A program made the translations under genes and the position numbers. The notes under the pieces are model-generated. The model saw only the letters and a list, made by a program, of their open reading frames with translations, ran no database searches and was not told the origin of the DNA. Below are positions 1 through 64,000 of a DNA stretch of 64,000 nucleotides, piece by piece. Positions within the stretch are counted from its first letter, which is position 1, and each line of letters starts with the position of its first letter. The stretch lies in the NCBI GenBank assembly GCA_963771465.1, contig CAVYTU010000015.1, forward strand, positions 768,001 to 832,000, written 5' to 3'. The DNA comes from an uncultured delta proteobacterium. Lineage in GTDB: Bacteria; Desulfobacterota; Binatia; UBA9968.

Positions 1-728
1 GGGTCGAGCCTGACCGCGGGTTACGTGAAGGATTGCCCAAGATTTGGGTCGCGCTGCACGATATCACGACTTACAAAGACCGCGCCTATCTTGCCTACCG
101 CGATCAAGGCGTGATCATTTTAGACATCAGCGACATGCGTAAACCTACCATGATCAGCCAGATCAAGTGGTCGCCACCTGAGGAAGGCAACACCCATAGC
201 ATCGGCATAGTTATTCCTTCCCACGGCGGCCGACCCGATCTCATCATCGCTACCGACGAAATCAATTCCGTCAAGCAATGTCCGTTTGGTTATATGCACG
301 TCATAGATGTTCGCTATGAGAAAAATCCGGTACAGATCTCAACATTTCGCCTTCCCCTGAACAAAACATGCCCACCGGACCGTCCCGGCCGCCGTTTTGG
401 CATTCACGATATCGAGCGCATGGTGAAGGGCAATATCGTCTTCAGCGCCTGGGAAAATTCCGGTTTCTGGGCCATCGATATTTCTGATCCCTACCATCCC
501 AAGGCCGCCGGCCATTTCGTGCCGCCGGTGTTTCGCCGCGCAAATGGCGACGCCGGCCACGCCGACGATGTATTCGTCCATGAAAACGGTTTGGTCTTCG
601 CCAGCTCTTCCGATCCCGGCGGCGGATTTTGGATCATGCGACACACTCCCGGCGTCAAAGGCACGGTCGCCTGGACCGACGACAATAAAAATGTGACCGT
701 AAAGTATGACAAGCGGCCGGAGAATTAA
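1..728 (+). CDS. LVIVD-repeat beta-propeller protein, 5' end probably outside the window
   Basis: Repeated motifs AYLAYRDQGVIILDISD, GYMHVIDVR, SAWENSGFWAIDISDP; frame is open from the window edge and stops at TAA 728. Confidence 0.75.
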   Translation, partial: VEPDRGLREGLPKIWVALHDITTYKDRAYLAYRDQGVIILDISDMRKPTMISQIKWSPPEEGNTHSIGIVIPSHGGRPDLIIATDEINSVKQCPFGYMHVIDVRYEKNPVQISTFRLPLNKTCPPDRPGRRFGIHDIERMVKGNIVFSAWENSGFWAIDISDPYHPKAAGHFVPPVFRRANGDAGHADDVFVHENGLVFASSSDPGGGFWIMRHTPGVKGTVAWTDDNKNVTVKYDKRPEN

Positions 729-1136
729 TCACAAGCTCGTCATCCATCCTGTTTGTGCTCAATGTCTTTCATGCCATGGCTGCTTTTGCCGGCCACGGTG
801 TGGAAGACACCATCGATATGATTCCCGCCGAACGGGTGAAGCAGCTGTTGGATGCCGGCGAAAAGTTAGTGTTCATCGACATGCGGCCGGCCAAGGAGTA
901 CCAGCAAGACCCGCTTGCCCGGCGCGCGCTCTCTGCCGATCGCTGAAGTGGCCAACCGTTTCAGCGAAATTCCCAAGACCGGACGCGTGGTGCTTTATTG
1001 CGACTGCAAAACCTACGATATCGCCGATCGCGCCGTGTTTCTGGAATATCGCGGCTATCGCAATATTTTCGTCATGCCTGAAGGTTACTCCGGCTGGGTA
1101 AAACGCGGTTACCCGATAGAAACCGCGCGTCACTGA
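706..1136 (+). CDS. Rhodanese-like domain protein with probable signal peptide, split by 1-2 frameshifts
   Basis: ORF 755-946 (VKQLLDAGEKLVFIDMRPAKEYQQ) joins ORF 915-1136 (LPGARSLP...VVLYCDC...GYRNIFVMPEGYSGW); start at 706 is uncertain. Confidence 0.7.
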
Positions 1137-1179
1137 CATTTGGTTAATGGCTTGACGCGCGATCGCTAGCGCGAATCTC

Positions 1180-1689
1180 TCACAAGAACACGCTGATATT
1201 CTTCGCGTCGAGCACGGCCTGGTCGAGAATGATTGTGCGGCGGGCGATTTTGAAGCTGCCGCCGGAGCGCCGGAGAATATCCTGGCGTGCGCCGACAAAG
1301 ATATCTTTGTCGGTTTCCATACGAGTGCGGTAGAGGAGAAAATTGCAGTGAACTTCGATTTCGTTGCCGTCGTCCTTCTTAACCCGCACGTTGGTAATCA
1401 GGTGGCGCGTGCGCGACGGCGGCATTTCAGCCCAGGCGACTTTCGAGTACGCCCGTTCGACTCTGATTTTGAGACTCGTGATGTCATCGTCGAAATAGTA
1501 GCCTTCGCCGGGTTTGGATAATTCCTCAACCACGTCGCTCGGTCTTTCCATCGTATTGTGGCGAAGCGGCATCCAGTAGCGCACGTCTTCGGTGAGCAAG
1601 TTGAACCACTCGCGCAACTTGCGCTCGTCCAAGAGCTCGGCTTCGAGATAATAGAAATCTTCGATCTGGCGACGCAGCTCGCTAGCCAT
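1180..1689 (-). CDS. Aromatic ring-hydroxylating dioxygenase beta subunit
   Basis: FYYLEAELLDERKLREW, WAEMPPSRTRHLITNV, KIARRTIILDQAVLDAKN; overlaps the alpha-subunit stop. Confidence 0.92.
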   Translation of the reverse strand: MASELRRQIEDFYYLEAELLDERKLREWFNLLTEDVRYWMPLRHNTMERPSDVVEELSKPGEGYYFDDDITSLKIRVERAYSKVAWAEMPPSRTRHLITNVRVKKDDGNEIEVHCNFLLYRTRMETDKDIFVGARQDILRRSGGSFKIARRTIILDQAVLDAKNISVFL

Positions 1690-2965
1690 TTTGCCCGCTC
1701 GTGATTTCGCCCCAGTTTTTCGCTTCGAGCATTTTCGCCCAGTGCATATAAAGGCTCAATTGGTTGTTGTCGCTGAAGCGGCTCTTTACCGTTCCGGGTA
1801 GTTCGAGTTCGATGGGCGGCTCGTTGCCGCTCATTTGATAATTCGCCGGAAAGCGCTGGCCGATTAAACTACGCGCCGCGCCGGTGACTTGAATCCAGTT
1901 GTCCATGTCGTCCTGCTCGAACACGCCGCTCGGACTGAAACGATACTGCGAGACAAAACGCATCACGTCTTTGATCTTCGGCGGCGCCGCTTTATCGACG
2001 ATCGCCCAACTCCAAATCTCCATCTTGTCCGGACCGCGCGGCTGCCAGACTCGGATCGTCCGTGTGAGCCAATGCACCGACAAGTTCGGAAATACGGTGC
2101 CAGCCGAGGGTGAGATTTTTCGCGCACGCAAAGGCCCGAGCCGATCTTCGATCTCGGCGGCGTGTTCTTTCATGTAGTCGGCCAGTTGATCGTCTGGTTG
2201 CGCAAACCACGGGCCACCGTCCGGCGGCGTGAGCCAGGAGACGAGAATGTGGCCATTGTCGCAGGCGATCTGGCAGCCTTGGTTCCATTGTCGCGTCTGA
2301 CTTGTCGTCGTATCGATGCCGAGCTCGCGTGCCGAGCCGTGCGTCGAAGCGATATGATAACCGTCGCCGCCGAAATTTTCCGCGGCGGTTTTCCAGTTGG
2401 CATCCACGATCCAGCGGTGCGGCCCGCTAACTTCCGTTCCCCCTTCTCTGCGGTCGAGCAGAATATCGAGATACCAAGCCATATCGCCGAGATAATCCCG
2501 CAGCGCCGGCGCCTCGGCATCGAAGGTCGCGAAGATCAGTCCTTGGTAACTGTCGATCTGCGCGGCGGGAATCAAGCCCCACTGCGAGCGATCGAGATTG
2601 CCAAAGGCCTCGACCATCGGCACCAACGCCAGCTTGCCATCCGTCGTGTAAGACCAACCGTGGTAGGAGCACTGAAACAATTTGGTGTTGCCGCGGTCGG
2701 CGCGACATACCCGATTGCCGCGATGGCGGCACATGTTTAAGTGTGCGCGCAACTGACCGTTCAAATCGCGCGCCAAAATCACCGGATCCTCGCCCATGTA
2801 GCGGGTGACGAAATCGCCGGGCTTCGGAATCTCGCATTCGTGGCCAAGATATAGCCAGCAGCGCGCGAAGATGCGCTCGCGTTCGAGCTGATAGATCTCC
2901 CGATCGGCAAAAATCCTGCGATCGATGAGACCGCCTTCCGGGTCGACAAGTGATTTGATGTTCAT
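1682..2965 (-). CDS. Rieske ring-hydroxylating dioxygenase alpha subunit
   Basis: Rieske ligands CRHRG and CSYHGW; mononuclear Fe motif NWKTAAENFGGDGYHIASTH and EQDD; likely start MNIKSL at 2965 with GAGG upstream. Confidence 0.93.
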   Translation of the reverse strand: MNIKSLVDPEGGLIDRRIFADREIYQLERERIFARCWLYLGHECEIPKPGDFVTRYMGEDPVILARDLNGQLRAHLNMCRHRGNRVCRADRGNTKLFQCSYHGWSYTTDGKLALVPMVEAFGNLDRSQWGLIPAAQIDSYQGLIFATFDAEAPALRDYLGDMAWYLDILLDRREGGTEVSGPHRWIVDANWKTAAENFGGDGYHIASTHGSARELGIDTTTSQTRQWNQGCQIACDNGHILVSWLTPPDGGPWFAQPDDQLADYMKEHAAEIEDRLGPLRARKISPSAGTVFPNLSVHWLTRTIRVWQPRGPDKMEIWSWAIVDKAAPPKIKDVMRFVSQYRFSPSGVFEQDDMDNWIQVTGAARSLIGQRFPANYQMSGNEPPIELELPGTVKSRFSDNNQLSLYMHWAKMLEAKNWGEITSGQNG

Positions 2966-3118
2966 TTCGGCACCTCGCTTACGCCGGGAGCCTGCTCGGT
3001 GATAATAACTGAGCCGCCATTCTGTCAAGCCAGTGTCCAATTACCAAGCGAATTCGCCAAAAATAACTTTGCCGCACCGGCTCGGCTGATGCTATAAACG
3101 AAAGAAAGGAGAACTACC

Positions 3119-4651
3119 ATGGGCGCACATCCAACGAACACCAGCCGGCGGCGATTTCTGCAACGGAGCGCGACCCTCGGACTCGGCGCGATGTTCGCGC
3201 CTGCCATCGAGCGAACCGCACTCGCCGCATCTAAAGACCGCGTCGTAATCTTTCAGGGCGTCGGCCTGGATTCGCTCCATCCCTACGGCTATAGCGGTGG
3301 CGGCATAAGCAACCTCTGGCAGCACCTGATCGAGCCGCTGGTCGCTATGGACCATCGCCGCAAAGAATATGTCGGCGTGCTCGCCGAGTCATGGGAGTTT
3401 CAAGGGAGAAAATGGGTTTTCAAGCTCAAGAAAAACATCCGCTTTCATAACGGCGCGCCGTTCACCGCCAAAGACGTGGCCTATTCCATCGAGCGCATGA
3501 AAACCGACAAGCGCAGTCTTCAAGGCGGCGACATCGCGGACTTAGAAGTAGAAACCCCCGATGACTTTACCGTCGTCTGCACCACAAAGAATCCTCACGC
3601 GCTGCTGCTCGACCGACTCGATACCCGTTACATCATCAGCAAAGCCGCCGCCGAAAAATACGGCGACCAAGCCGACACCTACGCCATCGGCACCGGCCCG
3701 TATAAGTTTGTTTCTTGGCAGCGCGGCGGCAATCTAGTCTTGGCGCGCAACGACGACTATTGGGGCGCCAAAGCGGAAGTTAAGGAAGTTATCTTGAAGG
3801 GCGTAAAGGAAGAATCGGCGCGCGTCGCCGGCTTGCTTTCCGGCCAGGCCGACGTGGTCAGCAATCTGCCCATAGAAGAAATCGACCGCGTGGCGAAACA
3901 TCCGCGCGCGCGGGTCGAAAAGGTTCCCGGCTTTCGCATGTATTTCCTGGTGATGAATGTGACGTTCAAGCCCTTCGACAACAAGCTCGTGCGCCAAGCG
4001 ATCAGTCACGCCGTCGATCCGGCGATGCTAATCAAACATATCTTTGCCGGCAACGGCGAAGTCCTCAACGGTCCAGTGGCCTCGAACATGATCGGCTTTG
4101 ACCCAGCCGCCAAGCGCTATCCATACGATCCGAAAAAAGCGCGTGAACTACTCGCCAAGGCAGGCTACCCCAACGGCCTAGAGCTCAAGCTTCATTTCTC
4201 GCCCGACCGTCATCTCAAGGGTCGAGAAGTTTGTGAGGTCATCGCCAATCAACTGGGGAAAGCTGGCGTTAACGTCGAATTAGTCGGCCAAGAGTACGCC
4301 GTCTACTGGGGCAAAGATGGCGTCAACGGCGGCAAGCTGCCCTTTTACTACGCGGGCCGCACCGCGCCCGACGCCGATACTCTTTACGATCAATACTTTC
4401 ACACCGGCGTCACCAAGCGTGTCGGTTATAGCAACCCGGAAGTTGACAAGCTCATTGAAGAGCAACAGCGCATCGCGGATCAGAAAAAGCGTGTGACCAT
4501 CTTGCAGCAAGCCGGACGCATACTCATGGATGACGCGGCCTTCGTGCCGCTCTATACACTCTCGGAGATTTACGGCGTAGCGAAAAACGTTAACTGGAAA
4601 GGCACACCGGACAACCGCATACTCGCGGCGGAGATGAAGATCAGGGGTTAA
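3119..4651 (+). CDS. ABC substrate-binding protein, peptide/nickel family (SBP_bac_5), Tat signal
   Basis: SRRRFLQ twin-arginine signal; FHNGAPFTAKDV, IGTGPYKF, PFDNKLVRQAI, YDPKKARELL; RBS AGGAG. Confidence 0.9.
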   Translation: MGAHPTNTSRRRFLQRSATLGLGAMFAPAIERTALAASKDRVVIFQGVGLDSLHPYGYSGGGISNLWQHLIEPLVAMDHRRKEYVGVLAESWEFQGRKWVFKLKKNIRFHNGAPFTAKDVAYSIERMKTDKRSLQGGDIADLEVETPDDFTVVCTTKNPHALLLDRLDTRYIISKAAAEKYGDQADTYAIGTGPYKFVSWQRGGNLVLARNDDYWGAKAEVKEVILKGVKEESARVAGLLSGQADVVSNLPIEEIDRVAKHPRARVEKVPGFRMYFLVMNVTFKPFDNKLVRQAISHAVDPAMLIKHIFAGNGEVLNGPVASNMIGFDPAAKRYPYDPKKARELLAKAGYPNGLELKLHFSPDRHLKGREVCEVIANQLGKAGVNVELVGQEYAVYWGKDGVNGGKLPFYYAGRTAPDADTLYDQYFHTGVTKRVGYSNPEVDKLIEEQQRIADQKKRVTILQQAGRILMDDAAFVPLYTLSEIYGVAKNVNWKGTPDNRILAAEMKIRG

Positions 4652-4678
4652 TCGGAAGGCATCTGTCTGAGCAAAAAT

Positions 4679-4927
4679 TTATAAAATAATCTCCATGTCC
4701 CGGCGGCTCTTTCGTATTTGGGCCGAGTGCGGTTGATGACCAGCGCCATCAAGCCTCCAAGTACAAGCGACTATCAATAACCAGGCACCTCCCGATAGAG
4801 TAGGTAAAACACCAGACGTTGCGACCCCGGCACCAAGCAGGCCAAAAATCACGACCGTCAGCGTGTAGATCGACCAGCTAATACAACGATCTGGAAATTC
4901 AGGTATATCTAGATTTTCAGCGGGCAT
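4679..4927 (-). CDS. Possible small membrane protein (uncertain)
   Basis: 82-aa ORF 11 bp downstream of the SMP-30 stop, with hydrophobic stretches and no recognisable motif. Confidence 0.2.
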   Translation of the reverse strand: MPAENLDIPEFPDRCISWSIYTLTVVIFGLLGAGVATSGVLPTLSGGAWLLIVACTWRLDGAGHQPHSAQIRKSRRDMEIIL

Positions 4928-4938
4928 AACGAGCCGAG

Positions 4939-7389
4939 CTATTGGTTCATCGGAGACAAGCGGAACGCTCCAATCCCCGGTGTTTTGACCCCGAGTTTGC
5001 AGAGTGAACCTCGCGGGGTGAGATATAGCGTGCGAAAGTCCGGTCCGCCAAAAGCGAGGTTGCGAACTACGTCCGGCATCGAAGCGATGCCGATTACCTC
5101 ACCGGATGGAGCGATAACCCAAATGCCGCCGGAGCCGACGCAAAACACTCGACCCTCGGTATCGACTTTGATGCCGTCGGGGACGCCGGGATCCGCCGAA
5201 GACATATTACAGAACACACGGTTGTTGCTTAGGGTCCCATCCGCGGCCACGTCAAAAGCTCGGATGCGCCGATGTGTACAAACCTCACCACGCTCCGCCT
5301 CCTGGAAGCAGCGCTCGTCCAGCCGGCTAATCGCTACGTACAGAATCGACTCGTCGGGCGAGAACGCCAGCCCATTGGGGTATTCACACTCATCGGTGGC
5401 CAGGTGCACGCGCCCCGCTGGATCGATGCGAAATACACCGGAAAATCCGATCTCCCGCAGTTCTGCTGAAACGCGCAGCCCGGGGTCAGTGAAATAGATG
5501 CTGCCGTCGGAACGGCACACCACGTCATTGGGCTTATTGAATCGCTTACCTTGCCAACGCTCGGCAATGGCCGTGACGGCGCCATGTTCGTCCATGCGGG
5601 TAATGCGCCGGTGATCGGCGCCTTCGCACATGATCAGACGGCCGTAGCGATCCAGAGTGCACCCATTACCCTCTCCGGTATTCTCCCGCACTACCGTTAC
5701 CGAACCGTTCGAGTCCCAACGCAAAAGCCGGTTCCCCTCCAGATCCACAAAGGTAACATACCCTTCCGCATGCCAGAGGGGTCCTTCGGCGCGGCCCCAG
5801 CCAGATGTGAGCAAATTGGGCTCAGTGGATTCGAATATATCCGACAGACTTTCCGGCATCCTGCGCCTCCTCAGATTCCGACCTATACTAATTTCTTCTT
5901 GTCGCCGTGGGTGGGAGTGTAGGTATTCCTGGAGCGCGCGCCCCAAGGTCGCCGCGTGAATTCCATTTTCTTGGAAATTGTCGGTAACATGCTGAAACGC
6001 CCATAGCGCCGCATCACGATAGATCTCTTCACCGGTCGCCCCGGCAAGCGCGAGGAAGAATGAAGCGGCAGCACCGTTTTGTTCGATCAAAGTTAAACGA
6101 AGCTTGAGCGAAGCCGAATCCTGCGCACGAATATCGTAGAAACCGCCGGCGGGATTTTTCAGTTCTGCTAAAATGAACGCCGCCATCTGCTGCGCGCGAT
6201 CTAAATACATACCATCGCCGGTTGCGTCGTGAGCACGAACAAGCGCCATGCCCATCTGCGCTTGATCCTGAAGTAGGCCCGGCACATGCGGCGCGCCGTC
6301 GAAGTAGTGAGACATCCCGCCGCTGTCGCTGCGGCAATGCTGCCAGAGAAATTCCAGCGCGATCAGCGCCCGTTCGCGATAAGCCGGCTTTTTTAAAAGC
6401 TCCGCGGCATCGAGATACGCCGCGCTGACGATCGCATTGGCATCGGTGTATAAGCAACGGTCGATTATGGTAAAAAATTCTCCGCCTGCGGCAACCGGAT
6501 TTTCATTGCGGAGAAAATCTTCGCAACCGAAAAATGCGCCGCTCGCTGGATCCAAGAGCTTGGCATCCAAGTACTGAATGATCTCTTCGGCCATGCGGCG
6601 AAACTGCTCCCGGCGCGTGACACGATAGACCGCCAGACAATTCGCCAGCAGGCCGGCCTGTTCCATAAGCAATTTTTCCCGATGCGGATGGCTCCAGTCA
6701 GCATTGGAAGAAGTTCGAAAATAAGCGCCGCCTTCATGATCGTAAATCTCTCCGGCGCGCATGCGGCCGAGAGTGAGACAGACTTGATCGAGATATCGCT
6801 CATCTTTGGTGGCCTCGTAACGCTCCAGCAGAAAATCATTGACCGTCGGATGAATGAATTTCTGGACGCGATCGTAACCGCCGTTAACCCGATCGGCGAG
6901 TTTCATGATCGTCTCGGCAATTTCGTCAAGCGCGGCCAGATTGATCCCAACCGCCGGTTCTGCGCTAACGGCGGTCGACACCGGCGCCGATTCTTGCGCC
7001 GTTGTGGGCTTCTGCTGATAGGCGAGATAAACGCGAAAGAGAATGTCCTGGAACTCGGCCGGCGGCAGATAGTTGACGACGCTCAAAAGTTCGCCCTCCG
7101 GCGTCATGAACGCAATCGTCGGCCAGCCGTGGAAGTTATAGCGGGCGTCGACGTCGGGCCGTTGGGCGTTCTCAACCCGCAGTGAAATGAAGTAGGCATT
7201 GAGCAGCGCGATATTTTCCGTATCGGAAAACGCCTCTTCGTCCATGCGCTGGCAGTAACGGCACCAAAACGCCGCGAGAAAAAGCATCACCGGCTTGTTC
7301 TCGGCGCGCGCGGCGCGAAACGCCTCATCGCTCCATTCCTGCCACGGAATCACATGCGCGCGGTTCGGATTGGGTGAGAAACGAAGCAT
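4939..7389 (-). CDS. DUF255/YyaL thioredoxin-like + six-hairpin domain protein in frame with an SMP-30/gluconolactonase domain (internal start at 5859)
   Basis: N-half IPWQEWSDEAFRAARAENKPV..WCRYCQRMD, HREKLL; C-half EGPLW, NKPNDVV, PNGLAFSPD, PDGIKVD; GAGGAGG 7 nt before ATG 5859. Confidence 0.85.
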   Translation of the reverse strand: MLRFSPNPNRAHVIPWQEWSDEAFRAARAENKPVMLFLAAFWCRYCQRMDEEAFSDTENIALLNAYFISLRVENAQRPDVDARYNFHGWPTIAFMTPEGELLSVVNYLPPAEFQDILFRVYLAYQQKPTTAQESAPVSTAVSAEPAVGINLAALDEIAETIMKLADRVNGGYDRVQKFIHPTVNDFLLERYEATKDERYLDQVCLTLGRMRAGEIYDHEGGAYFRTSSNADWSHPHREKLLMEQAGLLANCLAVYRVTRREQFRRMAEEIIQYLDAKLLDPASGAFFGCEDFLRNENPVAAGGEFFTIIDRCLYTDANAIVSAAYLDAAELLKKPAYRERALIALEFLWQHCRSDSGGMSHYFDGAPHVPGLLQDQAQMGMALVRAHDATGDGMYLDRAQQMAAFILAELKNPAGGFYDIRAQDSASLKLRLTLIEQNGAAASFFLALAGATGEEIYRDAALWAFQHVTDNFQENGIHAATLGRALQEYLHSHPRRQEEISIGRNLRRRRMPESLSDIFESTEPNLLTSGWGRAEGPLWHAEGYVTFVDLEGNRLLRWDSNGSVTVVRENTGEGNGCTLDRYGRLIMCEGADHRRITRMDEHGAVTAIAERWQGKRFNKPNDVVCRSDGSIYFTDPGLRVSAELREIGFSGVFRIDPAGRVHLATDECEYPNGLAFSPDESILYVAISRLDERCFQEAERGEVCTHRRIRAFDVAADGTLSNNRVFCNMSSADPGVPDGIKVDTEGRVFCVGSGGIWVIAPSGEVIGIASMPDVVRNLAFGGPDFRTLYLTPRGSLCKLGVKTPGIGAFRLSPMNQ

Positions 7390-7472
7390 AAATTCGCCTT
7401 CTTCAGGATAGCTTTAATCAGTCCATATCATCGATTCCCGCGCCGCTGAAGCGGTCAGTCCAATCGATTGCG

Positions 7473-7502
7473 TTGACAAGCGTAGCCACCAAGAATTAGA
7501 TT
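7473..7502 (+). promoter_or_regulatory. Candidate sigma70 promoter for the grdE/grdB-like operon
   Basis: TTGACA (7473-7478), 18-nt spacer, TAGATT (7497-7502), 24 nt before the ATG. Confidence 0.45.
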
Positions 7503-7526
7503 GGTTCAACTGAAAGCGAAGCCGTT

Positions 7527-8807
7527 ATGCAACTAACTCTCGCGCGACATCCAATCACAGACATCCGCTTCGGCACATCGACCTGCCTCGACGGCAGCGT
7601 GCTCGTCGTCGATGAAAAAGCTCTACGTGAGATCGTGCTTCAAGATGCGTCGCTGGCCGGAGTCGATTTCGCCATCGCCCGACCGGGGGAGAGTTGCCGC
7701 GCTGGACCGATCTTCGACGTCGTCGAGCCGCGCGCGAAGGAACCGGGAATAGGATCAGACTTTCCCGGCATAATCGGCGCGCCGACGACCGCCGGGATCG
7801 GCACGACTCACGTGCTTACCGGCGCAGCGGTTTCGGTCCTGGGGGAGATGAGGCCGGACCCAACCCGCCCGGCCACCGGGCGTCTACTGGAAATGTCCGG
7901 TCGCGCCACCGAGGGCAGCCATTATTCGACGCTGCAGCATCTAGTAGTTTTACCGCACACGAAGCCGGGCCTCGCGCGCCAAGCGATTTTGAAAGCTTAC
8001 CGTATCGCCGGCGTTAGAGCTGCGATTTATCTCGCCCAAGCGGCGCTCGACCACACGCCTCAGTCGCTGCATACTTTCGATCCCATCGGGCCGTTGGAGC
8101 CGGGACGAGAAGGATTACCGCGGGTCGCTTACATCGGCCAGATCTTTTCGCGTCAACGCCGGCCCGCGGTTGACGAACCTATCCTCTACGGGACAAATAC
8201 CGAAGGCATGCTGCCGCTGTTGCTCCATCCCGACGAATGGCTCGATGGCGCGCTGTTGCCGTCGCTCAGTTCATGGTTTGGCGGCACCGAGACCTATTTT
8301 TATCAGAATCATCCGGTCGTTCTCGAACTGTACCAACGTCATCACGCGCGGGAAATAAATTTCGTCGGCACGGTGGCGACCGTCGCCGGCTCGGAACACT
8401 TCGACCGCCAGCGTCAATGCCACGCGGCGGCAAGTCTGGTTAAATGGACTTTGAACGCCGACGGCGCGGTGCTGACAAAATACGGCGGCGGCTTGCCTCA
8501 CACCGACTTGGCTGAAACCGCGCGGCTCTTGGAAACCATGGGTGTAAAAACTTCTGTATTGGTTACCGACGCGGCGCGCGACCGCAGAGTCGAGTCTGCG
8601 CTGTTGTTCAACGTCCCCGAAGTCAACGCGATCGTTTATAACGGCGGCCACGGCACCGAATATGAGATTCCTAAAGTCGATCGAGTCATCACATCGTCCC
8701 CAGAATTAATTGAATTGCTGGCTGGACCGCTGAATGTCCGTGCATCGGAAATACTCGGCGTCACCAATCAACAAGGCGCATCGCGTATGAGATCGTTGGT
8801 ATATTGA
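7527..8807 (+). CDS. Glycine/sarcosine/betaine reductase component B subunit (GrdE/GrdI-like)
   Basis: IARPGESCRAGPIFDVVEPRAK, G(T)THVLTG, LHPDEWLDGA, TYFYQNHPVV, ADGAVLTKYGGG; adjacent to a GrdB homolog. Confidence 0.85.
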   Translation: MQLTLARHPITDIRFGTSTCLDGSVLVVDEKALREIVLQDASLAGVDFAIARPGESCRAGPIFDVVEPRAKEPGIGSDFPGIIGAPTTAGIGTTHVLTGAAVSVLGEMRPDPTRPATGRLLEMSGRATEGSHYSTLQHLVVLPHTKPGLARQAILKAYRIAGVRAAIYLAQAALDHTPQSLHTFDPIGPLEPGREGLPRVAYIGQIFSRQRRPAVDEPILYGTNTEGMLPLLLHPDEWLDGALLPSLSSWFGGTETYFYQNHPVVLELYQRHHAREINFVGTVATVAGSEHFDRQRQCHAAASLVKWTLNADGAVLTKYGGGLPHTDLAETARLLETMGVKTSVLVTDAARDRRVESALLFNVPEVNAIVYNGGHGTEYEIPKVDRVITSSPELIELLAGPLNVRASEILGVTNQQGASRMRSLVY

Positions 8808-8814
8808 GACGGCG

Positions 8815-8883
8815 TTGAGGCGGTAGGCATGAGGCGTGAGTAAGAATCCGAACTCATGCCTCGTGCCTCAAGCCTCATGCCTA
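8815..8883. repeat. Intergenic imperfect palindrome built from 7-mer units
   Basis: TAGGCATGAGGCGTGAG (8824-8840) pairs with CTCAAGCCTCATGCCTA (8867-8883), 1 mismatch. Confidence 0.75.
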
Positions 8884-8899
8884 TTCGAAGGAGTTTAGC

Positions 8900-10185
8900 A
8901 TGCGAGTCGTTCATTATCTGAACCAGTTTTTCGGCGGCATCGGAGCGGAAGAGCATGCCGGCGTAGGGCTGGAATTTCGTGACGGCGCCGTCGGCCCAGG
9001 AAAGCTCCTTGAGCAACAGTTGGGCGACGGCGCCAGAAGTGTTTTTAACCATCGTTTGCGGCGACAACTACGCCGTCGAACATCAAGAAGAAATTACCGC
9101 CGCGGTGTTAAGAAAACTCGGCGCCACCGGCGCCGATCTTTTCGTCGCCGGGCCTTGCTTCGATGCCGGACGTTACGGCATGGCGGCGGGCGCCTTGTGC
9201 GCCGCCGATTCAGTCGGAGCTAAAAATTCCTGCCGTCACGGCGATGAACGAAGAAAATCCCGGCGTCGATCTATATCGCGAAGCGGTCCATATCATCGAT
9301 TCGGGAACGAGCATCACCAAATTGCGCGAAGTGGTGGCGTCGATGGCAAAGCTTGGAAAAAAACTCGTCGGCAAAGAACCGATCGGCCTACCGCAAGAAG
9401 AAGGCTATTTGCCGCGCGGCCTGTTGCGCGATCAGTTGGGTAGCGAAACCGCCGCGGCGCGTTTGGTCAACATGCTCCTGGCCAAAATGCGCGGCGAAAA
9501 CTTCCGGTCGGAAATGTCCCACACCGCGTTTGCGCCGGTGCCCATGCCCGCCGCCATAAAAGATTTATCCAAAGCCAAAGTCATGCTCATCACCGACGGC
9601 GGTTTGGTTCCCAAAGGCAATCCCGATCGTATCGAAGGCACAGCGGCAACGCGCTGGGGCGCGTACAACATCAAAGACAGCGATAACTTGCGCAGCGAAG
9701 ACTACGAAGTCTCCCACGGCGGTTACGACACGCGCTTTGTCCAGGACGATCCGGACCGCCTTGTGCCGCTCGACGCCCTGCGCGAGATGGAACGGAGCGG
9801 CGTCATCGGCAAGCTGAACGATGAATTTCTCTCCACCTGTGGGCGCTCCAATCCACTTTCGAACACACGCCGGCTCGGCCGCGAGATGGCCGAAAAAATT
9901 ATTAGGGAAGGTATCGACGCGGTGATCCTCACCTCCACGTGAGGCACCAGCACTCGCAGCGGCGCTGCGATCACAACGGAACTCGAAAAAGCCGGCATCC
10001 CCGTCGTACAAATCACTTCCGCTCTACCCATCGCAAAAATGGTCGGCTCCAACCGCGTCGTATTAGGAACCGGCATCGTTCACGTCACCGGCGACGCCAA
10101 GCTAGCGCCCAACGACGAAAAGGAATTGCGCCGCAAACTCGTCCGGCAAGCACTCGACGCGCTGCAGTCGAACGAAAAGCGCTAG
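8900..10185 (+). CDS. grdB: Glycine/betaine/sarcosine reductase selenoprotein B homolog; Sec at UGA 9940-9942; two apparent frameshifts (~9035, ~9208)
   Basis: MRVVHYLNQFFGGIGAEE, TIVCGDNY, AGPCFDAGRYG, ITDGGLVPKGNPDRIE, HGGYD, DAVILTST-UGA-GTSTRSGA..ELEKAGIPVVQ..VGSNRV; frame continues to TAG 10183-10185. Confidence 0.9.
9954..9970 (+). promoter_or_regulatory. Putative bacterial SECIS element
   Basis: TCGCAGC-GGC-GCTGCGA perfect 7-bp stem starting 11 nt after the UGA; G at first loop position. Confidence 0.75.
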
Positions 10186-10437
10186 TGGTCCCTGCGAAAT
10201 GACCCCGAGATAGTCGCAAATTGCGGCCACCTGAATTCGCGCCGCTGCTCTCAAGCGAGCCAATGGCGGCAACACTCGACAACCAAAGCTCCGCGCGCTC
10301 GCCCGATCTCTTGAGACCGCATCCATCTCGTTATATGACTGTGCGGACTGCACTTCTCTGTGCCGGGTTGTTGCATCCAACGGCGACGCCTTGTGCGAGA
10401 TCAGTTCCACCAACTTACTGACGGAGGAATCACAAGC

Positions 10438-10938
10438 ATGGCTGCTGAGGCCCAGTACGCAGCGCTACCGGTGAGCATTACGGTCAACGGCGTCAAGCAC
10501 GACGCCTTGATCGAACCGCGCACGCTGCTGGTTTATTTTTTGCGCGAGCATTTGAATCTAACCGGCACCCACGTCGGCTGCGACACCAGCCAATGCGGCG
10601 CCTGCACGGTGCACTTGAACGGCCGCGCGGTGAAGTCCTGCACGATTCTTGCGGTGCAAGCAAACGGCGCTGAGATCAAAACCATTGAAGGTTTGGCCGA
10701 CGGCGACAACTTCCATCCGGTGCAGGAAGGATTTCGCGAAAAGCACGGTCTGCAATGCGGCTACTGCACGCCCGGCATGATCATGACCGCGGTGCATTTG
10801 CTCGAAACCAATCCCAATCCCACGGACGATGAGATCAAGCACGCACTCGAAGGCAATCTCTGCCGCTGCACCGGTTACGTCAACATCGTCGAGTCGATCA
10901 AATGGGCGGCGGCCAAAATGCAGGAGGCCGGAAAATAA
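10438..10938 (+). CDS. coxS: Mo-hydroxylase (2Fe-2S) small subunit, CoxS-like
   Basis: [35 protein letters not shown]; RBS GGAGG before ATG 10438. Confidence 0.9.
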
Positions 10939-10949
10939 TGACGCAAACA

Positions 10950-10994
10950 CTCAAGCTCACAACTTCACGCCTTATACCTCACACCCCATGCCTA
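10950..10994 (+). repeat. Degenerate 7-mer tandem repeat, same family as the right arm of 8815-8883
   Basis: CTCAAGCTCACAACTTCACGCCTTATACCTCACACCCCATGCCTA, ending in CATGCCTA like the 8883 arm. Confidence 0.55.
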
Positions 10995-11013
10995 CTTCAG
11001 AGGGGAGGCGAGA

Positions 11014-11883
11014 ATGTTTCCCGCTAACTTCGGCTACGTGGCGGCGCGCACCGTCGAGGAAGCGTTATTACTTCTGACCAAACATGGTGAAGAGGGAAAG
11101 CTGCTCGCCGGCGGTCACAGTCTAATCCCGGCGATGAAGCTCCGGCTGCAATCGCCGCAGATGTTGATCGATCTCGGCACCGTGCCGGGACTGCGGGGCG
11201 TGCGCGCCGACGGAAATCAGCTAGTCATCGGCGCGCTCACCGTTCACGCCGATGTCGCATCATCCGATCTCGTGCGTAAACATGTGCCAGGGCTGGCCGA
11301 AGCGGCGTCGTTGATCGGCGACGTGCAAGTGCGCAACCGCGGCACCATCGGCGGCAGCGTGGCCCACGCCGACCCGGCGGCAGATCTGCCGGTTATCTTA
11401 ACCGCGCTCGACGCAGCCTTCGTCGTCCAATCATCGTCCGGCAACCGCACCATCGCCGTCGACGAATTTTTCACCGACTTTTACACCACCGCGATCAGCG
11501 CCAATGAAATTCTCACCGAGATCCGAGTACCGCTTCCTGGCGCCCGCTGCGGCACGGCGTATGCAAAATTGCCGCACCCGGCTTCCGGCTATGTGGTCGT
11601 CAGCGCCGGCGTATTGGTCACACGCCAAGCTTCCGGCTCTTGCACCGCCGCTCGTGTGGCGATTGGCGGCTTAGGCAGCGGTCCATGCCGTGCCATCGCC
11701 ACGGAAATCGAGTTACAAGGAAAGCCGCTGACACCACAAATCATCGCCGCGGCCGCAGCGAAAGCCGCCGAAGAAACCGACCCTGTGGAAGATTCCTACG
11801 CTAGCGCGGAATACAAACTTCACGTCGCTACGGTCTATGCGCGCATGGCGATCGAAGCGGCGCTGGAAAGAGCAAGAAACTAA
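11014..11883 (+). CDS. coxM: Mo-hydroxylase FAD-binding medium subunit, CoxM-like
   Basis: LLAGGHSLIPAMKLRL, IGDVQVRNRGTIGGSVAHADPAAD. Confidence 0.92.
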   Translation: MFPANFGYVAARTVEEALLLLTKHGEEGKLLAGGHSLIPAMKLRLQSPQMLIDLGTVPGLRGVRADGNQLVIGALTVHADVASSDLVRKHVPGLAEAASLIGDVQVRNRGTIGGSVAHADPAADLPVILTALDAAFVVQSSSGNRTIAVDEFFTDFYTTAISANEILTEIRVPLPGARCGTAYAKLPHPASGYVVVSAGVLVTRQASGSCTAARVAIGGLGSGPCRAIATEIELQGKPLTPQIIAAAAAKAAEETDPVEDSYASAEYKLHVATVYARMAIEAALERARN

Positions 11884-11898
11884 GGCAATGACCGTGTT

Positions 11899-11968
11899 CG
11901 TGATCGTGGCTCGTGTTCATAAGAAACAAATCTCTCGACAATCTTAACGAGCACGAACCACGATCACG
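11899..11968. repeat. Intergenic imperfect palindrome of TCGTG units
   Basis: CGTGATCGTGGCTCGTGTTC pairs with GAGCACGAACCACGATCACG (2 mismatches). Confidence 0.7.
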
Positions 11969-11986
11969 TTTCTTGAGAGGAAAACC

Positions 11987-14302
11987 ATGTCAACCGAACA
12001 CGAAGTTATCGGACTCATCGGCGCATCGCCCAAACGGGTCGAAGATCCGCCGTTGATCACCGGCAAAGGCTGCTACACCGACGATATCCATTTGCCTGGG
12101 ATGCTTTACCTAGCATTGCAGCGTAGTCCGTACCCGCACGCGAAAATCATTTCCATCGACACGAGCAAAGCCAAAACCATGCCGGGCGTAGAACTGGTCG
12201 TCACCGGCAGCGATCTCAGTGAAAAATTAAATCTCGCGCCGTCGCAGGTGTTGCCGAACATGAAGATCCCGGCTCATCCCGTGCTGGCGCGCGGCGCGGT
12301 TCACTGTGTCGGCGTGCCGGTTGCAGCGGTCGTCGCCAAGACGCGCGCCCAGGCCGAAGACGCCGCACACGCTATCGAAGTGGAATACGAAGCGCTGCCC
12401 GGCGTGTCCAACGCCGAAGACGCGCTCAAGCCCGGCGCGCCGCTGGCGCACCACGATCTCGACAGCAACATCTGTTACACCATGACCAAGAACGGCGGCG
12501 ACGTCGATAAAGCCTTCGCCGCGGCAGATCATGTTTTCACCATGCATATCGCCAGCCCGCGCCAAGTGGCGTTGGCGATGGAACCGAGAGGCGTCGTCGC
12601 GAGCCCCGATCCCTTCGGCAAAAATTTGACCGTGTGGCTGTCGACCCAAGGGCCGCACCGCGCCCGCGCCGAAATCGCCGGCGTGCTCGGCTTTCCCGAG
12701 CATCGAATTCATCTCATCGCGCCCGATGTCGGCGGCGGCTTTGGCAGTAAAGGTCCGGTCTATCGCGAAGACATCATCGCCTGCCATCTCGCGCTCAAGT
12801 TGCGCAAGCCGGTCAAATGGATCGCCACCCGTAGCGATGATTTCATCACCACGATTCAGGGCCGCGACCAGGCGATGACATCCGAAATGGCGTTAAGAAA
12901 AGACGGTAAAATTTTGGGCCTCAAAGTCAAAGTCGTCGCCAACCTCGGCGCTTATCTTCACTCCAGCACCGCCGGTCCGCCGCAGCGCATGATGGGCATG
13001 GCTTGCGGCAGCTATCAGATTAAAGACTGCCGTGTCGAGATCGTCTCGGTGTTCACCAACACCTGCCCCACCGGCCCCTATCGCGGCGCCGGACGACCCG
13101 AGTCGGTATTGAACATCGAGCGGCTGCTCGACAAAGCCGCCGCGGTGCTCGGCATGGACCGCTTGGAAATACGCCGGAAGAATTTCATTCAACCCGATCA
13201 GTTCCCCTACACCACCGGCACCGGCGTCGAATACGATTCCGGCGATTATGAAAAGCCGCTCCGCGAAGCGCTCAAGATTTCCAACTACGACGAACTCCTG
13301 CGCCAGCGCGATGAGCGGCGAAAAAACGGCGAACTGGTCGGCGTCGGCTTCTCGACATTCGTCGAACCGAGCGGCGGCGCGGGCTTTGAAAGCGGCACCG
13401 TGCGCGTCGAACGCACCGGCGAGATCACCGTGCTCACCGGCTCGAGCTCGCACGGTCAAGGACATGAAACTTCGTGGGCGCAAATCGCCGCTGAACTCAT
13501 GAAGACAACCATGGATCATGTGACCGTTCTCCACGGCGACACCCATGTGAGCCAGCAAGGCACCGGCACATTTGGCAGCCGCAGCGCGGTGGTCGGCGGC
13601 GGCGCTCTCGCCACCGCGGCTGAGCGGGTGATCGACAAAGGCCGACGCATCGCCGCGCATTTGGTTGAAGCCGCGCCGGAAGACATCGTCCAAGCCGACG
13701 GCGGTTTTGCCGTCAAAGGCGTGCCCGACAAAACCGTCACTTGGCGCCAGATCGCGGCGGCCGCCTATGGCGGCAGAGTCCCAATGGGAATGGAAATCGG
13801 CCTGCAAGAAACCAGCTTCTTCGATCCCAAGCGCGAAGCCTGGGGCTTCGGCACCCATATCGCGCTGGTCAGTATCGAGCGCGACACCGGCAAGTTCAGC
13901 ATCGAAAAGCTCGTGATGGTCGACGACTGCGGCGTGGTGATCAATCCGATGATCGTCGAGGGACAAATTCACGGCGGCGTTGCTCAAGGTCTCGGTGAGG
14001 CGCTGCGCGAGCAGATGCTCTACAGCGACGACGGCCAGGTCGAAACCGGCACATTCATGAACTATGCGATCATGCGCGCCGGCGACATGCCGCCGATGAT
14101 ACTCGGCGAAACCATTACGCCCAATCCCTTCAATCCCTTGGGCGTCAAAGGCGTCGGTGAATGCGGCACCAACGGCGCCCCGCCAGCGGTGGCCAATGCG
14201 CTGATGGACGCGCTTGCGCCCCTCGGCATCGACCACGTCGACATGCCCTACACCGCGCCCAAGTTATGGGAGTTGATTCGTAAGGCGGAAGGAAAGAATT
14301 AG
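11987..14302 (+). CDS. coxL: Xanthine dehydrogenase-family molybdopterin large subunit (form II CoxL-like, not form I CODH)
   Basis: DVGGGFGSK, active-site loop GPYRGAGRPE, HGQGHET, GTFGSRS, GVKGVGECG. Confidence 0.88.
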   Translation: MSTEHEVIGLIGASPKRVEDPPLITGKGCYTDDIHLPGMLYLALQRSPYPHAKIISIDTSKAKTMPGVELVVTGSDLSEKLNLAPSQVLPNMKIPAHPVLARGAVHCVGVPVAAVVAKTRAQAEDAAHAIEVEYEALPGVSNAEDALKPGAPLAHHDLDSNICYTMTKNGGDVDKAFAAADHVFTMHIASPRQVALAMEPRGVVASPDPFGKNLTVWLSTQGPHRARAEIAGVLGFPEHRIHLIAPDVGGGFGSKGPVYREDIIACHLALKLRKPVKWIATRSDDFITTIQGRDQAMTSEMALRKDGKILGLKVKVVANLGAYLHSSTAGPPQRMMGMACGSYQIKDCRVEIVSVFTNTCPTGPYRGAGRPESVLNIERLLDKAAAVLGMDRLEIRRKNFIQPDQFPYTTGTGVEYDSGDYEKPLREALKISNYDELLRQRDERRKNGELVGVGFSTFVEPSGGAGFESGTVRVERTGEITVLTGSSSHGQGHETSWAQIAAELMKTTMDHVTVLHGDTHVSQQGTGTFGSRSAVVGGGALATAAERVIDKGRRIAAHLVEAAPEDIVQADGGFAVKGVPDKTVTWRQIAAAAYGGRVPMGMEIGLQETSFFDPKREAWGFGTHIALVSIERDTGKFSIEKLVMVDDCGVVINPMIVEGQIHGGVAQGLGEALREQMLYSDDGQVETGTFMNYAIMRAGDMPPMILGETITPNPFNPLGVKGVGECGTNGAPPAVANALMDALAPLGIDHVDMPYTAPKLWELIRKAEGKN

Positions 14303-14330
14303 CTGGCAGGAAATAGGCGATAGTGAAGAC

Positions 14331-14372
14331 AAAGGGGGCTACGGTGTCATACCGTAGCCCCCTTTATTTTTT
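14331..14372 (+). terminator. Rho-independent terminator after the coxSML-like operon
   Basis: AAAGGGGGCTACGGT-GTCAT-ACCGTAGCCCCCTTT followed by ATTTTTT. Confidence 0.9.
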
Positions 14373-14533
14373 CACGGCGTCGATGCTCATACCGAACGCA
14401 AGTGAAGGGAGTCAACTTCTCGCCACGCTCGAAATAACACAACTGCGACATTGACATCCGTCGGTCTCATCGATTATCCCGAACTTCAGTGTCGTCGCGA
14501 ATTCCTGTTTCGGACACCGAGAGGAGATCGGTC

Positions 14534-15502
14534 ATGTCTACACGAACGCTTCTGCCAGTGGTTATTCTCACTTTTCTGTTTTCTAGCGAAGCGCGAGCAC
14601 AAACGACCGCTCCGGAAAAAGTGGTCGTCAGTTATCCGAGCAAGTCGATCACCAACTTTCCGATCCTGGAAACCGGTCAAAGAAGAGGTTTCTATCAGAA
14701 AGAAAACTTGAGCGTGAACCTCGTCTACATGCGCGGCGGTATCGATATTAAGGCGCTGCTCACCGGCGACGCTGACTTTGGCACGGGCAGCACGACGGCG
14801 GTCACAGCGTTTGTTGCTGGCGCGCCGTTGCGCGTGATCATGAGCATGAATTCCTTCGTCGACCAGGCACTCTATGCCCAACCGAAGTATCGGAACCTCG
14901 CCCAACTCAAGGGTCAGTCCATCGGTTCGCTCAATCCCGGCGGTTTGGTCGACACCCTACTTAGAAAAATCATCGCGCAAAACGGCCTCTCACCCGAGCG
15001 CGATTTCATTATTCTCAATATGGGCGGCACGCCCGAACGTTATGCCGCTTTGAAGTCGGGAACTCTCGCCGCATCGATGCTCAGTGCCCCGCATAGCTTG
15101 CGCGCCGAAAAAGACGGCTTTACGCGCATCGCCGTCACGCGGGATTATGTCGACGTGCCCGGAACGGCCTTCGTCGTCCACGCCGACAAGATCAAAAAAC
15201 AACCGCAAATGGTCAAACGATTCTTGCGCGCTTCGTTGCGCGCGATGAACTACATTCGCGAGAACCGGGCGGACACGACGCAGATGATCGTGCGCGAATT
15301 TGGCATGGATCAAGAAATCGCCGGGCTCGCTTACAAACAATTGCTCGAATTACTGAGCGCCGACGGCAAGAATCGCGTTGAAGGTTATCAGCTGCTAGTT
15401 GACTACGCCCGCGCCGCGCAAAAAATCGACCGGCCGATCCACGCCGCGCAGATGATTGACGAAACTTTGCTCGATGAGATGATGCGGGAAGGCGCTCGAT
15501 AA
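14534..15502 (+). CDS. ABC substrate-binding protein, NMT1/SsuA-like
   Basis: Signal peptide MSTRTLLPVVILTFLFSSEARA; GFYQKENLSV, ALLTGDADF, QLKGQSIG; RBS GAGGAG. Confidence 0.85.
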   Translation: MSTRTLLPVVILTFLFSSEARAQTTAPEKVVVSYPSKSITNFPILETGQRRGFYQKENLSVNLVYMRGGIDIKALLTGDADFGTGSTTAVTAFVAGAPLRVIMSMNSFVDQALYAQPKYRNLAQLKGQSIGSLNPGGLVDTLLRKIIAQNGLSPERDFIILNMGGTPERYAALKSGTLAASMLSAPHSLRAEKDGFTRIAVTRDYVDVPGTAFVVHADKIKKQPQMVKRFLRASLRAMNYIRENRADTTQMIVREFGMDQEIAGLAYKQLLELLSADGKNRVEGYQLLVDYARAAQKIDRPIHAAQMIDETLLDEMMREGAR

Positions 15503-15594
15503 AGAAACGAGACAGATAGAGAAATCCGGCGGGAAGAGGCGATCTCCATGGCAAATCTATCGACCGACCGTGCAACTTCTGTTAGTCTTGCGAC

Positions 15595-16035
15595 GTGAAC
15601 TGGCAAGCTAATCTTCTTTCGACCACTGAGCAAATTCGCGACCTGATCAATCACAGCAAACGTATCGCTGTCCTCGGCATCAAGACCGACGCGCAGTCCG
15701 ACCAGCCGTCGGTTTATGTGCCGCAGTACATGCAGCGCGCAGGCTACGAAATCATCCCGGTGCCGGTTTACTATCCGGATGCGACGATGATTCTTGGCGA
15801 GAAAGTTTTTCGCAGGCTTGCTGATATTCCAGGCGACATCGACATGGTCGACGTCTTCCGCCGACCGCCGGACATTAACGCTCACGTCGAAGATATTTTG
15901 GCGAAGCAGCCCACATCAGTTTGGTTTCAGTCAGGCATCCGCAATGATAGCGCGGCCGAGATATTCGCCAAGGCGGGAATCAAAGTCGTGCAAGACCGTT
16001 GACTGATGGTCGACCACCGGCGGTTCGCCGGTTAG
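15595..16035 (+). CDS. CoA-binding protein (YccU/COG1832 family); predicted selenoprotein with UGA 16000-16002 at the conserved Cys
   Basis: RIAVLGIK, YMQRAGYEIIPV, IDMVDVFRR, VWFQSGIRN, AGIKVVQDR-UGA-LMVDHRRFAG-TAG. Confidence 0.85.
16016..16032 (+). promoter_or_regulatory. Putative SECIS element of the CoA-binding gene
   Basis: ACCGGCG-GTT-CGCCGGT perfect 7-bp stem with GU-initial loop, 13 nt after the UGA. Confidence 0.7.
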
Positions 16036-16059
16036 ATGCCATTTAAAATTCCGTGTTCG

Positions 16060-16923
16060 CTACGCCGCCAATTTCTGCGCGTGGAGTTGTTTGGCGATGA
16101 ACGTTTTGATCTGTTCGTAAGCGCGCTCGGTCTGCGGTCCCGGCTTAGCGACCCACCGGTGCTCACTGCCCTTGAATACCTCGAACTCGCAGTCACCGCC
16201 TGCTTCTCGATAGGTAGCGACAAAACGCTCTTGCACGGCGGGCAACACGTTGTCATCTAACTCACCTTGGAGAATATACATCGGCGGCATTGAGACCTTC
16301 TCACCGCGCTCGAGGATTTTCTGTGGGTTGCCTTCGTGAATGCTCTCCCACGGGTTGAAGTAAGTCTTGCTGTTCTGAATCATTTCCGCCCACTGCTTGC
16401 GCTCCGCCTGCTGGTAGCGCGCGAACGGGTCGCTCACTGGCGAGCGCGCCACGACATAGGGCAACGTTGCATCGATTTTGGGCGCTTCCGCCAAAACATG
16501 CGCGTTATAGCGGGGATCATGCGGCCGCAGCGCAACGAGTTCGATCTCGTGGCCGCCGCTCGAGCTTCCCAGTGCCGCGACGGTGGCCGGATCACCGTTC
16601 CATTCCCGCGCCTTCGCTTTGAGCCAACGAACGCCGTAGTTTGCATCTTGCACCGAAGCCGGATAAGGCGCTTCAGGCGCGCGTGTCAAGTCGATGGCGA
16701 CGACGAGCAGGCCGCTGCGCGCCAAACTTTCGTCCATCGGCTGATTGGCGGTTCGGTCTTGATTATTCCAAGCGCCGCCGTGGAGGTCGAGCAATGTCGG
16801 GAACGGCCCGCCACCCTGCGGCTGATAAATCCGCGCCATCAACTGCCGAGTGGGGGTTTTGCGAAACTCGATATCCCAAGTTTTGATCTCGAATTTGTTT
16901 GCAGGATTATAAGTTGTCGCCAT
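16060..16923 (-). CDS. Alpha/beta hydrolase (HSL-like esterase)
   Basis: LHGGAW oxyanion motif, GSSSGG nucleophile elbow, ILQGELDD, GSEH; RBS GGAGG. Confidence 0.88.
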   Translation of the reverse strand: MATTYNPANKFEIKTWDIEFRKTPTRQLMARIYQPQGGGPFPTLLDLHGGAWNNQDRTANQPMDESLARSGLLVVAIDLTRAPEAPYPASVQDANYGVRWLKAKAREWNGDPATVAALGSSSGGHEIELVALRPHDPRYNAHVLAEAPKIDATLPYVVARSPVSDPFARYQQAERKQWAEMIQNSKTYFNPWESIHEGNPQKILERGEKVSMPPMYILQGELDDNVLPAVQERFVATYREAGGDCEFEVFKGSEHRWVAKPGPQTERAYEQIKTFIAKQLHAQKLAA

Positions 16924-17069
16924 GTTTGCTCCCTCCTTAGTTCTGCTAGCCAGAAGAGCGGGCTTCAAACCTGCCCTTTGTTACATTGCCAAAATATTCT
17001 TTGCGCTCTTTGCGATTAAATTCCGCTTCCGGCTTCTCTTGCTTCGTGCCTTGTGGTTAATTCTCTAAC

Positions 17070-17642
17070 TCACGGCATTGCGATCACCTCGCCGACCTTC
17101 CAAATATAAAGCGTGCGCGACTCGGCGTAGTCCGAGGTTCCGTCGGTCGGCGGGCCGACATTTTCGATGCGCGTCGGCTTCCAGTCGTCGATGTCGAAGT
17201 CATGGGCAACGACGCGCGAGCCGGGTTTCAATTTTTGCAGCTTTGGCTTGAGCGCGTTGTTGAACCATTTAAACATATAGAGCGTCACCACTGTCGCTTC
17301 GGAAATATCCACCGTGAGACCGTCCTGGGCGCGAAACTCGACGAGATGACTCACGCCTTCCTTCTCTGCGTTTTCCCGCGCCTTGGCAACTAGCTCCGGA
17401 TTCAAATCGATGCCGACGCCCTTAATGCCGAATTTCTTCGCCGCCTCGATAACGATCCGACCGTCACCGCTCCCCATATCGTAAAGAATGTCGCCTTTCC
17501 TGATTTCCGCGACCTCGATCATCTTGTGCACCACATGCATCGGCGACGGCACGAAAGGAATCGAGTCTTGCGCCAAACTCGCCCGACTCGCCGTCACCAG
17601 GAAGCCAACAACTATAAAGAATTTAGCAACGCTCCTGATCAT
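17070..17642 (-). CDS. Class I SAM-dependent methyltransferase with N-terminal signal-like peptide
   Basis: IPFVPSP, LYDMGSGDGRIVI, GVGIDLN, ATVVTLYM, LKPGSRVVAHDF. Confidence 0.88.
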   Translation of the reverse strand: MIRSVAKFFIVVGFLVTASRASLAQDSIPFVPSPMHVVHKMIEVAEIRKGDILYDMGSGDGRIVIEAAKKFGIKGVGIDLNPELVAKARENAEKEGVSHLVEFRAQDGLTVDISEATVVTLYMFKWFNNALKPKLQKLKPGSRVVAHDFDIDDWKPTRIENVGPPTDGTSDYAESRTLYIWKVGEVIAMP

Positions 17643-17810
17643 GTATTCCTCCAGGTCTATTTTTTCGCGCGCCCCCCAAGGACGGCATTTTATGCCGAGC
17701 CTGCCGCGACTTGTCAATGGCAAAGCATGCTTTCAAAGAATCCTGGACTGGGCAAACTCTTTGGGGTGTGGTAGAGGAGCCGAAGACAAGATCGGACGGG
17801 AGCAATTGCG

Positions 17811-18830
17811 ATGACCGGCAACACCAGATGGCAGTTCGTTAGTGTACTCATCGCTATCGTTCTAAACAGCGCGAATGCCCGCGCCGCCGCGCCCACTCCC
17901 ATGCTCGTCGCCTACGGCGGCCACAATGAAACCATGATCCCGATCTGGGTCGGCGCCGAAAGAGGATTGTTTCGAAAATACGGCATCGACCTGCGCGCGC
18001 TGCAAACCCGCAGCGGACCGATCATGATGGCGACTCTCGCCTCGGGCGGCGCGCCACTGGTGTGGTCGGCGCCGAGCAGCGCGCTCAGCACCACGGTGAG
18101 CGGTTTGAAGCTCGGCTGCTTCAACGTCGGCAACAACCGCGTGCCGCGCGAAGTCATCGCCCGCAAAGGCATCGAGTCGCTGGAAGATTTGCGCGGCAAA
18201 ATCTTCGGCGTGCAATCGATCGGCGGCGGCTTTTGGCTGTCGACGATGGTCGTCCTCGACGCTCTCGGCATCGATCCCGACAAATACAAACTCAACATGC
18301 GCGTCATCGGCGATACCGCCACCGTGACCCAGGCGCTCATCACCGGCAACGTCGACGCCATGGTGGTGCCGTACAGTTACTCCGACATGGCCAAGCGCGC
18401 CGGCGCGCGCTCCCTGGCCGACGCGGGAAAATTGAACGTCGTCTATCAAGCCACGGTCATGTGCGCGCAAAAGGAATCCAGCGCCATCGGCAATGACGCA
18501 ATGATCGCGCTGACCAAAGGCGTCGTCGAATCGCTGGTCTATATTCTCGATCCAACCCACAAGCGCGACGTGAGCGAGATCCTTAAAAAGAATCTACGCT
18601 TAAGCAGAGATGAAGATGTCGAGGCGTCCTACCGAGTCGCACGCCTGCAAATGCCGGACATCGATATTGCGCTCAACGTCGAAGCCTGGCGCACCGTCAA
18701 ACGCATCGTCAGCAAAGTCAATCCCAAAGTTCAGGAAGTCGACCTCGATCAAGTCATCGTCAACGGCCCCGTGCAGAGTTTGGAATCGAGCGGCTTCCTC
18801 GCCGAGATGAAGAAAAAACTGCCGCGATGA
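17811..18830 (+). CDS. ABC substrate-binding protein, NMT1/SsuA-like
   Basis: Signal peptide; ERGLFRKYGIDL, SLEDLRGKIFG, ALITGNVDA. Confidence 0.85.
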   Translation: MTGNTRWQFVSVLIAIVLNSANARAAAPTPMLVAYGGHNETMIPIWVGAERGLFRKYGIDLRALQTRSGPIMMATLASGGAPLVWSAPSSALSTTVSGLKLGCFNVGNNRVPREVIARKGIESLEDLRGKIFGVQSIGGGFWLSTMVVLDALGIDPDKYKLNMRVIGDTATVTQALITGNVDAMVVPYSYSDMAKRAGARSLADAGKLNVVYQATVMCAQKESSAIGNDAMIALTKGVVESLVYILDPTHKRDVSEILKKNLRLSRDEDVEASYRVARLQMPDIDIALNVEAWRTVKRIVSKVNPKVQEVDLDQVIVNGPVQSLESSGFLAEMKKKLPR

Positions 18831-18840
18831 CGGGATACTA

Positions 18841-18915
18841 TTCACCACGAAGGTCACGAAGGTTTCGGAAAATTAATTATCTGAACTTCGTGCTCTTCGT
18901 GTCCTTCGTGGTGAA
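18841..18915. repeat. Intergenic REP-like palindrome (CACGAAG units), possible terminator
   Basis: TTCACCACGAAGGTCACGAAG ... CTTCGTGTCCTTCGTGGTGAA. Confidence 0.75.
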
Positions 18916-18981
18916 AAAAAAGTTTGACGACTCAATCAAACGACACAAGTTGTAAAAATAGCCATTCAAAGGAGAACCATC

Positions 18982-20697
18982 ATGCACGGCGGACAAGCGA
19001 TGTTGAAAGCGATCGAACGGAGCGGCGTCGAGTTTATTTTATCTTCACCCGGCTCGGAGTGGCCGCCGGTGTGGGAAGCGCTGGCCGAAGCCGCGGCGCG
19101 CGGCGCGAAGAATCCGAAGTATATCAATTGCCGCCACGAAGCGGTCGCCGTCGCCATGGCGGCCGGCTACACGAAGGTCACTCATCGGCCGCAGGTCGTC
19201 ATGCTTCACGCCACCGCCGGGCCGTTGAATGCCGCCATGACTCTGCGCGCGGCGCTGCACGAGCGCACGCCGATGGTGATTTTAAGCGGCGAGATCGCCG
19301 CCTACGGCGAGAACACCAAGGTCGCCGACCCCGGCGGCCAATGGCTGCACGATCTCACGGACTTGGGCGGGTCGCCCGATCTTTTACGCGGATGTGTCAA
19401 GTGGGCCGACCGCATCTCGTCGGCGGAACTGCTCGGGCCGACCATCGAGCGCGCCGTGCGCATCGCCATGGAGCCGCCGGCTGGACCGGTGCTGATCGGC
19501 ATTCCGTTCGAATGCATGATGGAACAGGTCAATGATCTGGATCATGGCAAAGCCAATGAAGTGGTGCGCGCTCACACGGTGGACGACGCCAGCATCGACA
19601 AAGCGTTAAATCTCATCGCCGCGGCGAAAAATCCCATCGCGCTCACCGAACATGTCGGCGGCGAGCCGCGCGCCGTGGAGCGTTTCGTCGAGCTGTGCGA
19701 ACTATTCGCCATCCCGGTGATGGAAACCTATCGCCCGGCGTTTATGAATTTCCCGCGCACTCATCCGCTCTATCTGCATCACGATGCCAAACAAGTTGAG
19801 GCGGCGGATTTGATTCTCATGGTCGACGCCGTGACGCCTTGGTATCCGGCGAGCAAGACGCCGAAGAACGCCAAAGTGATTTCCATCGCGGATGAATTTC
19901 CCAACTCGCGGCTGCCGTACTGGGGTTATAACGTCGATCTCGCTCTGGTCGCGCCGCCGGTATCGACTCTCGGACAGTTGGTGAAAAAGGCCAAAGCATC
20001 GGAACAAGTCGCCGCCAATCGCGCTAGTTATGAAGCGCGGCTGGCGCGCACGCGCGCCCAGCACGATAGTTATTTCAGCAAACAGAAAGAGGATGCAGAA
20101 AAACACGCTGGCGATACGCCCATCGATCCGCGCTGGGCGGTTCATGCGTTGGGACAAGCGCTTCCGGCGAACGCAGTCATCTCGGAAGAAACCACCGTCT
20201 ATCGCAGCCTGATTCAGGAAGCGATTGGACGCGAGCAGACCCAATCGTACTTCGCACGGGTCACCGGCGGCCTCGGCGTTGGTCTGAGTTACGCGCTGGG
20301 CGTCAAGCTGGCAATGCCCGACCGGCCGGTCTTCGCCCTCATCGGCGACGGCGCATTTCACTACAACGCGGTGCCGTCCTGTTTGGGCGTCGCCGAAGAA
20401 TATCGGCTGCCGATCCACTGCGTGGTGTTTAACAACGGCCGCTATCTGTCCATGGAAACCAGTTTGATCAAATATTTTCCCGACGGCGCGGCGAAACAAA
20501 CCGGCGTCCACTTCGGCGCGGAAATCGGTCCCCGGCCGGATTATCAGCAGTATGCCAAAGCTCACGGCGGCTACGGCTACCGGGTGAACTAACCCAGCAA
20601 GAAATCAAACCCGCCATCGAGCAGGCCTTGAAAGCGAGAAGCCGATGGCAAACTGACGGTGATCGATTTGGTGCTGAGCGATTTCAATCCGCGATGA
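18982..20697 (+). CDS. Thiamine pyrophosphate-binding enzyme (benzoylformate decarboxylase/ALS-like); frameshifts near the 3' end
   Basis: CRHEAVAVAMAAGY, TPP motif IGDGAFHY..VVFNNGRY; after the ORF stop at 20592 other frames give QEIKPAIEQALKA and ADGKLTVIDLVLSDFNPR-TGA 20697. Confidence 0.85.
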
Positions 20698-20781
20698 CGT
20701 GGTCGCATATATCACTTGGTGGCTGAAAAACCTTTAGAAGGTTATTTGGATTTTCGATGAAGGAGAGATCGGAAAAACGTA

Positions 20782-21048
20782 TCTCGCGCAAAGGCGCAAT
20801 GAACGCCAAGGTTCGGAAAACTCGAAGCACAAAACCCGAAACTCGAAACAAATCCAAAATGATGAAAAATCAAATTCAAACTAACTCGATTCGGATTCGA
20901 GGTTTTGGATTTTCCGGATTTGTGATTTATTTTGACCCGGTTTGTTTCGGATTTAGATAATCGGATTTCGGATTTTGGTTACGTGGTGTCTTGGCGCCAG
21001 CATAGAATTTTAGGCTTTATCTTCAATCCAAAATCGAAAATCCAAAAT
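20782..21048. repeat. Nested low-complexity intergenic palindrome of AAATCC(G/A)-type heptamers
   Basis: A-rich arm AAACTCGAAACAAATCCAAAAT (~20840-20860), T-rich arm TTTGTTTCGGATTT..CGGATTTCGGATTTTGG (20941-20978), extra AATCCAAAATCGAAAATCCAAAAT. Confidence 0.65.
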
Positions 21049-21058
21049 AGGATAGGGA

Positions 21059-27052
<5,994 letters not shown>

Positions 27053-27145
27053 GATTATTCTCCCGCAAAATTAACCACGCGGGTCGAATCTGCGGTTGGC
27101 AAACGATGAGCGGCCGTTAGCGTCAAGTATAATCGCTGGGGAAAT

Positions 27146-28027
27146 TTAGCTCGCCAAACCGACCGGCGCGGCGCTGTCGCCTTGGGCGACAGCGCGAATG
27201 GCGATTTCGGCGCCAAGCTCCGAAGTAACGGCGTTGCCGCGAAATGCGCCCGCCACCGGCGCCGCTAGCAATGGAGTTCCCGCCGCGGCCAACGCCACAT
27301 GGCGATCGGTGACCGCAACGCCCAGGCTCGGATCGTAACCGCGCCAGCCGGCGCCCGGTAAATACACTTCACTCCACGCTGCCAAGTACTGCAATTCGTT
27401 ATCCGCGCCGTTGATCCGATAGCCGCTGACATAGCGCGCGGCGATACCGACGTAGCGGCAGGCTTCGATGAAAAGCACGGCCATATCGCGGCAGGAGCCG
27501 CGTTTACGCAGGAGGGTATGCTCGGCGCCCAGTTGTCCACCGGGCTCGGGTCTAGTCTGCTGGCAGCACTCATAAATTTCCCGATTGAGCGCGCTCAGAA
27601 AACGCAGAGTCTTCCATTCGGTCTGGTTGGCGATTTGGCGCGCAAAGCGCTCGACCAAATCGCTATCGCCGAGCCGCGTGACATACGGCATCACGTAGGG
27701 CTTGATCAGGTCCATGTAACTGATCGGCAGCCGGTCAGCCCGGTCGGCGAGGATGTAGAGAAACGGGTTGCGGTATTGAGTGCATACCTTGGCCCGGCTC
27801 TCGATGACAAATCGCTCGGTGAGCCCCTCGAACCAAATATTCGAGACCACGTTGCCGTCAAGGTCTACGCTGTCCGAATATCCCGCCGGCCGTGGCTGGA
27901 CCTGCGAGTGGAAGTCGATCAAATTTTGCAAGCCATCGCAGCGCGGACGCACGCGCAGTTGATGCGGCTCCAGAAAAACCGGGCGGCTATAGGTATAAGT
28001 GGTTTTATGGCTGATTTCGAAATACAT
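27146..28027 (-). CDS. Transglutaminase-like protein (Bact_transglu_N + core)
   Basis: HKTTYTYSRPV, GSCRDMA, AARYVSGY, W.EVYLPGAGWRGYDP. Confidence 0.9.
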   Translation of the reverse strand: MYFEISHKTTYTYSRPVFLEPHQLRVRPRCDGLQNLIDFHSQVQPRPAGYSDSVDLDGNVVSNIWFEGLTERFVIESRAKVCTQYRNPFLYILADRADRLPISYMDLIKPYVMPYVTRLGDSDLVERFARQIANQTEWKTLRFLSALNREIYECCQQTRPEPGGQLGAEHTLLRKRGSCRDMAVLFIEACRYVGIAARYVSGYRINGADNELQYLAAWSEVYLPGAGWRGYDPSLGVAVTDRHVALAAAGTPLLAAPVAGAFRGNAVTSELGAEIAIRAVAQGDSAAPVGLAS

Positions 28028-28072
28028 AGGTAAAATTTCCTGCTTGTTGCGCGGAACCCGTTCCCCATCCGC

Positions 28073-29053
28073 TTATTGACCAACTCGATCCGGCGACCGC
28101 GATCCGACGGGCCGGAGCGCGAAAAAGGTGTCGTAAATACACTGATCGACGTGATTCAACTTGGTCTGAAACGCGTCGAGAAATTCATGCGGTCCGCGCG
28201 CGACAATCTGGCGCGTGTCGGTATACGCCAACTCGGCGCGCAACTGGCCAAGGCGCTGCTCGGCGGTATTACGAAACATTCCGATGGGCGTGCCTGAAAT
28301 CGCGTGCAGCGAATCATTGGCGCTCGTCAGGCAGTAGTGAATCGAGCGCGGAAACTCATGATCCAAGACGAGAAAATTGATAATCTGTTCAGGCGCGATG
28401 TGGCCGTGGCGCTTGCGATACATTTCCAAAGCGCTGGCCGACCGCAACACCGCGGCCCATTGAATATCGTCCAACGGCGTACCCACATCGCTAACTGACG
28501 GCAGCAGCATGAAGTATTTTACATCGAGCAACCTCGAGGTTTTATCGGCGCGTTCGAGCAAACGACCCAAACGATAGAAGTGCCAAACTTCGCCGTGCAA
28601 CATGGTGGCGTCGGTAATACCGTGAAACAGTTGGCTAGCCTTTTTGACGTCGCTAAAAAAACTCGAAGGCGACATCATCAGTCGCTGGTTCGAGGCCGCC
28701 GCGTTGACCATCAAATAACAGCTGTTGACCTGCTCCCACATCTCCGGCGAAATCGACTCGCGAATCGTCCGAGCATTCTCCCGCGCCGCGCGCAGGCAGG
28801 ACACGATCGAGTTTGGGTTTTCCCCGTCAAAGGTGAGAAACTTGATCACGTTGTCCCGCGACGCCACGGAAAAGTTCGACAAGAACACGTCGTCGTCGCC
28901 GGAGATGCTCACCAGCGGATGCCATTGCTCCCGCGAGCCAATCGGCAGATCGAGCATCATTTGCAGGTTGACGTCGATGAAACGCGCGACGTTGTCGGCC
29001 CGTTCCATGTATCGGCTCAACCAGTAAATCGAATTGGCGACTCGGCTTAGCAT
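28073..29053 (-). CDS. Alpha-E domain protein (DUF403)
   Basis: MLSRVANSIYWLSRYMERADNVAR, ARENARTIRE, LGRLLERADKTSR, FPRSI. Confidence 0.93.
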   Translation of the reverse strand: MLSRVANSIYWLSRYMERADNVARFIDVNLQMMLDLPIGSREQWHPLVSISGDDDVFLSNFSVASRDNVIKFLTFDGENPNSIVSCLRAARENARTIRESISPEMWEQVNSCYLMVNAAASNQRLMMSPSSFFSDVKKASQLFHGITDATMLHGEVWHFYRLGRLLERADKTSRLLDVKYFMLLPSVSDVGTPLDDIQWAAVLRSASALEMYRKRHGHIAPEQIINFLVLDHEFPRSIHYCLTSANDSLHAISGTPIGMFRNTAEQRLGQLRAELAYTDTRQIVARGPHEFLDAFQTKLNHVDQCIYDTFFALRPVGSRSPDRVGQ

Positions 29054-29089
29054 GATTGCGATTCTAGAAGTTCCTCGGTGGCGCGCCGT

Positions 29090-30523
29090 TCATGGCTGCA
29101 GTACCCAGGTGTCCTTGCTCCCTCCGCCCTGTGACGAGTTAACCACCAAGGAGCCCGGTTTGAGCGCGACCCGGGTCAATCCACCTGGCATCACGTAGAT
29201 GTCGCTGCCGTAGAGCACATAGGGACGCAGATCGACGTGACGGCCGACGACGCGGCCGTCGGCAATCACCGGCACCCGCGACAATCCCAAGGTCGGCTGG
29301 GCGATATAGTTGCGTGGATTCGCTTGAATGCGCCGGGCAAACTCAGCGCGTTCATCGACCGTCGCGTGCGGTCCCACCAGCATGCCGTAGCCGCCCGACT
29401 CGTTGACCGCCTTGACCACAAGTTGGTCCAAGCTCGCCACCACATAAGCTAGTTCCTTAGGCTCGGCGCAGACATAGGTCGGCACGTTGGGAATTAGGAT
29501 CTTCTCACCGAGATAGTACTCGATGATCTTCGGCACATAGGCGTAGATCGACTTGTCATCGGCGATGCCCGTCCCCGGAGCATTCGCCAACGCCACGCGC
29601 CCGCTCTTATAAATCTCCATGAGCCCCGGCACGCCGAGCAAGGAGTCCTCTCGAAACACTTGTGGGTCGAGAAAATCATCGTCGATACGCCGATACAGCA
29701 CATCGACGGGTTCAAATCCGTTGGTGGTGCGCATCATGATCCGGTTATTGACCGCTACCAGATCGCGCCCTTCGACCAATTCGACGCCCATTTGTTGCGC
29801 CAGAAATGAGTGTTCATAGTAAGCCGAATTGTAAATGCCCGGCGTCAGCAGCGCGACTTTGGGCGAGTCCATCGCCGCGGGAAAGAGTGACTGCAGCGTC
29901 GACAGCAGGCGACTGGGATACTCATCCACCGGCCTAACGTGCGACGCTTCGAAGACCTCGGGAAAGGTCCGCTTCATGATGCGGCGATTTTCCAGGACGT
30001 AAGAAACGCCTGAGGGACAGCGCAAATTATCCTCCAAGACATACATCTGGCCGTCGCGGTCGCGCACCAGATCGGTGCCGGTGATATGGCACCAGACCTC
30101 TTGCGGCGGATTGAGTCCGACGCATTCTTTGCGAAAAGAGCTCGCCGATTGGATCAGGTATTCAGGAACGACTTTGTCTTTGACGATTTTTTGCTCATGA
30201 TAAATATCGTCGACGAATAAATTGAGGGCGTAGACGCGTTGCTTCAAACCCTTTTCGAGCCAATCCCACTCGGCTGCTTCGACGATGCGCGGGATAACAT
30301 CGAATGGAAAAATTTTCTCGGTGGCCGCGCTATCGCTGTAAACGTTAAAGGTAATACCGTTCTGCAGCAGCAGGCTTTCAGCGGCAGCTTGGCGGGCGAG
30401 CAGCTCGCCGTCCGGCAGTGACTCGATCCGCTCTTTCAGCAAACGCGCGCCAGGCCGAGGAGTGCTGTCGGAGACAAACATCTCGTCATGAAAATCAGCC
30501 GTATCGTAATGGGCAAATTTCAT
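29090..30523 (-). CDS. Circularly permuted type 2 ATP-grasp protein
   Basis: GITFNVY, VLEDNLRCPSGVSY, LLTPGIYNSAYYEH, YRRIDDDFLDP, GGLTRVAL, VNSSQGGGSKDTWV; likely start MKFAHYD at 30523. Confidence 0.94.
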   Translation of the reverse strand: MKFAHYDTADFHDEMFVSDSTPRPGARLLKERIESLPDGELLARQAAAESLLLQNGITFNVYSDSAATEKIFPFDVIPRIVEAAEWDWLEKGLKQRVYALNLFVDDIYHEQKIVKDKVVPEYLIQSASSFRKECVGLNPPQEVWCHITGTDLVRDRDGQMYVLEDNLRCPSGVSYVLENRRIMKRTFPEVFEASHVRPVDEYPSRLLSTLQSLFPAAMDSPKVALLTPGIYNSAYYEHSFLAQQMGVELVEGRDLVAVNNRIMMRTTNGFEPVDVLYRRIDDDFLDPQVFREDSLLGVPGLMEIYKSGRVALANAPGTGIADDKSIYAYVPKIIEYYLGEKILIPNVPTYVCAEPKELAYVVASLDQLVVKAVNESGGYGMLVGPHATVDERAEFARRIQANPRNYIAQPTLGLSRVPVIADGRVVGRHVDLRPYVLYGSDIYVMPGGLTRVALKPGSLVVNSSQGGGSKDTWVLQP

Positions 30524-30597
30524 AGCCGATGCCGGCGCGAGCGCAAAGCCGCTGTAACCTCCGTAAGTTAACACAAACGCAGCGCCTTTTGTCCACC

Positions 30598-30612
30598 GCA
30601 ACGACCATGCCA
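30598..30612 (-). promoter_or_regulatory. Sigma54 (-24/-12) promoter of the ATP-grasp/alpha-E/transglutaminase operon
   Basis: Minus strand TGGCATGGTCGTTGC (GG-N10-GC), ~75 nt upstream of the ATG. Confidence 0.75.
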
Positions 30613-30661
30613 TGACAGCGCGCGAGATTTGCGTTGGTTAATTGCCTGCGTGTGCGGCGAA

Positions 30662-30701
30662 CGACTAATTTTTCGGCACTGGGCTGCCTGACCTTTGGTC
30701 A
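30662..30701. promoter_or_regulatory. Pair of NtrC-like enhancer boxes
   Basis: CGA-N11-GCA (30662-30678) and TGC-N11-TCA (30685-30701) between divergent sigma54 promoters. Confidence 0.4.
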
Positions 30702-30925
30702 GCAAGCGCCGCCGGCTAGTTGGACAATGAGTTATAAAAACCGCGCAATTGACATCTCAATCGAGCCGCCGGACGTCTCCTAATCGGGTGTGGAATCCTC
30801 TGTGACCAACTCTTACGCCGCTTTTTTAAGCGACCGCTGCTTAGTTTTTGGCATTCGCAGCGATCACTGGTGGTAACCGCCCTGCGAAACCCAGGGATAT
30901 TGAGGAAAATGGCGTCTCGTTATGC

Positions 30926-30941
30926 TGGTACGTTTTCTGCA
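30926..30941 (+). promoter_or_regulatory. Sigma54 promoter of the phosphorylase-glutaminase unit
   Basis: TGGTACGTTTTCTGCA (GG-N10-GC). Confidence 0.6.
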
Positions 30942-31084
30942 CAGGATTTTCTCCGCAGGTTTTGCGGGCTGATGGGTGTCACTAGTGATTTAGTAATCTG
31001 ATCAGGAAAACTTGCACAGCGGCCTCATTTCTCGAATGGACCAAAACGCCGCGTCAGTCAGCGCGCGCACACCGGTGAACGCAA

Positions 31085-32797
31085 ATGATGCCAAAAGAAA
31101 TCCGGCCCAACTATATCGCTTACTTTTCCATGGAAGTTGGCCTCGATTCGGCGATGCCGACATACAGCGGCGGGCTCGGTGTTCTCGCCGGCGACACATT
31201 GCGCGCCGCCGCCGATCTTAACCTGCCAATGATCGGCGTGACGCTCCTACACCGCAAGGGATATTTTCGCCAAACTCTCGACCGCAACGGCAATCAAACC
31301 GAGAGCCCAGTGGATTGGGACTACGAAGAAGCCTTGGAACCGATGGTGCCGCGCGCCTTCGTGCCTATCGCCGGAAGGGCGGTGGTGGTTCGTGCCTGGC
31401 GTTATGTCGTGCGCGGCGTCTTTGGTCATACGGTGCCGGTCTATTTCCTCGACAGCGGGTTGAAGGAAAACTCTCCCTGGGAACAAAGCTTGACTGCGGC
31501 GCTCTACGACGGCGACACGCGCCATCGTCTCTGTCAGGAAATCGTTTTGGGTATGGGCGGCGTAGCGATGCTCCAAGCCCTCGGCTACAAGAATGTTAGC
31601 ACGCACCATATGAATGAGGGCCACGCCGCGTTTTTAACCTTGGCCCTTTTGGAGCGCGAAGTGGCGCGCGGCGATTTGACCGCGGTGACGGAAACCGATA
31701 GCGAGGCGGTGCGCCAACGCAGCGTATTCACCACTCACACTCCGGTGCCGGCCGGTCATGACCAGTTTGCCGTCGACCTTGTGCGCGAGGTTTTAGGCGC
31801 CGAACGCTTGACCGCCTTGGAAAAGCTGCAGTGCATTGATAACGGCATGCTCAATATGACCTATCTGGCGCTGCATATGTCGCGTTATGTGAACGGCGTC
31901 GCCATGCGCCACGGCGAAATATCCCGCGACATGTTTCCCCATTATGCCATCGATTCGATCACCAATGGCGTGCATGCGCTCGACCTGGACCGCGGCGCCG
32001 TTTCGCAATCTGTACGACCGATTCATTCCCGAATGGCGGCGCGATAATTTCTATTTGCGCTATGCGATTAAAATCCCCCTCGCCGACGTGCAACGGGCTC
32101 ATGTGCTCGCCAAACGCGAAATGTTGGCCCAGATCGCCCAGCGGACGAAAGCGCATCTCGCTGAAAATGTCCTGACGATTTGTTTTGCCCGGCGCGCGGC
32201 CGGCTATAAGCGAGCCGATTTGTTGTTTACCGACCTTGAGCGGCTGCGATCGATCGCCGAGGAAGCCGGGCCATTTCAGGTTATCTATAGCGGTAAGGCG
32301 CACCCCCACGATGAAGCGGGAAAAGCGATGATCCGGCGCATTTTCGAATTTTCTGAAAAACTGAAAGGCGTGCTGCGCGTCGTCTACTTGGAAAATTATG
32401 ATATGGATCTGGCCCGCGCCCTCTGCGCCGGCGTCGATCTGTGGTTGAACACGCCTGAAAGACCTCTGGAAGCCTCCGGCACCAGCGGCATGAAGGCCGC
32501 GCTCAATGGCGTGCCGAGCCTCAGCGTTTTAGATGGTTGGTGGATCGAGGGCCACGTCGAGGGCGTGACCGGTTGGGCGATCGGCGCAAACGACGGCGGG
32601 CCAAACCGATACGCTGGCCGAGGCTAATTCGCTCTACGACAAATTGGAAGATGTCATTCTGCCGCTTATATTACGCCAAGCCGGAAGCCTACACAGAAAT
32701 CCGGCGCTCGGCGATCGCGTTGAACGGCTCGTTCTTTCACACCCAGCGCATGGTGCTGCAATACGTGCGCAACGCCTACAACGGTGTCGAACCCTGA
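31085..32797 (+). CDS. glgP: Alpha-glucan (glycogen) phosphorylase, short form; apparent frameshifts at ~31980, ~32610 and ~32665
   Basis: [52 protein letters not shown]-Lys motif [23 protein letters not shown]. Confidence 0.9.
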
Positions 32798-32846
32798 AAG
32801 GAGTCGACGATAGATCAGGATTCGACTCTAACGACATAAGCACCCG

Positions 32847-34712
32847 ATGCGCTATCAACCAGCACTGAAGAGCGACGACGTCGAGTCGAATTTCTCGCCG
32901 ATTCACTCTGCTCTGTTTGAGATTTACCGCGAGTATCGCGAGAATTTCAGCGGCAAGGTCGCGTCCTATATTCCCGAGCTGGCCAAGGTGAATCCGGCGC
33001 TGTTCGGTATCGCGCTCGCGACCGCCGACGGCGAGATTTACGAAGTCGGCGATGCGCGCCAGTTATTTACCATCCAATCGATCTCCAAGCCCTTTGTTTA
33101 CGCCCTCGCTTTGGAAGATCACGGCGTGGAACAGGTTCTGAAAAAAATTGGCGTCGAGCCAAGCGGCGAAGCGTTTAACTCGATTGTGTTCGACGAACGG
33201 GGCAACCGGCCGTTCAATCCAATGGTCAACGCCGGCGCCATCGCCGCGACGGCGCTAATCCAGGGAGAAAACCATAAACAGCGCTTAGAGCGCCTGCTGG
33301 GAAAATTTTCCGATTTATGCGGCCGCCCGGTGCAGATCGACCACGCGGTATACCGCTCAGAGCGCGCCACCGGCCATCGCAATCGGGCCATCGGTTTCCT
33401 CGAGCTCAATGCCGGAATGATCGCCGAGCCCATCGATGAACATCTCGAGCTCTATTTCGAGCAATGCTCGATCCTGGTCAGCGCCCGCGACTTGGCCGTG
33501 ATGGCCGCCACCGTCGCCAACAACGGGGTCAATCCGTTGACCGGGGCGCGGGCGATCGAGGAATGCTACGTGAAAAACGTCCTCGCCATAATGCAGAGTT
33601 GCGGCATGTACGATTACTCCGGCGAATGGAGTTATCGTATCGGGTTACCGGCCAAAAGCGGCGTTGGCGGCGGCATTATCGCGGCGCTACCTGGCCAATT
33701 GGGTATCGGAACCTTTTCGCCGCTTCTCGACGAGCAAGGCAACAGCTGCCGGGGCATTCAAGTTTGCGAAGATATTTCCGAACGATTCAAGCTGCATATG
33801 TTCGATATCCGCTCAACCACCTCGGTCGCCGTGCGCAACACCTACCGCGGCGACGCCGTGCGCTCGAAACTTCTGCGCGGCAATACCGAGCAGGAAATAC
33901 TGAACCGCAAGACCGCGGCGATTTGCGTTTACGAATTACAGGGCAATCTTTTTTTCGCGACCATGGAGCGACTGTTGCGCCAGCTCACCGCCGATATCGA
34001 TTCGGCGGAGTATCTAATTTTTGATTTCAAGCGGGTTCTGGAAATGGATAAATGCGCGCAGACGCTGTTGGAGCAATTGAACGCCACCCTCGCCGACAAA
34101 GGCAAAAAACTCATTGTCGCTCATCTGCCGCAAACCGACTCGAAACGAATGCCAGACCCAAATGCTTGGGAAACGGTGGACATCTTTCCCGATAGCGATT
34201 CGGCTTTGGAGTGGTGCGAAACCCAGCTGATTCTCGAAGATCGTCCGCCCATGACCCGCATCGACGAGCCGGTGCCGGTTGCAGCGATGAACATCGTCGC
34301 GAGCTTGGACGCCCGAGAGATCGCCTTGCTCGAATCGGTGTTGGAAAAAAGAACCTACGCCGCCAGGGAGAAAATCATCCGCGAAGGCGAATCGGCCGAC
34401 TCGCTCTTCTTGCTCGCCGCCGGCACCGTGAGCGTTTATCTCAAACTGACAACTGGAGCGCGGGAGAAACGCTTGAGCTCCATCAGCCCCGGCTTGGCCT
34501 TTGGCGAGCTGTCGTTGCTTGACGGCCGCGCCCGCTCCGCCGATGTCGTCGCCGATGTGCCAGTGGTCTGCTACATCCTGTCCACGCAAAAACTTAATGC
34601 GCTTGCGCTTGAACACCCTCAGATCAAGCACAAGCTAATTCTCAACATCGCCAGAGAATTATCAACGCGATTGCGCCGCGCTGACGCTGAAATCCGCACC
34701 TTGGCTGAATGA
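32847..34712 (+). CDS. glsA: Glutaminase A with C-terminal STAS and cyclic-nucleotide-binding domains
   Basis: YIPELAK, FTIQSISKPF, GVEPSGEAFN, NPMVNAGAI, PAKSGVGGG; STAS ELQGNLFFA..DFKRV; cNMP IIREGE..FGELSLLDGRARSADV. Confidence 0.93.
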   Translation: MRYQPALKSDDVESNFSPIHSALFEIYREYRENFSGKVASYIPELAKVNPALFGIALATADGEIYEVGDARQLFTIQSISKPFVYALALEDHGVEQVLKKIGVEPSGEAFNSIVFDERGNRPFNPMVNAGAIAATALIQGENHKQRLERLLGKFSDLCGRPVQIDHAVYRSERATGHRNRAIGFLELNAGMIAEPIDEHLELYFEQCSILVSARDLAVMAATVANNGVNPLTGARAIEECYVKNVLAIMQSCGMYDYSGEWSYRIGLPAKSGVGGGIIAALPGQLGIGTFSPLLDEQGNSCRGIQVCEDISERFKLHMFDIRSTTSVAVRNTYRGDAVRSKLLRGNTEQEILNRKTAAICVYELQGNLFFATMERLLRQLTADIDSAEYLIFDFKRVLEMDKCAQTLLEQLNATLADKGKKLIVAHLPQTDSKRMPDPNAWETVDIFPDSDSALEWCETQLILEDRPPMTRIDEPVPVAAMNIVASLDAREIALLESVLEKRTYAAREKIIREGESADSLFLLAAGTVSVYLKLTTGAREKRLSSISPGLAFGELSLLDGRARSADVVADVPVVCYILSTQKLNALALEHPQIKHKLILNIARELSTRLRRADAEIRTLAE

Positions 34713-34803
34713 CCGCTCAGTTTTACCCAGGAATATTTTAGGGCTGGACTTCCGCGCCAATTCTAGCCCAACAGCAAACGATTAAGCGACTCTCGGTATT
34801 GCG

Positions 34804-36132
34804 TTAAAGCCCGCCACGCAGCTCGTACACCACGTGGGCAAATTGTTTTTTGAATACTTCCGTAGACACGTTGATTTCACTGCTGGAGGCAGCCCGCGCC
34901 AATTGCTCCAAGCGTCCGGGAATTTCAAAATCTTCCCGCTCCAAGCGAATCATATACTCGCGGGCGACTTTGTATGATGGCTTAGTGATATCGACGCTGC
35001 GCACCGAAGTCTTTTTGGTCTTGGCGTCCAGGAGATTTTCAAATTTGAGATATTGCAATTCGCCATCGACGATACAAACCAGGGCGCCGTCAAAGGTTGC
35101 AGTCAGCGCAGTTGGGTTGAGCAAAAACTCGACCGCACCGTAGCCGAGAGTTTTGACGTAGTCGCAATCGAAGGCAACTGGCGGCGCACAGCGCAGCTCG
35201 TAACCAACGGTCTTATGGACGATGGTCAGATTCTGGCCCCGCGCCGCGAAGCGACGTTCAACGAAGGTCTTTAAAATATAAGCGAGATCAAGCTCCGCCA
35301 AGCGCAAATGGCCGTAGCTGTCGCGTTGGATTTGGACGCCGTCGATCGCTGTCAACTCTTGTTCCGGCATCCGTTCGAGCAAACCTTCGGCGATCAGCGC
35401 AACGCCGTCACTGCGCGCCCAAAGGGCTTGGCGCTTGAGGATTGCGCCTTCGAGAATATCGCCGATCGTTTCAAGATGGACAGGGCCGGGAAATTCCTCA
35501 GGGATCACGGCTAACGTAGCGCCCGCGGCTTTGCCGACGCCGAGCGTCAGGTGTCCCGCGGTTCGCCCCATGACGACGACGAAGTACCAGCGCCCGGTGC
35601 TGCGCGAGTCTTCCATTAAGTTATGGACGATTTCGAAACCGTACTGGCGCGCCGTTTCAAAACCAAACGTCGGCGTTTCTCCAGGCAGCGGCAGATCGTT
35701 ATCGATGGTCTTCGGCACGTGGCAGACGCGAATCTCTCCCGCCGAGGCTTTCGCCACCTGGCTCGCTGCGTACATCGTATCGTCGCCGCCGATGGTGACG
35801 AGGTAGCGAATACCGAGAGTTTTTAGTGAAGCTACGACCTGAGCCAAATCGGCGCTATTCTTCGTCGGGTTGGCGCGTGAAGTAGCGAGAATCGATCCGC
35901 CTTCGAAATGGATGCGCGAAACGTCGTCATGATCGAGTTGCTTGATGCGGTCGGTGCGCCCGGCCATCAAATGAGAAAACCCGTCATAGATGCCGACCAC
36001 CTCATGACCCCGGTTGCCGGCTTCTAACGTTACCGCACCGATGGCGCCGTTAATTCCCGGCGCCGGGCCACCACCGACGACAATGCCGACACGTTTCGAT
36101 TCAGTTGAACTAGATTCGATCGCCATGGCCAT
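34804..36132 (-). CDS. pfp: Pyrophosphate-dependent 6-phosphofructokinase
   Basis: GGGPAPGIN, TIGGDDT (GGDD) and PKTIDND (Lys) signatures of PPi use, MGRTAGHL, GYELRC. Confidence 0.9.
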   Translation of the reverse strand: MAMAIESSSTESKRVGIVVGGGPAPGINGAIGAVTLEAGNRGHEVVGIYDGFSHLMAGRTDRIKQLDHDDVSRIHFEGGSILATSRANPTKNSADLAQVVASLKTLGIRYLVTIGGDDTMYAASQVAKASAGEIRVCHVPKTIDNDLPLPGETPTFGFETARQYGFEIVHNLMEDSRSTGRWYFVVVMGRTAGHLTLGVGKAAGATLAVIPEEFPGPVHLETIGDILEGAILKRQALWARSDGVALIAEGLLERMPEQELTAIDGVQIQRDSYGHLRLAELDLAYILKTFVERRFAARGQNLTIVHKTVGYELRCAPPVAFDCDYVKTLGYGAVEFLLNPTALTATFDGALVCIVDGELQYLKFENLLDAKTKKTSVRSVDITKPSYKVAREYMIRLEREDFEIPGRLEQLARAASSSEINVSTEVFKKQFAHVVYELRGGL

Positions 36133-36216
36133 CGCTCCCCTCATGAACAGCCGTTGCAAACCGGCGCAATCAACCTTGATGCCGTCACTCGATTCTAGGT
36201 TGTTGGAACTTTACGC

Positions 36217-36232
36217 GCAATGATTATGCCAG
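36217..36232 (-). promoter_or_regulatory. Sigma54 promoter of pfp
   Basis: Minus strand CTGGCATAATCATTGC (GG-N10-GC), ~85 nt upstream of the start. Confidence 0.75.
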
Positions 36233-36310
36233 TCTACGAGCCCAAACTTTCGGCCATCGTCGCATAACCGTTCTCGAACGGTGCGTCGCATGACTTGCGA
36301 ATAGCCGTAG

Positions 36311-36349
36311 TGCTACAAAAACATGCATTCTCTGATCGATTAATTGGCA
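36311..36349. promoter_or_regulatory. Pair of NtrC-like enhancer boxes
   Basis: TGC-TACAAAAACAT-GCA (36311-36327) and TGA-TCGATTAATTG-GCA (36333-36349), 22 bp apart. Confidence 0.45.
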
Positions 36350-36407
36350 CTTCCGATTCAGCGAAATGGATTCGCCATGAATCGGTTTTAAAAAGATAAT
36401 TCATCCG

Positions 36408-36423
36408 AGGAACAAATCTTGCT
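36408..36423 (+). promoter_or_regulatory. Sigma54 promoter candidate of the second peptide-ligase operon
   Basis: AGGAACAAATCTTGCT (GG-N10-GC with TTGC). Confidence 0.5.
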
Positions 36424-36535
36424 CCTATGCGCTTTGGCGCGAAGATTTTGCCGTCGCTACCATCGACGGTCGCCGCTTGATCCCGGTCGGCTCATCTTCT
36501 AGATTACATGTTCGTCCGTCGACACATTCGCTATC

Positions 36536-39500
36536 ATGTCCATCCACGTCGCGCTCCATCACGTTACCCACTACCGCTACGACCGTGTCATCAATCTTGG
36601 GCCGCAAGTTTTGCGCTTGCGGCCGGCGCCCCATTGCCGCACGCGCATCCTCAGTTATTCGCTCCAGGTTTTACCCAACGAGCACTTCATCAATTGGCAG
36701 CAAGATCCCCAGGCAAACTATTTAGCGCGCCTGGTTTTTAACCACCCGACGAACGAATTTCGCATCGGCGTCGATCTAGTCGCCGAGATGGCGGTGATCA
36801 ATCCATTCGATTTTTTTCTTGAGCCCCATGCCGAGCATTACCCCTTCGAATATGAGTCCTGGCAACGCAACGAGCTCGCGCCCTACTGCAAACGTGAACC
36901 GCTCACGCCGTTGTTTGAAAATTATTTGAATTCGGTGCCGCGGCAGAAATCCCGCAGCGTCGATTTTCTCGTTGGCTTGAACGCGCGATTGGCGCGCGAC
37001 ATCAAATATTTGATTCGTATGGAACCCGGCGTGCAAACGCCGGAGGAAACTCTCGCCAAGGGGTCGGGCTCGTGCCGCGATTCGGCGTGGCTGCTCGTGC
37101 AGCTGCTGCGCCATTTAGGATTGGCGGCGCGTTTTGTCTCCGGCTATTTGATCCAACTCACCGCCGATGTGAAATCCCTCGACGGGCCTGCCGGTCCGGC
37201 AAAAGATTTCACCGATCTGCACGCGTGGGCCGAAGTGTACTTGCCCGGCGCCGGTTGGATCGGTCTCGACGCGACGTCAGGATTGTTCGCCGGTGAAGGC
37301 CACTTGCCGCTCGCCTGCACGCCCGAGCCGGGATCGGCGTCTCCGGTAACCGGCCATGTTGACCCATGCCAAGTAGAATTTTCCCATGAAATGTCGATCA
37401 CCAGGATATGGGAAGCGCCGCGCGTCACCAAGCCCTACAGCGAGGAACAGTGGCAGGCCATCGATCGACTCGGTCAAGCCGTCGATATCGAGCTTAAGAA
37501 AAACGATGTCCGGCTAACTATGGGCGGCGAACCGACTTTTATCTCGATGGACGATTCCGAGGGCGAAGAGTGGACAACGGCAGCGCTCGGGCCAAACAAA
37601 CGACGGCTGGCAGCCGAGGTGTATCATCGCCTGCGCAGCCGCTACGGCGCTCACGGTCTGGTGCATTTTGGCCAGGGCAAATGGTATCCCGGCGAGCCGT
37701 TGCCACGCTGGTCGCTCAACTGCTTTTGGCGCGCCGACGGCGAGCCGATTTGGCGCGACCCAGCATTGATCGCCGACGAGGCTCAGCCCGGCAAGGTGAT
37801 GGCGACGACGGCTGAGGACTTTCTCCGCGCTGTCGCCCAACGGCTCGGCCTGGACCAACAACATATTTTCCCCGCCTACGAGGATCTGTTTTACTACCTA
37901 TGGCGCGAGCACCGCTTGCCGGCCAATGTCGATCCCTTCGACTCTCGGCTCGAAGATGCGCTCGAACGGCAACGGCTTATGCGTGTGCTGACTCAAGGGC
38001 TAAAACAAATCGTCGGTCACGCGCTGCCGGTGGCGCGCGACTTTGCGACCGGGCGATGGCGCAGCGGCGCTTGGTTTCTGCGCTCTGAGCATTGTTATCT
38101 GTTGCCCGGCGACTCGCCCATGGGCTACCGCCTGCCGCTCGACTCGCTGCCGTGGACCAGCGCCAACGACTACCCGGATATTTTTCCACCGGATCCAACC
38201 CAGCCGTTCCCGCCCCTTGCCACTCATGCGCAAATCCGTTTTCAGCTCGGCGCAGTGAAGTCCGCGGCTGGCGAAAGGCCTAGCGGCGGCGCGGAAAATC
38301 GCGGCCCAACCGAACGTGCGCCCGCCAAGCACGAGAGCGCGGCCTGGATTTCGCGCACGGCGCTCTGCGCCGAGCCGCGCCACGGGGTGTTGTACATTTT
38401 CATACCGCCGGTGAATTCGGTGGAAGATTATCTCGAGCTCGTTTCGGCCGTCGAAGCCAGCGCCGAAGCCTTGCGCCAGCCGATCATGTTGGAAGGCTAC
38501 GAGCCACCGCGCGACCCGCGGCTGGCCAATTTTCGCATCACCCCGGACCCGGGCGTGATCGAGGTAAATATTCATCCGTCGTCGAACTGGGATGAGCTGA
38601 GCGAGCGCACGACTTTCCTCTACGAAACGGCGCGCGCCTGTCGCTTGTCGACGGAAAAATTCATGCTCGACGGCCGCCACACCGGCACCGGCGGCGGCAA
38701 TCATTTCGCCCTCGGCGGCGCCACGCCGGCGGATTCGCCGTGGCTCCGGCGGCCGGATCTGTTGCGTAGTTTGTTGAGCTTCTGGCACAACCATCCGTCG
38801 CTGTCGTTTCTTTTCAGCGGGCTGTTTATCGGGCCGACTTCCCAGGCGCCGCGCATCGATGAAGCGCGTAGCGACTCCGTGCGCGAGCTCGAAGTGGCGT
38901 TTCGCGAGATGGAGCGGCGCGCGGACGCCAAGGATTGCCCGCCTTGGCTCATCGACCGGCTGCTGCGCAATTTGCTGATTGATGTCACCGGCAATACTCA
39001 TCGCGCCGAATTCTGCATCGACAAACTCTATTCGCCGGACAGCGCTACCGGACGTTTGGGGTTGTTAGAAATGCGCGCCTTCGAGATGCCGCCGCACGCG
39101 CGCATGAGTCTGACCCAACAGTTACTGATCCGCGCGCTGATCGCGCGTTTTTGGGAAACGCCCTACGCGCCGCCGCGTCTGGCGCGCTGGGGCACGGAAC
39201 TGCATGACCGTTTTCTGTTACCGCATTTTGTCTGGCTCGACTTCGAGGACGTGATCGCGGAATTGAATCAAGCCGGCTATAGCTTCGATCCAGCGTGGTT
39301 TGCGCCGCACTTTGAATTTCGTTTTCCTAAATACGGCGACTTCGCCGCGCGTGGCATCGAAATGGAACTGCGCGCCGCCCTTGAGCCGTGGCATGTGCTC
39401 GGTGAAGAAGGCGCCGCCGGCGGCACCGCGCGCTACGTCGACTCCTCGTTGGAAAGAATTCAAGTCAAAGTCATCGGACTACCGCCGGATCGCTACGCGA

Positions 39501-39862
39501 TCACCTGCAACGAAGTAGCGCTGCCGCTACGATCGACCGGCACCGTCGGCGAATTCGTCGCCGCCGTGCGCTATCGCGCCTGGCAGCCGCCTTCGGCCTT
39601 GCATCCCACCATCGGCGTGCACACGCCGCTAACTTTTGATATCGTCGACCGCTGGATAAAGCGCAGCCTCGGCGGCTGCCAATACCACGTCATGCACCCC
39701 GGCGGCCGCAGCTATGAGGTCTTTCCCGTCAACGCCTTCGAAGCCGAGAGCCGTCGACTCGAACGGTTTTCCCGCATCGGTCACACGCCGGGGATTATGG
39801 AAATCGACGAGGCGCGCATCGACCCGGAGTTTCCCTTCACCCTCGATTTGCGTAAAATCTAG
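36536..39862 (+). CDS. Transglutaminase + putative amidoligase (DUF2126) fusion
   Basis: HHVTHYRYDR, GSCRDSAWL, DFTDLHAWAEVY, LTMGGEPTF, TPDPGVIEVN, HTGTGGGNH, EMRAFEMPPH, FPFTLDLR. Confidence 0.93.
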   Translation: MSIHVALHHVTHYRYDRVINLGPQVLRLRPAPHCRTRILSYSLQVLPNEHFINWQQDPQANYLARLVFNHPTNEFRIGVDLVAEMAVINPFDFFLEPHAEHYPFEYESWQRNELAPYCKREPLTPLFENYLNSVPRQKSRSVDFLVGLNARLARDIKYLIRMEPGVQTPEETLAKGSGSCRDSAWLLVQLLRHLGLAARFVSGYLIQLTADVKSLDGPAGPAKDFTDLHAWAEVYLPGAGWIGLDATSGLFAGEGHLPLACTPEPGSASPVTGHVDPCQVEFSHEMSITRIWEAPRVTKPYSEEQWQAIDRLGQAVDIELKKNDVRLTMGGEPTFISMDDSEGEEWTTAALGPNKRRLAAEVYHRLRSRYGAHGLVHFGQGKWYPGEPLPRWSLNCFWRADGEPIWRDPALIADEAQPGKVMATTAEDFLRAVAQRLGLDQQHIFPAYEDLFYYLWREHRLPANVDPFDSRLEDALERQRLMRVLTQGLKQIVGHALPVARDFATGRWRSGAWFLRSEHCYLLPGDSPMGYRLPLDSLPWTSANDYPDIFPPDPTQPFPPLATHAQIRFQLGAVKSAAGERPSGGAENRGPTERAPAKHESAAWISRTALCAEPRHGVLYIFIPPVNSVEDYLELVSAVEASAEALRQPIMLEGYEPPRDPRLANFRITPDPGVIEVNIHPSSNWDELSERTTFLYETARACRLSTEKFMLDGRHTGTGGGNHFALGGATPADSPWLRRPDLLRSLLSFWHNHPSLSFLFSGLFIGPTSQAPRIDEARSDSVRELEVAFREMERRADAKDCPPWLIDRLLRNLLIDVTGNTHRAEFCIDKLYSPDSATGRLGLLEMRAFEMPPHARMSLTQQLLIRALIARFWETPYAPPRLARWGTELHDRFLLPHFVWLDFEDVIAELNQAGYSFDPAWFAPHFEFRFPKYGDFAARGIEMELRAALEPWHVLGEEGAAGGTARYVDSSLERIQVKVIGLPPDRYAITCNEVALPLRSTGTVGEFVAAVRYRAWQPPSALHPTIGVHTPLTFDIVDRWIKRSLGGCQYHVMHPGGRSYEVFPVNAFEAESRRLERFSRIGHTPGIMEIDEARIDPEFPFTLDLRKI

Positions 39863-39961
39863 GGCGACCGCCGGGTCACTCCTACCTTCGCATGGCAAGA
39901 GCAACGGAGACCGTGCAGCGCGAGGATTATCGATCGAAACTCTAAAGCAACATTTTGGCCC

Positions 39962-42475
39962 ATGGCCCGTTCAAAAGCGTTAATGAATTATCTTCCCACG
40001 CCCGATCGTTACGACGAAGTTTTCGATCCTCAGGGACGCCCACGGGTGCATTGGGCGCGCTTGGCCCAAGCGGCGCGGCGCGCCAGCCGCACGGCGTTGT
40101 CGCGCCGCGCCGGGACGATTCGCCGTGCCGTCGAGCAGGATGGCGTGACCTACAACATTTACGGCGATCCCAAGGGAACCGACCGCCCTTGGGAAGTCGA
40201 TTTATTGCCGTTGGTGATTGCGACGGAGGAATGGCAATTTCTCGCCAAAGCCGTCGAACAGCGCGCGCGCCTGATGGATCGCCTGCTCGCCGACCTCTAC
40301 GGCGCCAATCGCCTGCTCGCCGAAGGGTTGATCCCGCCGGCGATCATTCACGGTCATCACAATTATTTATGGCCCTGCCGCGGCATCGAGCCGCCGGGCG
40401 GAACCTTCCTGCATCTCTATGCCTGCGATCTCGCCCGCTCGCCCGATGGCCGCTGGTGGGTGATCGGCGATCGCACCCAAGGTCCTTCGGGGGCGGGTTA
40501 CGCGGTACAAAACCGGCTCATCGTGACGCCCCTGTACGAAAACATTTTTCGCTCTCTCGGGGTGCAAAGATTGGCGAATTTTTTCCGCACCCTGCAACAG
40601 CAGCTTGCCGCGCTCGCGCCCACCGATGGCGAAGCGCCGCTGGTCGCCCTGCTGACGCCGGGGCCGTACAACGAAACCTATTTCGAGCATGTTTTTCTCG
40701 CCCGCTATCTGGGTTACCCGCTGGTCGAAGGATCGGACCTGACGGTGCGCGACAATCGCGTCTATCTGAAAACCTTGCAAGGTTTGAAGCGCGTGCACGC
40801 GCTGGTGCGCCGTTTGGACGACGAATACTGCGATCCAGCCGCGTTGCGCACCGATTCGACCCTCGGTGTCGCCGGCTTGATCTCGGCGGCGCGCGCCGGC
40901 AACGTGCTGCTTGCCAATGCCCTGGGCTCCGGCGTGCTGGAGTCGCCGGCGCTACTCGGCTTCTTGCCGGCCATTTGCGAGCGGATGCTCGGCGAGCCTC
41001 TGGCGTTGCCGTCGGTGGCGACCTGGTGGTGCGGCGAAGCGCCGGCGCTCAAGCATGCGATCGACCGACTTCCCGAACTGGTCATCAAACCGGCCTTCGC
41101 TTCGATGAAACTCGAACCGACTTTCGGCCATAATTTAGATAGCGCCGGGCGCGCAGCGCTGGCGGAACGAATGCGCGCGACGCCCCACGCCTTTGTCGCT
41201 CAGGAATGGGTGCGCTTGTCTCAGGCGCCCACCTGGTCGAACGAGACCCAGCAGTTCGAACCACGGGTCGTCGGCTTGCGGCTTTATGCGACCGCCAACG
41301 GCAACGGCTACGACGTCATGCCCGGTGGGCTCGCCCGCGTCGCTCCCGAGTCGGCCATCGAAGTCATCACCATGCAACGGGGCGGATCAAGCAAAGATGT
41401 TTGGGTGCTAGGCGCCGGCGCGACGCCGTGGCAATCGCTGCTGGTGCCGCGCCTCGGCGCCCGCAATCTCGTGCGCGGCGGGTTCTATTCGCCGTCGCGC
41501 GCGGTGGAAAATCTGTTCTGGATGGGGCGCTACGCCGAGCGCATCGAAAATATCGGACGCTTGTTGCGGGCCGTCGGTCAACGCCTTACCGAAAGCGATC
41601 CGGCGCATTTGCCAACGCTCAAGGTGCTGACCCTGTTATCGGATAAAGCGCGCTTGCGCGAGCCGGTCGCCAACGGCAACGCACCGCCGCCGGCGAAGAA
41701 AAAACTGCCGCTCAACGTTGGCCCGGAGTGGGTGCTAGCGGCGGTGGGCGACCCGAAGGTTCAAAATGGCATTCCCGCCAACACCGGCCGGCTGCTGTTC
41801 TGCGCCACCCAACTTCGAGAGCGCATGTCGCTCGATCATTGGCGCACTGTGCAACGGCTCGCCCATGCGCACGAGCCGGTGGCGCAAAGTCTGGAGGCAG
41901 CGTTGACCGTTCTCGATCGCGTGATTCCCGTTGCCACGGCGCTCGCCGGCTACGCCTTTGACGATATGACCCGGGATGACGCCTGGCTCTTCCTCGTCAT
42001 GGGGCGACAGTTGGAGCGCATGGCGTTTTTGAGCTCGGCGGCGACCCATGTGCTCGGGCTGCCGGACGAAGATTGCGACGCCGTGCTGGGGGCGTTATTG
42101 GAAATCGGCAACGTCAGCATGACCTATCGGGCGCGCTACCAGCGTCACCCCGAACTGCTGCCGGTTCTCGACCTCTTGGTGCTCGACGAGCAGAATCCGC
42201 ACTCGGTCTGTTTTCAGCTGGCGGCGCTCTACAACCATCTGAAACAAGTCTGGGCGCGGCTGGAATTTCGGCCGGTCAATGATCCGGCCTCGCTGTTGCA
42301 GGCGCTCAGAGGATTCGATGTCGCCGAATTGGAAAATCTGCGCATGCGCCAAGGCGAACCTCTCGCCGCGCTTTTGGCGGCTTGTGAACGCTGCGCCTAC
42401 GGACTCTCCGACGAGCTCACCCATCGCTTTTTCATCCACGCCGGCGAACGCCCACAGACGAACGTAGCAGCATGA
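39962..42475 (+). CDS. Circularly permuted ATP-grasp + alpha-E fusion protein
   Basis: GVTYNIY, DRTQGPSGAGY, LLTPGPYNETYFEH, GGSSKDVWV, then PSRAVENLFWMGRYAER, DMTRDDAW..GRQLER. Confidence 0.93.
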   Translation: MARSKALMNYLPTPDRYDEVFDPQGRPRVHWARLAQAARRASRTALSRRAGTIRRAVEQDGVTYNIYGDPKGTDRPWEVDLLPLVIATEEWQFLAKAVEQRARLMDRLLADLYGANRLLAEGLIPPAIIHGHHNYLWPCRGIEPPGGTFLHLYACDLARSPDGRWWVIGDRTQGPSGAGYAVQNRLIVTPLYENIFRSLGVQRLANFFRTLQQQLAALAPTDGEAPLVALLTPGPYNETYFEHVFLARYLGYPLVEGSDLTVRDNRVYLKTLQGLKRVHALVRRLDDEYCDPAALRTDSTLGVAGLISAARAGNVLLANALGSGVLESPALLGFLPAICERMLGEPLALPSVATWWCGEAPALKHAIDRLPELVIKPAFASMKLEPTFGHNLDSAGRAALAERMRATPHAFVAQEWVRLSQAPTWSNETQQFEPRVVGLRLYATANGNGYDVMPGGLARVAPESAIEVITMQRGGSSKDVWVLGAGATPWQSLLVPRLGARNLVRGGFYSPSRAVENLFWMGRYAERIENIGRLLRAVGQRLTESDPAHLPTLKVLTLLSDKARLREPVANGNAPPPAKKKLPLNVGPEWVLAAVGDPKVQNGIPANTGRLLFCATQLRERMSLDHWRTVQRLAHAHEPVAQSLEAALTVLDRVIPVATALAGYAFDDMTRDDAWLFLVMGRQLERMAFLSSAATHVLGLPDEDCDAVLGALLEIGNVSMTYRARYQRHPELLPVLDLLVLDEQNPHSVCFQLAALYNHLKQVWARLEFRPVNDPASLLQALRGFDVAELENLRMRQGEPLAALLAACERCAYGLSDELTHRFFIHAGERPQTNVAA

Positions 42476-43374
42476 GTCAAAACGGCGCGCGCCATTATCG
42501 GGTCGAACACTACACCGCGTACCGTTACTCGGAGCCAGTGATGCTATCGCATCAGCAGCTTCATCTGACGCCGCGGCCGCTGGACTACCAACCGATCCAA
42601 GACCATGAAGTGGCCATCAAACCGACGCCGACGCAACAGCGCAAAATGATCGACGCCTTCGGCAATCCAGTGACCGAGATCGCCATCGAAGCGGCGCACA
42701 CCACCTTGGATATCATCGCCCGAACGACCGTGGCGGTGGCGCAACGGCCGCTGATCGATCCAGCACAAACGCCTGCCTGGGAATCCGTTCGCGACGGCCT
42801 TGCCTACCGCGCCGGCTGGCATCCCGAGCCAGCGATGCTCGATGCCACGCACTTTCTGTTCGAATCCCCTTACGTGCGAGTGAAACGTACTCTTAGAGCC
42901 TATGCCGGCGATTGTTTTGAACCGGGCCGGCCGATACTGGAAGTGGCGACAGCGCTGATGGCGAAAATTCACGGCGAGTTTAAATTCGATGCGGCAGCGA
43001 CCAACGTCACCACGCCGGTGATGGAATTTTTCGAGCAGAAGCGCGGCGTGTGCCAGGACTTTACCCATTTGATGATCTCGTGCTTGCGTTCGAGCGGCTT
43101 GGCAGCGCGTTACGTGAGCGGCTATTTGCTCACGCGCCCGGCCCCCGGCAAGCCACCTCGCGCCGGCGCCGACGTGTCCCACGCGTGGGTATCACTATTT
43201 GTCCCTGGAAATGGCTGGATCGACTTCGACCCGACCAACAATGTTGTGCCATCGTGGGAGCATATCACCCTCGCATGGGGCCGCGACTTCTCCGACGTGA
43301 CGCCTTTGCGCGGTATCATCAACGGCGGCGGCGAGCAAACTCTGGAGGTCAAGGTGGCCGTCGAACCGCTCTAG
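42472..43374 (+). CDS. Transglutaminase-like protein
   Basis: GVCQDFTH, ARYVSGY, DVSHAWV, WIDFDPTN, WGRDFSDV; ATGA overlap with the upstream gene. Confidence 0.93.
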   Translation: MSQNGARHYRVEHYTAYRYSEPVMLSHQQLHLTPRPLDYQPIQDHEVAIKPTPTQQRKMIDAFGNPVTEIAIEAAHTTLDIIARTTVAVAQRPLIDPAQTPAWESVRDGLAYRAGWHPEPAMLDATHFLFESPYVRVKRTLRAYAGDCFEPGRPILEVATALMAKIHGEFKFDAAATNVTTPVMEFFEQKRGVCQDFTHLMISCLRSSGLAARYVSGYLLTRPAPGKPPRAGADVSHAWVSLFVPGNGWIDFDPTNNVVPSWEHITLAWGRDFSDVTPLRGIINGGGEQTLEVKVAVEPL

Positions 43375-43419
43375 CAACTCATTGCGCCCTCGTTGCGCTC
43401 TCTACAGTGTGACCCCGCT

Positions 43420-44148
43420 CTACTGGGTCAGCGTCAGCAGAACATCGGCATACCAGGCGCAGTTGAGATCCAAGCGCTCGTCCTGAGCGACATCGCGGTC
43501 GGCCAAGTCCATGCGCGCCGAGTGCACGCCCAAGAGCATCCAGGCGAGTTCGCCGCGACCGGAACGCTCGGTCGTCATACGCGCGACGACGGGCGCACCG
43601 CTGGTACCGCGGTGCATTCTGGCGTCGGTCAAAAAATAGCCTTGGCCTTGGAAACGAATACCGAACGCGGAAGCGATTACCGCCTGGCGCGCCACCGGCA
43701 AGTGATGCAAGTTGTCATGAAACCCCAAGGGAAAACCGACGATCAGCACCGGCGTTCCCACTTCGACTTGATCCAATTCGGCGACCAGATGAGCCGGCGT
43801 AAAGGCTGACAGAACGATCGCCTCGGGCAATGCTGGTCGTTGAATCTCCACGGCGGCGACGTCGACGCTGCCGCCGGAGTCGACACTCTGGCGCCAAAGT
43901 GGTTGGTTTCCGCCGTACAGCGGCATCGACCACTGACACACCGCAGCTACGTTGTTGGAATCCATGTGCAGCTCGACGTCGAGCCGGTCCGGCCGGTGAT
44001 TGCTCGCCTCATCCAATACGACATGACGGCTGGTCACTAAAAATAACCGGTCATCGCGTTGGAAGAAAAAACCGGTGGCGCCGGTCAACGGCTTATCACC
44101 CAACATCGTCGAGACTCGGGTTACCGCCAACAGCAATGATTCGATCAA
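43420..44148 (-). CDS. Trypsin-like serine peptidase without signal peptide
   Basis: ATGFFF, LVTSRHV (His), VDVAAV (Asp), IVGFPLG, HRGTSGAPV (Ser); TTG start at 44148 with AGGAG RBS. Confidence 0.85.
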   Translation of the reverse strand: MIESLLLAVTRVSTMLGDKPLTGATGFFFQRDDRLFLVTSRHVVLDEASNHRPDRLDVELHMDSNNVAAVCQWSMPLYGGNQPLWRQSVDSGGSVDVAAVEIQRPALPEAIVLSAFTPAHLVAELDQVEVGTPVLIVGFPLGFHDNLHHLPVARQAVIASAFGIRFQGQGYFLTDARMHRGTSGAPVVARMTTERSGRGELAWMLLGVHSARMDLADRDVAQDERLDLNCAWYADVLLTLTQ

Positions 44149-44526
44149 GCAAGTTCTCCTAAGCAATCCTGACTCTTGGACAAAATTAATTTTAGCGCAG
44201 ATTTTGCGATCGGTCATTGTATCCGCACGAGGAGTTTGTTTTGAATATCGACCCAATTGACTGAGTTCCGGAACAGCCAGCCAGACCGGGCTAAATAGTC
44301 AGAGAACCTCAGCCGCTCCCTTTCGTCATCAGCTTTATCGTTTCAAACCGGAGAAAGATACGCCGGCAACTATCCGTAGCATCCATGCGGAAACAGCATG
44401 ATCGAAAATGTGCCTTAGATAGGAGCGCCGATTGCTCGGCACGGCAGATTGGCGCGGACGTACAGCAGCGCTTCACACGACGCTGAGGGACCGATCTATA
44501 AAGACCTTTGAGCGGCTTGAGCTTGC

Positions 44527-44967
44527 TTAGGAAGCCAACGCCAACTCGATGTTTGACTGGCGCTGTGGGCTGATCTCTCCCGGCTTGACACCCGAAACAT
44601 TTTCCTCCTTGTAACGCACCAGCATGCGCCGGATGTAGCCCGGGTCAATGTTGAGAATCCCGCACACGTTGTAAAGACTGAAGACGCCGTGATCGTCACC
44701 GCTGAAAAACCATTCCTCCGCTTCGCGGTAGCTTCTCTTTTTGTGCCGGTTCACAGTAAAACAATCAGTAGTGTAGCAATCGATGGCGTCGCGCAGCACC
44801 GCCGCCATTAATCTTCGCTCCGGTGTGTAATTCGGCTTGCCTTGATAGACGTGCAAATATTCGTGCATGCAGAGCACGTCGTTTTGGCCGAACCAGCGTT
44901 GCGTTTCCTCCTTAGAGTATGGGTCATCGCCGCTCTGTTGATTTGCCACGTAATCTTTCTGCATCAT
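44527..44967 (-). CDS. Conserved hypothetical protein
   Basis: Protein-like motifs PERRLMAAVLRDAIDCY and EAEEWFFS..FSLYNVCGILNIDPGYIRR; RBS GGGAGGGG before ATG 44967. Confidence 0.7.
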   Translation of the reverse strand: MMQKDYVANQQSGDDPYSKEETQRWFGQNDVLCMHEYLHVYQGKPNYTPERRLMAAVLRDAIDCYTTDCFTVNRHKKRSYREAEEWFFSGDDHGVFSLYNVCGILNIDPGYIRRMLVRYKEENVSGVKPGEISPQRQSNIELALAS

Positions 44968-45073
44968 GATTCCCCTCCCAGGCCTCTTACATGCGCCACA
45001 GGATCGCACCGCGGACCAGCGTATCTCTGTGGAGTCGGCAGTTATTCGTAAACATGCCGCAACTCCATCGCTG

Positions 45074-45089
45074 AGCAACTCTTATACCG
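45074..45089 (-). promoter_or_regulatory. Sigma54 promoter candidate for the hypothetical gene
   Basis: Minus strand CGGTATAAGAGTTGCT (GG-N10-GC). Confidence 0.45.
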
Positions 45090-45322
45090 ACAATCGATGC
45101 GCCGGCTGACTATCGGTAAGTTCCTGGAAAAGCTCGATTGGAAGTTGAAGGCGATTTCGAAAAGAGAAGGAAAATCAGAAAGGCTGTCCGAAAATTACTT
45201 ACACTAAATAACTACAACGCGATCGTTCTTGTGCGCCAATCGCGCGACAAGCACCGAGAGCGCCAACACTAGAATTATATTTCCAATAATCGCTGCACCG
45301 CGAAATGACCTCTGCTCCTTTG

Positions 45323-46018
45323 CTACTTCTTCCGCCGCCTCTGCCCGAACAATATCTTCTTACCCTCTTCGGTCATCCCCGCGGAGCCGACGTTAATAGT
45401 TTTCGCGAGGTCGTAGGCGCGCTGCACCGCCGGTCGCTTTTGAATCGTCTCAAACCAGCGCTTCAGGTAGGGAAACTCGTTGAGATCCTGGCCCTGCCGT
45501 TCGTGCAGCACGATCCACGGATAACAGGCCATGTCGGCGATTGAGTAATCACCGGCGACGAACTCGCGGTCTTCCAGCCGCTCATCAAGCACGCCGTAAA
45601 GCCGCTCGGTTTCTTTCGTGTAGCGTTCGATGGCGTAGGTGATTTTCTCGGCGCTATAATTTCGGAAGTGATGATTCTGTCCGAGCATCGGGCCGAGCCC
45701 GCCCATTTGCCAGAACAGCCACTGCATCACTTCCGTGCGCCCGCGCACGTCGCTCGGCAAATAGGCGCTGGCTTTGGTCGCGAGATATTCGAGGATCGCG
45801 CCGGATTCAAAAATGCTCAACGGCTCGCCTTCGTCCGCCGGCTCATGATCGACGATCGCCGGAATCCGATTATTCGGCGAGATTTTTAGAAACTCCGGGT
45901 TGAACTGTTCGCCCTTGCCGATGTTCACCGGCTTGATCGAATAAAGCAGCCCCGTCTCTTCGAGAAAGATCGTGATCTTGTGCCCGTTGGGCGTCGTCCA
46001 GTAGTAGAGATCTATCAT
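45323..46018 (-). CDS. yfcG: Glutathione S-transferase / GSH-dependent disulfide oxidoreductase (Nu class)
   Basis: MIDLYYWTTPNGHK, ISPNNRIPAI, FESGAIL, WQMGGLGPMLGQ, YSIADMACYPW. Confidence 0.9.
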   Translation of the reverse strand: MIDLYYWTTPNGHKITIFLEETGLLYSIKPVNIGKGEQFNPEFLKISPNNRIPAIVDHEPADEGEPLSIFESGAILEYLATKASAYLPSDVRGRTEVMQWLFWQMGGLGPMLGQNHHFRNYSAEKITYAIERYTKETERLYGVLDERLEDREFVAGDYSIADMACYPWIVLHERQGQDLNEFPYLKRWFETIQKRPAVQRAYDLAKTINVGSAGMTEEGKKILFGQRRRKK

Positions 46019-46121
46019 TGTTCCTCCAAAGAAGGCTTGAGTAATACAATACGAAAGCTGGCGACCCTCCATCCCTCCGATCTGTCAGCGGAAGTGATCA
46101 CCTTTATTTTTACTCTCATGC

Positions 46122-47132
46122 CTACTTGCCGTATACCCGATCGATAAATCCGTCCTTTTCCAATTCGCGCACGACGCTGTCGTCGATCAGACTGTCAACC
46201 GTCACCTTGCTACCCGGCGTTTGCTTTAAGGCGTCGTCGAGCTGGATTTTCATACCTTCACGTGTCGTGTACGGGACACGCTCCAGGATCTTTGCCGTCG
46301 ACTCGTAGGAGCTGTCCAGATACGCCTTGTTCGCGCCGCGTAGATATTTGGCAACGACTCTTTGCGTACCCTCTCTATTGGTCTTGAAATAGTGTGACGC
46401 TTCGATCAGCGACATCATGACTCTGCGCACCACCGAACGATTTTTCGCCAGGTAGCTTTTGGTCGTCACCGCGCAGATAAACGGCAATGGGTAAGGCGTT
46501 TTGAGGTCCGACATATTCGCCAGAATGCGATGCGGCAGCCCGCCTGGAATGAGATGGACATTTCCGGGCGGTGATGGGAATCCCGCGATCAGGCCGCGGC
46601 TGAATCCGGCAGCGCGCTCCGAGGCGCCGCCCACTTGCAGGATCTTCACATCTTCCATCGCCCGCAATCCCAATCCTTTTAGTAATTCACGCGCAGCCAC
46701 GTCGGAGACGCTGCCGAAGCGGCTGATGCCGATCGACTTGCCTTTTAGGTCTTCAGCGGTTTTGATGCTGTCGAGAACCACCAACTCATAGGCCAAAGCA
46801 TTGATCGTGCAGCCGACGCTCACTGTGTCTGCGCCGCGCACGTTGGCGTTGGCGACACCACTACCCGCCGCGTTACCGATTTGAATGTCCTGGGCGATGA
46901 TCGCCGAGATGCCGATGGTGGTGCTGCCGATATAAACCAGCTCGACGTCGAGACCATTTTTTTTGTAAAGGCCTATCTCTTGCGGGATGGTCCAGATTTG
47001 ATTGAGCGTATCGGTCGAACTATAGGCAATCTTGATCTTGTCCTGCGATCGCGCGATGCCCGCCGAGATCATGCTCAGCAAGACAGAAACAAGAATCAAG
47101 AATTTTCGCCGCCTGTAACAGTTGCCCTTCAT
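46122..47132 (-). CDS. ABC substrate-binding protein, NMT1/SsuA-like
   Basis: Signal peptide; GLYKKNGLDVELV, DLKGKSIGISRFGS; start MKGNCY at 47132. Confidence 0.85.
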   Translation of the reverse strand: MKGNCYRRRKFLILVSVLLSMISAGIARSQDKIKIAYSSTDTLNQIWTIPQEIGLYKKNGLDVELVYIGSTTIGISAIIAQDIQIGNAAGSGVANANVRGADTVSVGCTINALAYELVVLDSIKTAEDLKGKSIGISRFGSVSDVAARELLKGLGLRAMEDVKILQVGGASERAAGFSRGLIAGFPSPPGNVHLIPGGLPHRILANMSDLKTPYPLPFICAVTTKSYLAKNRSVVRRVMMSLIEASHYFKTNREGTQRVVAKYLRGANKAYLDSSYESTAKILERVPYTTREGMKIQLDDALKQTPGSKVTVDSLIDDSVVRELEKDGFIDRVYGK

Positions 47133-47215
47133 AATCCCTCCTGCCATTGCGCCAAGTCGAAGACGGGCATCGCGTGCGGTGCCCGTGCATGGCTGTTCCC
47201 TATTGCCAGAGCTGC

Positions 47216-49456
47216 CTAACGCCTGCCTTGCAGCGCCGCATAAACCTTCTCGGCCGAGACCGGTGTGTCGAATATCCGCACGCCGCAAGCATCCTGCACA
47301 GCGTTGGCGATCGCCGCCGGCGGTGTAACGTTGGCGTGTTCGCCTATGCCTTTGGCTTCGTACGGTCCAGGACCGTTGTTGCCTTTAACCAGTACGGTTG
47401 TGAATTTTGGAATGTCGACAATGTTGGGAATCTTATATTCGCCGAGATTGGTCGTCGTCACCTTGCCCTGGTCGTCGAGTAGCTCTTCCATCAAGCCTGA
47501 GCCGATCGCCATGATCGCTTCACCGTCGATCTGACCCTGATGGCCAAGCGGATTGATAATCGTGCCGACGTCATGGGCGCTGACGAATTTAGTCAATTTC
47601 ACCCTGCCGGTTTCGCGATCGACTTCGACCTCGGCGACTTGGGCGATGAACGATGTCGACGAACCTTTGCGCGCCACTTCAGTTTCTATACTGACGGCCA
47701 TCGGCGCGTTCGTCGAATTCACCACCTCACTCAATGTCAACAACTTGCGTCTGCTTCCCTTGCTGGAAAATTTGCCTGACTCGTAAACCACTTGATCTTC
47801 CGCGCAGCTGAGCAGAGTCGCCGCTTGGCCGTTGAGTTTTTTGCGCAGCTCAGCCGAAGCTTGAAACGCCGCGGCGCTGTTAATATTGGTCGAGCGGCTG
47901 CCGCCGAAACCGACATCGACGCTATAGGAAACATCCGCGGTGTTGCCGATGCGGCAGCGCACCTGGTCGTAGGGTACTTGCATTTCCGTGGCGACGGTTT
48001 GACAAAGAACGGTTTGCAAGCCCGTTCCCTGATCGCCGGCGACGGTGAACACGGTCAAACTACCGTCGAGTTCAGCGGTTAGGTTGACCCAAACTTTGCC
48101 GGCGCCCGTGCCACGTTCATACATCGCCACGCCGCGGCCGACGTTGGGTCGTTTTGGTGATTTCCAATCCGCCGCATCGAGCGCGGCCGTTAACGTTTCT
48201 TTCGCCTTCACGCCGGTCCAGGATCTGCCCAGCGCATTTACTTCGCCTTCGCCGACCAGATTCATCATGCGAAACTTCGCCGGGTCCATTTTCAATTCTT
48301 TGGCGATGAGATCCATATGCGACTCAGAAGCGAACACTGCTTGGATCGCGCCCGGCGCGCGCCAGAAACCGCAGGGCACCGTGTTGGTGTAAACCTGCAA
48401 AGCTTCCATGTAACTGTTGTCGATCTTGTACGGCGTCGCCGAGCCAGCGCCGCCGATGCTGGCGCGCCCCGGCTTCATGCCGGCGTAGGCGCCGGTGCCG
48501 TGGATCGCTTGCAAGTAGCGCGCGGTCATTCGACCGTCGCGTTTCACGCCGGTCTTCACTTTGACCACGGTGTAGTGATCGGGATTCATCGCCGTCAACT
48601 CTTCGCTGTGAGTCAATACGATCTTCACCGGCCGCTTGGCCTGTTTGGCGAGAAAATAACAGATCGGCAACTCGCCCGCGCCGCTCTTGCCGCCGAAGTC
48701 GGCGCCGACGTGCACCGCTTGCAGATGAATCTGTTTCGGCGGAATACCCACCGCCTTGGCGAACTGGCCGCGCGTGCCAAACGGACCTTTGGTCGACGCC
48801 CACGCATTGACCGTGCCGTCGTCATCGATCTTGACGAGAAAAGACTGCGGCTCGAGATAACCTTGATGATGGATCGGCATGCGAAAAGTATGCTCCAACA
48901 CCAGATCGGCTTCGGCGAAGCCCTTTTCGATATCGCCTTTGCCGAAGGTCAGTTTGTTAAGCACGTTGCCGCCCGCCGGCGCCATGATGTCCGCCGGCGC
49001 GCCGTCGTAGGCGGGCGCGTTATCGTGCAACACGGGCGCATTGGGCTTCATCGCTTCAAGCACGTCGAAAACTGCGGGCAACTCTTCGTACTCGACGTCG
49101 ATTAAATGAATCGCTTCTTCGGCTGCGTCCTTGTCCTCGGCCGCCACCGCCGCGACCCGGTCGCCGATGAAGCGCACCTTATCCCAGCAGAGCACCGGAA
49201 TATCGCGAATGCTTTTGCCCTGATAATGCTCGGGTTCATCTTTGCCGGTGACGATCGCTTTCACGCCGGCAACTTTCCACGCTTTGGAAGTATCGATACT
49301 TTTGATCCGCGCATGGGGATACGGACTGCGCAAAATCTTGCCCCACAGCGCGTCGGGAAAATGCACGTCCGCGCCGTAGGTCGCCTGGCCACTGACTTTG
49401 TCCGCGCCCTCTACCCGTCCAACCGCTGCGCCGATGATTGAAGCCGTCTTCGCCAT
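47216..49456 (-). CDS. Xanthine dehydrogenase-family molybdopterin-binding subunit (orphan)
   Basis: RVEGADKVSG, LRSPYPHARI, GADFGGK, GFWRAPGA, DQGTG, GGSRST, AKGIGE. Confidence 0.9.
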   Translation of the reverse strand: MAKTASIIGAAVGRVEGADKVSGQATYGADVHFPDALWGKILRSPYPHARIKSIDTSKAWKVAGVKAIVTGKDEPEHYQGKSIRDIPVLCWDKVRFIGDRVAAVAAEDKDAAEEAIHLIDVEYEELPAVFDVLEAMKPNAPVLHDNAPAYDGAPADIMAPAGGNVLNKLTFGKGDIEKGFAEADLVLEHTFRMPIHHQGYLEPQSFLVKIDDDGTVNAWASTKGPFGTRGQFAKAVGIPPKQIHLQAVHVGADFGGKSGAGELPICYFLAKQAKRPVKIVLTHSEELTAMNPDHYTVVKVKTGVKRDGRMTARYLQAIHGTGAYAGMKPGRASIGGAGSATPYKIDNSYMEALQVYTNTVPCGFWRAPGAIQAVFASESHMDLIAKELKMDPAKFRMMNLVGEGEVNALGRSWTGVKAKETLTAALDAADWKSPKRPNVGRGVAMYERGTGAGKVWVNLTAELDGSLTVFTVAGDQGTGLQTVLCQTVATEMQVPYDQVRCRIGNTADVSYSVDVGFGGSRSTNINSAAAFQASAELRKKLNGQAATLLSCAEDQVVYESGKFSSKGSRRKLLTLSEVVNSTNAPMAVSIETEVARKGSSTSFIAQVAEVEVDRETGRVKLTKFVSAHDVGTIINPLGHQGQIDGEAIMAIGSGLMEELLDDQGKVTTTNLGEYKIPNIVDIPKFTTVLVKGNNGPGPYEAKGIGEHANVTPPAAIANAVQDACGVRIFDTPVSAEKVYAALQGRR

Positions 49457-49524
49457 CTTTAACTTCTCCTTTGACCTCGTTATGCTATGGTTTTTGTTGA
49501 CGTATCTTAATCTGATCGTGAATC

Positions 49525-50115
49525 GTGAATTCTGAACATTCGGCCCACTGCCGCGCCTGTAAAGAGCGTGTGGGCGAATTGCTAACCGCCATCTACGGCG
49601 CCTGCGGCGCAAACCACCAGTTTCCCTGGCCGTCTCACACACAAAACTACGCGAACACGGCTATTGGAAATAGGCTGGAGCAAATCCGTAACGCGCTCGG
49701 GGACTGGCGCGGCCACCGCGATTTTATAAAAAGCGCGCAAATGCCGCCTTGCGACTACTTCATACCCGACCCGCCTTTTATCGTAGAATTCGACGAGAAC
49801 CAACACTTTTCTCGCGCCCGTTTGCTCACCCTAAACAATTATCCGGCGAATGCTCAACTGGGCTTCCCTATTCCCCGTTGGCGCGAGCTTTGCCGCGAGA
49901 TCGACGCCAGGGACGACAAACCATTTGACCGCGATGAGCGGCGCGCCTGGTACGACGTCCTGCGCGATTGGGTTCCGAAAATCCACGGTTTCAATCCAAC
50001 CGTTCGGCTGTACGCAGGCGAATTTGACTGGTGTACGCTCGCCGCCGCTTCAACCACAGGAACCGAGCGATTTATGGCTTGGATCGGGGACCGGTTGCCG
50101 GATCGGATTCGCTAG
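49525..50115 (+). CDS. Hypothetical protein, possible PD-(D/E)xK-like nuclease fold
   Basis: PPCDYFIPDPPFIVEFDENQHF and RDERRAWYDVLRD; N-terminal HCRACKE. Confidence 0.6.
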   Translation: MNSEHSAHCRACKERVGELLTAIYGACGANHQFPWPSHTQNYANTAIGNRLEQIRNALGDWRGHRDFIKSAQMPPCDYFIPDPPFIVEFDENQHFSRARLLTLNNYPANAQLGFPIPRWRELCREIDARDDKPFDRDERRAWYDVLRDWVPKIHGFNPTVRLYAGEFDWCTLAAASTTGTERFMAWIGDRLPDRIR

Positions 50116-50365
50116 AACCGATGGCTCAGGACATGGATGGAACCGCGCCGCGCACCACCCGGCTCACCGGAATGTCACGATATCACTAAACAATTTCAGG
50201 ATGCACGACGAAAGCTTTCAATTGCGCCGCCGGCCAGCGAAGACTTTCTGCGCTTCGTTCGTATCATCGATTAACGGAGCAGTTTATGGAGCACGTTGGC
50301 TCCTGAGATGGATGATGTATGATCGAAACGATCCACCACACGTTTAAAGTTGTCAGAAGCATACT

Positions 50366-50920
50366 ATGCCCGCGCCGTGGCCTGAGAAAGACGATCATGA
50401 ACTGCTTGCGTTGGTTCAGAGCGGCAGCCACCCGGCCTTTGCCGAGCTGGTTCAGCGCCACACTGCGCGTTTTTACCGGCTCGCCTTTCGCTATCTGCAA
50501 AACAAAGAGGCAGCGGAGGACATGGTTCAGGACGCGTTTCTCAAACTATGGGAAGATCCGGGCAAATGGCAGGCCGATCGAAATACGAAGTTTACCACCT
50601 GGTTTTATCGGGTCGTGGTGAATCTATGCCTGGATTGGCAGAAACGAAAACGACCGCTAGCGATCAACGAAGAAATGCCCTTGGCCGACGAACGGGAGTC
50701 TGTGGATCAAACCATGCTGCGCGACGAGGAGCAAAGAATTTTGGAGCAGGAAATTGCCGCCCTGCCGGAGCGTCAACGGACGGCGTTGAATCTCTGCTTC
50801 GACGAAGGCTTGAGCAATCAGGACGCCGCTGACGCCATGGGCGTAAACTTGAAAGCACTGCAGTCGCTAATCATGCGCGCCAAGACCACGTTGAAAGAAC
50901 GTATGAAAAATTATCTGTGA
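50366..50920 (+). CDS. ECF RNA polymerase sigma-70 factor
   Basis: AFAELVQRH, AEDMVQDAFLKLW, FTTWFYRVVVNLCLD, LPERQRTAL. Confidence 0.93.
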   Translation: MPAPWPEKDDHELLALVQSGSHPAFAELVQRHTARFYRLAFRYLQNKEAAEDMVQDAFLKLWEDPGKWQADRNTKFTTWFYRVVVNLCLDWQKRKRPLAINEEMPLADERESVDQTMLRDEEQRILEQEIAALPERQRTALNLCFDEGLSNQDAADAMGVNLKALQSLIMRAKTTLKERMKNYL

Positions 50921-50927
50921 GGATCGT

Positions 50928-51242
50928 ATGAGCGAAAACCAAGACGAAAAATTAGACCAGATGCTGCGTTCACGACGCATCGAACCGGCGCACCGTGATC
51001 TCGCGGCGCGAATTATTCTCAAGGCGCAAACCGTGCCGCAGGTGCAAAATCTTTCGCTCTGGCAGGCGGTGCGCCAATTGTTCGCCGAATTTCACCTGCC
51101 GCAACCGGGCTACGTGCTCGCCACCGCCCTGGTTTTGGGTATGATGCTGGGGTTCAGCACGGCACCGGACAATGCTCAGATGAGCGACGCCGGTTCTGTG
51201 ACCGCGCAGAGTTACATCGCCAGCGACGAGGAGTTGTTATGA
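50928..51242 (+). CDS. Putative single-pass membrane anti-sigma factor
   Basis: Follows the ECF gene; DLAARII motif and TM segment YVLATALVLGMMLGF. Confidence 0.7.
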   Translation: MSENQDEKLDQMLRSRRIEPAHRDLAARIILKAQTVPQVQNLSLWQAVRQLFAEFHLPQPGYVLATALVLGMMLGFSTAPDNAQMSDAGSVTAQSYIASDEELL

Positions 51243-51676
51243 GCCAGAAAACTAAACTGGCGTTTATTGCGTCGATAGTTTTAAACGTGCTTCTGGTCGG
51301 CGTGCTGCTCGGACAATCGCCGCGCCGTTTCGAGCGCGGCGCCATGCGAGAGCAGCGCATGGAACAGGCGATCAAAGACATGCCCGAAGCATCACAGAAA
51401 CGCATTCGAGACAGATTTCAGCAACTTCGCGCCGCCGCCGAGCCGCTATTCAACCAAATGCGCCAGGTTCAAGATGAAGCAGCGCGGCTCCTTGGCGCCG
51501 AGCCCTTCGACGAAGCCGCGTTCGACGGACAGCAAGCCAAGATCAACGAATTGCGCGCCAATATGACAAAGAAATTATCCGAAGTGGTTAAAAATACCGT
51601 CAAAGACCTGACCCCCGAGGAACGGCGCCGTTTTGCCGATCTTTTGCGCCGCCCATCGCCAGCGGCCCAAACGTAG
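51239..51676 (+). CDS. Periplasmic heavy-metal sensor / Spy-CpxP-like protein
   Basis: LAFIASIVLNVLLVG anchor, helical body, EPFDEAAF, LTPEERRRF. Confidence 0.8.
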   Translation: MSQKTKLAFIASIVLNVLLVGVLLGQSPRRFERGAMREQRMEQAIKDMPEASQKRIRDRFQQLRAAAEPLFNQMRQVQDEAARLLGAEPFDEAAFDGQQAKINELRANMTKKLSEVVKNTVKDLTPEERRRFADLLRRPSPAAQT

Positions 51677-51705
51677 AATTCCCCACAAAAACGCTCATTT
51701 CCAAT

Positions 51706-51733
51706 AGCGCCGGCAATCCCGGCGCTTTTTTTT
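51706..51733 (+). terminator. Rho-independent terminator
   Basis: AGCGCCGG-CAATC-CCGGCGCT followed by a T run. Confidence 0.85.
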
Positions 51734-51806
51734 CGCCCGCTGCGGAGATTTAGGTTGGCTAGGTCGTATTAACAGTTAACAATCGCCCATACGAAGGGAA
51801 AACTCT

Positions 51807-53020
51807 ATGAAATGGCTTAAGACAGCGCGCAACAAAATTATCGCCGGCATCACCGTCTTGGGGCTCACCGCCGGCGGCTGGTATTGGTACGCCAGCATAG
51901 CGCAAAGCTCGCAAGGCGAAGCGGTTCAGCCGATCACTGTGAGCCGCGGCAACATCGAAGAAGTCGTCACCTCCCAGGGCAAGCTCGAAGCCAAGCAGTA
52001 CGTCGACGTCGGCACCCAGGTTTCCGGCCAGCTAAAAGCCATCCACGTTGATATCGGCGATACGGTGACCAAAGGCCAACTACTCGCCGAGATCGATCCA
52101 CGCGTTTACCAGGCTCAGGTCGAAGCTGGGGAAGCCAAGCTAAATAGTTTGCGTGCTCAGCTAAACCAGCAGAAGGCCGAGGCGGTTTTGGCCGAACAGA
52201 ATCTCAAACGCAATCAAAATCTGATCGCCGTCAATGCCGTCAGCCAGCAGGCTTTGCAGGAGACCGAATCCCAGGTCGCAGTCGCCAAAGCCCAAGTCGA
52301 TTCGATTGCGGCGCAAATGCAGGAAACCGAGTCCAATCTAAAAGCGAGCCGAACCAATCTCAGTTACACAAAAATTTACGCGCCCATGGCCGGCACGGTA
52401 ACGACGTTGCCGACCAAAGAAGGACAGACATTGAACGCCAATCAGACCGCGCCGACGGTTTTGCAGATTGCCAGTCTCGATCTCATGACCGTGCGCGCCC
52501 AGGTCGCTGAGGCGGATGTGAGCCGAATCAAAGCCAACATGCCGGCCTATTTCACGACGCTCGGCAACAGCGAGCGGCGCTGGCCAGGCACGGTGCGGCA
52601 AGTATTGCCGACGCCGCAAATCGTCAATGACGTAGTGCTCTACGATGTCTTGATCGACGTGAAAAACGAAGGCCGAAAGCTTATGACCGGCATGACAACC
52701 CAGGTATTTTTCATCTTCGGCAAGGCGGAAAATGCCTTGATCGTACCCGCCGAGGTGCTCACGCGCCGCGCCGCGCGCGAAGACAACGACAAAGGCAAAG
52801 CCTATCGCGTCGCAGTGATCACGGCAAAAGGCCGCGAGCAGCGCGTCATTCACGTCGGACTGCAAAGCCGCACTCAGGCGGAAGTCGTCGACGGACTCAA
52901 CGAAGGTGAACGGATCGCCGTCAATCGTCCCGCCGGCGCCGCTAACCGGACCGCCGGTCAAGGCAATAATCCGCAGCGCGGTGCCGCCAATCAGCCGCGC
53001 TTGAACCGAGGACCACAGCT

Positions 53021-53024
<4 letters not shown>
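51807..53024 (+). CDS. macA: MacA-like periplasmic adaptor
   Basis: VDVGTQVSGQL, KGQLLAEIDP, YTKIYAPMAGTV, GQTLNANQTAP, AQVAEADV. Confidence 0.9.
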
Positions 53025-54962
<1,938 letters not shown>

Positions 54963-54972
54963 GGTGATTTTT

Positions 54973-56316
54973 ATGCGAAAGCATTTTTTACACAGTACCA
55001 TCGCCGTTTCATTGGCTTTGTCGGCTTGCAGTCTGGCGCCAAAATACCAACGACCAGAGATGGCTCTGCCCACCGGCTGGACTAGCGTCGCCGGTGTTGG
55101 CGCTACGGAACAGAACACTACGTTGTTTTGGCAGGAGTTCGGCAGCGCCGATCTCAACCGTTTGATCGACACTGCACTGGCGCAGAATCTCGATCTCGAA
55201 GCCGCGCTGCATCGCATCGAGCAGGCGCGCGCCCAGGCGAAGAGCGCCGCCGCGCCGCTCTACCCGAGTGCCAGCGCCAGCGGCTCGGCTTCACGCACCT
55301 TCCAGGATCAGCGCGACACCACTTCGGTGCGGGGCGGCGGGAGCATCAGCTACGAAGTGGATCTGTGGGGGAAAAATCGCAACGCGGCGAAGTCCGCCGA
55401 CTATCGGATCAACGCGAGCGAGTTCGATCGCGAGGCACTGCGCCTAGTCGTCACCTCGGACGCGACCAATTTTTACGCGCAGATTTTGAGCCTCAATGAC
55501 CGTATCCGAATCGCTGAGTTCAATCTCAAAAACGCCGAAGAGATCCTGCGCATCATCGAAGCGCGCTTCGGCCAGGGCAGCGTCTCTGGTCTGGAAGTCT
55601 CCCAGCAGCGCGTGGCGGTGAACACCTTTCGCTCTGCGCTGGCGTCGCTGATCGAACAGCGCAGCACGACGGCGAATGCCTTGGCGATCCTGCTCGGGCT
55701 GGCGCCGCAGAATTTTTCCGCGCCGACCGCCGAGCTGGCGACGCTCTCCATGCCGCCGGTAAACCTAACGCCGCCGGCCACTCTGTTGACCGCGCGACCC
55801 GACATCGAGAGCGCTGAGGCCGGCCTGCTTTCGGCCAATGCCGATATCGGTGTCGCGCGCGCCGCCTTCTTTCCCTCGCTCACACTAGGTTTGGATACAG
55901 CGATCTCCGCCGGCTTCGGCGGACCGGCCGCCGCAGCCACCTCCATCGCGTCGAGCTTGCTCGCGCCGATTTTTACCGGCGGCAGGCTTACCGGCAATCT
56001 GGAAAATGTCACCGCGCGCCAGAAAGAGCTCGCAGTGCAGTATCGTCAGATCGTGCTCCTGGCATTTCAAGAAGTCGAAGACGCACTAGCCGCGCTTAAA
56101 AGTAACAACGATCGCGCCGTGCTGGCGCGCACCACCGTGGCCGAATCGCAAATTGCGTACGACATCGCCAAAGCGCGCTTCGACGCCGGGGCCATCGATT
56201 ATCTCAACCTGCTCGACACTCAGCGCACCCTCTTCCTGGCGCAGGACAGCCAGATCTCGATCAACCAGGGCCAGCTCGCCGCCTTCGTGCAGCTGCGCAA
56301 AGCGATGGGCTCGTGA
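54973..56316 (+). CDS. Outer membrane efflux lipoprotein (TolC/NodT family)
   Basis: Lipobox LSAC-SLAPKYQRP, YEVDLWGK, RPDIESAE, ARAAFFPSL, AFQEVEDAL. Confidence 0.92.
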   Translation: MRKHFLHSTIAVSLALSACSLAPKYQRPEMALPTGWTSVAGVGATEQNTTLFWQEFGSADLNRLIDTALAQNLDLEAALHRIEQARAQAKSAAAPLYPSASASGSASRTFQDQRDTTSVRGGGSISYEVDLWGKNRNAAKSADYRINASEFDREALRLVVTSDATNFYAQILSLNDRIRIAEFNLKNAEEILRIIEARFGQGSVSGLEVSQQRVAVNTFRSALASLIEQRSTTANALAILLGLAPQNFSAPTAELATLSMPPVNLTPPATLLTARPDIESAEAGLLSANADIGVARAAFFPSLTLGLDTAISAGFGGPAAAATSIASSLLAPIFTGGRLTGNLENVTARQKELAVQYRQIVLLAFQEVEDALAALKSNNDRAVLARTTVAESQIAYDIAKARFDAGAIDYLNLLDTQRTLFLAQDSQISINQGQLAAFVQLRKAMGS

Positions 56317-56483
56317 GCCTGAACAGCTCAATGACTCGGGTACGGCCCCCTTTGCGGACTTAGAAAAAAGTTTGCCTGGCCCAATTCGGGCCTAGTTTCG
56401 CCGCTGGCAATTGGTAATATCAATTGATGAGAGATAAGCGTCAGCGCGATATGATAGTGAGTTTTGCATCGATGGAGCGACTC

Positions 56484-56732
56484 ATGAAACTTAGCTTGAT
56501 TGCGGCGCTGCTGTTTTTGTTGCCCGCTTGTGCCACCCAGCAGCCCCCTCCGCCGCCGCCCCCTCCAACAGTGAGCAACGCCAATCCGACAAGCAGCGCC
56601 AATCCGACGCCAAATACTTTTCGCACTGATACCACCGATTGTGAGCGCCAGGCCGCTCTTGCGGGCGCTGGCGGCAAATCCGCAGCTTTCGAGACCTGCA
56701 TGCGCGCACGCGGTCGCACGCCGAGCCGATAA
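56484..56732 (+). CDS. Small proline-rich lipoprotein
   Basis: MKLSLIAALLFLLPAC lipobox, poly-Pro, DTTDC...FETCMRARG disulfide pair; GGAG RBS. Confidence 0.7.
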   Translation: MKLSLIAALLFLLPACATQQPPPPPPPPTVSNANPTSSANPTPNTFRTDTTDCERQAALAGAGGKSAAFETCMRARGRTPSR

Positions 56733-56896
56733 GCGATCGCGTTGAAGATTTTCACTCGAATCGGCAGGCAGCAATTCCAATTGAACCCAGCCTCCATAGC
56801 TTTCCACTGCACCACTGACCGGCCAACGCAACAAGCCATCCGCCATGCGCTGCTCGATTTACTTGCAAGTCACCGCTCGATGATTATCTTGTAGGG

Positions 56897-58018
56897 ATGG
56901 CGGACCAGGATTATTACAAAATTCTCGGCGTCGAGCGCAGCGCCTCGAAGGATGACGTGCGCAAGGCCTACCGTAAACTTGCGCGCAAGTATCATCCCGA
57001 TATCAATCCCGGCAACAAAGAGGCCGAGAGCAAATTTAAAGATCTTTCGGTCGCCTACGACGTCCTGAGCGACGAAAAAAAACGCAAGCTCTACGACGAA
57101 TTCGGCGAGGCTGGCCTGGCCGCGGGTTTCGACGCCGACAAGGCGCGCAGTTACCAGCACTGGCAGCAGCAATCGACACGCGCCGGCGGTGGTTATAATT
57201 TCAACGTGGACGACCTCGGTGACCTTTTCGGCGGCCTCGGCGGTATGTTCCGGCAAGGTGCGCGCGCGCCGGCCGGACCGACTCGCGGCGCCGACATCGA
57301 ATCGAGCATGGACATCGACTTTCTCGACGCCGTGCGCGGATTTCAAACCGCGATCGCGCTTGAGCGACCGGTAACGTGCGACACTTGTCATGGTTCCGGC
57401 ACGAAAGCGGGCGGCACGCCGACAACCTGTCCCGAGTGCCACGGCAGCGGCAGCGTTGCCATCGCCCAGGGGCCGCTGCAGTATCGCCAAACCTGCCGGC
57501 GCTGTTCGGGCAGCGGCAAGTTGCCCGGCGATCTCTGCACTGTCTGCGGCGGCAGCGGCCGTGTGCCGCGGCCCGAAACCATTCGCGTCAACATTCCGCC
57601 CGGAGCCGAGCCGGAGAAACGCATTCGCCTGCGCGGCAAAGGCGAAGCGGGAATTCGCGGCGGTGCTGCGGGCGACCTATTTTTAACGCCGCGCATCCGG
57701 CCTCATCCGATACTGTCACGCTCGGGTCGAGACTTATCCATGGACGTGCCGATCACGGTTGGCGAAGCGCTGCGCGGCGCCAGCGTCGAGGTGCCGACGC
57801 CCAGTGGCTCGATAAGCGTGAAAATTCCCGTCGGCGCCCAAAGCGGTCAACAGCTGCGCATCAAAGGCAAAGGAGTCGCCGCCCACAGGCAAACTCCGGC
57901 CGGCGATTTGTATCTGCGGCTGATGGTGCATGTGCCGAAAGAAGAACTTGCCGAAGATGTCATCGATAAAATCGACCGGGCCTACGGCGATGACGTGCGT
58001 AAGAACCTGCGGCTGTAG
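56897..58018 (+). CDS. dnaJ: DnaJ chaperone with four CxxCxGxG repeats
   Basis: [11 protein letters not shown] motif, [33 protein letters not shown]-terminal GDLY. Confidence 0.9.
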
Positions 58019-58033
58019 CGAAGGAGGAAAAAA

Positions 58034-58327
58034 ATGCCGCGAAAATATCTGCGTATTACCGAAGTGACAAAAATCTGCGGCGTTGACGTCAGGTTTGTCA
58101 AGCGCTTGGAGCAGGAAAAGGTCATTTACCCCATCGTCCGCCGCAGCGTGAAGTTTTATCCGCTCGATCAGGTCGACCGCGTCCGCGTCGCCCGCCTGCT
58201 CATCGAAGAAATGGGCGTCAATCTGGCCGGCGCCGAAGTCGCGCTGAACATGCGCGAGCAAATGATCGCGATGCAGCGTCAGTTTAATGAAATACTACGT
58301 TTGCTCGGGCGGGAGTGGAAGAAGTAG
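58034..58327 (+). CDS. MerR-type HTH protein (CbpM/HspR-like)
   Basis: LRITEVTKICGV, RVRVARLLIEEMGVNLAGAEVALNMR; RBS AGGAGG. Confidence 0.85.
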   Translation: MPRKYLRITEVTKICGVDVRFVKRLEQEKVIYPIVRRSVKFYPLDQVDRVRVARLLIEEMGVNLAGAEVALNMREQMIAMQRQFNEILRLLGREWKK

Positions 58328-58385
58328 GCCGGTGCCGCGCAGTCCTTCTCTGATTCTCGTCTTGGTTTGATTCCATTCCAGAAAG

Positions 58386-59519
58386 CTATTTTTCCGCTCG
58401 TGGAAATCCATAGGCCTCGACGACTCGCTTCATGTACTCCGGCATCTTTGAGTAGTGACGCCAGTCAACCAGCGATTGCTTTTTTCCGCGCACAGCTTTC
58501 TCCTGCACAGTGCCCTGAATAAAGACGGAGCCCTCGTAGGGCCCGCCGTCCTCCAGCACTTTTTGGCCATCGGCAGAAGCCACGTACTCCAACCACAACA
58601 GCGCCGCGTAGGGCCGCTCGGCCGATGCCAGTATACCTTCCGATTCGTTAAGCCGGATAATCACTGGCTCCGTGAGTTTGTGTCCCAGGATATCCATCTT
58701 GTCTTTGTTTTTGGCTCTCAGAACGGAATCGTAATTGGGGCCGAAGAAAAGCGCGTACTCGCCGGCAAGCATACTGGTGATGGTGCGGGTATCGCCGCTG
58801 ACCCAAATGGGATTTTGCGCGGCCAACTTGCGCGCGAAATCGAGAGTCTTTTCAAGACCCCATGCCGGCACCAGGGCGGCGACGTCTTTGGGACGAATTC
58901 CGAGAGTAAATTTCCTGTCTTTGAATTCCGGTTTTAAGAATCCTTCCCAGGTATCGGGCACCGAGTCGGCCGGAAGGAGCTTTTTATGATGAGCTGTGAC
59001 CTGTATGCCGCTGCCGACGGCCACGATGTTCCGATTGATCGGGTCCACCATCTGCAGCGGCATCTGGATTACCCGGTGCTCGGCCATGCCATACATATCC
59101 ACCCTTTTCAGGTGCGGCAGGTAATCGTTATAATAATCGTAGTCGACTTCGTTGACATCGATGCCCTTAGCCAATCCTGCCTGTAATTCCTGAAGCTGGC
59201 GCGTATAAGCGTCGATGCCGCGGATCTCGTCTGCCTGGACTTGAATGAAAGGATACTTTTTCGTGAAACCTTCGCTCAATCGTTTGAGAATGCCGGCGTC
59301 GAGAGAGACGATGACGCGCAATTTGCCTTCCTGTTTTGCCTTACTCACGATTTCGTCATGGCTGGCGGCAAAGAGAAATCCCTTGGCTTCAGCCTCCTTT
59401 TTCGCTTTGAGTAGAGCAGAGCTGGGTTCGGCGGCGTAAACATGCGCAGCGGATATAACGGAGCTCATCACAAGCAGCGCCACCAAGCGACCAGCGATTT
59501 TTCCGGGCAGCAGAATCAT
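58386..59519 (-). CDS. ABC substrate-binding protein, Fe3+/SBP_bac_6-like
   Basis: Signal peptide; AKQEGKLRV, FTKKYPFI, PDTWEGFLKPEFK, PYAALLWLEYVASADGQ. Confidence 0.82.
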   Translation of the reverse strand: MILLPGKIAGRLVALLVMSSVISAAHVYAAEPSSALLKAKKEAEAKGFLFAASHDEIVSKAKQEGKLRVIVSLDAGILKRLSEGFTKKYPFIQVQADEIRGIDAYTRQLQELQAGLAKGIDVNEVDYDYYNDYLPHLKRVDMYGMAEHRVIQMPLQMVDPINRNIVAVGSGIQVTAHHKKLLPADSVPDTWEGFLKPEFKDRKFTLGIRPKDVAALVPAWGLEKTLDFARKLAAQNPIWVSGDTRTITSMLAGEYALFFGPNYDSVLRAKNKDKMDILGHKLTEPVIIRLNESEGILASAERPYAALLWLEYVASADGQKVLEDGGPYEGSVFIQGTVQEKAVRGKKQSLVDWRHYSKMPEYMKRVVEAYGFPRAEK

Positions 59520-59743
59520 CGTTCACCTCGATTGGGTCGAATTCGAACAACGGGATGGATAGCGCCCGGACTATATCCAGCCTTCAACGATCTTGTCAAT
59601 TTGTCATTTGAGCGATCCCAGATCGCATCAGTTGCTCTTGACGCCTCGCGCTCGATTGTATTACTAGCCTTGCGAACATCGGTGCACATGGGGTTGGTTT
59701 CATTGATTCGGTCCCTGACTAACTTTGTTACAAAGGAAAAGAT

Positions 59744-60457
59744 ATGAACCAGATGGTTTTTATTCATGGGCCCGGCGCGGGAGGATGCGCCGATTCGTTT
59801 GTCCATCAGCTCAAACACTATCCGGGCAGCCTCGCGCCTACTTTGCCGGGACATCCGGAGGGAGAACCCTGTGTGAATGTGGAACGATATACGGAGTGGT
59901 TGAGAGGATGGTTATGGTCCAAAGGCAAACAGCAAGACTTGGTGCTCGCCGGTTTCACGCTGGGAGGTTGTATCGCGCTCCAGTATGGCCTCGACTATCC
60001 GAATGAGGTCAAGGCGCTAGTATTGATGACCACAGGGATGCGACCCAGGGAGCGACGGCCGGGCACTCTGGAGTTTCGCCTGAAGGCCGCGGAGGATCCC
60101 GAAGTGTACCGGCAATGGTTGGAAACCATGCGCCATCAATTCTTGTTTATGGAGCCGGAGCTACGCGAACATCTTGTGGAGTGCCATCGTCGTGTCGGAC
60201 CATTATCGCAGTACCGTGATTTCGTCGTTATCGACCAATTCGATGTCAGGGACCGGATTAACAAGCTTAAACCGCCGCTCCTCTTAATAAAAGGCGCCGA
60301 CGATCCCGCGGCACCGCCGGAGTATGAACTGGAGATTCATGAGGCCGTGCCCAGTTCCCAGTACTTGAAATTTAAGAACGCCGGCCATTTTCCTTTCGCG
60401 GAGAGGCCGGCGGAAGTTAACCGTGCCATTGACGAGTTCCTGGCAGCCGGCACGTGA
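59744..60457 (+). CDS. Alpha/beta fold hydrolase
   Basis: MVFIHGPG, TLPGH, LAGFTLGG, LIKGADD, NAGHFPFAERP. Confidence 0.85.
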   Translation: MNQMVFIHGPGAGGCADSFVHQLKHYPGSLAPTLPGHPEGEPCVNVERYTEWLRGWLWSKGKQQDLVLAGFTLGGCIALQYGLDYPNEVKALVLMTTGMRPRERRPGTLEFRLKAAEDPEVYRQWLETMRHQFLFMEPELREHLVECHRRVGPLSQYRDFVVIDQFDVRDRINKLKPPLLLIKGADDPAAPPEYELEIHEAVPSSQYLKFKNAGHFPFAERPAEVNRAIDEFLAAGT

Positions 60458-60465
60458 CTGGAAGC

Positions 60466-60550
60466 CAAAAAATCAAAATCGAAATCCGAATCTCGAAACA
60501 AATCCCAATAATCAAAAATCAAAATTCCAAACAGCCTGGTTTTGGATTGT
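60466..60550. repeat. Intergenic heptamer-rich element related to 20782-21048
   Basis: Shares the exact 14-mer CTCGAAACAAATCC (60492-60505 vs 20842-20855). Confidence 0.6.
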
Positions 60551-60554
60551 TGTG

Positions 60555-61934
60555 TCATGCAGATAAATTTGGCGCCACCGTTAAGGAAATCAATTCGCCG
60601 ATCTGCTCGACTTCGTCCAACCGGCGCAAGCAGGCCAGGAGGTCGTCGATTTGCGTTTTTGGCAGCAGCGGCGCTGCTAGCGGCCGAAATTTTTGCTCCT
60701 GTTGCTCGTCGGTCATCAAGCGTTTGAAATGGCCAAGGTGGTAAGCCACTTTCGTTGAGAGAACTTTTCCTGATTTCATCTCGACGTCGACGATGTTCAA
60801 GGGGACTTCCGGCCAGGCGGCAACGGATTCTTCGCCAATCCGCACGCTGATTTTTTGCATGAGCGCCCGCACATCGGCGCGCCTGTAATACATTTGGTCG
60901 TAATGGCGAATCTCCAAGTTGCCTTCCATCAGCGCGACGGCCATCACGAAGGGCAGACTGTGATCGGCGCTCTCCCGGGTCTCTGGCTGCCAATTCGCTT
61001 CTCCCGAACCCATGACCTCGTAACCGGCGGGAAAAGTGTCGAGGCGAATCTCTTTAACGTCGTCGAGATCGGGAATTTGCGGTCGCAAATTAACAATCGC
61101 CTCGATCGCGCTTTGTGAAAAATAGCCCGCGGGAAATGCTTTCAACCGTGCTTTCATGATGCGGTAGCCGTCGGCAGAATCCGCGAAAGGCGTGAGATCA
61201 AAGCGGATTCCCGTGCTACTCAGGAATCCGGCTTTGCCTTCGAATACTTCCTCCGGTCCGGTCATCCCTTTGGCGGCCAGCATGGCGCAAAAAACGGCGT
61301 TCCTCGAAGCATTGGCCAACGCGCATCCCTTCCAATGGGAAATCTGCCCTCTTCTAATTTGCTCGATGCTGATATGAGACGAGACTGCCAAGCTGATCGC
61401 ATTGGCCATCTGCTCCTTGGTATGGCCGAACAGTTTGGCCGCCACCACCGCGGCCGCGATGACGCCGTAGGTCGACTGATCCCAGATATGCCCGCGCTCG
61501 TTTGCGCCGGCGTCGATGAGTCCACAAAGCACCTCATAACCCAAAACCATTCCGAGGATCACGTCTTTACCATCGCCGTGTCTTGCGTCCACGACGGCTA
61601 ACACGGGAGCAAGGAGGTCGCTTGGGTGACAAGTCGGTGAACTGGCGTAGGTGTCGTTGAAATCGAGATAGCGGATCATTACACCATTGACGAAAGCTGC
61701 GATATCCGGCGAGGTTTTCTGACCACTGACCAACACGGTAGACGGGACGGCCGAAGTTATCTCCGATGCGGCGGCTCTAGCGATCTTGGCTGGCGGACTT
61801 TCGGCCCCACCGAGCGCGCAGCCCACAGTATCCGTAACAATAAACTTGGTCCGTCGTGTCACCTCCGGCGGCAGGTCGCGATACGACAGCGTCAGCGCAT
61901 AGTCGCAAAGATGATGGAGGATTCGGTCGAGCAT
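60555..61934 (-). CDS. MmgE/PrpD family protein
   Basis: DTVGCALG, NGVMIRYLDFND, CHPSD, ISHWKG, GMTGPEEVFEGKAG, RESADHSLP. Confidence 0.92.
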   Translation of the reverse strand: MLDRILHHLCDYALTLSYRDLPPEVTRRTKFIVTDTVGCALGGAESPPAKIARAAASEITSAVPSTVLVSGQKTSPDIAAFVNGVMIRYLDFNDTYASSPTCHPSDLLAPVLAVVDARHGDGKDVILGMVLGYEVLCGLIDAGANERGHIWDQSTYGVIAAAVVAAKLFGHTKEQMANAISLAVSSHISIEQIRRGQISHWKGCALANASRNAVFCAMLAAKGMTGPEEVFEGKAGFLSSTGIRFDLTPFADSADGYRIMKARLKAFPAGYFSQSAIEAIVNLRPQIPDLDDVKEIRLDTFPAGYEVMGSGEANWQPETRESADHSLPFVMAVALMEGNLEIRHYDQMYYRRADVRALMQKISVRIGEESVAAWPEVPLNIVDVEMKSGKVLSTKVAYHLGHFKRLMTDEQQEQKFRPLAAPLLPKTQIDDLLACLRRLDEVEQIGELISLTVAPNLSA

Positions 61935-62278
61935 TTTCTACGGGTCAAACCTTTACCGAAGGTCGGCTCAATACCTTCAATCGACGCCACGCAAACACTA
62001 CATAACTCGAAGCCACCGACCACCGCAAATGCGCCAGGTCCGCGCCGCAAAGAGAGCTTCCACGAGTTGAAGTTCTGCGCAGCTCGATCTTTGCTTAGCG
62101 GATTTTTTCACACACTCTGAAAGAAGAAGGTAATCTCTCCTGCGGGAATTACTGACTATACGTCTGCGCCGAATCGGGTTGACTTAGCGGCGCACCGTCG
62201 CGTAGTCTCAGCAGCGAAAGACGCATAGGAAGCGCTAGGTCAAGACCGACGAAAGACTACCAAGACTGAAGGTCCTTT

Positions 62279-63574
62279 GTGAAAAGAGTATTGGCGATTA
62301 TTTTGGGTGGCGGCGTCGGAACCCGGCTCTATCCGCTAACCAAACTGCGCGCCAAGCCGGCCGTGCCTCTCGGCGCCAAGTATCGCTTGATCGATATCCC
62401 CATCAGTAACTGCATCAATTCTGAGATTCAGCGCATTTACGTCTTGACGCAATTCAACTCCGCCTCTCTCAATCGGCATATTGCGCGCACTTACGCCGCG
62501 TTAGGCGCGGGCTTCTCCCAGGGATTTGTCGAGGTACTGGCGGCCCAGCAAACTTCGGAAAGTCCGAGCTGGTTTGAAGGAACGGCCGACGCAGTCCGGA
62601 AGTATCTGCGACTCTTCGCCGAATGGGACGTCGATCAGTATCTGATTTTGTCGGGCGATCACTTATATCGGATGAATTACGCGGAATTCATCCAGCACCA
62701 CCGGAATACCAAAGCCGACATTACGCTGTCGGTCGTGCCGGTCGATGAGCAGCGCGCGTCGGACTTCGGCCTGATGAAAATAGACGACAGCGGACGCGTG
62801 CTGTCGTTCAGCGAAAAACCTAAGGGTCCGGCGCTCAATGCCATGCGGGTGGATACGACCATTCTTGGCTTACCCGCTGACAAAGCGCAGCAGTCTCCCT
62901 ACGTCGCTTCGATGGGAATCTATGTCTTCGAGAAGCAGGTGTTGCACGATTTATTAAACCAAGCCCCAGACCAAACTGATTTTGGTAAGGAAATTCTGCC
63001 GGCTTCAGCTAGTGAGAAAAATGTTCACGCCTATCTGTTCAAAGATTACTGGGAAGACATCGGCACCATCGAGTCATTCTACAACGCCAACCTCGCCCTC
63101 ACTTATCAACCCGATCCGCCTTTCAGCTTCTACGATGAGAAGGCGCCGATCTATACCCACTCGCGCTATTTGCCGCCGACCAAGTTGCTCGATAGCCGAG
63201 TCATCGAATCGATGGTCGGTGAGGGTTGCATACTTAAAGAATGCACCGTGGAGCGTTCGGTAATCGGCATTCGCTCGCGCATCGAAACCGGTTGTGTGAT
63301 CGATAATGCCCTGCTGATGGGCGCCGACTACTACGAATCACCACTGCAACGCGCGAACGCTTTGGAGAGTGGAAAGATTCCCTTGGGAGTAGGCGCGAAC
63401 TCGACAATTCGACGAGCGATAGTCGACAAAAACGCGCGCATCGGCCGCAACGTGCAAATCGTCAATAGAGACCGCGTCCAGGAAGCCACCCGCGAGGAAT
63501 TGGGCTTTGTCATTCGCAGCGGCATCGTCGTCGTTATTAAAAACGCGATCATCGCCGATGGCACCGTTATCTAA
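62279..63574 (+). CDS. glgC: Glucose-1-phosphate adenylyltransferase (ADP-glucose pyrophosphorylase), cyanobacterial/plant type
   Basis: [70 protein letters not shown]. Confidence 0.96.
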
Positions 63575-63616
63575 CCTGACTTCGATCGAACATGACCCAA
63601 CAACCGATGGCAAACG

Positions 63617-64000
63617 TTAAGAAGAATACTCGACTGATTTTTTCTTGCGCATTCCGCCTTCGACCATCTTGTACTCGAAGAGGCGGCATTCCAACGCGCC
63701 GTTGAAGAGTGGCGTGCGCTTGGAAACCGCCAGATGGATGAGTTTAGGCAGTCGCATGTCGGCGCTCAAGAAATAGGCGCGCCAGCCGCTGAATTGTTTC
63801 TTCAACACGTCGCCGAGTTTCGGATAGAACTCAGCCAACGCTTCCTGTTCGCCCAGGCGCACGCCGTAGGGTGGATTGCTGACGATGATGCCTTCGGTCG
63901 CGGGAGCCGTGATGTCCAAGACATCGGCGCGTTTTAAACTGACGACCTCTGCCAAACCAGCTCCGGCTAGATTGGCGTTGGCCGCGCGTAGTACGTCGGC
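63617..64000 (-). CDS. THUMP/RlmL-like class I SAM RNA methyltransferase, 3' part only
   Basis: IVSNPPYGVRLG, TPLFNGALECRLF; frame runs off the window end. Confidence 0.85.
   Translation of the reverse strand, partial: ADVLRAANANLAGAGLAEVVSLKRADVLDITAPATEGIIVSNPPYGVRLGEQEALAEFYPKLGDVLKKQFSGWRAYFLSADMRLPKLIHLAVSKRTPLFNGALECRLFEYKMVEGGMRKKKSVEYSS

What the first reader, a model, noticed from the sequence alone, without database searches (positions are those of the whole stretch)
15595..16035. Unexpected selenoprotein: YccU-type CoA-binding protein with Sec at the conserved Cys
Seen: the ORF track stops at KVVQDR, but the DNA reads CGT TGA CTG ATG GTC GAC CAC CGG CGG TTC GCC GGT TAG (R-U-LMVDHRRFAG), and a perfect hairpin ACCGGCG-GTT-CGCCGGT starts 13 nt after the UGA. 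Known: COG1832 proteins end in VV(M/Q)DRC(M/L)xxEH, so the UGA sits exactly on the conserved Cys and homology continues past it; bacterial SECIS elements lie just 3' of the UGA with G(U) in the apical loop. Inference: a Sec form of a functionally obscure family, implying that residue is catalytic or redox active. I cannot confirm from here whether it has been catalogued.
Basis: partly seen in the sequence, partly recalled or inferred. Interest (0 to 1): 0.88.

Follow-up and report, generated by a model that had tools for sequence, protein, structure and literature searches.

The report
Selenocysteine form of CoA-binding protein
A small, widespread CoA-binding protein of unknown function is made here with selenocysteine in place of its one invariant cysteine, which marks that residue as the chemically active one.

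Summary
Window 15595-16035 (+) encodes a 146-residue PF13380 (COG1832, YccU-type) CoA-binding protein. Its codon 136 is TGA (16000-16002).

- **Cys/Sec pairing:** the TGA aligns with a Cys that is invariant in 22 of 22 diverse homologues.
- **Downstream frame:** the frame continues as LMVDHRRFAG to TAG.
- **SECIS:** a hairpin at 16016-16032 fits the published bacterial SECIS model.
- **Sec machinery:** the genome has selA-selB-selD, tRNA-Sec, and TGA-containing selD and fdhA.
- **Orthologues:** the same TGA is found in 28 of the 70 genomes carrying the gene (123 searched) in this order, in two separate clades. It also occurs in many soil metagenome contigs, including a Methylomirabilota group.

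The hairpin, not the peptide, is what is conserved. It shows zero synonymous change in Sec forms only, compensatory stem changes, and a G in the loop of all 27 hairpin types. The one congeneric genome with TGC showed no Sec gene above the family cut-offs.

Public databases hold the protein cut at residue 135. It is absent from a 2026 catalogue of 119 prokaryotic selenoprotein families, although supplements could not be read.

The function is inferred. Sec136 is the only Cys-type residue and caps the last helix. It probably forms a selenenylsulfide with the thiol of bound CoA.

The parts
15595..16035 (+). Complete selenoprotein gene: 146 codons (GTG start, Sec at codon 136) plus the TAG stop. 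It encodes a PF13380 / COG1832 CoA-binding protein.
   Evidence: sequence, ORF, translation, Pfam 114.5 bits read-through. (PDB 1iuk E 3.4e-27 over residues 12-144). (AF2 model, pLDDT 96.3). (1iul TMq 0.86, rmsd 1.4).
16000..16002 (+). In-frame TGA read as selenocysteine (residue 136). It stands in place of the family's invariant Cys of the DRC motif.
   Evidence: Aligned to TGC/TGT in Cys forms. The Cys is invariant in 22 of 22 diverse rows and 34 of 34 rows of A1. TGA is kept in 28 genomes of the order.
16003..16032 (+). Post-UGA coding tail LMVDHRRFAG. Residues 137-144 form the C-terminal helix of the fold.
   Evidence: The tail is conserved in Sec and Cys forms. It matches the PDB homologues' tails. 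Helix 137-144 appears in the model.
16016..16032 (+). Bacterial SECIS hairpin: 7-bp stem (5' arm 16016-16022, 3' arm 16026-16032) and GUU triloop (16023-16025). There are 20 nt between the UGA and the loop.
   Evidence: -11.1 kcal/mol and meets the bSECIS constraints. Zero synonymous variation in codons 141-145 of 20 Sec forms. Compensatory stem changes, and G in the first two loop nt of 27 of 27 hairpin types. The selD SECIS of this genome has the same GUU loop.
16033..16035 (+). True stop codon (TAG), directly after the 3' arm of the hairpin.
   Evidence: An in-frame stop follows 27-69 nt after codon 136 in all relatives read.

Best explanation
Window 15595-16035 is a genuine selenoprotein gene. 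Its UGA at codon 136 is recoded to selenocysteine by SelB and tRNA-Sec, guided by the hairpin 13 nt downstream (GUU loop, 20 nt between the UGA and the loop). The product is a full-length 146-residue single-domain CoA-binding protein of the COG1832 / PF13380 (YccU, YneT, TT1466) family. Sec replaces the one invariant Cys of that family. This much is shown by sequence and comparative evidence (confidence about 0.9). The mechanism is inferred (about 0.55). Sec136 is the only Cys-type residue of the protein and sits at the N-terminal cap of the last helix. It is proposed to react with the thiol of the bound CoA to form a reversible Se-S (selenenylsulfide) link. The protein would then act as a CoA-specific thiol/disulfide exchange or CoA-thiol-handling catalyst, for example removing or transferring CoA from CoAlated thiols. 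Sec would make this exchange faster and harder to over-oxidise than with Cys.
For: **Gene and family.**
- Read-through adds 13 bits and 6 profile positions to the PF13380 match.
- PDB homologues 1iuk, 2d59 and 2duw align through the tail, with Cys at the UGA position.
- The AF2 model has pLDDT 96.3. Its best Foldseek hits are 1iul/1iuk/2d59 (TMq 0.86-0.87).

**Sec machinery in the same genome.**
- selA scores 614 bits, selB 358.6 bits and selD 376 bits (selD itself with one TGA). They are adjacent on C14.
- tRNA-Sec scores 76.7 bits.
- fdhA has one TGA.

**Orthologues.**
- Of 123 genomes of the order, 70 carry the gene.
- 28 of these have TGA at codon 136: 19 of 20 in the window's genus, 4 of 4 in a sister genus, and 5 of 19 in another family.
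- All others have TGC or TGT.

**SECIS.**
- 27 of 28 unique Sec regions meet the published bSECIS constraints, against 6 of 89 unique Cys regions.
- In 20 Sec forms, codons 141-145 show zero synonymous change. This is the only one of 135 five-codon windows to do so. The upstream mean is 0.469.
- 11 Cys forms of the same family show 0.62 at codons 141-143.
- Among 97 unique Sec regions there are 27 hairpin types, all with G in the first two loop positions.
- G-C pairs are replaced by C-G or A-U pairs.
- The 3' arm CGCCGG is kept even when shifted by one base in frame (FAG versus LRR).
- selD of this genome has the same GUU triloop.

**Natural experiment.**
- G028 is the only congeneric genome with TGC. 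It also has loop CUU.
- It has no selA match. Its selD, selB and tRNA-Sec matches are all below the family cut-offs.
- selA is present in 5 of 5 other Sec-form congeners tested.

**Independent origins or switches.**
- Sec forms fall in separate supported clades.

**Reads.**
- An RNA-library contig of a relative bridges the codon and reads TGA.
- A DNA contig of another study covers it with 0 differences.

**Mechanism.**
- The Cys is invariant in 22 of 22 diverse rows and is the only Cys in the window protein.
- Residue 136 precedes helix 137-144.
- B. subtilis YneT, a 135-aa putative CoA-binding protein, was found CoA-modified at Cys126 in the peptide TVIMDLC126IK (PMC8127865, passages). By motif and distance from the C-terminus this is the same Cys.
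- A Sec-containing CoA-disulfide reductase family is already catalogued.
Against: - There is no direct evidence of translation past the UGA or of selenium in the protein.
- The RNA-library contigs do not prove transcription, and one of them has only 26 nt on the left of the codon.
- The hairpin's stability is ordinary for this G+C-rich sequence (z -0.67).
- Rfam has no matching SECIS family.
- A few TGA forms have weakened hairpins: the G.U variants L030, L179 and L245, and L250, L214, L256 and L261.
- The Cys control set is not random. 71 of the 89 regions came from a scan whose patterns included QDRCLMVD.

Against the redox reading:
- There is no second Cys and no UxxC/CxxU motif.
- No CoA-disulfide reductase lies above cut-off in the genome (best 91 versus 578.8 bits).
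- There is no conserved operon partner.
- The equivalence of YneT Cys126 was judged by motif only, not by an alignment made here.
- The distance from residue 136 to the CoA thiol could not be measured with these tools.
- E. coli YccU is named 'putative HspQ acetyl donor' in RefSeq, which points to acyl transfer instead.
Confidence: 0.88

Rival explanations
1. Sec is inserted as described, but the residue works as an acyl-carrying nucleophile rather than in redox chemistry. It would take the acyl group from acetyl- or acyl-CoA as a seleno-ester and pass it on (acyl transfer).
For: RefSeq names E. coli YccU 'putative HspQ acetyl donor', and YccU aligns with its Cys at this position. The fold is that of the CoA-binding domains of acyl-CoA synthetases, PatZ and succinyl-CoA synthetase alpha. 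There is no resolving Cys.
Against: Nearly all catalogued prokaryotic selenoproteins are redox proteins (PMC13188914, section 7). The one experimental datum on this Cys is a CoA disulfide, not an acyl adduct (PMC8127865). No paper linking YccU and HspQ was found in the library (0 papers).
Confidence: 0.25
2. The TGA is a real stop. The cell makes a 135-residue protein that lacks the Cys and the last helix, and the hairpin is a terminator or other 3' element.
For: All public gene calls end there: 106 of the best 120 database proteins end in ...DR. The hairpin abuts the end of the gene.
Against: The downstream frame stays open and encodes the family's own tail in all 28 genomes. The truncation would remove the single invariant Cys and a helix of the solved fold. 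The hairpin has no T run, and the terminator scan did not pick it. The loop G is kept in 27 of 27 types. Loss of Sec genes coincides with TGA to TGC.
Confidence: 0.03
3. The UGA is read through, but by something other than Sec (Cys, Trp or another near-cognate insertion, or a local code change).
For: None specific. It cannot be excluded by sequence alone.
Against: TGA ends other genes in these loci, for example the stops of L024, L029 and L203. A SECIS-like hairpin with the same loop as selD's is conserved. The complete Sec machinery is present.
Confidence: 0.03
4. Sequencing or assembly error, or a recent pseudogene.
For: The window genome is a draft (19 contigs, contamination 6.29%). G019 carries a frameshifted copy.
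Against: The TGA is seen in 28 genomes, in at least 115 metagenome contigs and in contigs of independent runs. Selection is evident on both the peptide and the hairpin.
Confidence: 0.01

Closest known systems
Cys-containing COG1832 / PF13380 single-domain CoA-binding proteins (T. thermophilus TT1466 = PDB 1iuk/1iul, P. horikoshii PH1109 = 2d59/2d5a, K. pneumoniae 2duw, E. coli YccU, B. subtilis YneT)
   Same: Same family, length and fold: E 3.4e-27 to 1iuk, TMq 0.86 and rmsd 1.4 A, YccU 33% identical. They share the DRC-type motif, with the tail helix following it.
   Different: Sec stands in place of the invariant Cys, and an RNA hairpin is embedded in the last ten codons. The function of the family is unknown. 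That the solved structures hold CoA is recalled, not shown by a call.
[quoted passage not shown]
   Same: It is a catalogued selenoprotein whose Cys homologues handle the CoA thiol through a single active-site Cys (the mechanism is recalled). It shows that a Sec-S-CoA chemistry is biologically plausible (family listed).
   Different: It has an unrelated fold, with FAD and NAD(P)H, and about 440 residues. No member lies above cut-off in this genome.
Bacterial SECIS consensus (bSECISearch model) and the E. coli fdhF SECIS
   Same: A hairpin directly 3' of the UGA. The apical loop of 3-9 nt has G then U in its first positions, the spacing is 16-37 nt, the stem is at least 4 bp, and the MFE is at or below -7.5 (PMC13188914 Fig. 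2 legend; met). The loop G and U at positions 24 and 25 from the U of UGA resemble fdhF's G23/U24 (recalled).
   Different: The stem is short (6-8 bp) and perfect, with no bulged U. The hairpin ends at the stop codon. Rfam holds no model that matches it.
Succinyl-CoA synthetase alpha / ADP-forming acyl-CoA synthetase / PatZ CoA-binding domains
   Same: Same Rossmann-like CoA-binding fold (TMq 0.60-0.64). PDB entries 2nu6 and 2nu9 are mutants of Cys123-alpha of E. coli SCS (titles). That Cys lies near the CoA thiol by recall.
   Different: These are domains of large enzymes. Equivalence of Cys123-alpha with residue 136 could not be tested, because hhalign of A1 against SucD gave no alignment (prob 0.5).

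Membership tests
Bacterial selenoprotein gene | In-frame UGA aligned with Cys in homologues (Cys/Sec pair) | tested here: met
   TGA versus TGC/TGT at the same column in 45 genome-derived genes. The Cys is invariant in 22 of 22 diverse rows.
Bacterial selenoprotein gene | Open, conserved reading frame downstream of the UGA | tested here: met
   LMV[DE]HR... is kept in all 28 Sec genomes and in the Cys forms. Pfam gains 13 bits.
Bacterial selenoprotein gene | [quoted passage not shown] | tested here: met
   Window: loop GUU, 7 bp, 20 nt, -11.1 kcal/mol. 27 of 28 Sec regions pass against 6 of 89 Cys regions. The scan was my own script with uninterrupted stems, not bSECISearch.
Bacterial selenoprotein gene | Evolutionary conservation or covariation of the SECIS | tested here: met
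   Zero synonymous change in codons 141-145 of 20 Sec forms, against 0.62 in Cys forms. Compensatory G-C to C-G and A-U changes occur among 27 hairpin types.
Bacterial selenoprotein gene | selA, selB, selC (tRNA-Sec) and selD in the genome | tested here: met
   All four lie above the curated cut-offs. selD and fdhA themselves carry TGA.
Bacterial selenoprotein gene | Selenium actually incorporated (75Se labelling, MS) | not testable with these tools
   Only DNA and RNA-library contigs are available.
PF13380 / COG1832 CoA-binding protein | Match to the family profile above its gathering score | tested here: met
   114.5 bits against a cut-off of 22.8.
PF13380 / COG1832 CoA-binding protein | Fold of the solved members | tested here: met
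   AF2 pLDDT 96.3. 1iul TMq 0.86 / TMt 0.94, rmsd 1.4 A.
PF13380 / COG1832 CoA-binding protein | Invariant Cys of the DRC motif | tested here: not met
   The codon is TGA. The position is occupied by Sec if recoded. This is the point of the finding: a Sec variant of the family.
PF13380 / COG1832 CoA-binding protein | Binds CoA | not testable with these tools
   Inferred from homology only.
Thiol-oxidoreductase-like selenoproteins (UxxC / CxxU) | Second redox Cys close to Sec | tested here: not met
   The read-through protein holds no Cys other than position 136. It is not filed there.
NCBIfam selenoprotein models | Match to any NCBIfam model | tested here: not met
   0 families at E up to 0.01 in NCBIfam release 20.

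The most novel reading that the evidence does not exclude
COG1832 proteins (YccU, YneT, TT1466) are a so far unrecognised class of CoA-dedicated redox catalysts, a 'CoA-redoxin'. The bound CoA thiol would be the partner of a single active Cys or Sec, acting in protein de-CoAlation or CoA-persulfide/disulfide turnover. On this reading, the repeated Cys-to-Sec switching in aerobic soil phyla (Binatia-type bacteria, Methylomirabilota) marks the residue as rate-limiting in vivo.
Probability: 0.3. Interest if true: 0.8.

Novelty: new member of a known kind. Interest (0 to 1): 0.62.

Why it matters
It adds a selenoprotein family that is not among the 119 listed in the 2026 catalogue I could read.

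Public gene calls cut it short. 106 of the best 120 database relatives end at Arg135, so the invariant active residue and the last helix are missing from the records of two abundant soil lineages.

Nature has replaced the single invariant Cys of a widespread, uncharacterised CoA-binding family by Sec several times. This is strong evidence that the residue does chemistry. Together with the reported CoA disulfide on the corresponding Cys of B. subtilis YneT, it turns 'unknown function' into a testable hypothesis: Se-S or S-S exchange with bound CoA.

The locus is also a clean teaching case of an RNA signal overriding the protein code. The same stem is kept in two reading registers, with compensatory changes that alter two amino acids.

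Tried and rejected
**Searches and tests that led nowhere**
- Thermodynamic significance of the hairpin: not significant (z -0.67). It was not used as evidence.
- Rfam scan of 15500-16200 at E up to 10: only two chance matches (a miRNA and a lncRNA), and no SECIS family.
- NCBIfam: no model.
- Promoter and terminator scan: nothing at the hairpin.
- MAFFT alignment A2 of 97 SECIS regions came out ungapped, so the 3' arms of 4-nt-loop variants were out of register. I therefore did not use the count of structure pairs or a covariance model. I counted pairs with my own script, anchored on each sequence's best hairpin.
- hhalign of A1 against E. coli SucD, to test equivalence with Cys123-alpha: no alignment. 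The paper search 'succinyl-CoA synthetase' + 'Cys123' gave 3 unrelated papers.
- CoA-disulfide reductase partner: none above cut-off.
- Neighbourhood: only a convergent alpha/beta hydrolase and a methyltransferase are syntenic. There is no operon clue.
- The second genomic copy of the 15-nt hairpin (contig C16) lies antisense inside a 359-aa ORF and is taken as chance.
- G101's '1 TGA' proved to be its terminal stop. Its codon 136 is TGT.
- My first clade filter was faulty because it lumped clades A and B. I redid it.
- Run X4 has almost no cover at 15966-16113 and says nothing about the codon.
- Complex prediction, the ESM Atlas and the search of protein representatives were not used, because no claim here needs them.

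**Literature**
- 'selenoprotein' + 'CoA-binding': 32 papers. The 20 listed were irrelevant by title.
- 'Binatia' + 'selenocysteine': 0 papers.
- 'selenoprotein' + 'groundwater' + 'deep-Sep': only the review.
- TT1466/PH1109/COG1832/PF13380: nothing on the family.
- YccU + HspQ: 0 papers.
- selenoprotein with Rokubacteria/Methylomirabilota/Binatota: only the review.
- Haft & Tolstoy 2025 (PMC12013261) is not held.
- Deng et al. 2026 was not seen.
- Supplements are closed, so the candidate lists of deep-Sep, BSepDB and Deng et al. may hold this family without my knowing.

**Unpublished genomes**
- G005 is one of the 19 Sec genomes of the genus and supplies row L036.
- G085 and G088 are two Cys-form matches in the tally.
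- G550 and G678 are two of the 147 matches.
- No conclusion depends on them alone.
Full report
**1. What is in the sequence**

- On the + strand a GTG at 15595 opens a frame that table 11 closes at TGA 16000-16002 after ...KVVQDR (135 aa).
- Reading the TGA through gives ten more residues (LMVDHRRFAG) and a TAG at 16033-16035.
- A perfect 7-bp hairpin with a GTT loop occupies 16016-16032. It starts 13 nt after the TGA and ends at the stop.
- By energy alone the hairpin is unremarkable in this 55.7% G+C genome (z -0.67; 47 of 200 shuffles fold as well).

**2. Family**

- The protein is a PF13380 CoA_binding_2 domain.
- The truncated form scores 101.5 bits (profile 1-109 of 116). The read-through form scores 114.5 bits (1-115 of 116).
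- It matches solved single-domain CoA-binding proteins over residues 12-144: 1iuk TT1466 at E 3.4e-27, then 2d59 PH1109 and 2duw. Each has Cys at the TGA position in a DRC/NRC motif.
- E. coli YccU (b0965) is 33% identical (E 2e-23), with its Cys aligned.
- An AlphaFold2 model built from a 34-row alignment is confident (pLDDT 96.3, pTM 0.91) and superposes on 1iul (TMq 0.86, TMt 0.94, rmsd 1.4 A). Weaker matches are the CoA-binding domains of ADP-forming acyl-CoA synthetases, PatZ and succinyl-CoA synthetase alpha.
- In the model, strand 130-132 is followed by residue 136 at the start of the last helix (137-144). The truncated product would lack that helix.
- Position 136 is Cys in 22 of 22 rows of a diverse sample (33-60% identity, including YccU) and in 34 of 34 rows of A1. 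It is one of 13 invariant columns there.
- The window protein has no other Cys.

**3. Sec machinery**

- The window's genome (6.9 Mb, 19 contigs) has selA (614 bits), selB (358.6) and selD (376.3, itself with an in-frame TGA), side by side on contig C14.
- It has a tRNA-Sec (76.7 bits). All four lie above the curated cut-offs.
- It also has a formate dehydrogenase alpha subunit with one TGA.
- The SECIS of its selD is an 8-bp stem with the same GUU triloop.

**4. Relatives**

- In the 123 genomes of the same order, 70 carry the gene at E up to 1e-20.
- After reading the codon in each, 28 have TGA at codon 136:
  - 19 of 20 in the window's genus (one of these, G019, is frameshifted);
  - 4 of 4 in a sister genus;
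  - 5 of 19 in a genus of another family.
- The rest have TGC or TGT. G101's TGA is only its terminal stop.
- In a 401-genome sample of the phylum, 121 have the gene and only the window's genome has the TGA.
- In a 401-genome sample of the phylum of locus L063, which is titled Acidobacteriota, 147 have the gene and none has an in-frame stop.
- Record titles of close relatives read 'Candidatus Binatia bacterium', 'Candidatus Binatus sp.', 'Deltaproteobacteria bacterium' and the like.
115 of these show upstream homology.
- Besides the window's clade, they include a group at 54-64% identity with tails LMVDHRRLRR or LMVDHRQLCR. A 98%-identical NCBI protein, cut to 136 aa, is titled 'Methylomirabilota bacterium'.
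- So the Sec form occurs in at least two phyla by these labels.

**5. The hairpin is a selected RNA element tied to Sec**

[quoted passage not shown] 2 legend). It is met by the window (GUU, 7 bp, 20 nt, -11.1 kcal/mol) and by 27 of 28 unique Sec regions, against 6 of 89 unique Cys regions. The scan was my own script. The Cys set is biased, because 71 of its regions came from a scan that used a Cys-containing pattern.

(b) *Synonymous change.* In 20 full-length Sec genes of the window's clade, the mean pairwise synonymous difference is 0.469 over 129 upstream codons but 0.000 over codons 141-145. This is the only one of 135 five-codon windows at zero, and only 2 of 129 upstream codons are at zero. 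In 11 Cys forms of the same family, codons 141-143 give 0.62.

(c) *Covariation.* 97 unique 42-nt Sec regions give 27 hairpin types.
- All 27 have G in the first two loop positions (GUU, GUA, GUC, GUG, GCUC, GGUC, GCUG, GCUU, GGUU, GGC and others).
- Stem pairs change on both sides: G-C to C-G in 4 types and G-C to A-U in 2 types. G.U occurs in 4 types.
- In the Methylomirabilota group the loop is one base longer. The 3' arm CGCCGG is therefore read in another register (LRR instead of FAG).
- The A-U variant changes two amino acids together (R to Q and R to C). The RNA, not the peptide, is conserved.

(d) *Exceptions.* L250 (3' arm broken, -3.7 kcal/mol), L214 (deletion), L256 and L261 (5 bp), the G.U variants, and L280, whose downstream sequence is unrelated.

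**6. A natural experiment**

- G028 is the only genome of the genus with TGC. It has loop CUU instead of GUU, and Glu for Asp140.
- It has no selA match. Its best selD (62 versus 125 bits), selB (188 versus 242) and tRNA-Sec (46.2 versus 47) all fall below cut-off.
- The genome is 92% complete. Because selA, selB and selD are adjacent in G000, one missing contig could explain three of the four.
- selA was found in 5 of 5 other Sec-form genomes of the genus.
- selA was also found in Cys-form genomes G093, G056 and G060. Sec-capable cells can therefore keep Cys.

**7. Phylogeny**

- A careful tree of 45 genome-derived proteins, with column 136 left out, puts Sec forms in two supported places:
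  - a 21-row clade (20 Sec plus G028; support 99/95);
  - a 5-row clade (95/90) nested among Cys forms of the other family (100/100).
- The fewest label changes are 3, and starred branches force at least 2.
- A quick tree of 165 rows needs 14 changes, with at least 7 forced by starred branches. Its three main Sec-bearing clades are the window's clade (87 rows: 79 Sec, 8 Cys), the Methylomirabilota-like clade (40 rows: 26 Sec, 14 Cys) and the 5-row clade. Sec rows were over-sampled by design, and one bad row, L189, was left in.
- A Cys form 94% identical to the window protein exists (P0002).
- Cys and Sec have thus been exchanged repeatedly at this one site.

**8. Reads**

- The stretch or part of it is held by 20 listed runs of 14 studies, labelled soil, rhizosphere or freshwater-sediment metagenomes.
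- Four runs were laid:
  - A DNA contig of X2 covers 15834-16031 with 0 differences. It has 29 letters beyond the codon, just under the tool's bridging rule.
  - An RNA-library contig of X15 (15922-16344, from a relative) bridges the codon and reads TGA. It has 10 listed differences in 15957-15999 and none from 16000 to 16077.
  - An RNA-library contig of X16 (15974-16165) has 0 differences but only 26 letters to the left.
- These are contigs, RNA libraries can hold DNA, and a convergent gene starts at 16060. Transcription is therefore suggested, not shown.

**9. How it probably works**

- *Shown:* the residue is the family's invariant Cys, it is the only Cys-type residue in this protein, it sits at a helix N-terminus, and it has been replaced by Sec several times.
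- *Established knowledge:* Sec is used almost only where a Cys does redox or nucleophilic chemistry, and a helix N-cap lowers the pKa of such a residue.
- *From the literature:* B. subtilis YneT (135 aa, putative CoA-binding protein) was found CoA-modified at Cys126 in TVIMDLC126IK in spores (PMC8127865, passages). By motif ([VI][VI]xDxC) and by distance from the C-terminus (9 residues against 10) this is the same Cys. I did not align YneT here.
- *Inference:* the Sec reacts with the thiol of the CoA held in the pocket to give a Se-S bond. The protein would work as a one-residue CoA-thiol exchange catalyst or carrier.
- *Rival:* an acyl (seleno-ester) intermediate, in line with the RefSeq name of YccU, 'putative HspQ acetyl donor'.
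- *Not supporting either:* there is no CoA-disulfide reductase in the genome and no operon partner. The neighbours are a xanthine-dehydrogenase-type molybdoprotein, NMT1-type binding proteins, a convergent alpha/beta hydrolase and a methyltransferase.

**10. Known or new**

- The mechanism of insertion is the ordinary bacterial one.
- The family is new to the lists I could read. Table 1 of the May 2026 review lists 119 families and subfamilies with their domain ids. I read section 7, parts 1 and 2 of 3, and it has no PF13380 or CoA-binding protein.
- The 2022 review's table passages do not have it either.
- The main texts of the following hold no such term:
  - deep-Sep, BSepDB, and the Olavius, ISME 2016 and Genome Biology 2006 papers;
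  - the GOS paper, where the matches were only 'coastal';
  - Haft's 2022 preprint.
- NCBIfam release 20 has no model for the protein.
- Public records hold it truncated and named 'CoA-binding protein': 106 of the best 120 relatives end in ...DR.
- Caveats:
  - Supplements are closed.
  - Haft & Tolstoy 2025 is not held. Its families do appear in the review table.
  - Deng et al. 2026, which the review says predicts 63 selenoprotein genes in a Methylomirabilota MAG, was not seen and may include this protein among its candidates.
- I put the chance that the family is truly uncatalogued at about 0.7.

**11. Verdict**

It is a new member of a known kind: a further bacterial selenoprotein family, and the Sec variant of a known protein family. 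Its value lies less in the recoding than in what it says about an obscure, widespread CoA-binding family.

Noticed in passing
Own genome G000, contig C14:197319-201637 (outside the window): selA, selB and selD lie head to tail. selD has an in-frame TGA in the G-U-x-x-K context. Its SECIS is an 8-bp stem with a GUU triloop, 33 nt after the UGA.
   Followed up: partly
Own genome G000, C12:482-3466 (+), C16:85180-86043 (-) and C14:13177-14205 (-): The formate dehydrogenase alpha subunit has one TGA (1258.7 bits). A second molybdopterin oxidoreductase and an EF-Tu-like ORF each show one in-frame TGA in the search tables. These may be further selenoproteins or only ORF joins.
   Followed up: no
Codon 140 of the gene (window 16012-16014) and relatives: In the window's clade all 20 genome-derived Sec forms have Asp (GAY), while 13 of 14 closest Cys forms in the protein database have Glu. 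Over all rows the counts are Sec D 106 / E 6 and Cys D 27 / E 26. In the Methylomirabilota-like clade both forms have Asp. This is unexplained.
   Followed up: partly
G028 (locus L027): G028 is the only congeneric Cys form, with loop CUU instead of GUU, and the genome showed none of selA, selB, selD or tRNA-Sec above cut-off (92% complete). This looks like loss of the Sec trait followed by TGA to TGC.
   Followed up: yes
G019 (locus L148) and G026 (locus L147): The orthologue in G019 is split by a frameshift near residue 90 (two pieces, the second with the TGA). The match in G026 is also in two pieces. These are pseudogenes or assembly errors.
   Followed up: no
Own genome C16, about 168273-168287 (- strand): A second exact copy of the 15-nt hairpin core lies antisense inside a 359-aa ORF (167543-168619, +). 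A TGA 9 nt upstream sits in a frame that does not look coding. It is taken as chance.
   Followed up: yes
Metagenome loci L250, L214, L256, L261: These TGA forms have a broken or shortened hairpin (for example -3.7 kcal/mol in L250). They could be decaying genes, sequencing errors, or a tolerant SelB.
   Followed up: no
Window 16060-16968 (-) and 17070-17723 (-): A convergent alpha/beta hydrolase (BD-FAE/Abhydrolase_3) and a methyltransferase are syntenic with the gene in most loci of the family. A xanthine-dehydrogenase-type molybdoprotein paralogue often lies upstream. No functional link is evident.
   Followed up: partly
Locus L153 (E. coli K-12 NC_000913.3 1027946-1028359): RefSeq names yccU 'putative HspQ acetyl donor', and it is adjacent and convergent to hspQ. 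No paper with both names was found in the library.
   Followed up: partly
Locus L207 (metagenome contig): This is a lone Sec form on a long branch (64% identity) with its own hairpin ACCGCC-GGUU-GGCGGU. It may represent a further lineage with the Sec form.
   Followed up: no

Follow-up and report, generated by a model that had tools for sequence, protein, structure and literature searches.

Why two operons for predicted peptide ligases, pointing away from each other, should enclose genes for glucan breakdown, glutamine hydrolysis and glycolysis, and whether these units answer to one signal, are the questions raised by a block of genes from an uncultured delta proteobacterium. The block lies in what we call the window, the whole stretch of 64,000 nucleotides of contig CAVYTU010000015.1 that was analysed. 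The host is a soil bacterium.

Architecture of the block

Matches to Pfam and NCBIfam profiles, on which all gene identities rest, confirm the gene architecture of the original prediction. Operon 1 (CP-ATP-grasp, Alpha-E, transglutaminase) and operon 2 (transglutaminase-DUF2126, ATP-grasp-Alpha-E, transglutaminase) both face outward, and between them lie an alpha-glucan phosphorylase, a glutaminase-STAS-cNMP protein and a PPi-phosphofructokinase. The genes are as follows.

27146..28027, minus strand: TG1, transglutaminase-like, last gene of operon 1 (Pfam Bact_transglu_N 74.8 bits, Transglut_core 65 bits)
28073..29053, minus strand: Alpha-E, middle gene of operon 1 (Pfam Alpha-E 348 bits, full profile covered)
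29090..30523, minus strand: AG1, circularly permuted ATP-grasp ligase, first gene of operon 1 (Pfam CP_ATPgrasp_2 560.4 bits)
31085..32797, plus strand: glgP, alpha-glucan family phosphorylase, short type, about 569 aa (Pfam matches on fragments)
32847..34712, plus strand: glsA, glutaminase A with STAS and cNMP-binding domains (Pfam Glutaminase 397.7, STAS 34.8, cNMP_binding 61.6 bits)
34804..36159, minus strand: pfp, PPi-dependent phosphofructokinase, convergent with glsA (NF041103 567.6 bits, cut-off 550)
36536..39862, plus strand: transglutaminase fused to DUF2126 putative amidoligase, first gene of operon 2 (Pfam DUF2126 1353.8 bits, plus transglutaminase domains)
39962..42475, plus strand: CP-ATP-grasp fused to Alpha-E, second gene of operon 2 (Pfam CP_ATPgrasp_2 501.7, Alpha-E 191.5 bits)
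42472..43374, plus strand: TG2, transglutaminase-like, last gene of operon 2 (Pfam 84.3 and 77.8 bits)
43420..44256, minus strand: trypsin-like peptidase, convergent with TG2 (Pfam Trypsin_2 45 bits)

Together, the two operons are predicted to encode three ATP-dependent amide-bond ligase modules and three papain-like transglutaminase/peptidase modules. AG1 scores 554.6 bits against PDB 3n6x; its longest open reading frame extends to 30613 and overlaps the operon 1 promoter, but the ATG at 30523 is the likely start, since the alignments of relatives begin there and tblastn matches run from residue 27-31. When TG1, TG2 and the N-terminal part of the DUF2126 protein are aligned, Cys, His and Asp are all present in the latter two, whereas TG1 retains the catalytic Cys and Asp but has Ala at the aligned catalytic His. 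The DUF2126 protein has counterparts with 54-83% identity in 80 loci from many phyla, and TG2 overlaps the preceding gene by 4 nt. The trypsin-like peptidase adjoins TG2 in six sister loci (78-83% identity), a neighbourhood conserved in the genus; a frame-shift may affect its N-terminal part at position 44168 of the window, where runs X1 and X16 have one base fewer.

In the window, one extra base at each of three places (near 31979, 32595 and 32664) breaks the glgP reading frame into three; these bases are absent from contigs of four public short-read runs wherever these cover the positions (4/4, 3/3 and 3/3, respectively). Without the three bases the reading frame encodes 569 aa, 86.6% identical to a sister ortholog; a score of 534 bits on TIGR02094 was obtained for a sister ortholog. 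The glutaminase, the sole copy in the genome, scores 352.6 bits on TIGR03814 (cut-off 255.4). Given that only about 50 nt separate the end of glgP from the start of glsA, and that no -24/-12 site was found upstream of glsA, the two genes are probably co-transcribed. The pfp gene is the only PFK-family gene found in the genome (one PF00365 match, with which tblastn agrees).

Promoters of the four units

A GG-N10-GC sigma54 promoter had originally been assigned to each of the four units. All four motifs exist, and three of them are conserved; the one upstream of the DUF2126 gene is weak.

30597..30612, minus strand: sigma54-type promoter of operon 1, TGGCAT-N5-TTGC, TGGCATGGTCGTTGCG (16.5 bits, genome matrix)
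30926..30941, plus strand: sigma54-type promoter of glgP-glsA, TGGTAC-N5-CTGCA, TGGTACGTTTTCTGCA (8.2 bits; weak score, conserved)
36216..36231, minus strand: sigma54-type promoter of pfp, TGGCAT-N5-TTGC, TGGCATAATCATTGCG (17.2 bits)
36408..36423, plus strand: weak GG-N10-GC motif upstream of DUF2126, AGGAAC-N5-TTGCT, AGGAACAAATCTTGCT (9.6 bits, chance level)

On the matrix derived from the genome, which loosened across iterations from 217 to 425 training sites and whose bit values are only relative, the operon 1 and pfp sites are strong, with 162 genome positions reaching 16 bits. By score, the glgP and DUF2126 motifs are at chance level, since 7486 genome positions reach at least 8 bits and about 0.9 such matches would be expected in the two spacers that separate the divergent units. 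The strict motif TGGCA[CT]-N5-TTGC is fitted by the operon 1 and pfp sites; 76 of its 119 genome matches fall in the 13% of the genome called intergenic, an approximately five-fold enrichment.

Conservation was counted among genomes of the same genus, which are kin and so do not give independent counts. In operon 1, TGGCAT and TTGC are invariant around a variable spacer in 10/10 genomes examined; the glgP promoter, as TGGTA[CT]-N5-[CG]TGC, is conserved in 5/5 amid otherwise diverged sequence; and the pfp promoter is conserved in 6/6, one of which has just a pfp remnant. The DUF2126 motif is present in only 3/12 genomes, those with a long spacer between pfp and DUF2126. Of the two chance-level motifs, the glgP site alone is rescued by conservation. 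Rather than a sigma54 promoter, the DUF2126 operon has a conserved promoter that looks sigma70-like.

36477..36505, plus strand: sigma70-like promoter of operon 2, TTGATC-N17-TAGATT (kept in 12/12 genus genomes)

This element ends 31 nt upstream of the DUF2126 ATG, and the remaining spacer is unalignable among the 12 genomes. Because it matches only 8/12 consensus letters, it was not listed by a simple promoter scan.

NtrC-like dyads and candidate regulators

As a reference for nitrogen control we used the genome's own ammonium-uptake operon, amtB-glnA-glnK, the promoter of which scores 18.2 bits. Of 17 amtB loci scanned, five without a promoter of at least 14 bits were left out of the dyad analysis; in all 12 remaining genus loci two 17-mers lie 2 nt apart. 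The resulting dyad matrix, built from 17 distinct amtB dyads (16 from sister genomes and the second amtB site of the window genome), has low information and an A/T-rich centre. Operon 1 and pfp, and glgP more weakly, have upstream tandem TGC-N11-GCA dyads of the kind and spacing found before amtB-glnA-glnK.

30646..30701, no strand: predicted upstream activator region of operon 1, NtrC-like 17-mers at 30662-30678 and 30685-30701, third TGC-N11-GCG at 30646-30662
30816..30850, no strand: conserved block upstream of the glgP promoter, dyad-like 17-mer at 30816-30832
36311..36349, no strand: two NtrC-like dyads in tandem, flanked by the pfp promoter and the weak motif on the DUF2126 side (11.2 and 9.4 bits)

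The operon 1 17-mers score 14.8 and 12.0 bits on the amtB-dyad matrix, and dyad positions -66/-69, -89/-92 and -47 recur across 10 genomes. At glgP the dyad-like 17-mer scores 9.6 bits in the window and 10.9 in genome G014; a second dyad at -88 reaches 14.0 bits in G003 and 11.6 in G004 but only 1.6 in the window. The pfp dyads are kept at -96/-98 and -118/-120 in 4/6 genomes, being missing in G017 and G012, and may serve as a two-way enhancer.

In the two spacers (847 bp) there are five dyad matches of at least 9.4 bits, compared with about 0.12 expected from the intergenic background of 130 matches in 906,671 positions. Tandem pairs, defined as two sites of at least 9 bits each and 17-30 nt apart, number only seven in the genome (6.9 Mb). 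Six are intergenic, each no more than 260 nt from a sigma54 site of at least 16.4 bits, and these precede the amtB operon, a porin, P-II, an NMT1-type binding protein, the ATP-grasp operon and pfp. Dyads of the amtB type are also found before a nitrite/sulfite-reductase-like gene and transport genes of the same genome. Only 10/179 strong intergenic sigma54 sites carry an upstream dyad of at least 11 bits, so sigma54 promoters of this genome do not generally have one. From the amtB-like dyads and the conserved -24/-12 promoters, we infer control by nitrogen limitation.

The genome encodes RpoN and has 35 matches to the sigma54-activator domain PF00158, about two dozen of them full-length. The best NtrC-like protein, with REC, AAA and HTH_8 domains, reaches 539.7 bits on TIGR01818, below the curated cut-off of 558.6. 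Another of the two dozen or so activators, with a similar site, could be responsible instead of this candidate.

The interval in related genomes

Conserved linkage of glgP, glsA and pfp had been expected from the first description of the locus. The trio is not fixed: within the genus the segment between the operons ranges from empty to one containing glgP, glsA, P-II, GS-III, two GAPDH genes and pfp. Among nine genomes with a contiguous interval, it is empty in two, and the following occur in one genome each: a glgP remnant only, glgP alone, pfp alone, and GAPDH with a pfp remnant. Beyond the genus such linkage is rare. Carbon or nitrogen neighbours near DUF2126 were found in 0/4 other DUF2126-bearing genomes of the phylum sample. 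Among the 80 loci from many phyla, a phosphorylase is nearby in three, and a glutaminase, a weak PFK-like match and GS-III in one each. Outside the genus, a phosphorylase is near in only 2/79 loci compared with about 0.6 expected from a rough, self-estimated rate of two such genes per genome. As for the frame itself, CP-ATP-grasp-Alpha-E follows DUF2126 in 62/80 loci, and TG2 is present in 61/80.

The carbon and nitrogen theme, on the other hand, proved stronger than at first sight. Wherever the interval is filled in genus genomes, it holds genes of central carbon or nitrogen metabolism only; in sister genomes these include two GAPDH genes, PEP carboxylase, a GAF-fused phosphorylase, type III GS and P-II, the last with a 19.9-bit sigma54 site.

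Discussion

In the reading that we favour, and consider probable on the basis of the sequence comparisons, the block is an island of a nitrogen-stress regulon served by sigma54 RNA polymerase and an NtrC-type enhancer-binding protein. The paired outward operons, which co-occur in many phyla, would be its fixed frame, between which the genus would keep a changeable set of carbon and nitrogen genes, here glgP-glsA as one unit and pfp as another. Nitrogen limitation would place phosphorylated activator on the dyads, and the operon 1, glgP and pfp promoters would fire together. Operon 2 would run from its conserved sigma70-like promoter; any extra sigma54 boost in the three species with the motif may come via the dyads common with pfp. 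The ligase operons would be linked to the metabolic genes by regulation, through the same signal, and not by an obligate shared pathway. The likeness of the promoter and enhancer motifs of most units to those of the genome's own ammonium-uptake operon speaks for shared nitrogen-starvation control, not for shared chemistry. Making and trimming an amide-linked peptide or tag, for nitrogen scavenging or protein turnover, is the most likely role of the ligase/peptidase set. Of the co-regulated carbon/nitrogen module first proposed, then, the regulatory link is supported in silico for three of the four units; for the DUF2126 unit, with its sigma70-like conserved promoter, it is weaker.

A true metabolic module, in which turnover of a Glu/Gln-based peptide, polymer or tag, made or recycled by the ligases and transglutaminases, is chemically coupled to glutaminase (as a source of Glu and NH4+) and to glycogen breakdown via phosphorylase and the ATP-sparing PPi-PFK, seems to us unlikely. 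The exclusively central-metabolic content of filled intervals would fit it, as would the finding that, in three lineages, a phosphorylase of one of two types immediately precedes a ligase operon: G014, L068 (labelled Terriglobia) and L032 (labelled Planctomycetaceae), the last with a 15.0-bit sigma54-like site about 120 nt upstream. GS-III lies near DUF2126 in locus L035 and glutaminase follows TG2 in L019; the cNMP-binding domain of the glutaminase could sense carbon status; and, pfp being the only PFK, its nitrogen-type promoter puts glycolytic flux under the same signal. However, there is no obligatory partner: G020 and G024 have nothing in the interval, and G003, G023 and G018 have remnants only; the phylum sample and the 79 loci outside the genus point the same way; the sequences identify the substrate of no ligase; and a glutaminase induced beside GS would create a futile cycle unless tightly gated.

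Less likely again is that the promoters are of the sigma54 type but different activators control the units in response to different signals, such as carbon or energy starvation, cyclic nucleotides or stress, so that the interval is a permissive gap with gene turnover and not part of one regulon. The many activator domains, the differences in interval content from species to species, the weak glgP upstream sites in the window and the distinct operon 2 promoter would all be compatible with this. Against it, two of the only six intergenic tandem pairs belong to the block, the remaining four standing before genes recognisable as ones for nitrogen assimilation or transport, and dyads are rare at strong sigma54 sites. 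That the GG-N10-GC motifs are chance matches, with the block transcribed from ordinary promoters, we regard as very improbable. The bare pattern is common (a crude consensus scan gave 19 sites with two or fewer mismatches in the window) and the scores of two motifs out of four are no better than chance, but two fit the intergenically enriched strict pattern, in three the -24 and -12 letters are conserved in 5 to 10 genomes amid diverging surroundings, and each lies on the correct strand, 60-160 nt upstream of its own gene.

Comparison with known systems

Classical NtrC/sigma54 promoters, for example enteric glnAp2, combine a -24/-12 element with tandem 17-bp dyads, TGC...GCA, 50-120 nt upstream. 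This layout matches that before the amtB-glnA-glnK operon of this genome. Here, however, the inner letters of the half-sites depart from the enteric consensus, just 2-6 nt separate the two sites, and the targets include the genome's only PFK and a glycogen phosphorylase. In cyanobacteria, nitrogen starvation induces sugar-catabolic genes (glgP, pfk, gap) via a group-2 sigma factor and a response regulator, not sigma54. The logic is the same, with glycogen and glycolysis genes tied to a nitrogen signal, but the regulators are different and no linkage to ligase/transglutaminase operons is known there.

In Burkholderia cenocepacia H111, the available part of one report describes a transglutaminase-like cluster including a 'large protein', I35_5080-83, as sigma54- and NtrC-dependent under nitrogen limitation, and in that part mentions no glycogen or glycolysis genes for the cluster (PMC5491218). 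It resembles operon 2 by this partial description, the homology being taken from names alone. In contrast, the conserved promoter of operon 2 in our genus is sigma70-like (12/12), with the -24/-12 motif in 3/12. The closest parallel to operon 1 is the Anbu-type operon of Pseudomonas putida, PP_2685-2688 (CP-ATP-grasp, Alpha-E, transglutaminase, Anbu), which, in the portions of the sources available, is one of the genetic units most strongly induced under nitrogen limitation and is listed as ntrB/ntrC-regulated (PMC3235984, PMC6376114, PMC7801951, PMC3325844), and the function of which is there stated to be still unknown (PMC6376114). Its first three genes correspond in kind and order to those of operon 1. 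Operon 1 differs in being without an Anbu gene, the genome's only proteasome-family match lying on another contig, in the Ala at the aligned catalytic His of TG1, and in being paired with a DUF2126 operon and with genes of carbon and nitrogen metabolism.

Gene content of the block

ORF map and family scans (Pfam, NCBIfam) bear out the gene list of the original prediction, in which two outward-pointing ligase operons bracket a glucan phosphorylase, a glutaminase and a PPi-dependent phosphofructokinase.

Genes of the block (window coordinates)
27146-28027, minus strand: TG1, transglutaminase-like with bacterial N-domain, operon 1 (Pfam 74.8/65 bits)
28073-29053, minus strand: Alpha-E protein, operon 1 (Pfam 348 bits)
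29090-30613 (longest ORF), minus strand: CP-ATP-grasp ligase, operon 1 (Pfam 560.4 bits)
31085-32797, plus strand: alpha-glucan family phosphorylase (glgP); two paralogs elsewhere in the genome
32847-34712, plus strand: glutaminase A (glsA) with C-terminal STAS and cNMP-binding domains (TIGR03814, 352.6 against a cut-off of 255.4); single-copy
34804-36159, minus strand: PPi-dependent phosphofructokinase (pfp; NF041103, 567.6 against a cut-off of 550)
36536-39862, plus strand: transglutaminase fused to DUF2126, operon 2 (1353.8 bits), with DUF2126 behind the transglutaminase domain
39962-42475, plus strand: ATP-grasp-Alpha-E fusion, operon 2 (family scan)
42472-43374, plus strand: TG2, second transglutaminase, operon 2 (family scan)
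43420-44256, converging on operon 2: trypsin-like peptidase, in the same place in six sister loci

Operon 1 consists of three adjoining co-directional genes spaced 36 and 45 nt apart (ORF map and Pfam). The sigma54 motif and the 5' end of the longest ORF of its CP-ATP-grasp gene overlap; since the alignments of relatives begin at residue 27-31 (tblastn), the true start is probably the ATG at 30523. Given that ATP-grasp and Alpha-E are fused in operon 2, we argue that their unfused counterparts in operon 1 also cooperate. The ligase side as a whole is predicted to combine three modules for ATP-dependent amide formation, two of the ATP-grasp and one of the DUF2126 family, with three transglutaminase modules of papain-like type. 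In a three-sequence alignment, Cys, His and Asp are all present in TG2 and in the N-terminal portion of the DUF2126 protein, and TG1 has the Cys and Asp with Ala at the aligned catalytic His. TG1 is the least conserved gene of the block: its identity to the sister genomes is 62-65%, whereas its two operon partners reach 79-93%. A PDB search found no solved structure for the DUF2126 protein, and the ATP-grasp protein matches 3n6x, an uncharacterised structural-genomics entry.

Among the metabolic genes, pfp is the only PFK-family gene found in the genome (6.9 Mb, 99% complete). A gap of about 50 nt with no promoter motif separates glgP from glsA, which suggests a single transcript. A repeat search of 30400-36600 found no flanking repeats marking a mobile element, and an Rfam scan of the whole window gave no matches. 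GlgC, the glucose-1-phosphate adenylyltransferase of glycogen synthesis, is encoded 18 kb downstream of the block (62279-63574), with no strong sigma54 site before its gene.

The reading frame of the phosphorylase gene

The phosphorylase gene of the window is spread over three frames, with single extra bases near 31979, 32595 and 32664; a sister ortholog reaches 534.1 on TIGR02094 (cut-off 191.7). We aligned to the block Logan contigs from four studies, covering three runs of DNA and one of an RNA library. Each extra base is absent wherever a run covers its place (4/4, 3/3 and 3/3 runs), and without the three bases the gene is an open frame of 569 aa that is 86.6% identical over its full length to a sister ortholog. 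A decaying pseudogene was considered and rejected, because the extra bases are missing from all covering runs and the gene reads through without them. Most likely, the frame breaks are consensus errors, given the runs that lack the extra bases and the other split genes in the assembly. A less likely alternative is a strain-specific allele, which we retain because about 16 substitutions relative to the window, at 31476-32592, are common to all four runs. These substitutions are confined to the phosphorylase gene, its flanks being nearly identical, and could represent a local consensus mix or a recombined allele. On this preferred reading of consensus errors, the frame of glgP would be broken in this assembly only.

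Split genes elsewhere in the assembly include a GrdB-like gene (window 8900-9942), a long multi-GAF histidine kinase (21059-27120) and three sigma54-activator genes (contig C5, ~30400-31641; contig C17, ~491019-491796 and 820605-821788), which suggests a general indel problem in this consensus. In the trypsin-like gene, runs X1 and X16 leave out one base at 44168. A contig of run X6 that joins 30383 to 34958 was considered as a variant without glgP-glsA and rejected as too short, having a 22-letter side and 21 foreign letters between. Contigs of the RNA-library run (X16) cover 24 of 30 bins and one extends past the predicted pfp start, although such contigs show neither transcription, starts nor levels. 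Within the DUF2126 gene, at 38106-39339, each of the three DNA runs shows a jump in summed contig depth, from about 7 to values of 44-71, and loose contig ends are numerous at ~38655-38710; this part of the gene is seemingly at least 95% identical in many other soil organisms.

Predicted sigma54 promoters

The genome encodes RpoN (214 bits in a profile search) and has 35 matches to PF00158, of which about two dozen are activator domains of full length. Genome-wide, the strict pattern TGGCA[CT]-N5-TTGC has 119 matches, 76 of these in the 13% that is intergenic by a crude gene call, and this enrichment argues that the pattern marks real promoters in this genome. The original prediction had placed a GG-N10-GC motif, of the -24/-12 sigma54 type, before each of four units, and motif scans found all four in place.

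Sigma54-type motifs of the block (bit values are only relative, as the genome-derived matrix loosened over iterations)
30597-30612, minus strand: ATP-grasp operon promoter, strict TGGCA[CT]-N5-TTGC, 16.5 bits
30926, plus strand: glgP motif, TGGTAC-N5-CTGCA, 8.2 bits, chance level by score
36216-36231, minus strand: pfp promoter, strict TGGCA[CT]-N5-TTGC, 17.2 bits
36408, plus strand: DUF2126 motif, AGGAAC-N5-TTGCT, 9.6 bits, chance level by score

On this matrix, no more than 162 positions genome-wide score 16 bits or higher, so that the scan singles out the ATP-grasp and pfp promoters and leaves the other two at chance level. Conservation in same-genus genomes speaks for glgP as well: the ATP-grasp motif is kept in 10/10 genomes examined, with a varying spacer, and the glgP and pfp motifs in 5/5 and 6/6, each amid diverged sequence. 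The motif before DUF2126 is present in 3/12, all three with a long pfp-DUF2126 spacer. Instead, all 12 have TTGA(T/C/A)C-N17-TA(G/A/C)AT(T/G) before DUF2126, ending about 30 nt from the start codon (36477-36505 in the window), a sigma70-like promoter that differs among genomes only at positions that are also loose in sigma70 promoters. A simple sigma70 and terminator scan gave counts at shuffle level and did not list the conserved TTGATC-N17-TAGATT. Reading the 36408 motif as an ECF-type -35 (GGAAC) was rejected, as the three genomes show no conserved -10 after it, and TTGCT is conserved. Of four predicted sigma54 promoters, those of the ATP-grasp operon, glgP and pfp are thus supported by conservation, whereas that of DUF2126 is doubtful and the promoter conserved before operon 2 is of another kind.

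Upstream of the trypsin-like peptidase lies a 183-aa ORF without family matches (44527-45078), with a sigma54-like site of 15.2 bits at its start (45071-45092, minus strand); the matching place in the sister locus G004 has no sigma54 site of 11.5 bits or more.

Putative enhancer dyads and a candidate activator

The amtB-glnA-glnK operon of this genome (contig C14, 652707-656033) has a sigma54 promoter of 18.2 bits. Seventeen genus loci were scanned for the amtB promoter, and the 12 with a promoter of at least 14 bits were analysed, the other five being left out. Each of the 12 has a pair of 17-mers with the pattern TGC-N11-GCA, putative NtrC-like activator sites, 2 nt apart and about 105 nt upstream. 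The dyad matrix was built from 17 distinct amtB dyads, 16 from sister genomes and one being the window genome's own second amtB site.

Putative activator dyads in the spacers of the block
30662-30678: ATP-grasp side, 14.8 bits
30685-30701: ATP-grasp side, 12.0 bits
30816-30832: glgP side, 9.6 bits; a second glgP site is weaker (1.6 bits)
36311-36327: pfp side, 11.2 bits
36333-36349: pfp side, 9.4 bits

Five matches of at least 9.4 bits fall in the block's two spacers (847 bp), against about 0.12 expected from the intergenic background (130 such matches in 906,671 positions). The dyads coincide with blocks conserved among sister genomes and hold their distance from the -24 element: those of the ATP-grasp operon lie at -47, -66/-69 and -89/-92 in 10 genomes, and those of pfp at -96/-98 and -118/-120 in 4/6, being missing in G017 and G012. 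Genome-wide, there are seven tandem pairs (both dyads at least 9 bits, 17-30 nt apart), and the six that are intergenic all have a sigma54 site of at least 16.4 bits within 260 nt. These six belong to the amtB operon, an OmpL-like porin, a P-II gene, an NMT1-type binding protein, the ATP-grasp operon and pfp; at a nitrite/sulfite-reductase-like gene, two dyad sites occur with a slightly wider spacing. Such dyads are not a general companion of sigma54 promoters, as only 10 of 179 strong intergenic sigma54 sites have one of at least 11 bits upstream. Judged by their dyads, the ATP-grasp operon and pfp would be grouped with the core nitrogen-assimilation genes in one small class. In silico, then, three units have conserved predicted sigma54 promoters, and two of them, and more weakly a third, putative amtB-type dyads.

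The best NtrC-like protein, encoded on contig C2 (100018-101418), falls just short of the equivalog cut-off (539.7 bits against 558.6), and its architecture of REC, AAA and HTH_8 fits NtrC; given the score, the name of the activator is our inference. The dyads at 36311-36349 have the pfp promoter on one side and the weak DUF2126 motif on the other, at similar distances, an arrangement that would suit an enhancer acting both ways in the three species with the DUF2126 motif. The same tandem dyads accompany a second cluster of sigma54 promoters on contig C15 (~402000-418400), about 380 kb from the window; the cluster includes the OmpL-like porin, the nitrite/sulfite-reductase-like gene, which has a Rieske domain, and the P-II gene, and looks like a nitrogen-assimilation island.

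Linkage within and beyond the genus

Both ligase operons are constant across the genus, and what changes is the content of the interval between them. The interval is contiguous in nine genomes, the window included, and partial, on short contigs, in three more.

Content of the interval between operons 1 and 2 in same-genus genomes
G020 and G024: empty
G003: 5' remnant of glgP and its promoter only
G004: glgP alone
G017: pfp alone
G018: GAPDH gene and pfp remnant
Window: glgP-glsA and pfp
G022: glgP, glsA, P-II (own sigma54 site, 19.9 bits), glutamine synthetase type III (GS-III), two GAPDH, pfp
G014: PEP carboxylase (C-terminal part read), 889-aa GAF-fused phosphorylase, phosphoketolase fragment, glgP, glsA, two GAPDH, pfp
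G012 (partial): pfp adjoining DUF2126
G002 (partial): glgP-glsA
G023 (partial): glgP fragment

A fixed glgP/glsA/pfp linkage was not found, as the gene set varies and two intervals are empty, but wherever the interval is filled, all its annotated genes in the genus genomes examined belong to glycogen metabolism, glycolysis, anaplerosis or nitrogen assimilation. Because these genomes are kin, the observations are not independent.

Ligase/transglutaminase/DUF2126 systems are very widespread, with more than 655 relatives, and we compared the best 80 DUF2126 loci of these, from many phyla. Operon 2 is nearly universal among these 80, the ATP-grasp-Alpha-E fusion being found in 62/80 and TG2 in 61/80 in the same order, and an operon-1-type ATP-grasp gene is present in 35/80 (26/45 among loci of at least 20 kb). 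A phosphorylase is a neighbour in 3/80: L055, which at 83% identity is the closest locus among the matches listed, and L032 and L068, in which a GAF-fused phosphorylase immediately precedes a ligase operon. About 120 nt before the phosphorylase of L032 is a sigma54-like site of 15.0 bits. The other carbon/nitrogen neighbours among the 80 are one glutaminase (L019), one weak PFK-like match (L080) and one GS-III (L035), the last with an 18.2-bit site before it. The GAF-fused phosphorylase of G014 (L097:891-3560) is 78% identical to one in a Terriglobia record, against 59% for the neighbouring DUF2126 proteins. Comparison of L097 with L068 and L032 hints that the phosphorylase, perhaps with the ATP-grasp operon, was transferred between phyla.

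Within the organism's own phylum, DUF2126 exceeds the cut-off in 5/301 sampled genomes, too few for statistics, and the other four loci of this sample have no carbon/nitrogen neighbours. The G+C content of operon 2 is 0.605-0.634, against 0.577 for the whole window and 0.54-0.567 for the genome contigs. This composition, together with the rarity in the phylum, suggests that the ligase genes may have been acquired and later wired into the host nitrogen regulon.

Proposed function and comparison with known systems

Based on the promoters and dyads, we propose the following model. Under nitrogen limitation, an NtrC-type activator would switch on operon 1, and the same activator would switch on glgP-glsA and pfp. 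Operon 2 would be transcribed by default from its sigma70-like promoter, with an added activator boost in some species. The original prediction of a co-regulated carbon/nitrogen module holds for the predicted regulation and for the carbon/nitrogen theme of the interval, but goes beyond the evidence in coupling the metabolism. PPi-dependent phosphofructokinase works in both directions, and glycogen storage is common in bacteria short of nitrogen; glycogen mobilisation is therefore only one possibility, and carbon may flow in either direction.

A bolder reading, which we consider improbable, is that the two-operon ligase system is a reserve-management switch by which, under nitrogen starvation, an amide-linked nitrogen product would be built or remodelled, or proteins tagged, in coordination with glycogen mobilisation. 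If so, the glucan phosphorylase would be a genuine functional partner of the ligase operons. Such a partnership would explain why, in at least three lineages, phosphorylases of two unrelated subtypes came to lie directly before these operons, and why the only PFK, GAPDH, PEP carboxylase, GS-III and P-II occur in one sigma54/NtrC-wired interval. The block offers a regulatory map and a contextual hint on an old puzzle, and does not reveal the chemistry. It narrows the search for function to carbon/nitrogen balance and supplies concrete putative binding sites and promoters, in a genus that is uncultured and known from metagenome assemblies only.

In the original prediction, the physical and regulatory link to carbon storage is not known to be described. 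We found no paper tying these operons to glycogen genes in the main texts searched, an earlier mention in Iyer et al. 2009 or Hervas et al. 2008 being possible. Likewise, in these main texts, we found neither glycogen, glycolysis and glutamine genes embedded between the two operons nor an amtB-type enhancer before a PFK and a phosphorylase. No mention of DUF2126 by name was found in the papers searched, and a search by COG numbers gave nothing relevant beyond the 2008 Anbu paper. In a Caulobacter NtrC preprint, the only mention is of an unrelated transglutaminase homolog. Three features were not found in the papers searched: a genus whose ligase operons enclose glycogen, glycolysis and glutamine genes in a set that changes, an enhancer motif common to these units and amtB-glnA-glnK, and a nitrogen-type promoter before the organism's only phosphofructokinase.

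Nitrogen-limitation control of ligase/transglutaminase clusters is already in print. An Anbu-type operon is among the genes most induced in nitrogen-limited P. putida (PMC3235984, PMC5666114, PMC6376114, PMC7801951, PMC3325844), and a transglutaminase-like cluster of B. cenocepacia is sigma54- and NtrC-dependent (PMC5491218). The ATP-grasp protein of a Yersinia Anbu operon is reported to release phosphate from ATP, and according to PMC6376114 none of the hypotheses on the operon's role has been confirmed. Operon 1 lacks Anbu, a proteasome beta-like protein, as its fourth gene and has a convergent histidine kinase after TG1 instead; the one genome-wide match to PF00227 in a profile search lies on contig C11. 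Without an Anbu gene, operon 1 is not a full Anbu operon, but it shares with the Anbu-type operon the CP-ATP-grasp, Alpha-E and transglutaminase genes.
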